Origin: Monocercomonoides exilis PA203
Taxonomy: Eukaryota > Protista > Preaxostyla
Length of the DNA stretch: 64,000 nt
Reading direction: 5' to 3'
Assembly (NCBI GenBank): GCA_001643675.2
Contig: LSRY02000018.1
Coordinates: 682,001 to 746,000, forward strand
The notes below the pieces were generated by a model. The model was not told where the DNA came from. It ran no database searches and was given only the letters and a program-made list of their open reading frames with translations. The position numbers and the translations under genes were made by a program. Positions within the stretch are counted from its first letter, which is position 1; every line of letters begins with the position of its first letter. Below, in pieces: positions 1-64,000 of this stretch.

Positions 1-2483
1 TAAAAGATAACGAATTGACTAAAGGAAAGGAGCGTTTAAATGTGACATTACAAGACGAAAAGCTGTCTTTTTTTGCTTGAAACTTTGAAATTAGATATTG
101 AAATCAAACATGAAAGAGAGTTTTATCCACTCAGGCAACATGACAACTTTTGGAAGCAAAGTCTTTGTATTTTACAAATCAGTTTCACAAAAGCTCAATT
201 TCAATCAATTTGAACTTCTGCGTTTGACTTCGAATCTTTATGGCTGCTTTTGAGAGGAACGGGGTGTTTGGCTGTGGCGATGCACCTTAATGAAGTGGAG
301 GAGACGAGAGAGTGACAGTTTATTTGGTTAAGCTGATTCTGCAGTTCGAATGGCTGTTGTTTATGTGGACAGCAGTGGCTGTATCAACAGAGCTATTTGT
401 GATCTTGAAGAGTGATTAAAAAGAAATCTGAATGAAGCTCTGATGCATCTGGCGTGTGAGGAGGAGTATTGCAGAGAGATGGAGAAGAGAGAAATAGATA
501 GTGGAAATGAAAAAAGCTGCAAAGGAAGAGGAAGAGAAAAAGAAAAAGAAAGGGAAAGGGAAAGGGAAAGGGAATGAGAAGGTTGGAAGGGGAAAGAAGG
601 CGGATAATAATAAATGTGCAAGAGGAGGAAGCAACAGAGCAAGAAGCATAGAAATAAGAATTGATCAAACGGAATCTTTGATCTGAACGATGAATATGAA
701 TATTTCTGATTGTTGCTTTCCATTGCTTCCATTTGAAAAAAGGACGATAACAATAACATCAAATCCAACTCTTCGTCTGTCTTTATCAGCAATATCATCT
801 GCTTGCGCTTTTTCAAAGAATGAAATTATCCAAAAATGTTAACAAAATGAAAATGCAAAAACAGTCGAATTTGGTTTATTCTTTAAAAATACTTTTTCAG
901 CCGTTCGCGATCGAGCCACAAGCACAAAGAAAGATGACAATATTCAATCTCAGGACAAAGTTTGATTTAAATCATTTTTATAAAAATAAACTGTTCTTTT
1001 GTTGATTCGTTTGAGAACTTATGCTGCACAATATAAATGGACTGTTTCAGAATGCAGCAAAGTCTGTCAAAAGCTATTCACAAATGAAGCAACTGAATAA
1101 ATACAAGGAAAAGCAAATGAAATGAAAACCTTACGTTTTCACTATTTATTTCATCTTTATCTTCTTTTCCTCCTTCTTCTTCACCGTTTTCTTCCATTTC
1201 TTCATCTTCTTCCTCAACTTCTCTGCCTTGAATGCTGTTTATCGCTCCAGAAGAGAATTGAGAGAGTAGAGAGTAACGAGAGAGAAATCGAAAGAGAAAG
1301 AGAAAGAGGTTCAACGGGGGAAAAGCAAAAGGAAAAAGATACACAGAAGAAGAAGAAGAAAAATGGAAGTTACTCAGAGGATTGAGAAGAACAACGTTGC
1401 AAGAAGCAGTGGTGAGATTTGTGGAAATGAGATACACGACAGAGCTGTTGGAGTCAGCATCGAACACAAAGATGAGAGAGGCAGTACCAGGGGCGTAGAG
1501 GTTGATATGGGAGAGTATGAAAGATAAAGCAGGAAGAGCACAGAAGCAAGAAGCTGAGATTATAATGATAGTCGATCAAAAAAAAATATGGAATATTTCA
1601 CATCAAAAAAACATTTAAAAATGTGAAAGAAGGAAGAGCAGGTCGATTTAAACAATGAATGAAAGGAGATTGCAGTTTATGAGGATGCAGTTGTTAAGAG
1701 GAACATACACTTCTTCCGCCTCAGCCATTGCATATACAAGGGGTGTTTGGGAGGTCAACATTGAAAAGGAGCAGCTTGACAAAAGCAGATAAGCTGAAAG
1801 AGAAGCGATAAAAGAGGGACTTTGTTCACAAAGAAGGTTTTACAAAAAAGGCAGAAGAGATGAGAATGGTTATGTGGCAGAAGCTTTTTGAGTTAAAAAA
1901 AAGTGAAAATTCCCCAATTTCCTTATATTTATTTATTATTTCATTGCAATTTATTTTAAAATTGTTTGATCAATTTATTTTAATTACTTCTTCAAAGTGT
2001 TATTTGCTTTTGCAGAAAAATAAACAGCAAATATTTGTATATCTGATAAATATCTTGTTTTACTATTATCTTTTTAGATGTTAATTTTTAAAAATTGTTC
2101 ATTTTTTACAAATGTTTTAAGATCTTCAAAATTAATTAAATAATTCTTTTCAATAACATCATAAAACTAATTTTCATATTTAAAAATTGTTGATTTCATA
2201 TTGTTATTATTGTTTTCATGTTTAAGATACCAGTGAACATTTGTTTTGTGCTTTTTGCTTCGGTTTTGAAATTTTTTGAGTAATAGATTAATTCTTTTTT
2301 CAAAATTTGTGATGAAAACAATTGGAAACAAATTAAAATCAACAAATAAATAATTATAATAATAATTTTAGTTATATATTCGTGAGATCATCACTTTCAT
2401 TTTTCTGGTCAACCCCACCCTTAATGGAAATTTTTCTTATCAAAATTCGTAATTTTTTTTGATGTCAAAAAAAATCACCCATA

Positions 2484-3928
2484 TTGGAATCGAAGCTGAC
2501 GGACAGCCAGAGCATCATTGATGTAATAAAAGCAGAAATATTGTTATTCCCTCTAAAACAGTTGCATTTGTTTTTTGAAGATGAAAACAGCAAGCTGGGA
2601 AATGCTTTTCCAAAAATACTTGATGCAATGTCATTTTACAAAAACTTTCTTGAATTAAACACATTTCGTTCCGATCATTGGCATAATGCAATTGTTAACA
2701 TTTGGATATATTTGTTCAACTACGCTTTGGAAGGCGAAAGAGGGGATCTTATTGCTCTCGCTTATGCATTAAAACCAGAAGGAAAAAAAAAAAACTTATC
2801 AGCGATGACTTTTGTTGTATGTTTTTTAATTCAGAAGACAAGAAAAAAGACAGTTTGCACAAATGTTCAGACATTCTTGTTATTGTTTATTTCTTTTTTC
2901 CCCATTTTTGAACTCAATAAACAACATTTCAACTGTTATCAAGGCCGAGTATCATCATCGTCTGTTGACTCATCATCATCGAACAAAGAAACATATGAAG
3001 GCAGGAGCTTTTCAGAAGAAAAAGAATCAACCGCTTTTCACTTATTTGTGAGCAGATTTCTAAAAGCTGAATCAATGATTTTGAGCAAAGAATCATCAAC
3101 TGAGCATGTTTATCCGAGTTCAAACAAACAACAAATTGAGGAAGAACAAAATTCCGTGACATCATCATCGAAGCATATCCAAATAGAAATAGAAGATTTA
3201 TTATCAATTGTTTCACAATTTGAAAAAAAAGAGGTTCCTTTTTCACATTTACAAGAAGAAGGTATTTTCACAGATAAGGAAAATGCAGCAGATTATTTTG
3301 GACTCATCGAGGCAGAGGAGCAATCAGAAAATGACGAATATGATGAAATATTAAATGATGAAGCTTCAATCCTTGTTGAAACAAGATCTTCTCTCATATC
3401 TTCTCAAGAAACACTCAGTAAAGAATCAGATAATCATGCAATAGGCGACTTCAACAAAGATGTTTTTCTAATGAATACGAAGATGATGTGATTATTACAG
3501 GTTCAAACAAAAAAATTCAAGTCATTCACGAAATTTCAAAGGAGAAGGAGGATCAAGCTGTCGATTCATTAAAGATTTCAACTGAATCAAATTGGTATTT
3601 CAGAATATTTATATCATTAAATACATTTATAAATAATTCATTGGGGCAGTTAACTGAGGAAACGAGAGAAAAATTCGCATCGTTATTTAAAATTCACATT
3701 CTTACAGCAACTTCAATTGGTATTCTTGAGAGTTTACCGGTGTATTACAGTCATATTGCATTGCTTGGCGAAGCGGAAACAGTTTACACCAACATTTGTT
3801 TTTGCATTGCAACATCTCCTTGCAGCGAATCCGCCTGTGAATGACTTTTTTCTAGATTAAAGCGAATTGTCGGTGATCAGAGACATTCGCTTTCCTTTGA
3901 TTAACTTTATTCGTTGCTTCTTTTGTGA
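2484..3928 (+). pseudogene. hAT-family transposase remnant
   Basis: Frameshifted ORFs 2484..3491 and 3488..3844. The frame continues IATSPCSESACE*LFSRLKRIVGDQRHSLS, matching the hAT C-terminal dimerisation signature (S.A.CER.FS...R..L). TIRs not found. Confidence 0.75.
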
Positions 3929-5019
3929 ATAACTTTTTCAACTCATTCTTTTTGAAATCAAATAATCATCGTTTGTAATTTTTCACATCATTCAAATGAT
4001 TGAGTTATTTCATACATCATTTCATGATAATCAAAAATAGAGTTCCTAAAATAACAACTATTATTTTTGCAAAACAAGAACATCTTATTTGACATGAGAA
4101 TAATTCAGCAGTGTGTGATTATGTGATAAAAAACAATGAGAAGAATAAATAATCGGTCTTATCAAATGCTCTTGATTCATGTTTGTTACAGGCTGATTAT
4201 TAAACATCATTTAATTACGAATGCTGTTCTAAAGCTGGATAATAAAACTATTGCGCAAAGAAAGATATTAAATGAAGAATTGATGAGAAATACAACAACA
4301 TGTGAACAAATGGAGATTGTGGCAAAAGTGCTTTAGGTTGCAACGTTGAGGATAATGGATGCAACTCTGTTTCCTGCAGCAATTGCACTGACGGTGTTGG
4401 AGGAGCGAGAAGAGGCAGAGGAATGAGAAAGGTGAATGATAAAAAAGGTGTCTTTCTGACAGAAATAAGGTAGTTTACGGAAAGAATCAAACTGAATCTG
4501 GCGGAACTACAAAAAGCAAAGCTCCGCTGGTTGTTGAGGTGCATGACTGGCTGGGCCGAGGTTTGTAAAGGAGGAAGCAGATATAACAAAAACATCGGGC
4601 TTGCAGCAAACCGCAGAAATTGAATTGTGATGTGCTTCGTCGGTTAACGGAATTCAACAAAAGATTTCAAGTGCATAAGACAGTTAGAGAGAAGAGGCAG
4701 ACAAGTATGTAAGAACAACTGTTGATGAAATCGCAGAAAGTCCTCGAAATGTGTGAAAATTTTAAAGATGGTGATGAATGTTTGATGATCTGAGAGGATC
4801 AAGTGAGAGAGGACAGAGATAATGAGAGGGCCTTTGAAATGAAAAAAAGGAAAGAGATATGGGAAGTGCCTGGAGATTGTTGTGAAGAAGAAAAAGAGAA
4901 GATGAGAGGAACATATACGGAGGACCGGTGCATTTAGTGAAAGAACTGTGCTGAAGTTAACAAAGAGCAAACTTTCACTTTGAGGAAAGATACAAAAAGA
5001 AGGATGGCTTTGAGGATTA

Positions 5020-5065
5020 AAAAGAAGAAAAAGAAGAAAGAGAAGAAGAAGAGGAGGAGGAGGAG

Positions 5066-5097
<32 letters not shown>

Positions 5098-5190
5098 GGA
5101 GGAAGAAAAGGAAGAAGAGGAAGAAAAGAAAGAAGAGGAAGAAGAGGAGGAGGAAGAGGAAGAGGAGTATGAAGAGGCAGAAGAAGAAAA
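5020..5190 (+). repeat. Polypurine (GAA/GAG)n low-complexity tract
   Basis: Seen directly. Confidence 0.9.
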
Positions 5191-5588
5191 GACTTGGTCA
5201 GAGAGCAACTGGTCGGAAATAGCGAGGAAGATGAGGGAAAATCTCTTGATTGTTCATTCTTTGTGGAAAAGATGAAAGAGAAAGATCTTGGTTCGTTCAA
5301 CTCATTTTGGAGTGAAGTACAGATGAGGGCATGCCAAGGAAAAGGTTTGAAGAGGAAGGAGAAGTCAAGTGTGAATGGAGGGCTTGACAGAAGAGTTAAA
5401 AAATGGACAGGAGAGCAAATTGAGAAGAAGAAAAAGTAGAAGTATCAAAAGCAGAAGAGAATGTTTTTTAATTTGTGAATGAAGTAATTGCTCTGGAGAA
5501 ATGATTTTTTTTTCTTTTCAAGCTTCAGATCAACAAGTTCTGCGTGAATGTTATTTAAAAATACGAACAATTCTTCACAACACATAGG

Positions 5589-6790
5589 TCAATAATGGAT
5601 GAATAATTGTTTGTCTTCTTTGATGATGTCATATAATTCATTTTTTGGCAACCGCTGTTGCTTGAGGTACTTCTTCAACTCTGATTGTATCTTATCCGGC
5701 CATTGTTGATAAATTATTACCTTGTCTGAAAACGCCTTCTGTTTTCTTTGAATGGTCCAAAGCTGCCTTTCCTCTTCATTGATGACCTTCAATTTCAAAA
5801 CTTCGTTAACAACATCATTATTCACAAAATTTTTGTTTCTTTTGATGACTTGTCTTCTCTCCTTCCATATTTCATTCGTTGGAAATACTGCCTTTGGACA
5901 TGTTATCGATTCATAGACATTCACGAGGTAGCTCTGTATTAATTCTTCGTTCAAATATGCATGTTAAATGCAAATGGAGTGATGAATTGTTGGAGATGAT
6001 GGCAGTTGAGAAGAGTCCGATGAAGTTACAGTTGATATGGTCGAAGACAAAGAATAAGTCAAGGCATTCGGTGCTGAAAGCATAAACCATTTACTGAAAG
6101 CTGAATTTGCAAGTTTCTTTCAGTCGGTTATCAGAATGTGCAACATGTTATCTTCCGCACAGTCTTCATATTGAATCGAAGACTATCAAAATCTTTTAAT
6201 AGTAATCATTGCATGTGCTGATAACAATCTCGAATATTACAGTCTCAATAAAGGTTATTCGCTTTTTTATTTCAAAGTGATGCAAAGAGTATATCTCTAT
6301 AAGTACCATATTCCCTCGCTGCTGAATAAATCCTGTTTCTGATCGATACAACTTTTTTTGACTCTTTATTTGAACATATTCTTTCGGAAATTCTTCCTTT
6401 TGCTCTGGATAATGAAAGTTCAATAGAGGTTCAATTGGCCGAGACTTCAACAATAAAAAAATATGTGAAAGATGTTGAAGAATCACTCTCTATTCATTCG
6501 TGTTTTTTATTCTTCATTTTAATTCTTTGTTGTGCCCATCTTCTTGACATAATCCTTTATCAGAAACGGATGTTTCAGCATTTCTGATGTTTTCTACGTT
6601 TGCTGATTGTTGTTGAGCGTCAACAATTGCTGTTGATCGTTTTCTTGATAGCTCCCTTAACCTTCGTTTTCCCTCATCTTGTTTTAACACCATCACTGCC
6701 ATTTTTCTTTGAAAATTCTTTTGTTCAAAGAATCCCTATGAATTGCATGATCTCTTCAACCTCAAATTGAAACATCTTGAGTTTCTCCCA
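5589..6790 (-). pseudogene. Fragmented unknown coding region
   Basis: Three colinear minus-strand ORFs (6514..6702, 6196..6486, 5589..5954) with protein-like composition and no recognised motif. Confidence 0.35.
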
Positions 6791-8254
6791 GAACTTCTTC
6801 AAAAGTATCAATCAGATGTTTTTGATCAACAATTTCATGAATGATAAAACTTAATAAATTCTATATTCCAAGACTAACAACGTTACGTCCAACCAAAAGT
6901 GATAAATGAAAAAATAAAGTGGTTAAAATAATAAACAAAAACTTTCTCAAACTCTTTTTCTCTATGAATTCATTTAAACTTTGAAACATTTGATTTTTCT
7001 TTTCAAAGACTAATTTGTGCATAAGCAAATGAATTAAATAAAAATGTTATAATCACATTAATGAAAGAAACTTTAAATAAACCAAACAAACGATTCACAT
7101 TTGTTTCACTGCTTGTTTATATAAGTTTGTAGAACGATAAAGAAACCCAGTTTTGAAAATAAAAATTCTGTTCACGGCATGTTAAAAAAAAACATCGAAA
7201 ATTTATTGAACAAAAAGTGTGGACACCAATGATGAATGCAACTAATTCAGCAAATGCAAACAATTAGAAAATAAAAATGATGCTTAAGAAGTTTATTGCA
7301 AACATGAAAGTTCAATTCTACCACTTGAATCAAAGAAAATGCTGTTTCTTTACTATTTTCAAAAACTGACAAAATATTTTCATAAACAAGATAGTGACAA
7401 TCCTATATAAAAATGCGTTTGCAGCTCGCAGACGTTTTCGCGTGATTTTGTGCAACAAGAGATAAGAAGGAACAGAATGAAATTGCAGATAAAATATTAT
7501 TATGGTATATTTATATATACAGTCTGTCCCAAAAAAATGTTGATCTGTTCGTTTTTAATGTCGATCATACCTCAAGTTGAAATATTTATTGGATACCATT
7601 ATTGATTGGGGTATTATTTGTTATTTTTTTGTTTTCGCTTCTTTTTTCATATATATGCCTTTTTATTTAACAAACAACAAAAATGAGTAAGAGCGTATGG
7701 ATTGAATACACTTTTAATCTTATTATTCATTTTATTTTTGTTCTTGTCACTGTCTAAATATATTTACACAACATTTTTTCTTCTTGTTCAGCGAATTGCA
7801 AATAACAAGGACAAAAGCGAGGAGTTACGCAGAATTTCATTTTAATGAATTTTCGAACCTTAAATAATCAAATAAATGAACGTTTATAGAAAAAATATCA
7901 AAAGAAATTATGTTTGATGAGGTTTGTTGTTTTAAAATGTCAATAACACGCAATTAACGAATACTCCTTTATGTTTTATCAGTCAGAGAATAATGAATGA
8001 CTGTCATTGGGATATTTTGAACTTTTCATTTTTTTAATAGTTTTTAAAATGCTATCAGATCTTATTTTAGTTTTTCATTGGTTTTTATCATTTTAATGCT
8101 TATCACCAACAAATCTGTAACATTTTATATATTTTCTTTATCAATCATATAAACATTCAAAACATTTTCATTAATCATTCATCCTTCTGATTATATTTGA
8201 TTCAGAAAAATTCGAAAAAAAAAACATGTTGAAATGGATAAGATTTCTATTATT

Positions 8255-8496
8255 TGTCTTAATTTTTTTGAAAAGTTCCTTTTGTTAAATCTTCAGATAT
8301 AGTTATAATTGCATATTTCTATCAAATTTCTGTTTCCAATCACGAAAATTCACTAAAATGGAAATAATAATATTGTTTAGGTTCTATTTCCATTTCAGTG
8401 AAGTTTTGTCAGTGGGAACTGAAATATGATTAAAATATGAAAATTTCATTTTATTTGAAAATTAAACAAAAGGAACTTTTCAGAAAAATTTAGACA
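8255..8496. mobile_element. Diverged 242-bp hairpin MITE nested in the Tc1/IS630 element
   Basis: Ends TGTCTTAATTTTTTTGAAAAGTTCCTTTTGTT...AACAAAAGGAACTTTTCAGAAAAATTTAGACA. Same length as the other copies. TA flanks not preserved. Confidence 0.8.
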
Positions 8497-8547
8497 TTTA
8501 TTTTCGAAAAAAAAGTCAATAACAATTAAACGAAATGAAAAAAACAT

Positions 8548-9810
8548 TCACAAGTTTTTTCTTTCTAAAACTTGAGGCCAGATAACATTTTCGACATGAG
8601 AAATTGTTCTTCTGACCTCTCTTGCAGAAATCTCTTTGAAAGTTTGAAGAAGAGTGAAAATAAAGTGGTTTTCACATTCCCAACAAAGAGATTGTTCCTC
8701 CACTCTCTTTTTCCAAAAATTGAAAACATTCTCAATCGGATTCAGAATTGGGGAATAGGCTGCATTGAATAAAATTTTATGTCCAGCCTCCTTCACATCT
8801 TCATCTGTGTGGATGTGATGAATTGTTGCGTTATCTAATACAATAACAGAAGAATCATTTTCTTTGATTGATAGAAGAAATTTTTTAATGTAGGCCTCAA
8901 ATAACTCATGGTTCACTGCTCCTCTCACAATTTCTGTGTAGCCCATTCCTTTTGTTGATATTGACGTGATAGCTGTCAAAAATTGATGAATAGGAGGTGG
9001 CGGAATCAACACCTTTTCACCCCTTTGTGACCATCCATATTTCCTGATGCAACTGACGTTCCATGACGTCTCATCGATGTAGAAAATTAGCGCGTCATCT
9101 TTCTCATATCGTAATTATTGTTCAATGAAATGAATTCTTTGTTTCTTATTTTCATCGGTGTTTGCGAATGCTGGCCTGACAGTTATTCTCTTGAAAAAAA
9201 ATATCAGGAATAAATCTGTATCATTGTTTTTTACATGAAGCATATTGTGCACAGTAGATTTAGAGATATGCAATCCAGTTGAAGAAAGCTCGTGTGATAT
9301 TGTTCGAAGTGTTGTTAATGGATTTTGCTTCATTTTTCGTCTTATGAGATTCTTATATCGATCATTGTACACTATTTTTTTTCTTCCTTTTTGTTTTTTA
9401 TTGTGAATAATGTCTATACCAATCTGCAGTTTTTGTAAATATCTGCTGGTGGTGATGTTTGTAAGGGTACATTCATTCGCATACCAGCTTTCGGACTTGC
9501 TTCTTCCATACGTTCTGAATAAATCTGTAAGTTTTTTTCTTTTTTCGACAGTTGCTGGAGTGAATGGCCTTTTGCATTTTCCTTCAACCTCAGTATCCTT
9601 CTGCCTGAATTGTTCAATTTTTTTTTCTCTGTCTTCCTTCTCTTTCAAAGCTGCTCTCATTCTAATATTTTCGTGCATCATTTCTTCCAAAGGATGTGAA
9701 AAATGCGATGCGATGTATTCAACTCTGTATTCTGATATATTTGGAACTTGGCTGCTCAATAACGTCCTTTTGTTTGGTGTTCTCGCATCCAGAAAGGAAA
9801 TAGTTTGCAT
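8548..9810 (-). pseudogene. IS630/Tc1 DDE transposase with one in-frame TAA (9115-9117)
   Basis: ORFs 9115..9810 and 8548..9012 are in the same frame. The gap reads *LRYEKDDALIFYIDETSWNVSCIRKYGWSQRGEKV. Motifs: GRK/HTH, FYIDET, VIVLDNATIH, YSPILNPIE (33 residues between second D and E). Confidence 0.9.
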
Positions 9811-10171
9811 TGAATTTTTCTCGTAATTTCAGCTAGAGATTGGGGAATATCTCTTTTTTTAATTTTGAGGGATGATCTACATTTTTTTTGGACAGATCAA
9901 CATTTTTTTTGGACAGACTGTAATATTTTTTTGTTATCAAACTTTGACGAGTTATCAATAACTCTCAGAAACCTTATGATCACGTTTTTTTTATTTATTT
10001 TATTTTATTTATTTATTTTTTTGTTGTTGCTTCACTTCATTTTGATGAATCGGGATTACAAATCACTTTTAAAACAAACATATGAAAATTGACCTTTGTA
10101 TCGTTCTGTAAAATGAATATAAAAAGAAAAACAAAAATAATGAGTCATGAAATTTGAAGAATTTCATTTCC

Positions 10172-11558
10172 TCAAACATTCACAAGATAATCAGAAATAT
10201 TCAAAGATAACGAATGATCATAATTTCCTTTAAAAAATTCTAAAGCCTCATGAAAGCTTGTGATGATATTCTCGCATCCTTCTTCTTCTATCTTTTCAAA
10301 CATCTTCCTTTTGGTTACCTTTCTGTTCACTTCTTCTATTTCATTATCCGTTTTAACTTTCAATCGATTAAAAACATTCGCAAGGAATTTCAAGCTTTCA
10401 AATGTCATATCTTTATTCAACGTTGGTCGCTGCATCCCCTCCAAAACAGCATCAATAGCTCCGCATTTCAACAACTTTTCAACTTTCACAACTCTATTTT
10501 TTGCTTCATTTCTCAAGGAAGAAATGCATTGATCGCTAATATCTCTGTGATTATCCTTCACTGCTCGTAACATTTTAACAATACTTTTGATCAGCCCTTC
10601 ATTTTCTTCATTCTCTAATTTGCATATGCAAAAATAAACCACGAATGTTTGCAGACATCTCAATAAAATTAGCTCTTCTTTCGCTTCCTTTCCTCCTTCC
10701 TCTCCTTCTTTCTTCTTCCAATTCACATTTCTTGTCAGCTCTTCCAGTTCTCTGGTCGCTTCTCTCGCAAAATGCAGTTCATTCAAAATTATCTCTTCCA
10801 ATCTATTGTCAACCAAAAGTCTGTCGATCAAAAAACCCCAAGCTGATTGATAGGCAAGTCGTGTCAGATTTCTGTGTTCTTGATGATATTTGATGATTTC
10901 TTTTATTTCATCCAAATACAATTTTTGTTCGATAAACTAATTATTAAAAAAAAATTCAATTTATCAATCAATAAATAAATCATGCCTTATTGTACCCAAT
11001 ATTGTTCAGTGCCATCAAAGCAATTTCCACTTCTTTTTGCGTTTCCTCATTTTCCTCTTTGTTCAATGCAACTTTCAGAAGACAAGGCAAGCTAATTGAA
11101 ATCAATTCTTTTGAAATGCCTTCAAAGAGCATAAGATAGCATTCACAAAGATCAACAAGCAGGTTTTCGTTTTTAATTTCTTTTTTCTTATCTTCTTCAA
11201 TAATCATCTTCTCAAATCTCATGGACAGTGAAGAACAATAAAAGCCATAATTAACAAAGGCATTAATCATGCGACAATAGCCAACATTCTTCAATATCAA
11301 AATTGTATTTTCCATTGAAAGTTTCTTTTCATCAATCATTTTGTCCATTTTATTAAATATATGCTCTCCAAAAGTCGATGCAAATTCATTTTTATCCATT
11401 TCACCCACCACTTTATTCATTTCTGCGATTTTTTGTTTTAGTTCATTGTCATTGCAATGTTCCAGCTCAGAGAACAATTCTACAATAAAAAACAAAGAAA
11501 AAAAGAAATCCAATCATCAAGAATTCAAAAGAAACAACATTTGCACACCAGTGAACAT
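10172..11558 (-). CDS. Uncharacterised alpha-helical multigene family member (family A), 3 exons
   Basis: Intron 11548-11480 (GT-AG) and a second intron ~10985-10938. Family motifs LKVALNKEENEETQKEVEIAL, HRNLTRLAYQSAW, NELHFARE and FEKIEEEG are shared with paralogues in the window. Start codon uncertain. Confidence 0.75.
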
Positions 11559-13050
11559 TTTAGTGTTATTCGTCTCCTGCTTTTTTGAAAATATATTGAA
11601 GATATAAAACAACAAATTTTTAACATTTACAATTATTGAGCACACGTTTGGATAGAAGAAATAGACGAAAAATTAAAACTCAAAAACAGTCGTATAAAAA
11701 TATCTGCTTTCACACCATCGTTTTTTGCATTTTTATTGGCAAGTATTTATTGAAAATGCAAAGTTAAATCTTTTTCTGTTTGTTGTTATGGATGCAATGA
11801 TCGAATAATTTTCTTTTAACTGGAATACCATATTGCAAAATGATAGGGAGGTAAGTGAACATTATCCGTAGAATTAGAAATATTATTTCCTGTGGAGACA
11901 ACAAGAAGTGGTGGAGATGCGATAATTCTGAAATTCTGCCTGATGATTTTTGTTAATTGGATGACCAAGGGGAATACAACAATATCATCAATAAAACAAA
12001 AGACGGAATGTATGCATTTTTTATTGTTCTATTGATTGTGAAGATATTTCCGTCTGTATCCTTTCCAAAGCCCAGGAATCAGACTTATTGTTGAAAAGGC
12101 CAATCTCCGCTTTGTGGAGCAATACGATGAGAACGGAGCAGATTATTATATAACATTGGGAAATAAATGAAGTTACGCAAGATACATGATTTTTATTTGG
12201 AACAAGAGGTGAAAACAAATTCAATTGTTATTTTATTGAATGAAGATAATAAGAAGGAATTCTGTGAAGGCCAAAATCTGCACAAAATTATATAGCATTT
12301 TGGAATGTTAGGCAGGGGGAGCAGTTTGGGGTATTTTTTGGACAAGGAAAGTGGCTGGCAATATCGAGGGAAGGATATTTATCACAAAAAAGGCAAAAAT
12401 TCAATGGAAAAAAGAACCCCAAAATATCTATTTTATTTATAAGGTTTTCCTGTTTCTCGGACTGCTCTGGGAAGATATGGAAAGCGACGAATTTCTATTT
12501 CTGATTCCGTTTTTGCCTTTTAACAAATGAGAAACGCAATCGATGAGATATCCAATTGTCGAATATTTGCTGGCAGTCGAACAATATTCAGTCCAATCGC
12601 CTTTGGATTTCATTCTTCGAAGAGACAGCCATTTTGAGTGAGCAAGGTGATTATTGTTCGAGGTTAATTTTCTTTATCACCACGGCAGATGAAAGAGAAT
12701 TTGATGGTTTTTGTTTTCATCGTTTGTTTTTCAACAAAGCCGTTGTTTCGCTCAGTTTCTATGTTTGTTCATGGTCCTTTGAATTTTGTGCCTTGAGCAT
12801 CAGAGAATGCATTTCAGATGCATTGTCATCTGCATCATGAACATTGATGAATGAATGCCAACCTTTCCATCTGTCTTCTTCGCTGTTGAAGCACAGCCAA
12901 CTCATTCTCTTCGTTTTCATCAGGATTTATCTTCCTCATCCGCAATCTCGTTGGCATTTGATGCCTTCCAATCACGCAGGCCGAAGAGCAATGTCCTTCA
13001 AACACAGAAATGTTAACATTCCAATCTTCCTTGTTATCTCCATTTCGTTT
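10172..13050 (+). repeat. Older direct segmental duplication with ~18540-21510
   Basis: Family A gene plus ~1.5 kb of upstream sequence is colinear with 18540-21510 (e.g. CCGTAGAATTAGAAATAT vs CTGTAGAATTAGAAATAT; GAAATAAATGAAGTTACGCAAGAT shared). Confidence 0.85.
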
Positions 13051-14261
13051 GATTCAATTATCAAATCATCACCTTCATCACCTTTGCCTTCTTATTCTTA
13101 TTTTTCTTCTTCTTCTACAACTACTTCTACTTCTATTTCTTCTTCTACTACTACTGCTGCTGCTGCTTCTTCGCTTTCTTCAACTTCTTCTACGTCTTGT
13201 CCTTTCCCACAAACTGTGCCATCTTGAACTTTATCTTCTGCTTCTTCTTCAACTCCTTCAATGCCATTTTCACTTTACTGAGTTTGATCAGGCTATCTAC
13301 CATCAAATGCATTTAAGCTGTACAATCAGAATCACAAGCAAATTGAACAAAAAATAGCTTCATTCACAATTTTTCCTCTCAACGACCGTTCACCAAATAT
13401 GCCTTCTTTTCATTCACGATTCTCGTGATGAAAAAAGGTAATTTGAACGAATTGATTTCATTTCGTTTCTTCTTCTTCTTCAACTCCTTCTTCAATGAAA
13501 ATCAAAAATTATGTTGATTTTTATATTTCGTTCAACTCCCTTCGAATTCAGCGCTAGGCCTCATCTTCGTTATCAATTTGGATACACAAAAAGATATATC
13601 TATTTTTTACTCAGAACATCAGCTGAAGTTATATGATAATAGAAGAGACACTTAATTTAACACGAAAAGCCGATCCGAAGGAGCGAAATCAAAAAAGGAG
13701 GATGATTTCTCCGTTCTTATTTGAATGCTGAAAGGGACACAGATGAAAAGGAAAGTCCAACGAGGCGATTTTTGTTTGGAATGAATGGGTTCCAAAATGG
13801 CCTTTGGCAGATTTCACAACGTCACGCACCTTCAACATATCGCAGAAGATGAAACAAAGAGAGAAAGCAGTTGTTTCAGGAAAATCAATTATCGAAGGAT
13901 AATTCTATGAAATAAGTGCGTCTGCAGCGCTCAAAAAAGGAGAAATGGGAATGGCAAAAGAAATTGAAAGTTTTGAAGAGATTGTTGCTATGCTTGAAGA
14001 AATGCTATTTAAAGAAAAGAATAATTGAAAACATTCATTTAAGCAACGAGTTTTATTTGAATTTGATGAAGAAGAAAAATTAGATGAGGAGATTTCAAAG
14101 AAATATTTCTATATGAGCTGATTTTCGGCTCTATGAAAGAAAAGTGATGATATGTCCTTCAGTTAAAAGGAAGATGATAGGTATAGGATATTTCTCTGAT
14201 GTGGAAAATGACCGATTTAGAAAATGAAAGAATTAATTTGAGAATCAGATAAAGTCCATTA

Positions 14262-15400
14262 TTTCCAGTTTTTTTTGTATCAACTGCGCTAAAAGTGAGC
14301 GTATGAGAAGAAACAAATGTTGAGGTGAGGAGGGTGAGGGAGGCGTCTTGGAGGAGGGAAATGAAACCGTTGAAGACAGGCTCCACCGTGATTCATGTGG
14401 TCTGTTGGGGTCTGCCACAGGCATCAGAATTAATTTCACCATTTGCAACGATTTTGTACTGTGCGATGAGGGGGAGCCAGCCATTGAAAGTTTCATTGTC
14501 AGCTTGTCCATTATTATACACTCTTTTAGTTGGGGCTGTTGAACCGCATTGCTGGAAAGGAGATTGAGTGATGCTGCTTCCATTGAAGAACACATCATTC
14601 CATCTGCCATTTGTTGCAGTGTTGCCATCGAAGAAACAGAATGTGATGAATTTTACTCTATTCATCCAGGAATATGTGTCTCTGAAAAACATTGCAGCAC
14701 CTCCCCATGATGTTGATGAACTTGTTAATTTGTTGTTTATGAACTGGCAATCATCAACCAAAAATTGATTTGGTTTGTTATTCGGAGGCCAATGATATGT
14801 GAGAGAACCAGTTGAATCGCCACCAGAGTTTGCGATGCACTTGCATTTTGTGAACAGGAATTGGCCGTTTGAAGAAAAATCACCAATATAGAAATACAAA
14901 CCAGCTCCACACCAATCAGTTATTGAACAACTTTCCACTCTGTTTTCTGAGAATGAATAAACAGAATTTGTTTGAGGATACCATATTGCAGCAGCTCCTC
15001 CATGAGCAGCTGAGCAGCTTGTGAAATTGGATTTTGTGATATCTATGTTTAGCAAATATGAACATAATAACGCTCCACCATTATCACCACTTGAACGATT
15101 GAAAATAAAACATGATGTGATTTCGAGATTAGCATTTGTGCATTCAACATGAAGCGCTCCTCCCCAATCACTTCCTCCATTTGAATCATTCCATTCGCAC
15201 CACTCGAAGCGATGACTGTTTGCATCGAATAAAGCCTGTTATCCAATTTCTTCACAACCAGTTTCAATTCCAACATGCTAAACAGGACATTTGGTGAAAA
15301 GCTTGCTTGGAATACGAAGTTGTTTGTTCCAAAAAGGAGATCGAATCGAATAAGAGGTGCGGAGACTGGAATGGATGGGAAGAAAAGATGAAAAAGAGAA
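14262..15400 (-). pseudogene. GGA-motif, Cys/Ser/Asn-rich beta-helix-like (Pmp/pectin-lyase-like) surface protein pseudogene, truncated
   Basis: Repeated WGGALHV / NGGALL / HGGAAAI / WGGAAMF and F..C motifs. In-frame stops before and after the 220-aa ORF. Confidence 0.7.
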
Positions 15401-15998
15401 ATCTTTGAAGAAAAATAGACTGAAAAAGTGAATCTTCAAAAAAATATAACAAATATGCAAACAGAAGAGATATTCAAAAATAATCAATTGAACAATAAAA
15501 TGTTAGGGAATGACATCGCAGAGGAATAAAAAATTCGATTGAAAAATGGAAAATCAGAGTATTTTTTAAAAAGTTCAAACTGAAGAAACACGATATACAA
15601 CAATGGACATATAATAATAAACATGATGTCACATCATGAACATTATTGCGCAAAATAGGTGTGGGATCTCTGACTTAAGAGCAATTTATTCAAAATTCTA
15701 AAATGAAATCATTTTATGGGAAATTGAGGATAAATTAAACAATTAAATCTTTTGAAAACAATTCTTTAAATAAATTTTTTTGTTATTGAAATTGTACACT
15801 TAAAAAAAAATTAGATTTCTTGTCAAAAAAAAAAAAAAAGACGTAGAAAAACATCACTGATAGACGTGAAGACAAAAATTTCGTCACGTCACACAGGTTA
15901 AATGAAATGATTGAAGAAAAAGTTTGGAACAAATCTCAGTTTTTTTCAAAACTGATAAAATTTTGCCCTATTTCGTTTTAATAATCATTAAACAGCAT

Positions 15999-16046
15999 GG
16001 GATGATCAACATAAAAATGTTCTAATCTCTTTTTTGGGACAAACTG
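15999..16046. mobile_element. Solo TIR related to the Tc1/IS630 element at 7520-9920 (mirror at ~56569-56616)
   Basis: GGGATGATCAACAT...TTTTTTGGGACAAACTG|TA resembles GGGATGATCTACAT...TTTTTTGGACAGACTG|TA. No partner end found. Confidence 0.6.
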
Positions 16047-16375
16047 TACACACTGTACTTATTTACAAATGCTATTTTACAGTTAATGTCGTTTCGTTAA
16101 TCTCTAATTTTCTATTTGGATATTTTCATCCCAAGAGAACCATCCGATCAGAATCTCCGCTGCCTCAAAGGAGAAATAACAAAGCACATTTTTTTTTCCA
16201 TTATTGATTATCGGAAATGTATAGGAATTTACAGATAGTTTGAACACTGACGTTTTATTGATTTCCTTGAATTATTCTTTTCCTCATTTTTTACTCTCGA
16301 TGCGTTTTGATTTGTATTTAAACGATAAAGTCTGTAGCAATTATTCATCAACTTTTATATTTGGAAAAGCAGAAG

Positions 16376-17783
16376 ATGTACCGCGCAAATCAGTTCATCA
16401 GTTTGCAAGCATTGCCATACATTAAATCTGATTAATGTGATTCTTTTCTTTCTTTTTCAGAAGCATTTTGTGAACTAAGTTATTTAAATGGAGTTGAACA
16501 AAAGCAAAAGATTGAAGAAATGAATGAATTGATGGACAACATGACGATGAAAGAATTTTCATCTATTCTTAAAATTGAAAATTTGGACAGAATAATCGAA
16601 CTGATTGATTTAAATACACTGCCGATGGAAAATGCATTCTTGTTGTTGAAAAACATGGGATACTGGAAAGTGTCAACAGAAACGTGGATTTACGATTTAA
16701 GTGTTTCCATACTTTTCAAAAGATTTGAGAGAATGATTGCTAAAGAAGGGAAGAAAAAGGAAGGAAAGAATGAAAAGCTACTGATTGGTCTTTGCCAATG
16801 CTATATTTTGCTGATTAAGGATGCCTCAAATGAATTAATACCAATTATCGTCCCATGCCTTCTGAATGCCGCCTTAAAGAAAGAGGAAAGTGATGAGGCA
16901 CAAAAGGAGGAGGAAATTACGTTACTGGCTCTAGGTAACTTTAGTAGGTTGGTGGTATGTATATTTCTGAATCATTTCTGATATTTTTTTTGATATTTCT
17001 TTCTCCTTTTACAATTAGAAAATAGAAAAAGAGCTGTATTTGAATGAAATCAAAGAAATCATCAAAAATCATCAAAAGCATCACAATCTGACGCGGCTCG
17101 CCTATCAATCTGCTTGGGAGTTTTTGATAGGCAGATTACCAGATAACAGTTTGGAAGATGTTATTGCGAATGAGCTTCATTTTGCGAGAGAAGCGGCAAG
17201 AGAGCTGGAAGAGTCATCGAGTTGCATGGATTGGAAGAATGAAGATGCATTTGAAGAAAAGAGAATTTCGGAATCGAAAAAAGAATATCACACATTAAAA
17301 TGGCTCAGTGCAATAGACCATTTTTTTTCTTTTTGCGAATTATGGAATGAAGAACTTAGCATTCTTATCGGCAGAGTTTCAAGGATATTTCGGGTGACAA
17401 AGGATAATGGCCATCACTTTAGCGAACATGCAATTCAGTGCTTATACAGTGCGATAGAAAACAGTGCCGTGGGGGTTATTGACTTTTTTAAAAACGGATC
17501 AGTTGATATCATTTTAGAGGAAATGGTTCGATTAGATACAATAACCAAATCAATTGCATTCAGTGTCTATTTTATGAAAGATATTTGCCATGCATTGGAG
17601 TTAAAGATGGAAGAAAAGGAAGAGGAGACAAAACGAAAAATAATGAAAAGAAAGATTTTTGAAAAGATGGAGGAAGAAGGATACGAAAATTTTATCATTG
17701 GGTTATTCCGTTTCACAGTTAAAGAAGATTTATACTCTTATGTTTTGATTGTAAATATCAACGATTTTTTTATTAATTGCTGA
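16376..17783 (+). CDS. Family A member, 3 exons (16376-16400, 16461-16954, 17019-17783)
   Basis: GT-AG introns restore a continuous frame with the same family motifs (HHNLTRLAYQSAW, NELHFAREA, FEKMEEEGYE). Confidence 0.8.
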
Positions 17784-18538
17784 TTTAAGTGCTTCTTGTT
17801 TCACTTCATTTGTGTTTGAACAAGTGCTTTCCACTTTCTTTTCAACGAAAAGAACATATGGCTTTCATATTCGTTGTACAGTTTTGCTTTTCATTCATTA
17901 CATTATCATCATTATCATTATTATTATAATTTAATTGATTAATTAATTGATTGGAAATCTGAATAATTTGGTACAGTTTCATTTTTTTTTTCATTTTTCA
18001 TATCTGTTTTCGCTTCACATTTTGATTCTCCTTAAACAATTGTAAATAAAATGCTTCTGTCTATTGTTGAATCACGATATTGCTAATTGAAGAATTTTGT
18101 GGCAGGCAATTAATCTCTGGAATAGACTACTCTATCATCCATTTCTCATTCTTTAGCCTTTCACACCAAAGCAGTTTCTTTTCTGCTTCAGTGACATCAG
18201 GTTCTTTGAAAACGAAATGATTGAGGAAAAACATTTTTGAAACAAAATTTCAAAGAAGAGGATGTTTGAGATACTGCTCAAATGGGAAAGAATTCATTTT
18301 ATTATTGTTTGTGAAAGCAACAATTCATTTGAGAAAGATTTGTTATAAAAAAGGAAAAATTGCAATATATCATTTTTGTTTTTTGTTTTTAAAATGATTT
18401 ATTACATTTTGAGGTTATAATTTGAGGATTTTTAAATAAACTTTAAAAAGCCCCCACCTTCATTTTTTTTTTTTTTTTTGCCATTTTGTGAAATGATGAA
18501 AAAAGAAAAATAAAAAGAGTAACGAAATATGAAACATT

Positions 18539-20009
18539 TCAGTTGGTTAGATATTTAAAAAATAATCAGAAATATTCAATGATAATGCATTTAAATATTT
18601 TCTATCAAGAAAATCCATTTTTTATGAAAGCTTGCGATGGCATCGTATCCATTTTCTTTCATCTTTTCCAACAACCCCATATTGGCTGCCTTTCTTTTCG
18701 CTTCTCTCTTTTCGAATATTTTCTTTCCTTTCGTTTTTTCTGAAATATTCATAAAAAGGCACCAAGCTTTGGCTTGCCAATTTGCCATTCAACGTTGGCT
18801 GCTGTACCTCCTTAAAAACAGCATTAACTGCTTCTTTGCTCGGCAACTCATCAACTGTGACAACTTCTCTTTCAGCAGCATTTCGAAAGGAACAAATGCA
18901 CAAATTGCTAATTTCACTTTTGTTTTCTCTTGCTGCTCGAAATACCTGTGCAATGCTTCTGACAAATCCAGCAAGTTCTTCATTCCACAACCGAAAGTAT
19001 TCAAAAAAATTAGCCAATGTTTGGATCCATCTCAATAAAATAAATTCTTCTTTTTTCTTTTCCAAACCACACATTTCCACAGCTCTTCTAATTCTCTTGC
19101 TTCTCTCGCAAAATGCAGCTCATTCACAATTGCATCTTCCAAACTTTCATCTCTTGCATGATGCAGCCCATAGACAATGATTCCTTTCAAGATTTTATCG
19201 ATAAAAAATCTGTTAATCAAAAATTTCCAAGCAGACTGATACGCAAGACGAGTCAGATTGTGATGTTCCTGATGATATTTGATAATCTCTTTGATTTTAT
19301 CCTGGAAAAGTTCTCTTTCAACACTCAATTCAAAAATTTTTAAAATGAAAATAAATGAAATTAAAAATTATTCTATAAACAAACAAGCAAAATGGGCATA
19401 CAACCAGCTTCCCAATGTTTCTCAAAGTCAGAAAAGCCATTTCCACTTCTTTTTGAGTTTCTTCGTTTTCTTCCTTGTTCAATGCAACCTTCAGAAGGAG
19501 AAGCACACAAATCGATAATAATTCAGGTGGAAACAGGCTGCTAAGCAAAAGATAGCACTCGCAAAGATCAACAAAAAGCTTTTCATTTTTCCCTTCTTTC
19601 TTCTTATCTTCGTCAATTATCATCTTTTCAACTCTTTTTTTCAATTTAGAATAAAAAAATCCACTACTCCATATATTCTTCGATGCTTTGAAACATCCAG
19701 CACGCTTCAACAGACAAGTGCGTTATCCATTGATATTTTCTTTTCTTCAATCATTTTGGATATTTTGTTGGCAGCTCTACCGTGAAAACGGACTTGATTT
19801 CTTCTTGCCAATCTCTTCTACTTGTTCCTTCATTTCTTTTATTTTAATTTTTTATTTTTGTTTTTCCTCATCGCAATCTTTCAGTTCTTCAAACAATTCT
19901 TCAATAAAAAATAAAAAAAGGAAATCCAATTGACATGAAATCAAGTACAACAATGATGCAAACCAGTAAATCTTTCAGTTACGTTAATTTTCTTCATTTT
20001 TGAAAACAT
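18539..20009 (-). pseudogene. Family A pseudogene
   Basis: Family motifs spread over several frames, with stops and frameshifts. Confidence 0.8.
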
Positions 20010-21522
20010 AGCTTTCAGAAAACAACACTATTTTAATCATTCACATTGAAAGCGTTTTCGATTGGATTGAAGATATAGATGAAAAATAAAAATTCAAAAA
20101 GACCATAGAAATATACTCATTTATACTATATATGTATATATATATATTATATATTAACATTTTTGATTTGTAATTACAAAGATAAAGAACGCTTTGTTTT
20201 TTCTGTTTGTTATAATGGATGTAATGATCGAATCATTTTATTTGACTGGAATATCCGTCCACGAAATGAGAGAACGGTGAGCGAACATTCCCTGTAGAAT
20301 TAGAAATATCCTTTTCTGTGATATCAGCTAGTATGATGGCAATGCATCGACTTTGGATTTCTATCTGAAAATATTTGGAAATTTGCTAACCCAAGAAAAA
20401 CAGCAATTTTATTAATAACACAAAAGATGTAATGCATGTAATTTTTATTGTTCTATTTATTTCGAAGATGATTCTATTTTTGACCTTTCCAAAGTCTAGG
20501 AATATGAGTTATTGTTGAAATGGCCAGTCCCCGCTTTGGAGAGCTATACTATGAGAATGGAGCAGATTATTATATGGCAATTAAGAAATAAATGAAGTTA
20601 CGCAAGATGTATGATTTTCATAATTTTTATTTGGTGCAAGAGATGAAAACATATCCAACTGTTATTTTATTGAATGAAGACAAAAGATGATCTAGTTCAA
20701 TGAGAAAATAATATCTGCACAAAATTATATAGAATTTAGGAACATATGGCAGAAGAGCGGTTTTTTGGCAAGGAAAGTGGCTGGCAAAATGGAAAGCAGG
20801 ATAAAAAATTACGAAAAAGGAAAGAATTCAACGAAAAAAAGGATAATACCAAAATGTTGATATAATTTCAAAAGTTTTTCTGTTTCTCTGACTGCGCCAG
20901 ACAGATATGGAAAGCGAAGAAATTCTATCTTTGATTTCGCTTTCGAACCAAGAGAATGGAGAAACGCCATCGAAGATACATCCTATAATCGAATATTTAT
21001 CGGCAATCAAAGGGCATTCAGGTCAGCCGCATCTTGATTTCATTCTTCGAAGAGACAGCCATTTTGAGTGAGCAAGGTGATTATTGTTCGAGGTTAATTT
21101 TCTTTATCACCACGGCAGATGAAAGAGAATTTGATGGTTTTTGTTTTCATCGTTTGTTTTTCAACAAAGCCGTTGTTTCGCTCAGTTTCTATGTTTGTTC
21201 ATGGTCCTTTGAATTTTGCGCCTTTGAGCATCAGAGGATGCATAACGGGCAATTTGTTATTTTCTGAATGAGCATCGATGAATGAATGCCAACTTTTCCA
21301 TCATTTTTCCTCCTCGTTGTTGAAATGCAACAAACTCATTTTATTCGTTTTCATCAGGGATCATCCTCACATTCTGCAACTTAGTTGACTTTTTATGTTT
21401 TTTAATCATACATGTCTAAGAGTCATGCACTTCAAACGCAGATATTAAAATTCTTGTTTTTTTCTTCCGGTCCATTTCGTTTGCTTCAATCATCCAATCA
21501 TCATCTTCATTATTTTTACAAT

Positions 21523-21624
21523 CTCCTCTTCCTCTTCCTTCTCCTCTTCCTTCTCCTCTTCCTTCTCCTCTTCCTTCTCCTCTTCCTTCTCCTCTTCCTT
21601 CTCCTCTTCCTTCTCCTCTTCCTT
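21523..21624 (+). repeat. 12-bp tandem repeat (CTCCTCTTCCTT)n; mirror at ~51009-51098 is one unit shorter
   Basis: Seen directly. Overlapping ORFs differ by 4 aa (150 vs 146). Confidence 0.9.
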
Positions 21625-21918
21625 CTTCTTTCTCTCGCCTTTCCTTTATTTTCAATTATTTTCGTTCCATTTTCGTCTGGTTGCATGGATTTGTTGTCTT
21701 TGCCTTTGCCTTTTCCTATTCCCATCCTCCACAACATTTTCCTCACTCTCTCTCCCAAGGCATTCACACACAATCCTCTTCAGTTCTATTGGCTGTTTCA
21801 ATTCAGAGCCGCTTGCATCGATTCTGCGGGAAACAATCTGTTTGGAAGTGGAAGGAATATTTGAGGGGGAAGGTGGCTTATGTGCCTCAGGTGCTAAAGT
21901 TAGAAAAAATAAAATGTG

Positions 21919-21951
<33 letters not shown>

Positions 21952-22092
21952 TTTGTTTGTTTGTTTGTTTGTTATTTAAAATGGCCTGTTGAGTTATTTC
22001 ATGGGGGAAAAAAGAAAGAAATACAAGTATCACAAAATTTAAAAAAAATTTTTTTGGTGATAGCACATAATTTTTTTTTGTTGTCATTTCAA

Positions 22093-23207
22093 ATGTCCAA
22101 AACTGTAAGAAGCCAGGAAAGAAGGTTCAGCACGAATAATGAAAGGATGCATTTCATTTCATCTTCGTCAAAATTTCCCATCGTCAAAAAATTGCATGCA
22201 TCAAAACTTAAGGGAAAAGTGCCGTCCAATGAAAAAACTACGATTTTTTCAAGTGCTACACCTGATACTTCAAAAAATTGGATGGAGGCGAAATCGAAAC
22301 ATTTGATTGACATTACAAGCACCGTCGATCAAAAGCACAATGAGAAACTTTATGAAAGAGGAAGCGAGAAACCAAATATCTCCAATTTGGCAGTTTTTCA
22401 TTTGAAACAAAAAAGCCTTCTTGAAAAGATGCATTACACTAAGGAAAAATGCAATGACTTGCTGCGAGACATGACGATCGCGACACACGAAGACGATTTA
22501 TCCGATTTTCATGATATAAGTGAAGATTTTGACATGACAAATACAGAAAAGGTGAAAACTGACGAAGGGTCAAATGAACTTACATGGATGCCCCACGCAA
22601 ATGATGCTCTCGAAGAAGAGAGGCATGTGAGGAAAGCACCCAAAGTTTTTCGAAAGAAAATTTTTCCTGAAGCTATTGCTTCGAGCAAAACTGGACTTGA
22701 AAAACTCGTGAATTCAATTTCATCTGCGAATCTAACTTGCACAGAAGGAGGAGAGGTATCTCAGATTTATATTAAAGTTTATTTTATTTTATTTTATTCA
22801 TTTTTTACATACTTATTTAAAAATCATTCTCATTTCTTAATTAGTTAAAATATGTCACTGATCTTCTTAACCAATATTACTTGTGGGGTCAATCTGTTGC
22901 ACCTTCTTTTTCCTTTGCAACATTTCTGAGTAAACTTGAAGCTTTGCATTCCAACGAACTAATTAGGGTGTGTCATCAATCAGTTTCATACTTCAATTTT
23001 TCATAATTTATAACTTAAAATTATTTTCTTTTGTATTTGATGAATAAAACACGAGCACAGACTTCCCTCTCTAATCTTTCTAGTCGGCTCCTTGCAGTTT
23101 CACGGAGACGCACTTCTTTGAGTAATTTTCCGATTGGTGAAGAACTTATTGAGCAAGAGCCGGAGATTGATGATGGCGAGGCGTTTATTGAGAAAGAAGA
23201 AAGTTAA
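22093..23207 (+). CDS. TIPIN: TIPIN/Csm3/Swi3-like replication fork protection protein; 3 exons (22093-22755, 22845-22967, 23061-23207), 310 aa
   Basis: Two phase-0 GT-AG introns give an open frame. RKKIFPEAIASSKTGLEKLVNSISSANLTCTEGGE|LKYVTDLLNQYYLWGQSVAPSFSFATFLSKLEALHSNELIR|TSLSNL follows the Swi3-domain pattern (GL..L; E...L..LL..Y..W....P...F..F...E.L). Recognised by eye, not by HMM. Confidence 0.75.
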
Positions 23208-23707
23208 TGAAGTGCTTTTTTCATCTCAATATTATTATTTCTATTACTATTATTTTGAATAAAGCTAATATTTCATGAACATATGATATTTATTTTATAA
23301 AATTTTCATTTCATTCAAAACATTCAAATTGTTTTTGAGTTTTTGAAAAAATAATCATCTTTTTCGAAATTCAACAATTTTTAACGAAGTCTTGTTTTAA
23401 ACAAATTATAAAATTCAGGGCAAAGGAATGAATGCATATTTCACCATCCCCAAGTTGAGCCATTTCAATGACAAACAGAATTGAATGAAATAAAACAAAG
23501 TTGAATCAAAAAGCAAGCACTGCTTCGCTCTGAACAATTTGGATCACAAACGCTAATATATGCAAAAGTTCTTTCAACAAAATTTTCCATTTTAAATGAA
23601 TTCTTTTCTTTTCCTGTTGTGTTGCTAATCCATTCAGAACAATTTTTCATGAAAGAATAAGAAAATGCAATAAAAACTTCGAATTATAAATATTTTTTCA
23701 GTCAGGT

Positions 23708-25735
23708 TTGAAATTCATCAATATCACGAGGATTGCTTTCCATAAGAACGCAACGCTGGCTTTTTCTGTTTCATCATTCTTTCATTCAGCTCACAATCCC
23801 ATTGAATGCGCCATCTTCTCTTCCTTCAAGATATCTTTCATCCACCAAACATGCTCTTTGCTAAATGTTGTTAAACTATATGTCGGAACTGAATCTCACG
23901 AAAAACACCTAGAAGAATGACTTCGCTTGATGCAAAAAGCCATCACTTTGAGTGATGCGAACAAGAAAAATACAAATGGTGGATCAAATCATAGAGGTGC
24001 GCTTCATGTTGAATGCAAAAATGCAAATCTCACAATCACTTCGTGCTCATTCAACAATTGTTCAAATGCCAATGATGGAGTGTCGTAATTGGTTCAAATT
24101 TTGTGAAATGTGTTCATTGCAAAATCCAATATCACAAGTTGCTCTGAGTTTCATGGAAGAACGAATTGCACAGCTTGGCCCTAATCCACTTCTGATTGGT
24201 TATTCTCGGAAAACAAAGTTGAAAATTGGAAAATAACAGGTGATTGTGGAACTGGTTGGCATTTCGTTCTCGACAACATGCCATTCGATTCAAAAGTTCA
24301 ATTTAAAAAATGTCAGCATATTACTAATATAGGCAGCAATGCGGCAGGGACAATAACGTTTCATTTTGCTCCACCAGAAAAATCGTTTCCATTTTTTCTT
24401 GAAAAGAATCAATTCATCAGTAAAATATTAGCAAATTCACAATATAATTGTGGTGCTGTGCTATGCCACACAACGATTTATAATTGGATAAGTGGAACAA
24501 AATTCATCTCGTTTTGTTTCTTCAATGGCAACTCTTCTGCATGTTACAGACAAAACAATATGTTATTCAGCAGAAGCACATCAAATCTCCATTCAACCGG
24601 CACATATCAATGAAATACACCAAAATGAGTGTGAAATAACAATATATCTTACAGTGAGACTTTCAACAGTTGGGTTCCCATCATCGCCCAGAGTTAACTT
24701 GTTGCCAGCAATGGAACTGATGCTGATGCCTGTGGCAGACCCCAACAAACCCCATGTGCCACCATCGAGTATGCCCTCAACGGCTTCATTTCCCTCCTCC
24801 AAGACTCCTCTCTCACCCTCCTCACCTCAACATTTGTTCCCATTCAAACACTCACTTTCAGCGCCATTGACACCAAACTCACTAGAAATGGAACAACTTC
24901 CACAGCCATAGCCTTCAGTGGTGCAACAATCAAACTCATATTTACAATCATCACAATCAACATCATCAACATCTTCTTCACCAGATCCATCTGCCTTGTC
25001 TGCCCTCTCCATCGCCCACAACTCCACAAACCCCATCACCCCCATTCTCTTCCACCTCTCCGAAAATTCCCCTTCCCTCAACCTCAACACAACCACCATC
25101 ACCGGAACAACCTCCATAACAATTAAAACTCCCCTCTTCTTCCTCACTGCTGGCTCCCTCGCCCTCAACCACACAGCAATCACCAGTCTCACCCTCAACA
25201 GCCAAAGCATCTTCCACCTCACCTCCCTCACCGCTCCACTCACCCTTAACTCATCCAACATCACCAATATCACCTCCACAGCCATCCCCGCCAGCTGCAT
25301 CCTCTCCTCTGCAACCACCCCTGCCCTCTCCCTCTCCCCCGCCAACTGCACCATGATCAACATCGACTCAGAACAGTTGAGCCAACAGACTCCCACCAAT
25401 GGCGGGTGCATCTCATTCGCCTCATCTGCCCCTGCCAACTCCTTTTCGGTAACACCACCTTTTCCACCTGCTCTGCGAGCGAGGATACAAGTTCTGGAGG
25501 AAGAGGCGGTGCTCTCATGATCGAGTACAAGGATGATTCAGAAGTGTCATCCACAACCTTTTCCATCACCAATATCGTGTTTTCAGCCAACAAGGCCAGT
25601 GTCGGAAGAGATATGTATTTTGTGTGCGAAACATTTGTCGCTTCTGTGAAGGAACCCTTGTTCGCCTTCATGGGAAACATCACTCAGAAAGACAATTCAG
25701 TTGTTGGACATGACAGAACAGAAGCAAATGGAATT
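23708..25735 (+). pseudogene. GGA-motif beta-helix-like surface protein pseudogene (paralogue of 14262-15400)
   Basis: Nucleotide similarity to the 14.3-15.4 kb gene (CGCTTCATGTTGAATGCA; GATGCCTGTGGCAGACCCCAACA). Ser/Thr-rich segment, NGGCI and RGGAL motifs, many frameshifts. Confidence 0.7.
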
Positions 25736-26859
25736 TCGATTAATAAATCTTTATCAACGGGCATGCAGCTGAATGAATGCGTGGAAAACATTCTTGGTAT
25801 CAAAGCAATGTATTTCTGGCCATCAAAGATGTCATGCAAGAGCACACAACGCGATGGGTCTTCTGAGGAAGGTGCAGATCGTAAGGCAGAAATCATTTCA
25901 TCATCTGACTTGTCGGTGAATTTACGTGCAAGTGACGACAAGGTCGAAGAAAGTTGGGGAGATGGCACACAAAATTGAAGAAAACATCTCATATGTGCAT
26001 TTGATGAAATCGGCATTGCTTGTCGGGCATTTATTCTCTTCTTTCATAGAATTTCTCTTCAAATATGTCTTTCCTCAAAAGCTCTTTCCTTCATCGGTTC
26101 ATTTTCTGCAACTTGTTGAAGATTTGTGACCTTGCGTAACCTGCCGAATGATATTTTGGAACTCATCCATTTCAATAAATCATTGTTCTAATACTCTTTC
26201 TTTTTGTCTGTGCCTCTTTCAGTTTCCTGATGAAAAGGCAAAATTGTCCTCCATTTTTATTGTACACGTTCCGATCAGCTTTTTCCAGCTCAAAATAATA
26301 TTCATTTCATTGACATATAATTTCGGTTAATATTCTGCGAATGTATGCATTAAAAATTCGTTTTACACTTCTGAATATAAACAATCCGCAAATCCTAAAA
26401 TTTTTTAAAAAAGAAGTTTCATGAGCACATAATATCAACATCATTATTATCTTCAAAATTAATTGGCCGAAAAATGAGAAGAATATAAAAAAAAAAAAAG
26501 AAAAGAAAAGAAAAAATGAATAATAAAATATATTATAATACAAAAAAATATGAGTGTGAAAGGAAATAAAATTATTAAATAGAAAAAAACAAAAGAATGA
26601 GATAAAAAAGAAGAAGAAGAAGAAGAAAAAGTGGAAGTTGAATGAGTAGAAAAAGGTGAATGAGAAGAAAAAGGTGAATGAAAAGGTGAAGAAGAAGGTG
26701 AAAAAGATGATGAAGGTGAAGAAGAAGAAGAAGGGCAAAAAAGAGAAGGAAAAGAATGATCTGTTTGACAAGAGAAGAATCCGCTATGACTGAACAGAGT
26801 TAGGCATTCCATCTCTTGTTTCTGAAAGAGAATTATCTGCGTTGTCCTGTCTAGCCAAT

Positions 26860-27858
26860 TAACAGTCCGTACAAACAAAGCGAGGCTTTGAAAATGGCAG
26901 GAGAGGAGAGCATGCTGCACAAGGGAGTGGAAAGACTGCTGGGAGCGGGGCAGAAAAATGGGGCTCGTCCTCTGCGTGCATTTCCAGCTGCTTCCTCAGC
27001 AACACCACAAATGTTCTTGGCGATAAATTTATTGAAGGACTGGCATCGATTCCCACAAGCGCCATCTCTAGCCGCACACTCATCACTTAGAACAGCATTG
27101 TTGCAGACAAAGAAAGCAAATTCGTCCCAATCATTCTTTCATCCTTCAATCTTCCTGTGATTATAATCTTCTTTTCCCCAAAATTGATTGTTGCTGCTTC
27201 GCCTCAATACTTCCCACCCAGCATTGTGATTGCAGAGCTCAGCTGTGCCATGCTCGTCCCGACTGCGTGCCTCATTATCCAGCACGGTGCTGCATCATTC
27301 ATCCCACATAGATCACTCACGTCACTTCCACTCACCACAACATATCAATCCTTCATCTCCTCCTTGCCAAATTCTTCCTTTCTGTGTACTGAACTGATCA
27401 CACGTTTGGATTTGAATAGTTGTGCGCATTGCACGCAACCTTGTTATCTGTGTTTGTGTTGTAACATTCATGAAATGGATTTTCTGAATTCAAATAGACG
27501 TTTTTGATATCGACATATTCAACATCATGCCCACGTGGATTGGTTGCATCTCTGAAGCTGCATTGGTGAAAAAATAAGAAGAAGCAATAGAGTTTATTGT
27601 CGGATGCTGTTGCTTGATTGGATAAAGATGCAATCCACCTCCCTCTTGCCATGCCGAGCATGAAATGAACTTAATGCTCCTCATTTTGAATGCAGCTGGA
27701 ACACTGTAACAATGCATCACTCCTCCACAATTTCTTGAAAGCGAGTATGAAGTGAATGAGCACTCAAACACGAAAGTGCTCTCCTCCTTGCCATTTTCAA
27801 TCCAATACAGATTAAATCTGAAAATATCAAATAAGAAATCCTTTTTCGTATAACGCAT
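26860..27858 (-). pseudogene. Fragmented Cys-rich GG-motif surface-protein-like pseudogene
   Basis: CGGVMHC, FISCSAWQEGGGLHL, SENPFHECY and SGSDVSDLCGMNDAAPC motifs in different frames. Confidence 0.55.
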
Positions 27859-28657
27859 TTCAAGTTTGATTTTAACTCAAATCCATGATTCTTTTCTTTG
27901 AATTATTTTATAGATTATGCTTTTTTTCCTCGCTTTATTAACGCTTCTTTTTTCATTGAGTAAAACCCTTCAAATATTTCATATAGTCTGCTCTAATAAA
28001 AAATTTCCTGACACCATCTTTTCCATTTGTAATATTTCATGTTATTCTATTCGATCTCTCAATCCTTTAGGCAAAATTTCTGATTTTCCTTTTTTATTGG
28101 ATACCAAAACTGTCAGATGTGATTTTTTCTGAATTGTTTATCTTTAAAATAATAATGTGCATTAATGGAGAAGTTGAAAATTTTTTGATACATTCATTTT
28201 GATGTAAAGGATCAGAAAAACTTTTATTGAAGGACTAACTGCAATTAACTTGGCATTTCATGAATCAAAATTTTTTATTCGAATAAACTGGTGTTTTCTG
28301 GAATAAACACTGATAATTCGAACTAACATTTTTATTTTAAGAAAACAAAAAAATTCCAATTCCATCAATTATATTATAAAATAATACGATCAAGTTGATG
28401 CGAAAAAAATTTGTTACACACATAATATTTTTTTTCCACTTTTTTCTTATGGGTTCTATTATTTTTTTATCAGTCAAAAAATATAAATAAGTGAATAATT
28501 TAATATAAAAATGAACGGTTTAATAAATAAAAACAAAGATATTGAAAATAGGTGCTCCGAACATGATTTCTGCCAACAAAATAGTAAATATAAGTTATAA
28601 ATAGAAAACAGTTTTTGCGGATGACAAGTAATTTTTCAATCTCAAACTTTTTTTCCC

Positions 28658-28677
28658 CTTCTTCTTCTTCTTCTTCT

Positions 28678-28717
<40 letters not shown>

Positions 28718-28760
28718 TTTGTTTGTTTGTTTGTTTGTTTGTTTGTTTGTTTGTTTGTTT
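28658..28760 (+). repeat. Compound microsatellite (TTC)n-(T)n-(TTTG)n; mirror ~43858-43961
   Basis: Seen directly. Confidence 0.9.
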
Positions 28761-29649
28761 ACATATCTGTAAAAATATTTTCAAAATTATCTTTTTGCTT
28801 CAAATTATGAGATCAGAAAAATGTTTCATAAATATTTCAAAAAAATTTTTTGACTTCATTAGAAACGAAACTAACAAAAACAAAACTCAATAGCTTTAAT
28901 ATTGTGATTTTTTAAGTTTTGTAATTTTTGAACCCGTATTTTTCTATCAAATATTACGGTTTGATAATTTTCTTCAAATATTTATAAATGAAGACTGAAA
29001 AGTTGCAACTCTTTTCATAGAAAATTTTTCATTAATATTATCTCGTTAATCTTCATTTTGAACTATTATCATGCTTTTTTCATTTTAATGAATAATGCCT
29101 CCTCAAATGAATTAAACCTTTGAAGAGTCAACAATCTGAATAAAGGAATGATTTCAAAAATTGTCACACATTTAGCGAATCAAAAAAATAAAATAGATTA
29201 AAAAAAAGAATGAAAGAAAAAAATGAAATTAAAAAAACATCCTTCTCAATGAATTATATAGTTGCGTAAAAAAATGTAAATAACACTTTGCTTGTGGGAA
29301 AAAAAAAGGAAAGAAAAGAAAATGAAAAAGAAAAGAAAAGAAAAGAAATAGAAATTGTAATAAGAAAAAATCTCATTCAAACGCAAATCTTCTAACCATA
29401 ACTTATATATTTTCATTTAATGAAAAGAAAAGAAAAACGTGAAAAAGCGTTCATAAATTCATCTTTAAGTATGAACTTGCATTATATTCTTATTTGTGTT
29501 TTTTGTATATTCAGATGATCTTCCAGACGATGTTTTAAGAATGTGTGGACAAATTCTTTATTGAAATTTATAATCGATTTAATGATTTATTTTTAAATAC
29601 TATTGATTATTGATGTAGAATTGTAACGAACTGCGACTGTTCATCTATA

Positions 29650-29891
29650 TGTCTAAATTTTTTTGAAAAGTTCCTTTTGTTGAATTTTCAAATAAAGAAA
29701 TAATTACATGTTTCGATCAAATTTCTGTTCTTTCTTATGAAACTTCACAAAATGGGAAATAATCACATTTTCAAGATTTTATTTTTATAACAACAAAATT
29801 TGGTGAGTGGAAACAGAAATTTGATCGAAACATGTAATTTTTATTCTTTTTGAAAATTCAACAAAAGGAACTTTTCAAAAAAATTTCGACA
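29650..29891. mobile_element. 242-bp hairpin MITE copy
   Basis: Differs from the central copy at only a few positions. TA on both sides, with flanks unrelated to those of the central copy. Confidence 0.9.
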
Positions 29892-29974
29892 TATATAAGA
29901 TTCAAAACAGAAAATTTAAAGAATCATATACTCATGAACAATTTTATGATATCATTAGAAATAATCAATATTTT

Positions 29975-32387
29975 TATTTAGCATGGTGCATATTTCCTGG
30001 AGTTTGTTTTTGTTGCAGATGTGAAATTGTTGAATTATAGAAATTTTTATAATCCTCTCTAAAACTCTTTCAATCTTATCATCGATCTCTCTTTTCTTTA
30101 AATCTTTTCTTTTCACAGCTTTCTTTTGAAATCATCTTTTATCTCAAGCAGCGTCTGCCTTCTCCTCCGTTTCCGCTCTTCGTGATAAAGCGTCTGTTTT
30201 TTGTCTCCAGTCGAGTTTTGTTCTTATGTTGTTCTGCTTCCTGACATTGACTCACTTTCAACTGCTACGCTTCTCCTTTTTTCTTTCCCTGGCTTTGTTT
30301 GGCAAGTGCTGTGGTTTCTTCTTGTTTCTTTTTCTGCAGCAATTTGAAGCGGTTTATTCGCAATGCTTGTTCGCTTCCCTCATCTTCTGTTGGCTGATTT
30401 GTTGAAGCTGCTACAAATTTGTTGTTTCCAATTTCTTTCACAGACGCATCCGCCACTTTCTTCATTCTTGACATAAACATAGTGAAAACATCTCCTTCTG
30501 TTGTTGTCTTTGTTGGCTCGGTTTGCATTTTCCACAACTGCTGCTGTCATTCGCATTTACTGTGCGCAGAATATATAATTAAGTTTGCTTCGCTTCTTCT
30601 TCGTCAAGATGCTCTGATTGCTCTTCCTCTTTGTGTTTTTCTTCTTCTTTCTCATTTTTCTGCTGTTTGTTATTGTGTGTTTCTTTACCAATAGCATCCT
30701 TTTTTTATTAATTCTACATTTCCAGATTTATCGAATTCAATTTCATCTTCTTCATTCTTCGATTTTCCTATTATCTTCTTCACTTTCTCGCCAAGTGGAT
30801 CGTCAATATCAATGTCTGATTCTTCTTCATCCAACCCGTCTTCCATGTACTCATCATTCGAAATGTACTGATTCTGCAATATCGTTGACAGCAGCCTTGA
30901 TATGTTAATGAGTGAATTCTGCTCCCAATTTTATTTTTATTATTTATTATTTTTATTATTTTTATGATTATTTTATTTTTTTGTTTGTAGCAATGATTAG
31001 AGAAATTTAACAAAGAGAACAAAAGATATTTTAAATAGATAAAAGAAAATCGGTGTCAATGACAGTTATTATGTTAAAAAAAACAAACCCTGATTAAGTC
31101 ATCAGTGTGAAATGCATCCAACTTTCCCAGAAATGTCAAGAACGTAAATGAAGGAGCAACACTGTTTCCACACAAAATAACAAATAATACATGAGTCAAC
31201 GAAGTATTTTTGGAGTAAAAGCAGTTTGGGTGAGGAGGTGGAAAAAAAAACAATATATATAAAATTAGAATTAGAATTAAATAAAACAAATTAAAAAAAT
31301 TAAAATAATTAAACAAATTAAACAAATATAATAAATATAATAAATGGGTGATTATTTTTGAAATCATATTTTTTCATAATAAAATTTCGCTTCGAAATAT
31401 TCACTTGAATATAAACTAAAGAACACTGAAAAGTGAAAATACTTATAAAAGATATCTTCTTCTTTATATTAACTTAAGAACTTTGTTCTTTAAACAGTTG
31501 TGATAGTTTTTGCATTTTATTTCAAAATCTTTTCACAATGACAAACAATCTTTGAAAAATCAACACCCCGAAAAATATATGATTTCAAAAATAATCACCC
31601 AAATATAATAAATATAATAAATAAAATTATTATAAAAATAAACTGAAAAGAAAGACAGAAAGAAAAAAGAAATATTAGAAATAAAATTGTTTAATAAGTT
31701 CCATTCTTCTCCACCCTCTGAACAAACAAGATTTGCTGATGTTATTGAAGACATAAGAGCTTCTAGCCCAATTGTTTTCGATGCAATTGCCTCTGGATAT
31801 ATTTTTTTTCTCAGTATCGTTGGAATTTTTCCAAGATAAATTTCATTCTCTGGATTTCCGCTTGTCTGAATCATTCCAGATAGCGCAGATTTGTTCTTGT
31901 CGGACTTGTGCTTTTCAGGCTTTGAAGGATCATATTCTTCACTGCTGTCATCCAAGTCGAACGAATCTTCTTCATCTTCTTCGTTATTGTTATCTTTTTC
32001 CTCGATTGCTTGTGATGACTTTTCGTCTTTTTGCTTAGAGGGGCGTAGTTGGTTGAACAGTGATGGCTTCTTCTGAGAGGAAAATGCTGATGACTCAGGA
32101 AGACCCAATTTCTCTCGCTCTTTCTGAACGCGCTTTTCTAGTCGCGCTTGTTCCACAGCATTTGTTAGCTCTATGAGGTGCCTTGATTCGTTTCTCGTCC
32201 AATTTGTTGACGCATCGGCTGTCATGCTTGCTAACACAGAATCCTTTTTTGCTGAAGGAAGCTTTCCTTTGAGCCTTGATGCGCGAGAATTTCGTAAAAC
32301 TGAAAACTTAGATTGTGCTGAAACGAAAGGTCTTCGTTCTGCGCCTCCGCTGAATCCTCTTCCCCAATTTTACCCAAATTGAGACAT
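29975..32387 (-). pseudogene. Diverged TIPIN-like paralogue, pseudogenised
   Basis: Homologous exons: RKKIYPEAIASKTIGLEALMSSITSANLVCSEGGE; SVAPSFTFLTFLGKLDAFHTDDLIR; NSLINISRLL. TAA at codon 6, first splice donor reads GA, frameshifted long acidic tail. 3' end approximate. Confidence 0.75.
31346..31600. mobile_element. ~255-bp MITE with GGGTGATTATTTTTGAAATCATAT TIRs, in intron 1 of the TIPIN-like pseudogene
   Basis: 24-bp perfect TIR, identical AT-rich direct repeat on both flanks, no ORF of note. Confidence 0.8.
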
Positions 32388-32621
32388 TTTCAAAAAAATA
32401 AAAAATTAATTACATGTCAAGCATATGTTTATTTCTCTCAAATTGTAAATGCTTTATAATGTTAAAATGAAATGCGAACCTTTTCTGTATTCAATTGCAG
32501 AAAGAGCAAATGCACACGATTTGATAAGATAAAAACAAGTCTCCCAAATGACTGATAAAAGAATGAATTTTCCTCTTTCAAAAATTTCCAAATTCAAATT
32601 AACTTTCATAAAATTTTAACG

Positions 32622-32674
<53 letters not shown>

Positions 32675-33241
32675 GCAGGGACTTGAATTTTCAAACAATC
32701 AATACAGTTCTCAAAGAAATCTGTATTCCTTTGCAAACATTTTACAGCATAGATATGAACATGTTGATAAAAAATAAAAAAGGAAATAAAGAAAAGGAGA
32801 AAAAGATCGAAAGAAAGCCATTCTGTCATAACAATAAAAATAAACAAATTTTAAATTCAAAAAGCATCAAACAATGAAAAATACATATATACAAGTAGAA
32901 GAAGAAATTTGTAAGCTTAATAAAAAACAAAGCTTTCTTTTTTTAAGAGTTTGTCAAAGAAGATTTCTCGCTTTTGGCTGACTCTTTTCTTTGGCCATGT
33001 AATAAACTGTCTATAGATAAGTAATAATCCTTTCACAACTTCAATGTTTTTTCAAGCAAGTGCTCCTCCCTCCATAAATATGATAATCTTCTGTTCAGAT
33101 TTTTGTGTTTTTTATCGAAATTTTGTTATTTTCGCTGTTTTTCTCTGCAAATCCCTTCACTCTCCCGTCTTTCGGGTGACTTCTGAGACCAAATTGCATT
33201 CTTAGCCAATCAAACTTCTGAACTCCAAAGCAAACAGCTGC

Positions 33242-33667
33242 CTATCTCTCTCCGCGCTCCCACATGTTTCTCAGATTTCTCCTCTTAGTTTCATTTTTAG
33301 GTGGATACAAAAAATACGCGGAAAGAAGCAATATAAAATAAAAAGAACTGAGACAAAGGCCAAAATGGAGGTTGATAGTGCAATCGAGCTTCAAAGGAAC
33401 CAGAATCATTACAGGAAATTTCACTAAGCATGCAAATCTAATGGATAAAGAAAATAATCCCATATCTTCAGGAGACAAGTAGCTGTTTTGTATTTGAAAG
33501 AACATCGTAATGATTAATGATGCAATGAAAAGGAAAGAGGATATTAAAAACAGAGAAAATACTGTTCTCCATATGAGTGACTGAACAAATTGAGATATTT
33601 TGGACAGATGGGGGAAAATATGGACTTTCAAGCTTTTTATGCGCATTGATTGAAATAATAGTTTCAC
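33242..33667 (-). pseudogene. Hydrophobic multi-TM ORF fragment (mirror at 38956-39381)
   Basis: 141-aa ORF with about 3 hydrophobic segments. Coding-like sequence continues beyond the TAG. Confidence 0.35.
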
Positions 33668-34107
33668 TTAAAACATTTTCAAACTTTATCAGATTTCAAA
33701 ATAATTTTGATTTTCGTATCTGTAATACAAGCATCATTCATATAATAACATTATGTTTTATGACCTCATATGTATTTCAAAAAATAATCCCATTTATTAC
33801 AAATTTTTTGATCACAAAAAGTTCATCAAAGGTGCATAATTTTTCAATGAAAATGCCTGAAGTCAAATATTTTACCCCAGATGGGCTTTTGGAGATCAAA
33901 AAGACAAAAGAATGAATCCAATACAAAATGTGAGACAGAAATAAAAGTGAAAAATAAAAAACAACATTTTCATAAAAGAAAACAAAATGAAAATGAAAAA
34001 AAGAAAAAGAAATAAGAAATAAGAAAAAGAATTAAAAAATGAATATTTAAATAAAGATATAAAGCAAGAAAAGAAAGAAAGAATAAAGAAAATAGCAAAC
34101 CATCTGC

Positions 34108-34545
34108 TTAAAGTGAAATAAGCGATATTGAAAGCATCGTAAAAGCAAAAAATATTATATCAATCATCAATAAAATGAATAAGGCCAATGGATTAACAAT
34201 ATCTCCCTGGGCACTGAGCAATAGAACAGTCAAGCCAACTGCAATTGAATTAAACGGCCATGAAAATGAAAACGCCGAAACGCCTTCCCAAAAATAATAA
34301 AAGTCCAGAGCCGGAAGCGTCAGAACAACACAACATGCAAAAATGATACCTGCGATGATTGCTTCTCCATTCACAAGTGCAGCAATAGAAGTGTAAATGA
34401 AATAAGATCCCAACAGCAGGTCAGAAAACGTCAAAGAATCTGTGAATGATCCTTTAACTTCATTTCCGTTCGAATTAGTCTGAAAAACGATTTCGCAATT
34501 CCTCGAGAAAGCACCCAATCCCAAAACAAACAATAGTATTAGCAT
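34108..34545 (-). CDS. Small predicted membrane protein (145 aa; signal-like N-terminus, 3-4 hydrophobic segments)
   Basis: ATG-initiated ORF, more GC-rich than its flanks, with hydrophobic stretches. Confidence 0.55.
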   Translation of the reverse strand: MLILLFVLGLGAFSRNCEIVFQTNSNGNEVKGSFTDSLTFSDLLLGSYFIYTSIAALVNGEAIIAGIIFACCVVLTLPALDFYYFWEGVSAFSFSWPFNSIAVGLTVLLLSAQGDIVNPLALFILLMIDIIFFAFTMLSISLISL

Positions 34546-34656
34546 TATTTTCGCGAATAAACATATTTTATAAAAAGAACAATCAAATGATATTCAATTC
34601 TTATTCTCCTGGAAACTTGAGGGAAATCTCGCTTTTCCACCAACCTTTTGTAAATA

Positions 34657-35804
34657 TAGGGTAGTCCTTTATATTTTGCACAAAGAATAAAAAATGGGTA
34701 AATAAAAAATGAATTATCAAAATTTTTTGATATTACAGAGTTTTGCACTCTGATTATTACGAATGCCGAACAAATATATGAAAAACTGCAAATTGCGAAT
34801 GGTTGAAAACTTCCGGATATCATAACTATTCGTTCATGGAACATTAGAATTCAAAGGCGAGAAGAAATTGATAGGAGACATTATAATCACGGCAGGCCAA
34901 CTAATGAAGTGTTGATAAAGAAGATACAACAAGCAGTGGAAGAAAATCCTCATATTAGCTCCAGAGCGTTGGCAGAACAATTTAGTGTTGGAAAAACGAC
35001 AATTTTAAGGATTCTTCATGAAAAATTACATTTCCATTCTTACAAAATTAGGTGGGTGCCGTACGCACTGAATGAGGATCAGAAAAATCCGCGTTCAAAC
35101 TGGCTTGCTATTATTGGAGAAATTGCGAGATTCACAGAAAAGAAATTTTGAAGCGCTGATAATAGGAGATGAATCCTTTTTCCACAGAAGGAATAATTTC
35201 GAATGCGAATGGAGAAAAGAAAAATCTGAAGTGTCAACCGTAGCAAATTACACTTATTCAGATAAGAAATTCATGTACACGATTTTCATTTCAGTTCATT
35301 AGTTGTTTTTTCTTAATATTCTACCAGAAAAAACAAAAATGAATGCAGAGTATTTCGTAAATTCGATATTAAAGCCCATTTGCCATATTCAAATAGACAT
35401 TTCTTCCGTTTCTCCTATGGATTTTTTTATTCGCTTCGATAATGTTCGTCCGCACACAGCGGCAATATCAAAGATCTTTGCGGAGGAGCATCATTTAAAT
35501 ATTCTTCCGCATCCTCCTTATTCTCCTGATGTTGTACCATGTGATTTTTTCCTCTTCGGCTACATAAAGCAGGCTCTGAAAAGGGAAAAAATATCTAATT
35601 ATGAAGAATTAGAATTAGAAATAAGAAATATTCTTCATTCAATATCTTCAGACATGATTATTCGTGCCTTTGAAAGTTGGATAAAGCTATTGGAATTTAT
35701 GACAACTCATATCGGTGAATATTTTTATGATTGAATTTTTTTTTTTCTCATTAATTTTTTAACCATATCAAAATTTTTTAACAAAAATATAAAGGACCAC
35801 CCTT
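34657..35804 (+). mobile_element. Mariner element, defective (left arm)
   Basis: Imperfect ~20-bp TIRs AGGGT(A/G)GTCCTTTATATTTT enclose a mariner transposase. Exact ends are uncertain by a few bp. Confidence 0.85.
34709..35734 (+). pseudogene. Mariner DD34D transposase pseudogene
   Basis: GRP, WVPY, IIGDES, FDNVRPHTA and PHPPYSPDVVPCDF motifs with 34 residues between D2 and D3. In-frame TGA and TAG stops, plus an A-run frameshift in this copy. Confidence 0.92.
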
Positions 35805-36188
35805 CACTACAAGAAAAAGATTCCATTCGTCAAAAATTGGACAAAAAAATTTCAATAAATGATAAAATATTTCAACAATTCCGTATAGAAACCGAAATGC
35901 ATCCTCCCATCCCTTAAGACTGATTCCATATCTGTAACTCTCCTTCAAGTCTTTTCCAGAACAAGGATGAAATTTTGAAACATTATGAAACGCGCATTTC
36001 GGAAGAAGACAAATCTTGTGGATGAAACGAATTATTGTCCTGCACCATATTTCTGTTGTTCTGCATGAGATTAGCAAATATATAATTGAAATAAAATAGA
36101 AATATCGTTTTTTTGCAAAAATGAAAATCAAACTTTTCCATTTTTGTTAGAAGATAAAACCGACGACTTACTCGCGAAAGCGATAATA

Positions 36189-36430
36189 TGTCTAAATTTT
36201 TTTGAAAAGTTCCTTTTGTTGAATTTTCAAATAAAGAAATAATTACATGTTTCGATCAAATTTCTGTTCTTTCTTATGAAACTTCACAAAATGGGAAATA
36301 ATCACATTTTCAAGATTTTATTTTTATAACAACAAAACTTGGTGAGTGGAAACAGAAATTTGATCGAAACATGTAATTTTTATTCTTTTTTAAAATTCAA
36401 CAAAAGGAACTTTTCAAAAAAATTTAGACA
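36189..36430. mobile_element. 242-bp hairpin MITE forming the palindrome centre
   Basis: About 80-bp terminal inverted repeats, first 39 bp perfect (TGTCTAAATTTTTTTGAAAAGTTCCTTTTGTTGAATTTT). Flanked by TA. Asymmetric interior. Near-identical copy at 29650-29891. Confidence 0.9.
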
Positions 36431-36814
36431 TATTATCGCTTTCGCGAGTAAGTCGTCGGTTTTATCTTCTAACAAAAATGGAAAAGTTTGATTTTCATTT
36501 TTGCAAAAAAACGATATTTCTATTTTATTTCAATTATATATTTGCTAATCTCATGCAGAACAACAGAAATATGGTGCAGGACAATAATTCGTTTCATCCA
36601 CAAGATTTGTCTTCTTCCGAAATGCGCGTTTCATAATGTTTCAAAATTTCATCCTTGTTCTGGAAAAGACTTGAAGGAGAGTTACAGATATGGAATCAGT
36701 CTTAAGGGATGGGAGGATGCATTTCGGTTTCTATACGGAATTGTTGAAATATTTTATCATTTATTGAAATTTTTTTGTCCAATTTTTGACGAATGGAATC
36801 TTTTTCTTGTAGTG

Positions 36815-37965
36815 AAGGGTGGTCCTTTATATTTTTGTTAAAAAATTTTGATATGGTTAAAAAATTAATGAGAAAAAAAAAAATTCAATCATAAAAATAT
36901 TCACCGATATGAGTTGTCATAAATTCCAATAGCTTTATCCAACTTTCAAAGGCACGAATAATCATGTCTGAAGATATTGAATGAAGAATATTTCTTATTT
37001 CTAATTCTAATTCTTCATAATTAGATATTTTTTCCCTTTTCAGAGCCTGCTTTATGTAGCCGAAGAGGAAAAAATCACATGGTACAACATCAGGAGAATA
37101 AGGAGGATGCGGAAGAATATTTAAATGATGCTCCTCCGCAAAGATCTTTGATATTGCCGCTGTGTGCGGACGAACATTATCGAAGCGAATAAAAAAATCC
37201 ATAGGAGAAACGGAAGAAATGTCTATTTGAATATGGCAAATGGGCTTTAATATCGAATTTACGAAATACTCTGCATTCATTTTTGTTTTTTCTGGTAGAA
37301 TATTAAGAAAAAACAACTAATGAACTGAAATGAAAATCGTGTACATGAATTTCTTATCTGAATAAGTGTAATTTGCTACGGTTGACACTTCAGATTTTTC
37401 TTTTCTCCATTCGCATTCGAAATTATTCCTTCTGTGGAAAAAGGATTCATCTCCTATTATCAGCGCTTCAAAATTTCTTTTCTGTGAATCTCGCAATTTC
37501 TCCAATAATAGCAAGCCAGTTTGAACGCGGATTTTTTTCTGATCCTCATTCAGTGCGTACGGCACCCACCTAATTTTGTAAGAATGGAAATGTAATTTTT
37601 CATGAAGAATCCTTAAAATTGTCGTTTTTCCAACACTAAATTGTTCTGCCAACGCTCTGGAGCTAATATGAGGATTTTCTTCCACTGCTTGTTGTATCTT
37701 CTTTATCAACACTTCATTAGTTGGCCTGCCGTGATTATAATGTCTCCTATCAATTTCTTCTCGCCTTTGAATTCTAATGTTCCATGAACGAATAGTTATG
37801 ATATCCGGAAGTTTTCAACCATTCGCAATTTGCAGTTTTTCATATATTTGTTCGGCATTCGTAATAATCAGAGTGCAAAACTCTGTAATATCAAAAAAAT
37901 TTTGATAATTCATTTTTTATTTACCCATTTTTTATTCTTTGTGCAAAATATAAAGGACTACCCTA
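36815..37965 (-). mobile_element. Mariner element, defective (mirror copy)
   Basis: Reverse complement of 34657-35804. Confidence 0.85.
36885..37913 (-). pseudogene. Mariner DD34D transposase pseudogene (mirror)
   Basis: ORFs 37317..37712 and 36885..37316 are in frame and separated by one TAG. A further TGA lies in the N-terminal HTH region. Confidence 0.92.
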
Positions 37966-38077
37966 TATTTACAAAAGGTTGGTGGAAAAGCGAGATTTCC
38001 CTCAAGTTTCCAGGAGAATAAGAATTGAATATCATTTGATTGTTCTTTTTTATAAAATATGTTTATTCGCGAAAATA

Positions 38078-38515
38078 ATGCTAATACTATTGTTTGTTTT
38101 GGGATTGGGTGCTTTCTCGAGGAATTGCGAAATCGTTTTTCAGACTAATTCGAACGGAAATGAAGTTAAAGGATCATTCACAGATTCTTTGACGTTTTCT
38201 GACCTGCTGTTGGGATCTTATTTCATTTACACTTCTATTGCTGCACTTGTGAATGGAGAAGCAATCATCGCAGGTATCATTTTTGCATGTTGTGTTGTTC
38301 TGACGCTTCCGGCTCTGGACTTTTATTATTTTTGGGAAGGCGTTTCGGCGTTTTCATTTTCATGGCCGTTTAATTCAATTGCAGTTGGCTTGACTGTTCT
38401 ATTGCTCAGTGCCCAGGGAGATATTGTTAATCCATTGGCCTTATTCATTTTATTGATGATTGATATAATATTTTTTGCTTTTACGATGCTTTCAATATCG
38501 CTTATTTCACTTTAA
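38078..38515 (+). CDS. Small predicted membrane protein (mirror)
   Basis: Identical translation to 34108..34545. Confidence 0.55.
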   Translation: MLILLFVLGLGAFSRNCEIVFQTNSNGNEVKGSFTDSLTFSDLLLGSYFIYTSIAALVNGEAIIAGIIFACCVVLTLPALDFYYFWEGVSAFSFSWPFNSIAVGLTVLLLSAQGDIVNPLALFILLMIDIIFFAFTMLSISLISL

Positions 38516-39951
38516 GCAGATGGTTTGCTATTTTCTTTATTCTTTCTTTCTTTTCTTGCTTTATATCTTTATTTAAATATTCATTTTTTAATTCTTTTTC
38601 TTATTTCTTATTTCTTTTTCTTTTTTTCATTTTCATTTTGTTTTCTTTTATGAAAATGTTGTTTTTTATTTTTCACTTTTATTTCTGTCTCACATTTTGT
38701 ATTGGATTCATTCTTTTGTCTTTTTGATCTCCAAAAGCCCATCTGGGGTAAAATATTTGACTTCAGGCATTTTCATTGAAAAATTATGCACCTTTGATGA
38801 ACTTTTTGTGATCAAAAAATTTGTAATAAATGGGATTATTTTTTGAAATACATATGAGGTCATAAAACATAATGTTATTATATGAATGATGCTTGTATTA
38901 CAGATACGAAAATCAAAATTATTTTGAAATCTGATAAAGTTTGAAAATGTTTTAAGTGAAACTATTATTTCAATCAATGCGCATAAAAAGCTTGAAAGTC
39001 CATATTTTCCCCCATCTGTCCAAAATATCTCAATTTGTTCAGTCACTCATATGGAGAACAGTATTTTCTCTGTTTTTAATATCCTCTTTCCTTTTCATTG
39101 CATCATTAATCATTACGATGTTCTTTCAAATACAAAACAGCTACTTGTCTCCTGAAGATATGGGATTATTTTCTTTATCCATTAGATTTGCATGCTTAGT
39201 GAAATTTCCTGTAATGATTCTGGTTCCTTTGAAGCTCGATTGCACTATCAACCTCCATTTTGGCCTTTGTCTCAGTTCTTTTTATTTTATATTGCTTCTT
39301 TCCGCGTATTTTTTGTATCCACCTAAAAATGAAACTAAGAGGAGAAATCTGAGAAACATGTGGGAGCGCGGAGAGAGATAGGCAGCTGTTTGCTTTGGAG
39401 TTCAGAAGTTTGATTGGCTAAGAATGCAATTTGGTCTCAGAAGTCACCCGAAAGACGGGAGAGTGAAGGGATTTGCAGAGAAAAACAGCGAAAATAACAA
39501 AATTTCGATAAAAAACACAAAAATCTGAACAGAAGATTATCATATTTATGGAGGGAGGAGCACTTGCTTGAAAAAACATTGAAGTTGTGAAAGGATTATT
39601 ACTTATCTATAGACAGTTTATTACATGGCCAAAGAAAAGAGTCAGCCAAAAGCGAGAAATCTTCTTTGACAAACTCTTAAAAAAAGAAAGCTTTGTTTTT
39701 TATTAAGCTTACAAATTTCTTCTTCTACTTGTATATATGTATTTTTCATTGTTTGATGCTTTTTGAATTTAAAATTTGTTTATTTTTATTGTTATGACAG
39801 AATGGCTTTCTTTCGATCTTTTTTCTCCTTTTCTTTATTTCCTTTTTTTTATTTTTTATCAACATGTTCATATCTATGCTGTAAAATGTTTGCAAAGGAA
39901 TACAGATTTCTTTGAGAACTGTATTGATTGTTTGAAAATTCAAGTCCCTGC

Positions 39952-39992
<41 letters not shown>

Positions 39993-40225
39993 CGTTAAAA
40001 TTTTATGAAAGTTAATTTGAATTTGGAAATTTTTGAAAGAGGAAAATTCATTCTTTTATCAGTCATTTGGGAGACTTGTTTTTATCTTATCAAATCGTGT
40101 GCATTTGCTCTTTCTGCAATTGAATACAGAAAAGGTTCGCATTTCATTTTAACATTATAAAGCATTTACAATTTGAGAGAAATAAACATATGCTTGACAT
40201 GTAATTAATTTTTATTTTTTTGAAA

Positions 40226-42640
40226 ATGTCTCAATTTGGGTAAAATTGGGGAAGAGGATTCAGCGGAGGCGCAGAACGAAGACCTTTCGTTTCAGCACAA
40301 TCTAAGTTTTCAGTTTTACGAAATTCTCGCGCATCAAGGCTCAAAGGAAAGCTTCCTTCAGCAAAAAAGGATTCTGTGTTAGCAAGCATGACAGCCGATG
40401 CGTCAACAAATTGGACGAGAAACGAATCAAGGCACCTCATAGAGCTAACAAATGCTGTGGAACAAGCGCGACTAGAAAAGCGCGTTCAGAAAGAGCGAGA
40501 GAAATTGGGTCTTCCTGAGTCATCAGCATTTTCCTCTCAGAAGAAGCCATCACTGTTCAACCAACTACGCCCCTCTAAGCAAAAAGACGAAAAGTCATCA
40601 CAAGCAATCGAGGAAAAAGATAACAATAACGAAGAAGATGAAGAAGATTCGTTCGACTTGGATGACAGCAGTGAAGAATATGATCCTTCAAAGCCTGAAA
40701 AGCACAAGTCCGACAAGAACAAATCTGCGCTATCTGGAATGATTCAGACAAGCGGAAATCCAGAGAATGAAATTTATCTTGGAAAAATTCCAACGATACT
40801 GAGAAAAAAAATATATCCAGAGGCAATTGCATCGAAAACAATTGGGCTAGAAGCTCTTATGTCTTCAATAACATCAGCAAATCTTGTTTGTTCAGAGGGT
40901 GGAGAAGAATGGAACTTATTAAACAATTTTATTTCTAATATTTCTTTTTTCTTTCTGTCTTTCTTTTCAGTTTATTTTTATAATAATTTTATTTATTATA
41001 TTTATTATATTTGGGTGATTATTTTTGAAATCATATATTTTTTCGGGGTGTTGATTTTTCAAAGATTGTTTGTCATTGTGAAAAGATTTTGAAATAAAAT
41101 GCAAAAACTATCACAACTGTTTAAAGAACAAAGTTCTTAAGTTAATATAAAGAAGAAGATATCTTTTATAAGTATTTTCACTTTTCAGTGTTCTTTAGTT
41201 TATATTCAAGTGAATATTTCGAAGCGAAATTTTATTATGAAAAAATATGATTTCAAAAATAATCACCCATTTATTATATTTATTATATTTGTTTAATTTG
41301 TTTAATTATTTTAATTTTTTTAATTTGTTTTATTTAATTCTAATTCTAATTTTATATATATTGTTTTTTTTTCCACCTCCTCACCCAAACTGCTTTTACT
41401 CCAAAAATACTTCGTTGACTCATGTATTATTTGTTATTTTGTGTGGAAACAGTGTTGCTCCTTCATTTACGTTCTTGACATTTCTGGGAAAGTTGGATGC
41501 ATTTCACACTGATGACTTAATCAGGGTTTGTTTTTTTTAACATAATAACTGTCATTGACACCGATTTTCTTTTATCTATTTAAAATATCTTTTGTTCTCT
41601 TTGTTAAATTTCTCTAATCATTGCTACAAACAAAAAAATAAAATAATCATAAAAATAATAAAAATAATAAATAATAAAAATAAAATTGGGAGCAGAATTC
41701 ACTCATTAACATATCAAGGCTGCTGTCAACGATATTGCAGAATCAGTACATTTCGAATGATGAGTACATGGAAGACGGGTTGGATGAAGAAGAATCAGAC
41801 ATTGATATTGACGATCCACTTGGCGAGAAAGTGAAGAAGATAATAGGAAAATCGAAGAATGAAGAAGATGAAATTGAATTCGATAAATCTGGAAATGTAG
41901 AATTAATAAAAAAAGGATGCTATTGGTAAAGAAACACACAATAACAAACAGCAGAAAAATGAGAAAGAAGAAGAAAAACACAAAGAGGAAGAGCAATCAG
42001 AGCATCTTGACGAAGAAGAAGCGAAGCAAACTTAATTATATATTCTGCGCACAGTAAATGCGAATGACAGCAGCAGTTGTGGAAAATGCAAACCGAGCCA
42101 ACAAAGACAACAACAGAAGGAGATGTTTTCACTATGTTTATGTCAAGAATGAAGAAAGTGGCGGATGCGTCTGTGAAAGAAATTGGAAACAACAAATTTG
42201 TAGCAGCTTCAACAAATCAGCCAACAGAAGATGAGGGAAGCGAACAAGCATTGCGAATAAACCGCTTCAAATTGCTGCAGAAAAAGAAACAAGAAGAAAC
42301 CACAGCACTTGCCAAACAAAGCCAGGGAAAGAAAAAAGGAGAAGCGTAGCAGTTGAAAGTGAGTCAATGTCAGGAAGCAGAACAACATAAGAACAAAACT
42401 CGACTGGAGACAAAAAACAGACGCTTTATCACGAAGAGCGGAAACGGAGGAGAAGGCAGACGCTGCTTGAGATAAAAGATGATTTCAAAAGAAAGCTGTG
42501 AAAAGAAAAGATTTAAAGAAAAGAGAGATCGATGATAAGATTGAAAGAGTTTTAGAGAGGATTATAAAAATTTCTATAATTCAACAATTTCACATCTGCA
42601 ACAAAAACAAACTCCAGGAAATATGCACCATGCTAAATAA
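40226..42640 (+). pseudogene. Diverged TIPIN-like paralogue, pseudogenised (mirror)
   Basis: Reverse complement of 29975-32387, starting ATG TCT CAA TTT GGG TAA. Confidence 0.75.
41013..41268. mobile_element. GGG-ended MITE (mirror copy)
   Basis: TIRs at 41013 and 41268. ATTTATTATATTTATTATATTT on both flanks (40991-41012, 41269-41290). Confidence 0.8.
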
Positions 42641-42722
42641 AAATATTGATTATTTCTAATGATATCATAAAATTGTTCATGAGTATATGATTCTTTAAAT
42701 TTTCTGTTTTGAATCTTATATA

Positions 42723-42964
42723 TGTCGAAATTTTTTTGAAAAGTTCCTTTTGTTGAATTTTCAAAAAGAATAAAAATTACATGTTTCGATCAAATTTCTG
42801 TTTCCACTCACCAAATTTTGTTGTTATAAAAATAAAATCTTGAAAATGTGATTATTTCCCATTTTGTGAAGTTTCATAAGAAAGAACAGAAATTTGATCG
42901 AAACATGTAATTATTTCTTTATTTGAAAATTCAACAAAAGGAACTTTTCAAAAAAATTTAGACA
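42723..42964. mobile_element. 242-bp hairpin MITE copy (mirror of 29650-29891)
   Basis: Reverse complement of 29650-29891, TA flanks. Confidence 0.9.
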
Positions 42965-43900
42965 TATAGATGAACAGTCGCAGTTCGTTACAATTCTACA
43001 TCAATAATCAATAGTATTTAAAAATAAATCATTAAATCGATTATAAATTTCAATAAAGAATTTGTCCACACATTCTTAAAACATCGTCTGGAAGATCATC
43101 TGAATATACAAAAAACACAAATAAGAATATAATGCAAGTTCATACTTAAAGATGAATTTATGAACGCTTTTTCACGTTTTTCTTTTCTTTTCATTAAATG
43201 AAAATATATAAGTTATGGTTAGAAGATTTGCGTTTGAATGAGATTTTTTCTTATTACAATTTCTATTTCTTTTCTTTTCTTTTCTTTTTCATTTTCTTTT
43301 CTTTCCTTTTTTTTTCCCACAAGCAAAGTGTTATTTACATTTTTTTACGCAACTATATAATTCATTGAGAAGGATGTTTTTTTAATTTCATTTTTTTCTT
43401 TCATTCTTTTTTTTAATCTATTTTATTTTTTTGATTCGCTAAATGTGTGACAATTTTTGAAATCATTCCTTTATTCAGATTGTTGACTCTTCAAAGGTTT
43501 AATTCATTTGAGGAGGCATTATTCATTAAAATGAAAAAAGCATGATAATAGTTCAAAATGAAGATTAACGAGATAATATTAATGAAAAATTTTCTATGAA
43601 AAGAGTTGCAACTTTTCAGTCTTCATTTATAAATATTTGAAGAAAATTATCAAACCGTAATATTTGATAGAAAAAATACGGGTTCAAAAATTACAAAACT
43701 TAAAAAAATCACAATATTAAAGCTATTGAGTTTTGTTTTTGTTAGTTTCGTTTCTAATGAAGTCAAAAAAATTTTTTTGAAATATTTATGAAACATTTTT
43801 CTGATCTCATAATTTGAAGCAAAAAGATAATTTTGAAAATATTTTTTACAGATATGTAAACAAACAAACAAACAAACAAACAAACAAACAAACAAACAAA

Positions 43901-43933
<33 letters not shown>

Positions 43934-44761
43934 AGAAGAAGAAGAAGAAGAAGAAGAAGAAGGGGAAAAAAAGTTTGAGATTGAAAAATTACTTGTCATC
44001 CGCAAAAACTGTTTTCTATTTATAACTTATATTTACTATTTTGTTGGCAGAAATCATGTTCGGAGCACCTATTTTCAATATCTTTGTTTTTATTTATTAA
44101 ACCGTTCATTTTTATATTAAATTATTCACTTATTTATATTTTTTGACTGATAAAAAAATAATAGAACCCATAAGAAAAAAGTGGAAAAAAAATATTATGT
44201 GTGTAACAAATTTTTTTCGCATCAACTTGATCGTATTATTTTATAATATAATTGATGGAATTGGAATTTTTTTGTTTTCTTAAAATAAAAATGTTAGTTC
44301 GAATTATCAGTGTTTATTCCAGAAAACACCAGTTTATTCGAATAAAAAATTTTGATTCATGAAATGCCAAGTTAATTGCAGTTAGTCCTTCAATAAAAGT
44401 TTTTCTGATCCTTTACATCAAAATGAATGTATCAAAAAATTTTCAACTTCTCCATTAATGCACATTATTATTTTAAAGATAAACAATTCAGAAAAAATCA
44501 CATCTGACAGTTTTGGTATCCAATAAAAAAGGAAAATCAGAAATTTTGCCTAAAGGATTGAGAGATCGAATAGAATAACATGAAATATTACAAATGGAAA
44601 AGATGGTGTCAGGAAATTTTTTATTAGAGCAGACTATATGAAATATTTGAAGGGTTTTACTCAATGAAAAAAGAAGCGTTAATAAAGCGAGGAAAAAAAG
44701 CATAATCTATAAAATAATTCAAAGAAAAGAATCATGGATTTGAGTTAAAATCAAACTTGAA

Positions 44762-45760
44762 ATGCGTTATACGAAAAAGGATTTCTTATTTGATATTTTC
44801 AGATTTAATCTGTATTGGATTGAAAATGGCAAGGAGGAGAGCACTTTCGTGTTTGAGTGCTCATTCACTTCATACTCGCTTTCAAGAAATTGTGGAGGAG
44901 TGATGCATTGTTACAGTGTTCCAGCTGCATTCAAAATGAGGAGCATTAAGTTCATTTCATGCTCGGCATGGCAAGAGGGAGGTGGATTGCATCTTTATCC
45001 AATCAAGCAACAGCATCCGACAATAAACTCTATTGCTTCTTCTTATTTTTTCACCAATGCAGCTTCAGAGATGCAACCAATCCACGTGGGCATGATGTTG
45101 AATATGTCGATATCAAAAACGTCTATTTGAATTCAGAAAATCCATTTCATGAATGTTACAACACAAACACAGATAACAAGGTTGCGTGCAATGCGCACAA
45201 CTATTCAAATCCAAACGTGTGATCAGTTCAGTACACAGAAAGGAAGAATTTGGCAAGGAGGAGATGAAGGATTGATATGTTGTGGTGAGTGGAAGTGACG
45301 TGAGTGATCTATGTGGGATGAATGATGCAGCACCGTGCTGGATAATGAGGCACGCAGTCGGGACGAGCATGGCACAGCTGAGCTCTGCAATCACAATGCT
45401 GGGTGGGAAGTATTGAGGCGAAGCAGCAACAATCAATTTTGGGGAAAAGAAGATTATAATCACAGGAAGATTGAAGGATGAAAGAATGATTGGGACGAAT
45501 TTGCTTTCTTTGTCTGCAACAATGCTGTTCTAAGTGATGAGTGTGCGGCTAGAGATGGCGCTTGTGGGAATCGATGCCAGTCCTTCAATAAATTTATCGC
45601 CAAGAACATTTGTGGTGTTGCTGAGGAAGCAGCTGGAAATGCACGCAGAGGACGAGCCCCATTTTTCTGCCCCGCTCCCAGCAGTCTTTCCACTCCCTTG
45701 TGCAGCATGCTCTCCTCTCCTGCCATTTTCAAAGCCTCGCTTTGTTTGTACGGACTGTTA
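44762..45760 (+). pseudogene. Mirror of 26860-27858
   Basis: Mirror ORFs. Confidence 0.55.
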
Positions 45761-46886
45761 ATTGGCTAGACAGGACAACGCAGATAATTCTCTTTCAGAA
45801 ACAAGAGATGGAATGCCTAACTCTGTTCAGTCATAGCGGATTCTTCTCTTGTCAAACAGATCATTCTTTTCCTTCTCTTTTTTGCCCTTCTTCTTCTTCT
45901 TCACCTTCATCATCTTTTTCACCTTCTTCTTCACCTTTTCATTCACCTTTTTCTTCTCATTCACCTTTTTCTACTCATTCAACTTCCACTTTTTCTTCTT
46001 CTTCTTCTTCTTTTTTATCTCATTCTTTTGTTTTTTTCTATTTAATAATTTTATTTCCTTTCACACTCATATTTTTTTGTATTATAATATATTTTATTAT
46101 TCATTTTTTCTTTTCTTTTCTTTTTTTTTTTTTATATTCTTCTCATTTTTCGGCCAATTAATTTTGAAGATAATAATGATGTTGATATTATGTGCTCATG
46201 AAACTTCTTTTTTAAAAAATTTTAGGATTTGCGGATTGTTTATATTCAGAAGTGTAAAACGAATTTTTAATGCATACATTCGCAGAATATTAACCGAAAT
46301 TATATGTCAATGAAATGAATATTATTTTGAGCTGGAAAAAGCTGATCGGAACGTGTACAATAAAAATGGAGGACAATTTTGCCTTTTTCATCAGGAAACT
46401 GAAAGAGGCACAGACAAAAAAGAAAGAGTATTAGAACAATGATTTATTGAAATGGATGAGTTCCAAAATATCATTCGGCAGGTTACGCAAGGTCACAAAT
46501 CTTCAACAAGTTGCAGAAAATGAACCGATGAAGGAAAGAGCTTTTGAGGAAAGACATATTTGAAGAGAAATTCTATGAAAGAAGAGAATAAATGCCCGAC
46601 AAGCAATGCCGATTTCATCAAATGCACATATGAGATGTTTTCTTCAATTTTGTGTGCCATCTCCCCAACTTTCTTCGACCTTGTCGTCACTTGCACGTAA
46701 ATTCACCGACAAGTCAGATGATGAAATGATTTCTGCCTTACGATCTGCACCTTCCTCAGAAGACCCATCGCGTTGTGTGCTCTTGCATGACATCTTTGAT
46801 GGCCAGAAATACATTGCTTTGATACCAAGAATGTTTTCCACGCATTCATTCAGCTGCATGCCCGTTGATAAAGATTTATTAATCGA

Positions 46887-48913
46887 AATTCCATTTGCTT
46901 CTGTTCTGTCATGTCCAACAACTGAATTGTCTTTCTGAGTGATGTTTCCCATGAAGGCGAACAAGGGTTCCTTCACAGAAGCGACAAATGTTTCGCACAC
47001 AAAATACATATCTCTTCCGACACTGGCCTTGTTGGCTGAAAACACGATATTGGTGATGGAAAAGGTTGTGGATGACACTTCTGAATCATCCTTGTACTCG
47101 ATCATGAGAGCACCGCCTCTTCCTCCAGAACTTGTATCCTCGCTCGCAGAGCAGGTGGAAAAGGTGGTGTTACCGAAAAGGAGTTGGCAGGGGCAGATGA
47201 GGCGAATGAGATGCACCCGCCATTGGTGGGAGTCTGTTGGCTCAACTGTTCTGAGTCGATGTTGATCATGGTGCAGTTGGCGGGGGAGAGGGAGAGGGCA
47301 GGGGTGGTTGCAGAGGAGAGGATGCAGCTGGCGGGGATGGCTGTGGAGGTGATATTGGTGATGTTGGATGAGTTAAGGGTGAGTGGAGCGGTGAGGGAGG
47401 TGAGGTGGAAGATGCTTTGGCTGTTGAGGGTGAGACTGGTGATTGCTGTGTGGTTGAGGGCGAGGGAGCCAGCAGTGAGGAAGAAGAGGGGAGTTTTAAT
47501 TGTTATGGAGGTTGTTCCGGTGATGGTGGTTGTGTTGAGGTTGAGGGAAGGGGAATTTTCGGAGAGGTGGAAGAGAATGGGGGTGATGGGGTTTGTGGAG
47601 TTGTGGGCGATGGAGAGGGCAGACAAGGCAGATGGATCTGGTGAAGAAGATGTTGATGATGTTGATTGTGATGATTGTAAATATGAGTTTGATTGTTGCA
47701 CCACTGAAGGCTATGGCTGTGGAAGTTGTTCCATTTCTAGTGAGTTTGGTGTCAATGGCGCTGAAAGTGAGTGTTTGAATGGGAACAAATGTTGAGGTGA
47801 GGAGGGTGAGAGAGGAGTCTTGGAGGAGGGAAATGAAGCCGTTGAGGGCATACTCGATGGTGGCACATGGGGTTTGTTGGGGTCTGCCACAGGCATCAGC
47901 ATCAGTTCCATTGCTGGCAACAAGTTAACTCTGGGCGATGATGGGAACCCAACTGTTGAAAGTCTCACTGTAAGATATATTGTTATTTCACACTCATTTT
48001 GGTGTATTTCATTGATATGTGCCGGTTGAATGGAGATTTGATGTGCTTCTGCTGAATAACATATTGTTTTGTCTGTAACATGCAGAAGAGTTGCCATTGA
48101 AGAAACAAAACGAGATGAATTTTGTTCCACTTATCCAATTATAAATCGTTGTGTGGCATAGCACAGCACCACAATTATATTGTGAATTTGCTAATATTTT
48201 ACTGATGAATTGATTCTTTTCAAGAAAAAATGGAAACGATTTTTCTGGTGGAGCAAAATGAAACGTTATTGTCCCTGCCGCATTGCTGCCTATATTAGTA
48301 ATATGCTGACATTTTTTAAATTGAACTTTTGAATCGAATGGCATGTTGTCGAGAACGAAATGCCAACCAGTTCCACAATCACCTGTTATTTTCCAATTTT
48401 CAACTTTGTTTTCCGAGAATAACCAATCAGAAGTGGATTAGGGCCAAGCTGTGCAATTCGTTCTTCCATGAAACTCAGAGCAACTTGTGATATTGGATTT
48501 TGCAATGAACACATTTCACAAAATTTGAACCAATTACGACACTCCATCATTGGCATTTGAACAATTGTTGAATGAGCACGAAGTGATTGTGAGATTTGCA
48601 TTTTTGCATTCAACATGAAGCGCACCTCTATGATTTGATCCACCATTTGTATTTTCTTGTTCGCATCACTCAAAGTGATGGCTTTTTGCATCAAGCGAAG
48701 TCATTCTTCTAGGTGTTTTTCGTGAGATTCAGTTCCGACATATAGTTTAACAACATTTAGCAAAGAGCATGTTTGGTGGATGAAAGATATCTTGAAGGAA
48801 GAGAAGATGGCGCATTCAATGGGATTGTGAGCTGAATGAAAGAATGATGAAACAGAAAAAGCCAGCGTTGCGTTCTTATGGAAAGCAATCCTCGTGATAT
48901 TGATGAATTTCAA
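46887..48913 (-). pseudogene. GGA-motif surface protein pseudogene (mirror of 23708-25735)
   Basis: Mirror ORFs. Confidence 0.7.
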
Positions 48914-49413
48914 ACCTGACTGAAAAAATATTTATAATTCGAAGTTTTTATTGCATTTTCTTATTCTTTCATGAAAAATTGTTCTGAATGGATTAGCAAC
49001 ACAACAGGAAAAGAAAAGAATTCATTTAAAATGGAAAATTTTGTTGAAAGAACTTTTGCATATATTAGCGTTTGTGATCCAAATTGTTCAGAGCGAAGCA
49101 GTGCTTGCTTTTTGATTCAACTTTGTTTTATTTCATTCAATTCTGTTTGTCATTGAAATGGCTCAACTTGGGGATGGTGAAATATGCATTCATTCCTTTG
49201 CCCTGAATTTTATAATTTGTTTAAAACAAGACTTCGTTAAAAATTGTTGAATTTCGAAAAAGATGATTATTTTTTCAAAAACTCAAAAACAATTTGAATG
49301 TTTTGAATGAAATGAAAATTTTATAAAATAAATATCATATGTTCATGAAATATTAGCTTTATTCAAAATAATAGTAATAGAAATAATAATATTGAGATGA
49401 AAAAAGCACTTCA

Positions 49414-50528
49414 TTAACTTTCTTCTTTCTCAATAAACGCCTCGCCATCATCAATCTCCGGCTCTTGCTCAATAAGTTCTTCACCAATCGGAAAATTACT
49501 CAAAGAAGTGCGTCTCCGTGAAACTGCAAGGAGCCGACTAGAAAGATTAGAGAGGGAAGTCTGTGCTCGTGTTTTATTCATCAAATACAAAAGAAAATAA
49601 TTTTAAGTTATAAATTATGAAAAATTGAAGTATGAAACTGATTGATGACACACCCTAATTAGTTCGTTGGAATGCAAAGCTTCAAGTTTACTCAGAAATG
49701 TTGCAAAGGAAAAAGAAGGTGCAACAGATTGACCCCACAAGTAATATTGGTTAAGAAGATCAGTGACATATTTTAACTAATTAAGAAATGAGAATGATTT
49801 TTAAATAAGTATGTAAAAAATGAATAAAATAAAATAAAATAAACTTTAATATAAATCTGAGATACCTCTCCTCCTTCTGTGCAAGTTAGATTCGCAGATG
49901 AAATTGAATTCACGAGTTTTTCAAGTCCAGTTTTGCTCGAAGCAATAGCTTCAGGAAAAATTTTCTTTCGAAAAACTTTGGGTGCTTTCCTCACATGCCT
50001 CTCTTCTTCGAGAGCATCATTTGCGTGGGGCATCCATGTAAGTTCATTTGACCCTTCGTCAGTTTTCACCTTTTCTGTATTTGTCATGTCAAAATCTTCA
50101 CTTATATCATGAAAATCGGATAAATCGTCTTCGTGTGTCGCGATCGTCATGTCTCGCAGCAAGTCATTGCATTTTTCCTTAGTGTAATGCATCTTTTCAA
50201 GAAGGCTTTTTTGTTTCAAATGAAAAACTGCCAAATTGGAGATATTTGGTTTCTCGCTTCCTCTTTCATAAAGTTTCTCATTGTGCTTTTGATCGACGGT
50301 GCTTGTAATGTCAATCAAATGTTTCGATTTCGCCTCCATCCAATTTTTTGAAGTATCAGGTGTAGCACTTGAAAAAATCGTAGTTTTTTCATTGGACGGC
50401 ACTTTTCCCTTAAGTTTTGATGCATGCAATTTTTTGACGATGGGAAATTTTGACGAAGATGAAATGAAATGCATCCTTTCATTATTCGTGCTGAACCTTC
50501 TTTCCTGGCTTCTTACAGTTTTGGACAT
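49414..50528 (-). CDS. TIPIN: TIPIN/Csm3/Swi3-like protein (mirror copy)
   Basis: Reverse complement of 22093-23207 with the same exon-1 translation. Confidence 0.75.
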
Positions 50529-50665
50529 TTGAAATGACAACAAAAAAAAATTATGTGCTATCACCAAAAAAATTTTTTTTAAATTTTGTGATACTTGTAT
50601 TTCTTTCTTTTTTCCCCCATGAAATAACTCAACAGGCCATTTTAAATAACAAACAAACAAACAAA

Positions 50666-50714
<49 letters not shown>

Positions 50715-52610
50715 CACATTTTATTTTTTCTAACTTTAGCACCTGAGGCACATAAGCCACCTTCCCCCTCAAATATTCCTTCCACTTCCAAACAGATTGT
50801 TTCCCGCAGAATCGATGCAAGCGGCTCTGAATTGAAACAGCCAATAGAACTGAAGAGGATTGTGTGTGAATGCCTTGGGAGAGAGAGTGAGGAAAATGTT
50901 GTGGAGGATGGGAATAGGAAAAGGCAAAGGCAAAGACAACAAATCCATGCAACCAGACGAAAATGGAACGAAAATAATTGAAAATAAAGGAAAGGCGAGA
51001 GAAAGAAGAAGGAAGAGGAGAAGGAAGAGGAGAAGGAAGAGGAGAAGGAAGAGGAGAAGGAAGAGGAGAAGGAAGAGGAGAAGGAAGAGGAAGAGGAGAT
51101 TGTAAAAATAATGAAGATGATGATTGGATGATTGAAGCAAACGAAATGGACCGGAAGAAAAAAACAAGAATTTTAATATCTGCGTTTGAAGTGCATGACT
51201 CTTAGACATGTATGATTAAAAAACATAAAAAGTCAACTAAGTTGCAGAATGTGAGGATGATCCCTGATGAAAACGAATAAAATGAGTTTGTTGCATTTCA
51301 ACAACGAGGAGGAAAAATGATGGAAAAGTTGGCATTCATTCATCGATGCTCATTCAGAAAATAACAAATTGCCCGTTATGCATCCTCTGATGCTCAAAGG
51401 CGCAAAATTCAAAGGACCATGAACAAACATAGAAACTGAGCGAAACAACGGCTTTGTTGAAAAACAAACGATGAAAACAAAAACCATCAAATTCTCTTTC
51501 ATCTGCCGTGGTGATAAAGAAAATTAACCTCGAACAATAATCACCTTGCTCACTCAAAATGGCTGTCTCTTCGAAGAATGAAATCAAGATGCGGCTGACC
51601 TGAATGCCCTTTGATTGCCGATAAATATTCGATTATAGGATGTATCTTCGATGGCGTTTCTCCATTCTCTTGGTTCGAAAGCGAAATCAAAGATAGAATT
51701 TCTTCGCTTTCCATATCTGTCTGGCGCAGTCAGAGAAACAGAAAAACTTTTGAAATTATATCAACATTTTGGTATTATCCTTTTTTCGTTGAATTCTTTC
51801 CTTTTTCGTAATTTTTTTATCCTGCTTTCCATTTTGCCAGCCACTTTCCTTGCCAAAAACCGCTCTTCTGCCATATGTTCCTAAATTCTATATAATTTTG
51901 TGCAGATATTATTTTCTCATTGAACTAGATCATCTTTTGTCTTCATTCAATAAAATAACAGTTGGATATGTTTTCATCTCTTGCACCAAATAAAAATTAT
52001 GAAAATCATACATCTTGCGTAACTTCATTTATTTCTTAATTGCCATATAATAATCTGCTCCATTCTCATAGTATAGCTCTCCAAAGCGGGGACTGGCCAT
52101 TTCAACAATAACTCATATTCCTAGACTTTGGAAAGGTCAAAAATAGAATCATCTTCGAAATAAATAGAACAATAAAAATTACATGCATTACATCTTTTGT
52201 GTTATTAATAAAATTGCTGTTTTTCTTGGGTTAGCAAATTTCCAAATATTTTCAGATAGAAATCCAAAGTCGATGCATTGCCATCATACTAGCTGATATC
52301 ACAGAAAAGGATATTTCTAATTCTACAGGGAATGTTCGCTCACCGTTCTCTCATTTCGTGGACGGATATTCCAGTCAAATAAAATGATTCGATCATTACA
52401 TCCATTATAACAAACAGAAAAAACAAAGCGTTCTTTATCTTTGTAATTACAAATCAAAAATGTTAATATATAATATATATATATACATATATAGTATAAA
52501 TGAGTATATTTCTATGGTCTTTTTGAATTTTTATTTTTCATCTATATCTTCAATCCAATCGAAAACGCTTTCAATGTGAATGATTAAAATAGTGTTGTTT
52601 TCTGAAAGCT

Positions 52611-54079
52611 ATGTTTTCAAAAATGAAGAAAATTAACGTAACTGAAAGATTTACTGGTTTGCATCATTGTTGTACTTGATTTCATGTCAATTGGATTTCC
52701 TTTTTTTTATTTTTTATTGAAGAATTGTTTGAAGAACTGAAAGATTGCGATGAGGAAAAACAAAAATAAAAAATTAAAATAAAAGAAATGAAGGAACAAG
52801 TAGAAGAGATTGGCAAGAAGAAATCAAGTCCGTTTTCACGGTAGAGCTGCCAACAAAATATCCAAAATGATTGAAGAAAAGAAAATATCAATGGATAACG
52901 CACTTGTCTGTTGAAGCGTGCTGGATGTTTCAAAGCATCGAAGAATATATGGAGTAGTGGATTTTTTTATTCTAAATTGAAAAAAAGAGTTGAAAAGATG
53001 ATAATTGACGAAGATAAGAAGAAAGAAGGGAAAAATGAAAAGCTTTTTGTTGATCTTTGCGAGTGCTATCTTTTGCTTAGCAGCCTGTTTCCACCTGAAT
53101 TATTATCGATTTGTGTGCTTCTCCTTCTGAAGGTTGCATTGAACAAGGAAGAAAACGAAGAAACTCAAAAAGAAGTGGAAATGGCTTTTCTGACTTTGAG
53201 AAACATTGGGAAGCTGGTTGTATGCCCATTTTGCTTGTTTGTTTATAGAATAATTTTTAATTTCATTTATTTTCATTTTAAAAATTTTTGAATTGAGTGT
53301 TGAAAGAGAACTTTTCCAGGATAAAATCAAAGAGATTATCAAATATCATCAGGAACATCACAATCTGACTCGTCTTGCGTATCAGTCTGCTTGGAAATTT
53401 TTGATTAACAGATTTTTTATCGATAAAATCTTGAAAGGAATCATTGTCTATGGGCTGCATCATGCAAGAGATGAAAGTTTGGAAGATGCAATTGTGAATG
53501 AGCTGCATTTTGCGAGAGAAGCAAGAGAATTAGAAGAGCTGTGGAAATGTGTGGTTTGGAAAAGAAAAAAGAAGAATTTATTTTATTGAGATGGATCCAA
53601 ACATTGGCTAATTTTTTTGAATACTTTCGGTTGTGGAATGAAGAACTTGCTGGATTTGTCAGAAGCATTGCACAGGTATTTCGAGCAGCAAGAGAAAACA
53701 AAAGTGAAATTAGCAATTTGTGCATTTGTTCCTTTCGAAATGCTGCTGAAAGAGAAGTTGTCACAGTTGATGAGTTGCCGAGCAAAGAAGCAGTTAATGC
53801 TGTTTTTAAGGAGGTACAGCAGCCAACGTTGAATGGCAAATTGGCAAGCCAAAGCTTGGTGCCTTTTATGAATATTTCAGAAAAACGAAAGGAAAGAAAA
53901 TATTCGAAAAGAGAGAAGCGAAAAGAAAGGCAGCCAATATGGGGTTGTTGGAAAAGATGAAAGAAAATGGATACGATGCCATCGCAAGCTTTCATAAAAA
54001 TGGATTTTCTTGATAGAAAATATTTAAATGCATTATCATTGAATATTTCTGATTATTTTTTAAATATCTAACCAACTGA
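52611..54079 (+). pseudogene. Family A pseudogene (mirror)
   Basis: Reverse complement of 18539-20009. Confidence 0.8.
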
Positions 54080-54832
54080 AATGTTTCATATTTCGTTACT
54101 CTTTTTATTTTTCTTTTTTCATCATTTCACAAAATGGCAAAAAAAAAAAAAAATGAAGGTGGGGGCTTTTTAAAGTTTATTTAAAAATCCTCAAATTATA
54201 ACCTCAAAATGTAATAAATCATTTTAAAAACAAAAAACAAAAATGATATATTGCAATTTTTCCTTTTTTATAACAAATCTTTCTCAAATGAATTGTTGCT
54301 TTCACAAACAATAATAAAATGAATTCTTTCCCATTTGAGCAGTATCTCAAACATCCTCTTCTTTGAAATTTTGTTTCAAAAATGTTTTTCCTCAATCATT
54401 TCGTTTTCAAAGAACCTGATGTCACTGAAGCAGAAAAGAAACTGCTTTGGTGTGAAAGGCTAAAGAATGAGAAATGGATGATAGAGTAGTCTATTCCAGA
54501 GATTAATTGCCTGCCACAAAATTCTTCAATTAGCAATATCGTGATTCAACAATAGACAGAAGCATTTTATTTACAATTGTTTAAGGAGAATCAAAATGTG
54601 AAGCGAAAACAGATATGAAAAATGAAAAAAAAAATGAAACTGTACCAAATTATTCAGATTTCCAATCAATTAATTAATCAATTAAATTATAATAATAATG
54701 ATAATGATGATAATGTAATGAATGAAAAGCAAAACTGTACAACGAATATGAAAGCCATATGTTCTTTTCGTTGAAAAGAAAGTGGAAAGCACTTGTTCAA
54801 ACACAAATGAAGTGAAACAAGAAGCACTTAAA

Positions 54833-56239
54833 TCAGCAATTAATAAAAAAATCGTTGATATTTACAATCAAAACATAAGAGTATAAATCTTCTTTAACTG
54901 TGAAACGGAATAACCCAATGATAAAATTTTCGTATCCTTCTTCCTCCATCTTTTCAAAAATCTTTCTTTTCATTATTTTTCGTTTTGTCTCCTCTTCCTT
55001 TTCTTCCATCTTTAACTCCAATGCATGGCAAATATCTTTCATAAAATAGACACTGAATGCAATTGATTTGGTTATTGTATCTAATCGAACCATTTCCTCT
55101 AAAATGATATCAACTGATCCGTTTTTAAAAAGTCAATAACCCCCACGGCACTGTTTTCTATCGCACTGTATAAGCACTGAATTGCATGTTCGCTAAAGTG
55201 ATGGCCATTATCCTTTGTCACCCGAAATATCCTTGAAACTCTGCCGATAAGAATGCTAAGTTCTTCATTCCATAATTCGCAAAAAGAAAAAAAATGGTCT
55301 ATTGCACTGAGCCATTTTAATGTGTGATATTCTTTTTTCGATTCCGAAATTCTCTTTTCTTCAAATGCATCTTCATTCTTCCAATCCATGCAACTCGATG
55401 ACTCTTCCAGCTCTCTTGCCGCTTCTCTCGCAAAATGAAGCTCATTCGCAATAACATCTTCCAAACTGTTATCTGGTAATCTGCCTATCAAAAACTCCCA
55501 AGCAGATTGATAGGCGAGCCGCGTCAGATTGTGATGCTTTTGATGATTTTTGATGATTTCTTTGATTTCATTCAAATACAGCTCTTTTTCTATTTTCTAA
55601 TTGTAAAAGGAGAAAGAAATATCAAAAAAAATATCAGAAATGATTCAGAAATATACATACCACCAACCTACTAAAGTTACCTAGAGCCAGTAACGTAATT
55701 TCCTCCTCCTTTTGTGCCTCATCACTTTCCTCTTTCTTTAAGGCGGCATTCAGAAGGCATGGGACGATAATTGGTATTAATTCATTTGAGGCATCCTTAA
55801 TCAGCAAAATATAGCATTGGCAAAGACCAATCAGTAGCTTTTCATTCTTTCCTTCCTTTTTCTTCCCTTCTTTAGCAATCATTCTCTCAAATCTTTTGAA
55901 AAGTATGGAAACACTTAAATCGTAAATCCACGTTTCTGTTGACACTTTCCAGTATCCCATGTTTTTCAACAACAAGAATGCATTTTCCATCGGCAGTGTA
56001 TTTAAATCAATCAGTTCGATTATTCTGTCCAAATTTTCAATTTTAAGAATAGATGAAAATTCTTTCATCGTCATGTTGTCCATCAATTCATTCATTTCTT
56101 CAATCTTTTGCTTTTGTTCAACTCCATTTAAATAACTTAGTTCACAAAATGCTTCTGAAAAAGAAAGAAAAGAATCACATTAATCAGATTTAATGTATGG
56201 CAATGCTTGCAAACTGATGAACTGATTTGCGCGGTACAT
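54833..56239 (-). CDS. Family A member (mirror of 16376-17783) with a 1-bp homopolymer frameshift near 55130
   Basis: Last exon is split into 55099..55575 and 54833..55093. This may be a sequencing error. Confidence 0.65.
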
Positions 56240-57216
56240 CTTCTGCTTTTCCAAATATAAAAGTTGATGAATAATTGCTACAGACTTTATCGTTTAAATA
56301 CAAATCAAAACGCATCGAGAGTAAAAAATGAGGAAAAGAATAATTCAAGGAAATCAATAAAACGTCAGTGTTCAAACTATCTGTAAATTCCTATACATTT
56401 CCGATAATCAATAATGGAAAAAAAAATGTGCTTTGTTATTTCTCCTTTGAGGCAGCGGAGATTCTGATCGGATGGTTCTCTTGGGATGAAAATATCCAAA
56501 TAGAAAATTAGAGATTAACGAAACGACATTAACTGTAAAATAGCATTTGTAAATAAGTACAGTGTGTACAGTTTGTCCCAAAAAAGAGATTAGAACATTT
56601 TTATGTTGATCATCCCATGCTGTTTAATGATTATTAAAACGAAATAGGGCAAAATTTTATCAGTTTTGAAAAAAACTGAGATTTGTTCCAAACTTTTTCT
56701 TCAATCATTTCATTTAACCTGTGTGACGTGACGAAATTTTTGTCTTCACGTCTATCAGTGATGTTTTTCTACGTCTTTTTTTTTTTTTTTTTGACAAGAA
56801 ATCTAATTTTTTTTTAAGTGTACAATTTCAATAACAAAAAAATTTATTTAAAGAATTGTTTTCAAAAGATTTAATTGTTTAATTTATCCTCAATTTCCCA
56901 TAAAATGATTTCATTTTAGAATTTTGAATAAATTGCTCTTAAGTCAGAGATCCCACACCTATTTTGCGCAATAATGTTCATGATGTGACATCATGTTTAT
57001 TATTATATGTCCATTGTTGTATATCGTGTTTCTTCAGTTTGAACTTTTTAAAAAATACTCTGATTTTCCATTTTTCAATCGAATTTTTTATTCCTCTGCG
57101 ATGTCATTCCCTAACATTTTATTGTTCAATTGATTATTTTTGAATATCTCTTCTGTTTGCATATTTGTTATATTTTTTTGAAGATTCACTTTTTCAGTCT
57201 ATTTTTCTTCAAAGAT

Positions 57217-58291
57217 TTCTCTTTTTCATCTTTTCTTCCCATCCATTCCAGTCTCCGCACCTCTTATTCGATTCGATCTCCTTTTTGGAACAAACAACTT
57301 CGTATTCCAAGCAAGCTTTTCACCAAATGTCCTGTTTAGCATGTTGGAATTGAAACTGGTTGTGAAGAAATTGGATAACAGGCTTTATTCGATGCAAACA
57401 GTCATCGCTTCGAGTGGTGCGAATGGAATGATTCAAATGGAGGAAGTGATTGGGGAGGAGCGCTTCATGTTGAATGCACAAATGCTAATCTCGAAATCAC
57501 ATCATGTTTTATTTTCAATCGTTCAAGTGGTGATAATGGTGGAGCGTTATTATGTTCATATTTGCTAAACATAGATATCACAAAATCCAATTTCACAAGC
57601 TGCTCAGCTGCTCATGGAGGAGCTGCTGCAATATGGTATCCTCAAACAAATTCTGTTTATTCATTCTCAGAAAACAGAGTGGAAAGTTGTTCAATAACTG
57701 ATTGGTGTGGAGCTGGTTTGTATTTCTATATTGGTGATTTTTCTTCAAACGGCCAATTCCTGTTCACAAAATGCAAGTGCATCGCAAACTCTGGTGGCGA
57801 TTCAACTGGTTCTCTCACATATCATTGGCCTCCGAATAACAAACCAAATCAATTTTTGGTTGATGATTGCCAGTTCATAAACAACAAATTAACAAGTTCA
57901 TCAACATCATGGGGAGGTGCTGCAATGTTTTTCAGAGACACATATTCCTGGATGAATAGAGTAAAATTCATCACATTCTGTTTCTTCGATGGCAACACTG
58001 CAACAAATGGCAGATGGAATGATGTGTTCTTCAATGGAAGCAGCATCACTCAATCTCCTTTCCAGCAATGCGGTTCAACAGCCCCAACTAAAAGAGTGTA
58101 TAATAATGGACAAGCTGACAATGAAACTTTCAATGGCTGGCTCCCCCTCATCGCACAGTACAAAATCGTTGCAAATGGTGAAATTAATTCTGATGCCTGT
58201 GGCAGACCCCAACAGACCACATGAATCACGGTGGAGCCTGTCTTCAACGGTTTCATTTCCCTCCTCCAAGACGCCTCCCTCACCCTCCTCA
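57217..58291 (+). pseudogene. GGA-motif beta-helix-like pseudogene (mirror), cut by the palindrome end
   Basis: Same 220-aa ORF at 57562..58224. Confidence 0.7.
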
Positions 58292-59370
58292 GCTCCTCCT
58301 TCGCTCTCTCCAAAATGCCAACATTTGTCGCCTCTTATACAAAAATTACATGTAAAGATGAAAGAACAACAACTTTTTCCTCTGTTGGAAAAGATTAATT
58401 AAACTTTCTTTTGGAATGTTCTTACTCATTAACTTCAACTTCAACATATTCTTTTACTTTTTCCGTTGAATGCTCCAAATTTTTCTCAAGAATTAGCTTT
58501 GCATAAGCATCTGATGATGGCACAGTCAATATTCACATACACTCAGCTCCACTAGCCCAGGAGTATTTTACCAAAGATTGGGATGTTGCAGAAATAGCGA
58601 CGCGTTCGCCGGCCTTCAAAGTGCGTTTTTGCGAGAGCGAAAGGCAGGTGCTTGTGACTGCAGGAACAGACAGCAACAGTTTGGGCGAAGATATAGAAGC
58701 AGGAAAGTGGGTTTGATTCACAACAATTAAAACTTCAAAAGAGAAAGGGGAAGACCAGAAAGCGGAGGAAAACGAAAAGGCTAAGGAGGAGCTGGCGTAA
58801 GGGAATGGCTCGCGTGTGAAGGCTCAACTTCCTTGTTATCTTTTTTATTTTTCTCGTGTTCATCTCACAAAAAAGTTTTTGAAAGTTTTATCGTCTTTCG
58901 AGTATTTGAATATTTTTTTGAATAGCAGAAAAGCATTTTGGATGCCGGCATCAGAGCATTGATTACGTAGCGAAGTCAGCTGATTTTTTGAAAGATTGGA
59001 GAAGGATGAAAATATTTATGAGCTGAACATTTCAACTCAAAAAAATCACTCTCTTTTGATGAGCTGTCATTTTTCTGTTTAAAAACTGGTTTTGGCTTTG
59101 GAACATCAATCTTGCTAATAAAAGACACAACAAACGAGTGCTTCAGAGAATCGAGTTCGAAAGTTCAAATAAGATCAAAATGTCCAATTATTAATTAATA
59201 AATTCTAAGTTTAACTGTTTTTTTAAGTGGCTCTGGTGATGCTGCGGCAAAGACCTGTAAATTACCATCAAACATTTTAAAAAGAAACGATTTGAAAATG
59301 AAAAATCGAAGAAGATAAGTGGTTTGGCTTTGCTTGATATTTTTGGAATGATGATTTTCTGCTGAAACAG

Positions 59371-60783
59371 ATTATATTAACAGCATCCACGGCTCTTCAA
59401 GCGAAGAGCTGCACCAAACCTTATTGTTTTTCGAAAAATATGTTCGGTGCAGAAATTGCAGCGATTATGTGAGAGACCTTCCACAGACGTTTTTCGTGAA
59501 TTTTGTTGGCTTATTTGGAAGATTAAGAAGTGCAGATGAATACTTGGCACTTGACATTATTTACACTTTAGTTAATAAGGTGATAAAAGCAGAATATGAA
59601 AAAACCTACGAACTAGAAGCGCGAATGCATTATACTTATGGATCTTCCTCATTTATTTCGTTGATTAAGAATACGCAAGAATTTGAAAGCAAAAATAAGT
59701 TGATTATCATTTATTTGTTTGCACATCCGAAATACTTTGATTATGCGATTAAAGATAAATCCATTTGGGATAGCTATTTGACACTCGTTCGCCATGAAAT
59801 TAACATCGAATCAAAAGATTTCGAAACACACATTTTACCAATAATGACACGTAGCTTTAGTGGCATGAACTTTCTTTTTTAAAATATGTTTTGCAATTTT
59901 ATCTTTGCTTATTTTTATTTTTTTAAATTTTGAAGTTTATCCACCTCATGATGGCAATTTTCAACTTATTTCGGATCTTATATCTTTGCTAAGCAAGGCT
60001 GGGTGTAAGAATCCCTTTTTTTCATGTAAATGCATGGATGAGTTGTATCAGTACGTTTCGCGGGTGAATAGGGGTGAGCGGCTGAGTGGTGCTTTTGCAG
60101 AATGCTGCACAATTTTGATGGAGAAGACAATATGCTGTTTTGCGCAAAAGCCATTTGACTTCTTTGAGCGAAAGAGTCAGAAAAGTCAACAAGAAATGTG
60201 TGTGGAAAAGGACGAAAAACTGCTGTCAATCTTTGATGACTTTACGCCAATTAGTCGGCGTTCAGTCACCTCTGAGCATGTTGATTTGTTCAAGCAGATG
60301 TTATTCGCAATTAAACATCTTTTTAATAATTTGAAAGTTAAAGTTGATATTCCTCATATGAAATGTGTAACATTATTGCTGAAATGGTTTCTCGAAAATA
60401 TCCCAATCAGATCGTTTGACAATGATATTTTTTTTATAATGGATGATTGGATTGAATCAAATAGGGAACTGAGTATAATTGAAATTCTTCCTCTTTTTTG
60501 CGATATATTTTGTGATATCGTCATAAAAGCAATAAGTGATGACAATGTGAGTAAATCGTTCACAACAATAGCAGTCTTAATATATAAATGTTTGTACGAT
60601 TGCAAAGTTGAAAGCCAAGAAACGTTTTTTGTTGATAATTCAGATGCGCACAGATCTGCAATTGTTTTATATGATGCTTTGGAGGAGAATGGATTTGAAG
60701 ACCTTTGTGATTCTCATCCAACTTCAATTTCACCTTTAGAACAACGTGCTTTTTTCTCCGTTTTTACGAAAATTTTTTTGTAA
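59371..60783 (+). CDS. Uncharacterised alpha-helical protein, at least 2 exons; possible distant family A relative
   Basis: Long ORFs 59424..59882 and 59905..60783 can be joined by a T-rich intron ending ...TTTGAAG. C-terminal LYDALEENGFED resembles family A FEKMEEEGYE. 5' end unresolved. Confidence 0.65.
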
Positions 60784-61489
60784 GTAATCTGGAAATATCT
60801 TTTTTGTTTTAGTATTTTGATGAAAAGTTGATTGCGATAATAAAATGAGTATTATTTATGGAGTCAGTTGTTAAACAGAACTTGTCTTTGTTTTAACATT
60901 CAAGATTCAAATTATTCTTTTGTAATTTGAACAAGCTTGTACTTTTTTTAACATCCTTTTTAACATTGAGGTTTCTTTTCTTCTTCTTCTTCTTCTTCTT
61001 CTTTATTTTTCCTTAATTTGTCTCTGTTTGTATTTTGCTCCATTGCTTCTTTATGTAAAGATAAAATGATTTTTGTTTATTTTATCAATCATTTTTCAGC
61101 AATTTTTAAACGGCCAACTTTTGTTGATAATTTTTGAACTTTGAAATTTTTATTTATTTCATTTTTTTTTCAACTTAAACGCTAAATGCTAAGATTTTCA
61201 ACTCTTTTTCAGTCAACTTCAGCCGCATCATTTTTTTGAACAAAAAGATGAAAGTAATAATAGTGATCAACTTACCAGAAAATAAAAAAATGAAAAGACG
61301 CTTGGATTTTTACCCAACATAAAAAAAGCATTTTAACAATAATCTCAAATAAGTATCTCTGAATTCAAAAAAGGGAAATAACATAAAAACACAGATTATT
61401 TTTTTAAACTGGAAAATATACAATAAAGTTTATAAGTGTTTTTATTTAATTTTAATTTAAGTAATTTTTTTTTTTCTTTTTATTTTATT

Positions 61490-62024
61490 ATATTTTATTT
61501 TATTTTATTTTATTTTATTTTATTTTATTTTATTTTATTTTATTTTATTTCATTTTATTTTATTTCATTTTATTTCATTTTATTTTATTTTATTTTATTT
61601 CATTTTATTTTATTATATTTTATTTTATTTTATTTCATTTTATTTTATTTTATTTTATTTTATTTTATTTTATTTTATTTTATTTTATTTCATTTCATTT
61701 TATTTTATTTTATTTCATTTTATTTTATTTCATTTTATTTTATTTTATTTTATTTTATTTTATTTCATTTTATTTTATTTTATTTTATTTTATTTTATTT
61801 TATTTTATTTTATTTCATTTCATTTTATTTTATTTTATTTTATTTTATTTTATTTTATTTTATTTTATTTTATTTTATTTTATTTTATTTTATTTTATTT
61901 CATTTTATTTTATTTCATTTTATTTTATTTTATTTTATTTTATTTTATTTTATTTTATTTTATTTCATTTCATTTCATTTTATTTTATTTTATTTCATTT
62001 TATTTTATTTTATTTTATTTCATT
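61490..62024 (+). repeat. ~535-bp (TTTTA)n pentanucleotide tract with TTTCA variants
   Basis: Seen directly. The overlapping 196-aa FILFY ORF is spurious. Confidence 0.95.
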
Positions 62025-62699
62025 AGATAAAATGTGAAATGAATTGGGCATTTCAAATTATTTGTGTTATTTCAAGTTTCAGCCACCAATTTTGAATTAA
62101 CCCAGTTATTTTGAAATAACCTTGAAAAACTTATATCTACTGGCCGTTTTTAAAAACATTGAATGAAATATTCTAAATCGAAAAATGGTTGAAATAATAT
62201 TCGAAATTATTTTTGCTTGTTTTATATTATCATGAAATTCTGAAATTTATCGTTTTGGGATTCAAAGAAAATTGCTTCAGTCATTTTTGCTTGAAAAATT
62301 CAAAAAAATAAAAATAAAAATAAAAATAAAAATAAAAATTGAGTTTTCATATGTCGAAATATTTGATGTTTCTCAAATAACACAATTTGAATTAGATTTC
62401 TTTGTATAAAAATCTTTTTTAAAAGCTTTCACAAGTTTTGAAATTAATAATTCATCGATAAAAATGGAAAAATTGACAAAGAATTGCAATAACACATTTT
62501 TCATTTCATTTTCGAATATTCCGTTTGTCAAAAACTGCAAAGCAAATTGATAAGTGCGCTGTGTGAAATTGTGATACTTCTGATGATGAAGATAATTTCT
62601 TTGATTTTTTTTTCAAATACAGTTCTTTTTTCACTTCCAATGCAAAAAAAAAAAAAAATTAAAATGTGTTAATTGATTAATAAATATATTAACACACAT

Positions 62700-63270
62700 C
62701 ACATTGTTTAATGTTGCTCAAAGCTAGTATGGTTATTTCTCCTTTCTTCCGAACTTTTTTCTTTCCTCTTTGTTCAATGCGTCTTTCACAAGGTGTGACT
62801 CGCACATTGGATATGGATCCAAAGAACACAAGTTGTCAAGTGAAAATAAGCACTCGTAAATATCAGTTCGAAGCTTTTCAATCTTTTCTTCTTTTTTCAT
62901 TTCTTCATTATTAATTATCTTCTCAAATCTTTCGTTCATCTAATATTTCTCAAAGCTTCCATTCCACTGGTTCATCAGCACATTTAAATATCCAATGCAC
63001 TTCAGTGACAAAACTGCATTTTAGCTGATATTTTCTTTTCTTCAATCATTTTGAATATTTAGTCAAAAAAAAATCTTTTGTGAAAGCAGATTTGAATTCT
63101 TCTTTACTCATTTCATCAATCACTCCATCATCTTCAATGATTATCTGCTTTTGCAACCCTCATTTCAATATTCCAAACCAGAAAACAAATCTGTTCAAAA
63201 ACAATGAAATAAATTCAATCATCATGAATTCATATTCAATTGCAATTTCATACTTGTTATCTTTATTGTT
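62700..63270 (-). pseudogene. Highly decayed family A fragment
   Basis: NERFEKIINNEEMKKEEKIEKLRTDIYECL...ALNKEE matches family exon 2. Multiple frameshifts. Confidence 0.7.
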
Positions 63271-64000
63271 TTATTTGCTCTGCAGTATTTTCGCTAAAGC
63301 ATTTCATCCAGAATGTGTTGATAAAATTTTTTTCAAACTTAATGAAAGAAAGCTTTGAAATGAAAATAAAATAACATGAAAACTTTTAAAACAAACAAAA
63401 GAAATTGCTCACAAACTTGTTTTAAATGCATTTTTGTTTGCACCAAACAAACGATAAGATGTGAACAATATGAATTGATCATTGACATAAATGAATGTTA
63501 ATCAATTCGAATTTTTTGAAATAGGTTTAATATATATATTATGAAGTATTATGTTGTTTAAAGATAATAATGGAACCAATTGTGAATGATTGTGCAATCG
63601 TTTTAGGCAAAAACAAAAATTTCAAAATTCCAAAATTGTGTATTTTTTACAAAAGGAAGATGAAACTGACAAATAAATAGCTTCAATTGTTTGTTGAACA
63701 TTTGTGTTTATAATAGAATTCATTATTTTTTCAAAATAATTCACATTCCCATTCCATGAAAAATGATCAAACTTTTTTTGGAAAACTAGCAAAAAATGCT
63801 TCATAAGCGAAATGCACAACACATTATTTAATGTTGATACGTTTTTGACTTCCTCCCTCAAAACATTGTTTTTTGACAAATGCAAGACTGACAGGTCACA
63901 AATGAAAAAAACCAGTATTTCTTAAAAACACTGCCTTTTATTTAAAATTACTGGGGAATCTTGAAATAAACAAAATATTTTGAAATATTTTTTTATTTCA

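Follow-up and report, generated by a model that had tools for sequence, protein, structure and literature searches.

The 64,000-nucleotide stretch of Monocercomonoides exilis PA203 DNA analyzed here (the window; C12:682001-746000) lies in the middle of a contig of approximately 1.6 Mb and contains a near-perfect palindrome of approximately 44 kb. This duplication is very probably real and not an assembly error, and it probably arose recently by a fold-back event, which was seeded by the inverted ends of a MITE and closed by recombination between copies of a gene family. Read from left to right, the region consists of the left flank, the E1 gene, the 21.9-kb block, the MITE, an inverted second copy of the block, and the right flank, and the palindrome itself has the following parts.

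14326..36185, plus strand: left arm of 21.9 kb, the putative parental copy; it mirrors 36434-58291, and its outermost gene runs coherently into the left flank.
36186..36433, plus strand: complete central MITE of 248 bp, around which the palindrome turns; over its full length it matches the arm copy at 42720-42967 (99%).
36269..36350, plus strand: asymmetric loop of the MITE, 82 nt, by self-comparison the sole non-mirrored sequence at the axis.
36434..58291, minus strand: right arm, the putative inverted copy; it is the mirror of the left arm and ends in a chimeric gene-family junction.

Self-comparison of the window gave a single inverted pair (14322-36268 against 36351-58295) with 99.66% identity over 21,981 columns, 4 mismatches, and 33 gap openings. 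The arms mirror each other up to the MITE loop (14326-36268 and 36351-58291). The exact mirror tract stops at 14326/58291, the very coordinates given for the palindrome in the earlier note, and the BLAST alignment reaches 4 nt beyond them, across one mismatch. The arms differ in 36 blocks, nearly all of which are changes in A/T homopolymer length or microsatellite units, the largest being 12 nt. Since the four mismatches are confined to the boundary, two microsatellites, and the section of the MITE inverted ends that is imperfect by nature, the ordinary arm sequence is free of substitutions. No arm-specific insertion longer than 12 nt was found across the 21.9-kb arm comparison. The arms are two adjacent, inverted, near-identical copies that are collinear over 21.9 kb, as expected of a fold-back duplication. 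Outside 14326 and 58291 the sequence is not mirrored on either side, in agreement with the earlier claim that unique sequence continues past both outer edges, and beyond the palindrome the unique sequence extends for hundreds of kb in both directions. The centre had been described as 242 bp long; this corresponds to the whole MITE, and the strictly unmirrored spacer is just 82 nt. tRNA and Rfam scans of the window returned nothing, which rules out a plastid or other organellar inverted repeat and an rDNA palindrome.

The copy number of the arms was assessed from Logan short-read contigs (k = 31) of the same strain as the assembly that matched it perfectly, using the k-mer depth of each contig. 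In run X1, the depth was 80.8, 71.1, 77.8, and 97.5 in the arm and 45.4, 35.3, 44.3, and 42.8 in the right flank (approximately 82 versus 42), and in run X2 it was 196.7 and 176 in the arm and 92.5, 109.9, and 122.9 in the right flank (approximately 186 versus 108); the low-coverage runs X3 and X4 were noisy. The depth of the collapsed arm thus exceeds that of the right flank by a factor of approximately 1.7-2.0, contig depth being a proxy and not a copy number, and each copy therefore has the full flank depth. The earlier note had proposed this comparison of arms and flanks, naming half of the flanking depth per copy as the outcome that would speak against a duplication, and the depths were not of that kind. 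The 83-nt inverted repeat at the axis is beyond the resolution of k = 31 contigs. In the entire 82-Mb assembly, the inner arm (30000-36185) is present only as its two mirrored copies, and neither the inner arm nor the central MITE has an alternative neighbour elsewhere.

These results bear on the possibility that a fold-back Nanopore read (template-complement or snap-back) or a Canu mis-join created a false mirror copy. The genome was sequenced by Nanopore and assembled and polished with Canu, Nanopolish, and Pilon, and according to the assembly paper multi-copy regions remain under-polished; Canu was run with corMinCoverage = 0, a setting that would favour such an error, and the differences between the arms do resemble Nanopore errors. 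However, the published polishing problem explains the homopolymer noise, and Nanopore homopolymer errors, which polishing cannot remove from a perfect repeat, are the most likely source of the differences that remain between the arms. An artefact is also at odds with the arm k-mer depth of about twice the flank, with the unique sequence of hundreds of kb on each side, and with the lack of an alternative neighbour for the MITE or the inner arm. Moreover, the axis is a MITE loop and neither an adapter nor a fragment end, and the outer junction (described below) is an in-frame join between gene-family members that share at most approximately 80% identity, a divergence that an overlap mis-join would not tolerate. 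An assembly or read artefact, which the earlier note had left as one of two choices, is accordingly very unlikely. Palindromes and MITEs receive no mention in the published paper on this genome.

The noise in the arms has a practical consequence. The earlier note had counted pseudogenes among the doubled sequences, and some of these probably reflect homopolymer errors in the under-polished arms. For users of the assembly, pseudogene-like differences between the gene models of the two arms are untrustworthy, as the arms are not reliably polished. The following features of the arms and the right flank were identified.

17040..17783, plus strand: ORF belonging to a very large family of M. exilis (238 matches, the best being MONOS_18611 at 96%).
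21916..23207, plus strand: Swi3/TIPIN-like gene MONOS_14327, doubled by the palindrome (mirror approximately 49410-50700); the ORF is 88% identical to MONOS_14327 (Pfam PF07962).
23817..26296, plus strand: second copy of a large repeated gene family within the arm, G+C-rich (0.44), with its mirror at approximately 46320-48800; it has dozens of matches of 75-85%, mostly on contig C25.
58426..61474, plus strand: repeat element in the right flank, adjoining the E2 tail; copies on contig C29 are 85-90% identical.

The ORF at 17040..17783 is open over 247 amino acids in the left arm and over 158 in the right arm because of a homopolymer difference; its family is probably transposon-borne. The mirror ORF of the Swi3/TIPIN-like gene lies at 49773-50717. 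Within the G+C-rich copy at 23817..26296, the stretch 24618-24889 is 75% complementary to E1. A Pfam search of 20 ORFs was nearly uninformative, with three weak matches only: Beta_helix, DUF7307, and, in the left flank, a Tc3-type transposase HTH.

The outer edge of the palindrome sits within an inverted pair of genes from one family, of which the left copy is coherent and the right copy an in-register chimera. The two genes are as follows.

13473..15310, minus strand: E1, from a gene family restricted to M. exilis, with a weak beta-helix signal; the boundary separates its body (left arm) from its tail (left flank).
57307..58365, plus strand: chimeric right copy, with the mirrored E1 body up to 58291 and a divergent E2 tail from 58292; the tail is in frame and in register.

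Matches to the E1 protein were found in M. exilis only, and its Pfam Beta_helix match is weak (E = 0.0095). E1 contains an in-frame TGA 24 codons ahead of the boundary. Other copies of the family span the left boundary with 69-78% identity, and both the E1 body (81-82%) and its left tail (75-81%) are of type B. The right (E2) tail, in contrast, is of a different subtype from the body to which it is joined, with 53-56% identity to the subtype of the body and 60-65% to the other one. The E2 tail belongs to the family nevertheless, as its mean identity to 15 family members is 58.8%, versus 27.5 ± 4.3% for shuffled sequences; it is unique in the genome. Since the right copy is chimeric and the left copy coherent, 58291|58292 is the novel junction. 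This distal junction is an in-register chimera of two family members, such as a secondary event completing a fold-back duplication would leave. The left arm would then be parental and the right arm copied, an assignment that is based on 68 nt of tail.

In three runs, short-read contigs begin exactly k-1 = 30 nt within the arm and continue into the right flank (58266/7-58601); the 30-nt arm overlap is common to other family members (e.g. L020) and does not link the right flank to this arm specifically. The loose contig ends at 58289-58295 are paralogues of the L020, L021, and L027 types and not left flank. The junction contigs are consistent with a junction at 58291 and fall short of proof. The single-copy state of the right flank speaks against the capture of a duplicated chromosome arm.

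The end of identity inside an inverted paralogue pair, with diverged homology past the boundary, would also be expected if an older palindrome or inverted gene pair had arms kept identical by ongoing gene conversion, with the boundary marking the limit of the conversion tract. However, the homology past the boundary spans approximately 70 nt on each flank and is of family level (57% identity between the left and right tails), after which the flanks are unrelated. The subtype of the right tail makes the right copy a chimera and not a decayed twin. In addition, the arms have acquired no transposon insertion of their own over 21.9 kb of a transposon-rich genome, and the spacer is only 82 nt long and lies inside a MITE that has a 99% identical relative 6.3 kb away. 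Long-standing gene conversion is thus an improbable explanation, and a recent fold-back duplication accounts better for these features.

The element at the axis is short, non-coding, and of high copy number, and has terminal inverted repeats, in keeping with its classification as a MITE. Its inverted ends are imperfect and approximately 83 nt each. When 36170-36450 was folded as single-stranded DNA (281 nt, comprising the MITE and 16-17 arm bases per side), it gave a strong hairpin with a predicted energy of -105.9 kcal/mol (z = -23). The nearest relative of the central MITE, 6.3 kb away, is the following copy.

29647..29894, plus strand: arm copy of the central MITE, mirrored at 42720-42967 and 99% identical to the centre.

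Comparison of the central MITE with 42720-42967 showed loop orientation and internal asymmetries that are identical in kind, the spacer being kept once at the axis. A first-look search produced 1014 candidate family members genome-wide, and all of the 40 copies that were scored (the three local ones included) are at least 84% identical. The three local copies are at 99%, and the remaining scored copies are at most 88% identical, suggesting that the subfamily may have been recently active locally. The arm copy is bordered by TA on each side, and a TA target-site duplication is the mark of the Tc1/mariner or Stowaway type; the central copy is uninformative in this respect, as its right flank mirrors its left. 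None of the 37 closest copies lies on a palindrome axis, and we therefore rejected the idea that the MITE family is intrinsically associated with palindromes. The terminal T/G difference between the central and the arm MITE was likewise rejected as a sign of stem repair, as the copy at 8251-8501 has T at both ends; judging from this one other aligned family copy, the G appears to be private to the arm copy.

The three 99% identical MITE copies, set against at most 88% elsewhere, could also point to other routes, namely sister-chromatid end fusion (breakage-fusion-bridge) or aberrant (alternative) transposition via MITE ends on sister chromatids, and a transposase cut could have been the initiating lesion. 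Under these routes the axis should carry either no MITE or a head-to-head pair, whereas one intact element with an asymmetric loop was found, and the single-copy right flank shows no signature of telomere capture. Both are highly improbable. The earlier note had named breakage-fusion-bridge beside fold-back priming as a source of such palindromes, but classical sister-chromatid fusion is at odds with a centre that consists of one asymmetric MITE. Its suggestion of a very recent duplication by fold-back priming, on the other hand, gains support from the depth, the lack of an alternative neighbour, and the natural-looking, in-register outer junctions.

The fold-back duplication probably proceeded as follows. 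After a nearby break or stalled fork, the inverted ends of one ordinary MITE would have paired within a single DNA strand, and synthesis would have run back along the block just copied, creating the first junction. Pairing within one strand followed by such synthesis would preserve a single MITE, asymmetric loop included, at the axis. Approximately 22 kb further out, the new inverted E1 would have recombined or switched template, in register, with E2, a diverged and oppositely oriented family member that already adjoined the right flank. This second junction would have removed the sequence that once lay between the MITE and E2.

Similar rearrangements have been established experimentally in yeast. 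Fold-back inversions in S. cerevisiae start from a short inverted repeat that forms a hairpin near a break, with the spacer becoming the centre of a large inverted duplication, and a further rearrangement, mediated by homology between dispersed repeats, then stabilises the product (Li, Putnam and Kolodner 2020, PMC7467729; Al-Zain et al. 2023, PMC10622511). The MITE ends would correspond to the hairpin-forming repeat and the gene-family pair to the dispersed repeats. Unlike the M. exilis case, the yeast events were lab-selected, mostly in sae2 or mre11 mutants, and often ended in translocation or telomere capture. The product in M. exilis is an interstitial 44-kb palindrome with a transposon hairpin and a homeologous second junction (approximately 60-80% identity). 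Judging from the approximately 2:1 contig depth, the palindrome seems to be fixed or nearly fixed in a wild-type culture line.

Human inverted duplications are usually terminal, with distal deletion and kilobase spacers, whereas the M. exilis palindrome is interstitial and has an 82-nt spacer. Large inverted duplications in humans likewise have a short single-copy spacer between the arms and a fold-back explanation (Hermetz et al. 2014, PMC3907307). The M. exilis arms also resemble those of sex-chromosome palindromes in that they bear genes, measure tens of kb, and are >99.9% identical. Sex-chromosome palindromes (e.g. mammalian) are old, common to several species, and maintained by gene conversion, and have large unique spacers; in M. 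exilis, by contrast, a MITE loop separates the arms, the two flanks show no relationship, and the right boundary is chimeric. In protists, inverted repeats (short and by a break, or dispersed) seed giant palindromes in the programmed rDNA palindrome of Tetrahymena and the linear amplicons of Leishmania. Those products are extrachromosomal and either programmed or drug-selected, whereas M. exilis has one chromosomal duplication with no sign of amplification past two copies.

A broader proposal is that MITE-seeded fold-back is a recurrent, genome-wide maker of gene copies in M. exilis, encouraged by a weakness of this lineage in opening DNA ends capped by hairpins; we regard this as tentative and rather doubtful. 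A domain search for Sae2/CtIP gave no match, and Mre11 was present; the search controls were prokaryotic, so the absence is uninformative. Sae2, CtIP, and Mre11 go unmentioned in the main text of a paper on the DNA-processing genes of metamonads.

The palindrome is a clean natural example of a rearrangement whose known cases come mostly from yeast mutants, tumours, and human patients. Both of its junctions can be read to the base, one being a transposon hairpin that served as the pivot and the other a closing in-frame join of diverged family members. It suggests that small transposons can double 20-kb gene blocks in one step, here with a replication-fork-protection (Swi3/TIPIN-like) gene, and that such events create chimeric family members. 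If fold-back were indeed recurrent, it would contribute to the growth of the large beta-helix and receptor gene families of M. exilis and to the swapping of their tails.

Self-comparison of the window, which lies at C12:682001-746000 in an assembly of 82,301,135 bp and 101 contigs, showed that it is dominated by one inverted pair (14322-36268 versus 36351-58295) with 99.66% identity over 21,981 aligned columns, 4 mismatches, and 33 gap openings. When all differences between the arms were listed, the perfect tract was found to end at 14326 and 58291, the limits that the earlier note had given for the palindrome. The differences formed 36 blocks, nearly all of them changes in A/T-run length or microsatellite unit number, and the largest was 12 nt. 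Since the 4 mismatches were confined to the boundary, two microsatellites, and the naturally imperfect part of the stem of the central inverted-end transposon (MITE), ordinary arm sequence contained no substitutions. Neither arm carried a private transposon insertion. The window proteins matched only Monocercomonoides exilis in the protein search. An organelle or rDNA repeat was ruled out, as the window had no tRNAs or Rfam matches.

Features of the palindrome (left arm 14326-36185, + strand; right arm 36434-58291, - strand)
14322-15310 and 57307-58295: outermost 1 kb of the arms; large M. exilis-specific gene family with a weak beta-helix signal (E1 at the left boundary), one per arm at the outer edge, with an in-frame TGA
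21916-23207 and mirror: Swi3/TIPIN-like replication-fork-protection gene MONOS_14327 (Pfam PF07962)
23817-26296 and mirror: second large repeated gene-family copy
29647-29894, 36186-36433 (axis), and 42720-42967 (mirror of the first): MITE copies, 99% identical to each other
Each arm: ORF of a very large family, probably transposon-borne
Each arm: several small repeat elements

A 78%-identical paralogue of MONOS_14327, MONOS_9023, was found on another contig.

The Nanopore assembly of strain PA203 was produced with Canu 1.8 (corMinCoverage 0), Porechop, Nanopolish, and ten rounds of Pilon, and according to its authors polishing was poorer in multi-copy parts, where short reads map ambiguously (PMC8767320); their paper mentions neither palindromes nor MITEs. 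As a perfect 22-kb repeat would suffer from such weak polishing, the 33 indels between the arms were read as consensus noise, not divergence. Mirror ORFs were unequal in length (e.g., 247 aa at 17040-17783 versus 158 aa at 55099-55575, with other pairs differing likewise) due only to homopolymer indels, and thus some apparent pseudogenes in the arms are probably artefacts. Gene models are unreliable wherever this assembly holds perfect duplications.

Short-read data, in the form of Logan contigs (k = 31) from four runs of one sample in one study, were matched to 56001-62000, and the depths of perfectly matching arm contigs were compared with those of perfectly matching flank contigs.

k-mer depth of arm and right-flank contigs in two short-read runs
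Run X1: arm 80.8, 71.1, 77.8, 97.5; right flank 45.4, 35.3, 44.3, 42.8
Run X2: arm 196.7, 176; right flank 92.5, 109.9, 122.9

The arm depth was about twice that of the flank, contig depth not being a copy number, and the low-coverage runs X3 and X4 were noisy but went in the same direction. The earlier note, which had left open a recent duplication or an artefact, held that per-copy coverage of about half the flanking depth would speak against duplication; the collapsed arm instead lay at about twice the right flank in the Logan contigs and, since the de Bruijn graph merges both arms, each copy therefore has full coverage. Contigs in three runs began 30 nt (k-1) within the arm and extended into the right flank. 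Their 30-mer is common to paralogues such as the family copy L020, and loose ends at 58289-58295 were paralogues as well; these contigs are consistent with, but do not prove, a 58291|58292 junction. The inner arm occurred assembly-wide as two mirrored copies only, leaving the MITE no alternative neighbour. Based on the k = 31 contig depth and the assembly comparison, the duplication is very probably real.

Alignment of 15 family copies to both boundaries showed that the family homology runs approximately 70 nt into both flanks, in frame; beyond these tails, the left and right flanks had no similarity. The arm-end body was of subtype B (81-82% identity to copies L020-L023), as was the left tail (75-81%), whereas the right tail was closer to the other subtype (60-65%) than to B (53-56%). 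The right tail, which was unique in the genome, is nonetheless a true family member: shuffled sequences reached 27.5 +/- 4.3% identity, whereas the tail averaged 58.8% to the 15 copies, and the family motif was followed in its translation. Because the left tail matches the subtype of the body and the right tail, though of the family, does not, E1 appears to be the coherent, parental gene and the right gene an in-register chimera with its novel junction at 58291|58292. An overlap mis-join is an unlikely source of this outer junction: the join is in frame and unites family members only about 80% alike, a divergence too great for such an error. Both E-gene copies had an in-frame TGA (14393-14395 and 58222-58224) 24 codons short of the junction, at a point where the rest of the family encodes Pro-Cys-Ala-Thr-Ile-Glu; upstream of the junction, the gene is truncated or a pseudogene. 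Dozens of family copies were clustered at about 1.27-2.5 Mb of contig C25 in the M. exilis assembly (G000), including several closely spaced opposite-orientation pairs, e.g., 2500382(+)/2505541(-) and 2050411(-)/2065189(+).

The palindrome axis is one complete 248-bp MITE (36186-36433), whose inverted ends, each about 83 nt long and imperfect, enclose an asymmetric loop of 82 nt. The MITE together with 16-17 arm bases at either end (36170-36450, 281 nt), folded as single-stranded DNA, gave -105.9 kcal/mol (z = -23). The family has more than 1000 candidate members, and every scored copy in the genome apart from these three was at most 88% identical; the three form a locally young subfamily, whose source was perhaps a recent local transposition 6.3 kb from the pivot. 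As the 99% identical arm copy and its mirror share the loop orientation and internal stem asymmetries of the axis MITE, with the other scored copies at 88% or less, the pivot is an ordinary, pre-existing MITE and not a product of the palindrome. Of the 37 copies next in similarity, none was flanked by mirrored sequence, so an event, rather than any intrinsic tendency of the element, links MITE and palindrome.

Another MITE copy (L053, G000:C29:1019294-1023541) had 100% identical inverted arms, at least 632 nt long, about 1.4 kb to either side; the spacer was about 2.9 kb and the axis about 19 nt from the MITE centre. Either a further palindrome, with a larger spacer, or a transposon bounded by long inverted ends may explain this arrangement. 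At 8251-9810 of the window, a diverged (78% identical) family copy adjoined ORFs in which a Tc3-type transposase HTH gave a weak signal; these may point to an autonomous partner for the MITE.

The anatomy thus described has three parts: an asymmetric inverted-repeat element present once at the axis, arms beginning where that element stops, and dispersed homology at the second junction. The same three features mark yeast fold-back inversions as set out in two reports, where a hairpin forms in a single strand at an inverted repeat near a break, self-primed synthesis follows, and the products are stabilised by homology-mediated secondary rearrangements (PMC7467729, PMC10622511). By analogy, we infer a fold-back which, in its simplest version, would be confined to a single chromosome. 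A stalled fork or a break would lie to the right of the MITE, the copied tract would be bounded by two pairings, one between the MITE inverted ends and one between the inverted genes E1 and E2 (E2 being the divergent family member that supplies the right tail), and both the E2 body and the sequence in between would be lost. Both fusion of sister chromatids and aberrant transposition involving them predict zero or two MITEs at the axis, where one is present. The single-copy right flank speaks against capture of a duplicated chromosome arm. An old palindrome with arms homogenised by gene conversion is disfavoured by the unrelated flanks, the chimeric right tail, and the absence of insertions specific to either arm.

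A six-frame whole-genome search gave no match to the Pfam SAE2 domain, with uninformative controls; the Mre11 DNA-binding domain was present at G000:C34:391148-391327, within a 594-aa open frame. The MITE palindrome is a further case of an already known type of event, and new here are the short-read depth support for the duplication, the outer junction as an apparent in-register gene-family chimera, and the probable identity of the parental arm. It may be speculated that M. exilis is prone to fold-back duplications, e.g., through lack of Sae2/CtIP.

Follow-up and report, generated by a model that had tools for sequence, protein, structure and literature searches.

A 44-kb Palindrome in Monocercomonoides exilis With a MITE at Its Axis: A Probable Foldback Inversion

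The Locus and Its Genes

The DNA analyzed comprises bases 682,001–746,000 of contig LSRY02000018.1 from the Monocercomonoides exilis assembly GCA_001643675.2 (64,000 nt, hereafter the window) and is dominated by one large palindrome of 44 kb. A BLAST search of the window against itself gave a single minus-strand match (14322–58295, 99.5%). The palindrome lies in the middle of a contig of 1,597,598 bp, and its left and right flanks differ from each other. The features of the locus are collected in Table 1. The assembly was made with Canu from nanopore ligation libraries having a read N50 of 8.9 kb and was polished with PCR-free MiSeq reads; the published methods describe no genome amplification step, and palindromes or inversions are not mentioned in the genome paper (PMC8767320). 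For comparison we used four public read sets (a single sample from one study; 2016 is the date of two runs), which were compared to the right outer boundary, and, as a wider sample for elements, eight other loci of the genome (170 kb in total).

Table 1. Features of the palindrome and its surroundings (positions in the window)
Feature	Position	Strand	Remarks
Older MITE copy	8255..8496	+	78%; TT/TT flanks; nested in IS630/Tc1-type element
Truncated beta-helix-like family member	14261..15226	-	spans left outer boundary; weak Beta_helix match
Left arm	14326..36188	+	21,863 bp; presumed original copy
Mirror of junction stretch	14326..14362	-	in left-arm gene fragment
Swi3/TIPIN-domain gene	22093..23207	+	in left arm
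Young MITE copy	29650..29891	+	independent; 98.8%; TA/TA flanks; off-axis
Duplicated gene, left copy	30265..32225	-	310 aa; NCBI protein name MONOS_14324c2
MITE at axis	36189..36430	+	242 bp; TG...CA ends; ~80-bp TIRs; asymmetric core; TA on both sides
Outer 39 bp of left TIR	36189..36227	+	pairs perfectly with right end; left limit of strand-switch zone
Outer 39 bp of right TIR	36392..36430	-	putative snap-back primer end
Right arm	36431..58291	-	21,861 bp; inverted copy
Duplicated gene, right copy	40388..42349	+	protein identical to left copy
Mirror of the 29650 MITE copy	42723..42964	-	carried in right arm
Junction stretch	58255..58291	+	37 bp; near-invariant in four family members; copy switches paralogue at its end
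Diverged paralogue tail	58292..58430	+	in-frame, beta-helix-like family; single-copy right flank starts here

A protein look-up with the 310-aa product of the duplicated gene returned the two arm copies only. The suffix c2 in its name may indicate that one gene of an older assembly was mapped onto two copies. The mirror of the Swi3/TIPIN gene (~49414–50528) shows no sequence difference, and no gene has been called there. The 310-aa protein (P0005) is 32% similar to the Swi3/TIPIN gene product across 165 residues. Another observation concerns an arm gene that is called with 121 aa in one arm (L003:16257–16622) and with 153 aa in the other (L004:16248–16709), a discrepancy that probably stems from a homopolymer error in the assembly. 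An exact look-up of one arm ORF gave no match.

The axis lies at 36309.5, and from there the symmetry of the flanks begins with the first base beyond the central element on both sides and is perfect over 1,106 bp. Between the arms there are 28 indels, of which homopolymer runs account for 26 and whole tandem units for the other 2, and 3 mismatches within those repeats; outside the repeats we found no substitution in 21.8 kb. Judged from the sequence, this pattern fits a very recent duplication and an artefact alike, and the read sets were therefore compared across the right outer boundary (see below).

The Element at the Axis

The sequence-only reading of this DNA had held that the palindrome axis coincides to the base with a dispersed 242-bp element. 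The position of the axis, the start of the symmetry at the first outside base and the further copies in the window bear this out. The window contains three independent copies of 242 bp, whose flanks differ, and a 20-mer of the TIR is counted 8 times where 0.02 are expected. The chance that the axis would fall within 2 bp of the centre of a copy of the element is about 4 × 10−4. The axis copy folds with −79.9 kcal/mol (z = −17.7 relative to shuffled sequences) and has no ORF of 60 or more aa; being short, non-coding and bounded by TIRs, the element is by its sequence characters a MITE. In Rfam the only matches were to microRNA hairpins below threshold, of the kind that any long hairpin gives.

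A target-site duplication of 2 bp is the sole length that fits all three independent copies (TA, TA, TT), the copies being few and their flanks AT-rich; one of 4 bp fits one copy only and was ruled out. With respect to the Stowaway-like (Tc1/mariner-derived) MITEs, which would have a strict TA target and ends in common with a Tc1/mariner element, one copy has TT/TT flanks and the ends are unlike those of both DDE elements in the window. No autonomous partner with the same ends was found in the window or in the 170 kb sampled elsewhere, and no further young copy in the eight other loci; among metagenome contigs the TIR had no exact match. One of the sampled loci (L005:1135–1378) harbors a remote relative, 66–68% identical and of the same length class, with TG...CA ends and TA flanks.

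Of the two DDE elements in the window, one is a DNA transposon of the IS630/Tc1 type (7521–9921) with TA flanks and TIRs of ~65 bp, in which the old MITE copy is nested and whose HTH and DDE_3 frames are broken (8548–9810, minus strand). The other is a decayed mariner-like element (34657–35804, and its mirror) about 385 bp from the axis, which was copied together with the arm; its frames are broken, and its ends show no relationship to those of the MITE.

Within the first 80 positions, the TIRs of the axis copy mismatch at positions 40, 44, 46, 48, 49 and 52 only. It had been claimed that the inner TIR mismatches and the asymmetric core match the independent copy at 29650. This is correct for positions 44, 46, 48, 49 and 52, which both copies have in common, and incorrect for position 40: the axis copy alone has a mismatch at this site, which falls in a T run, and the copies at 29650 and 8255 are paired there. 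The copy at 29650 carries a TIR mismatch of its own at position 5. Because the mismatches from 44 to 52 are shared and that at 40 is private, a comparison of the copies places the strand switch in the outer 39–43 bp of the TIR: the limit of 39 bp given in the sequence-only reading, of which the outer TIR was confirmed, becomes 43 bp if position 40 is an assembly error.

The two young copies differ at 3 of 242 sites (1.2%), and the arms at none in 21.8 kb (<0.014%). On these figures the duplication looks far more recent than the insertion of the MITE, provided that neither conversion between the arms nor errors of assembly have masked the real divergence.

The Outer Junction

At either end the palindrome stops inside a gene belonging to a large beta-helix-like family. 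As seen in the assembly, the secondary junction lies in homologous sequence, and the switch from one paralogue to the other is in frame. Beyond the junction the left side agrees with two paralogues in 22–25 of 30 bases, which is as close as the arm itself, and the right side, in the same reading frame, is more distant (17–20 of 30 bases). Because the continuation of the left arm stays as paralogue-like as the arm, we infer from the sequence that the right arm was copied, inverted, from the left one and that copying was ended by a switch into an oppositely oriented paralogue. At neither 58291 nor 14326 is there an end of an element, and thus no element end joined to a new target as in alternative transposition.

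The contigs covering 58266/58267–58601 are at single-copy depth, and for this reason the right flank was probably captured rather than duplicated. These flank contigs enter the arm by 25–26 bases, fewer than the 31 required for bridging, and the stretch they enter is common to many paralogues. The second half of the event, in which a paralogue at 58291 would have provided an in-frame rescue, was absent from the sequence-only reading.

The right flank has two further peculiarities. Positions 58426–61474 are an 85–90% segmental paralogue of two blocks on LSRY02000033.1 (L001 and L002), of which the L002 block, too, is preceded by a gene of the junction family, and positions 61440–62024 are occupied by an array of ~117 copies of a 5-bp unit.

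Copy Number

In the four runs the depths of arm and right flank were 81/42, 189/107, 6.8/4.3 and 5.9/3.9 (ratios of 1.93, 1.76, 1.60 and 1.54), given as length-weighted word depth of exactly matching contigs without variant letters, a measure of which the tool itself warns that it is no copy number. The lower two ratios come from shallow runs, in which the ratio would shrink if rare words were lost. Read contigs covered 2.9 kb of the arm, with no variant letters listed there. Because the arm was 1.5–1.9 times deeper than the right flank in all four read sets, the duplication is probably real and the flank single-copy; the evidence, which stems from one sample and covers the right boundary, is indicative. 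In the same indicative sense the gain in copy number at that boundary is confined to the arm. The head-to-head joint at the axis is read from the assembly: no read contig bridges the axis MITE, since contigs built from short words cannot cross or phase a multi-copy element of 242 bp.

Origin of the Palindrome

We consider it rather probable that the structure is a real and very recent interstitial foldback inversion. Besides the hairpin at the axis and the depth ratios, the two identical copies of one older gene model, the mid-contig position between unlike flanks, published methods without an amplification step and the in-register junction speak for it. In the event that we propose, a break or a stalled fork at or just to the right of the MITE would have yielded a 3′ single strand. 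Within this strand the TIRs would have paired, any tail would have been trimmed to the stem and the left flank copied backwards, by which the core of the MITE and its inner mismatches would have been kept as the spacer; an axis on a pre-existing inverted repeat with the spacer retained is indeed what the assembly displays. Some 22 kb farther out the growing end would have paired, via the conserved stretch of 37 bp, with a paralogue of opposite orientation located on the distal fragment, so that the rest of the chromosome would have been recaptured once and the sequence between the MITE and that paralogue lost. In this event the MITE would be a passive hairpin substrate and the gene family the means of rescue.

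Snap-back of the TIR followed by synthesis had already been suggested from the sequence. With a duplication that looks real and a strand switch in the outer TIR, snap-back is also in our view the simplest cause. In yeast any tail left unpaired is removed as far as the stem, and the efficiency drops as the break moves away from the repeat (PMC10622511). The base-exact axis is for the first reason a sign of where pairing took place rather than of where the break fell, and for the second a nearby break is favored, for which a cut by transposase is not required.

The same structure could also have been reached by another route or with the two junctions formed in the reverse order, which would leave the same product. 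A distal end, once broken, could have entered the inverted paralogue by strand invasion, been extended over 22 kb in the direction of the MITE and been sealed there by pairing with the TIR. Alternatively, a fork could have changed template at the TIR with no break at all. The MITE would be the site of closure in the first case and the switch point of the fork in the second, and in neither a snap-back primer. Homology is present at both junctions, and fork-based priming at inverted repeats is one of the models for the amplicons of Leishmania (PMC4028189). This route would, however, have to start in a short homeologous stretch and to end at one specific homology of 39–43 bp, and we regard it as fairly unlikely.

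It is quite improbable, in our judgement, that the segment is truly double and the head-to-head joint at the MITE an error of assembly, by which a segment was skipped or two loci were joined. An arm exceeds the read N50 (8.9 kb) in length, the axis is without bridging reads, and nanopore data do contain foldback artefact reads (PMC12338684). Against such a misjoin stand that the two copies would need to break off at one identical base of a MITE, that artefact reads would have to outnumber the true ones and that the protein look-up gave the two arm copies only.

Transposases of the cut-and-paste type would, by cutting at the right end of the MITE, leave a flush primer. The sequence-only reading had considered it possible that the break was a cut made by transposase at one MITE end, after which the freed 3′ end snapped back. 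The flush primer and the similarity of the two copies (98.8%), which points to a fairly young MITE family, speak for such a cut, as does the higher efficiency of breaks near the repeat in yeast (PMC10622511). Nevertheless the claim could not be upheld and such a cut is very improbable: the axis would settle on the stem whatever the position of the break, a transposase with these ends was found neither in the window nor in the 170 kb (the two DDE elements of the window have other ends and are broken), the MITE looks by its divergence much older than the duplication, and the sequence requires no cut.

That a single-copy segment was mirrored by fold-back reads is extremely improbable, since the arm contigs exceed the flank in depth in four of four runs, the flanks differ and the right flank is the coherent tail of a paralogue, although the arms differ, as expected from one pool of reads, by homopolymer and tandem-repeat indels only.

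Comparison With Known Systems

The foldback inversion that we favor has its closest counterpart in yeast. Li et al. reported that the commonest product terminates in a homologous gene of opposite orientation, located on the distal fragment, and that this fragment is not duplicated (Li et al., 2020; PMC7467729). The layout of these class-1 rearrangements (foldback inversion GCRs, ura3-52/URA3 single-strand annealing class) is the same as here, with a hairpin-primed inverted duplication and a captured, unduplicated distal end. They were obtained under selection in engineered strains, mostly sae2 or mre11 mutants, with short stems and near-identical homology, whereas the structure in M. exilis is spontaneous and fixed and has a transposon stem of 80 bp and a short homeologous junction.

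Al-Zain et al. found that, after a break near an inverted repeat, the strand pairs with itself, loses its unpaired flap, is filled in and forms a second junction, for which repeats or gene families such as PAU are used (Al-Zain et al., 2023; PMC10622511). Inverted duplications induced by a break at natural inverted repeats resemble the present one in each of these steps. In yeast, rescue was mostly by non-reciprocal translocation and mismatches in the stem were corrected; in M. exilis the flank is single-copy, and the five inner mismatches shared with another MITE copy were kept.

Among protists, the linear amplicons that Leishmania forms at SIDER inverted repeats are alike in that transposon-derived repeats serve as the platform for inverted duplication (Ubeda et al., 2014; PMC4028189). 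There the repeats are pairs of separate retroposon remnants and the products are extrachromosomal and were shown to be selectable, whereas in M. exilis both repeats come from a single element and the duplicated segment sits in the chromosome.

The rDNA palindrome of Tetrahymena also has a short inverted repeat at its centre; its formation is programmed, uses a dedicated breakage sequence and yields a telomere-capped minichromosome. The palindrome of M. exilis is no such capped, free product and lies instead interstitially in a contig of 1.6 Mb. In alternative transposition of Ac/Ds and hybrid insertion of P elements, transposon ends are linked to inverted duplications; both require transposase and join an end of the element to a new target. 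In M. exilis, however, both flanks mirror each other to the base and the far junction is without a transposon end. The structure is thus neither a product of alternative transposition nor a programmed palindrome. By analogy it would have arisen as do the yeast foldback inversions that single-strand annealing resolves; every defining feature that could be tested is present, and we are probably dealing with a real duplication that arose by a known mechanism on a new natural substrate. Our literature search, which left most subscription journals outside, found no description of a MITE as the axis of a palindrome.

Foldback inversions are known mainly from screens with mutant yeast and from tumors. 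Here a probable one is found that is spontaneous and fixed in a culturable eukaryote, with both junctions readable and with a single MITE serving as the complete hairpin substrate. A bolder idea, which we hold to be rather doubtful, is that MITEs with long TIRs are a standing, genome-wide source of gene duplication: they would start inverted duplications, large gene families of surface proteins would rescue these to give in-frame chimeras, and the cell would tolerate near-perfect palindromes of 20–60 kb; in the strongest form an active transposase would start the events. If the pattern were general, the genome would directly test which inverted repeats seed duplications in nature, and the large gene families of M. 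exilis would have a route for growth and recombination.

Two other inverted structures came to light in the sampled loci. The search for other pairs of duplicated genes had as its only result an older inverted gene pair (L005:9627–13808), 88.7% identical, with a spacer of 1.37 kb and a centre without a MITE. The second is a fold-back element of 1 kb (L008:5394–6411) that is 92% self-symmetric and has arms of ~490 bp.
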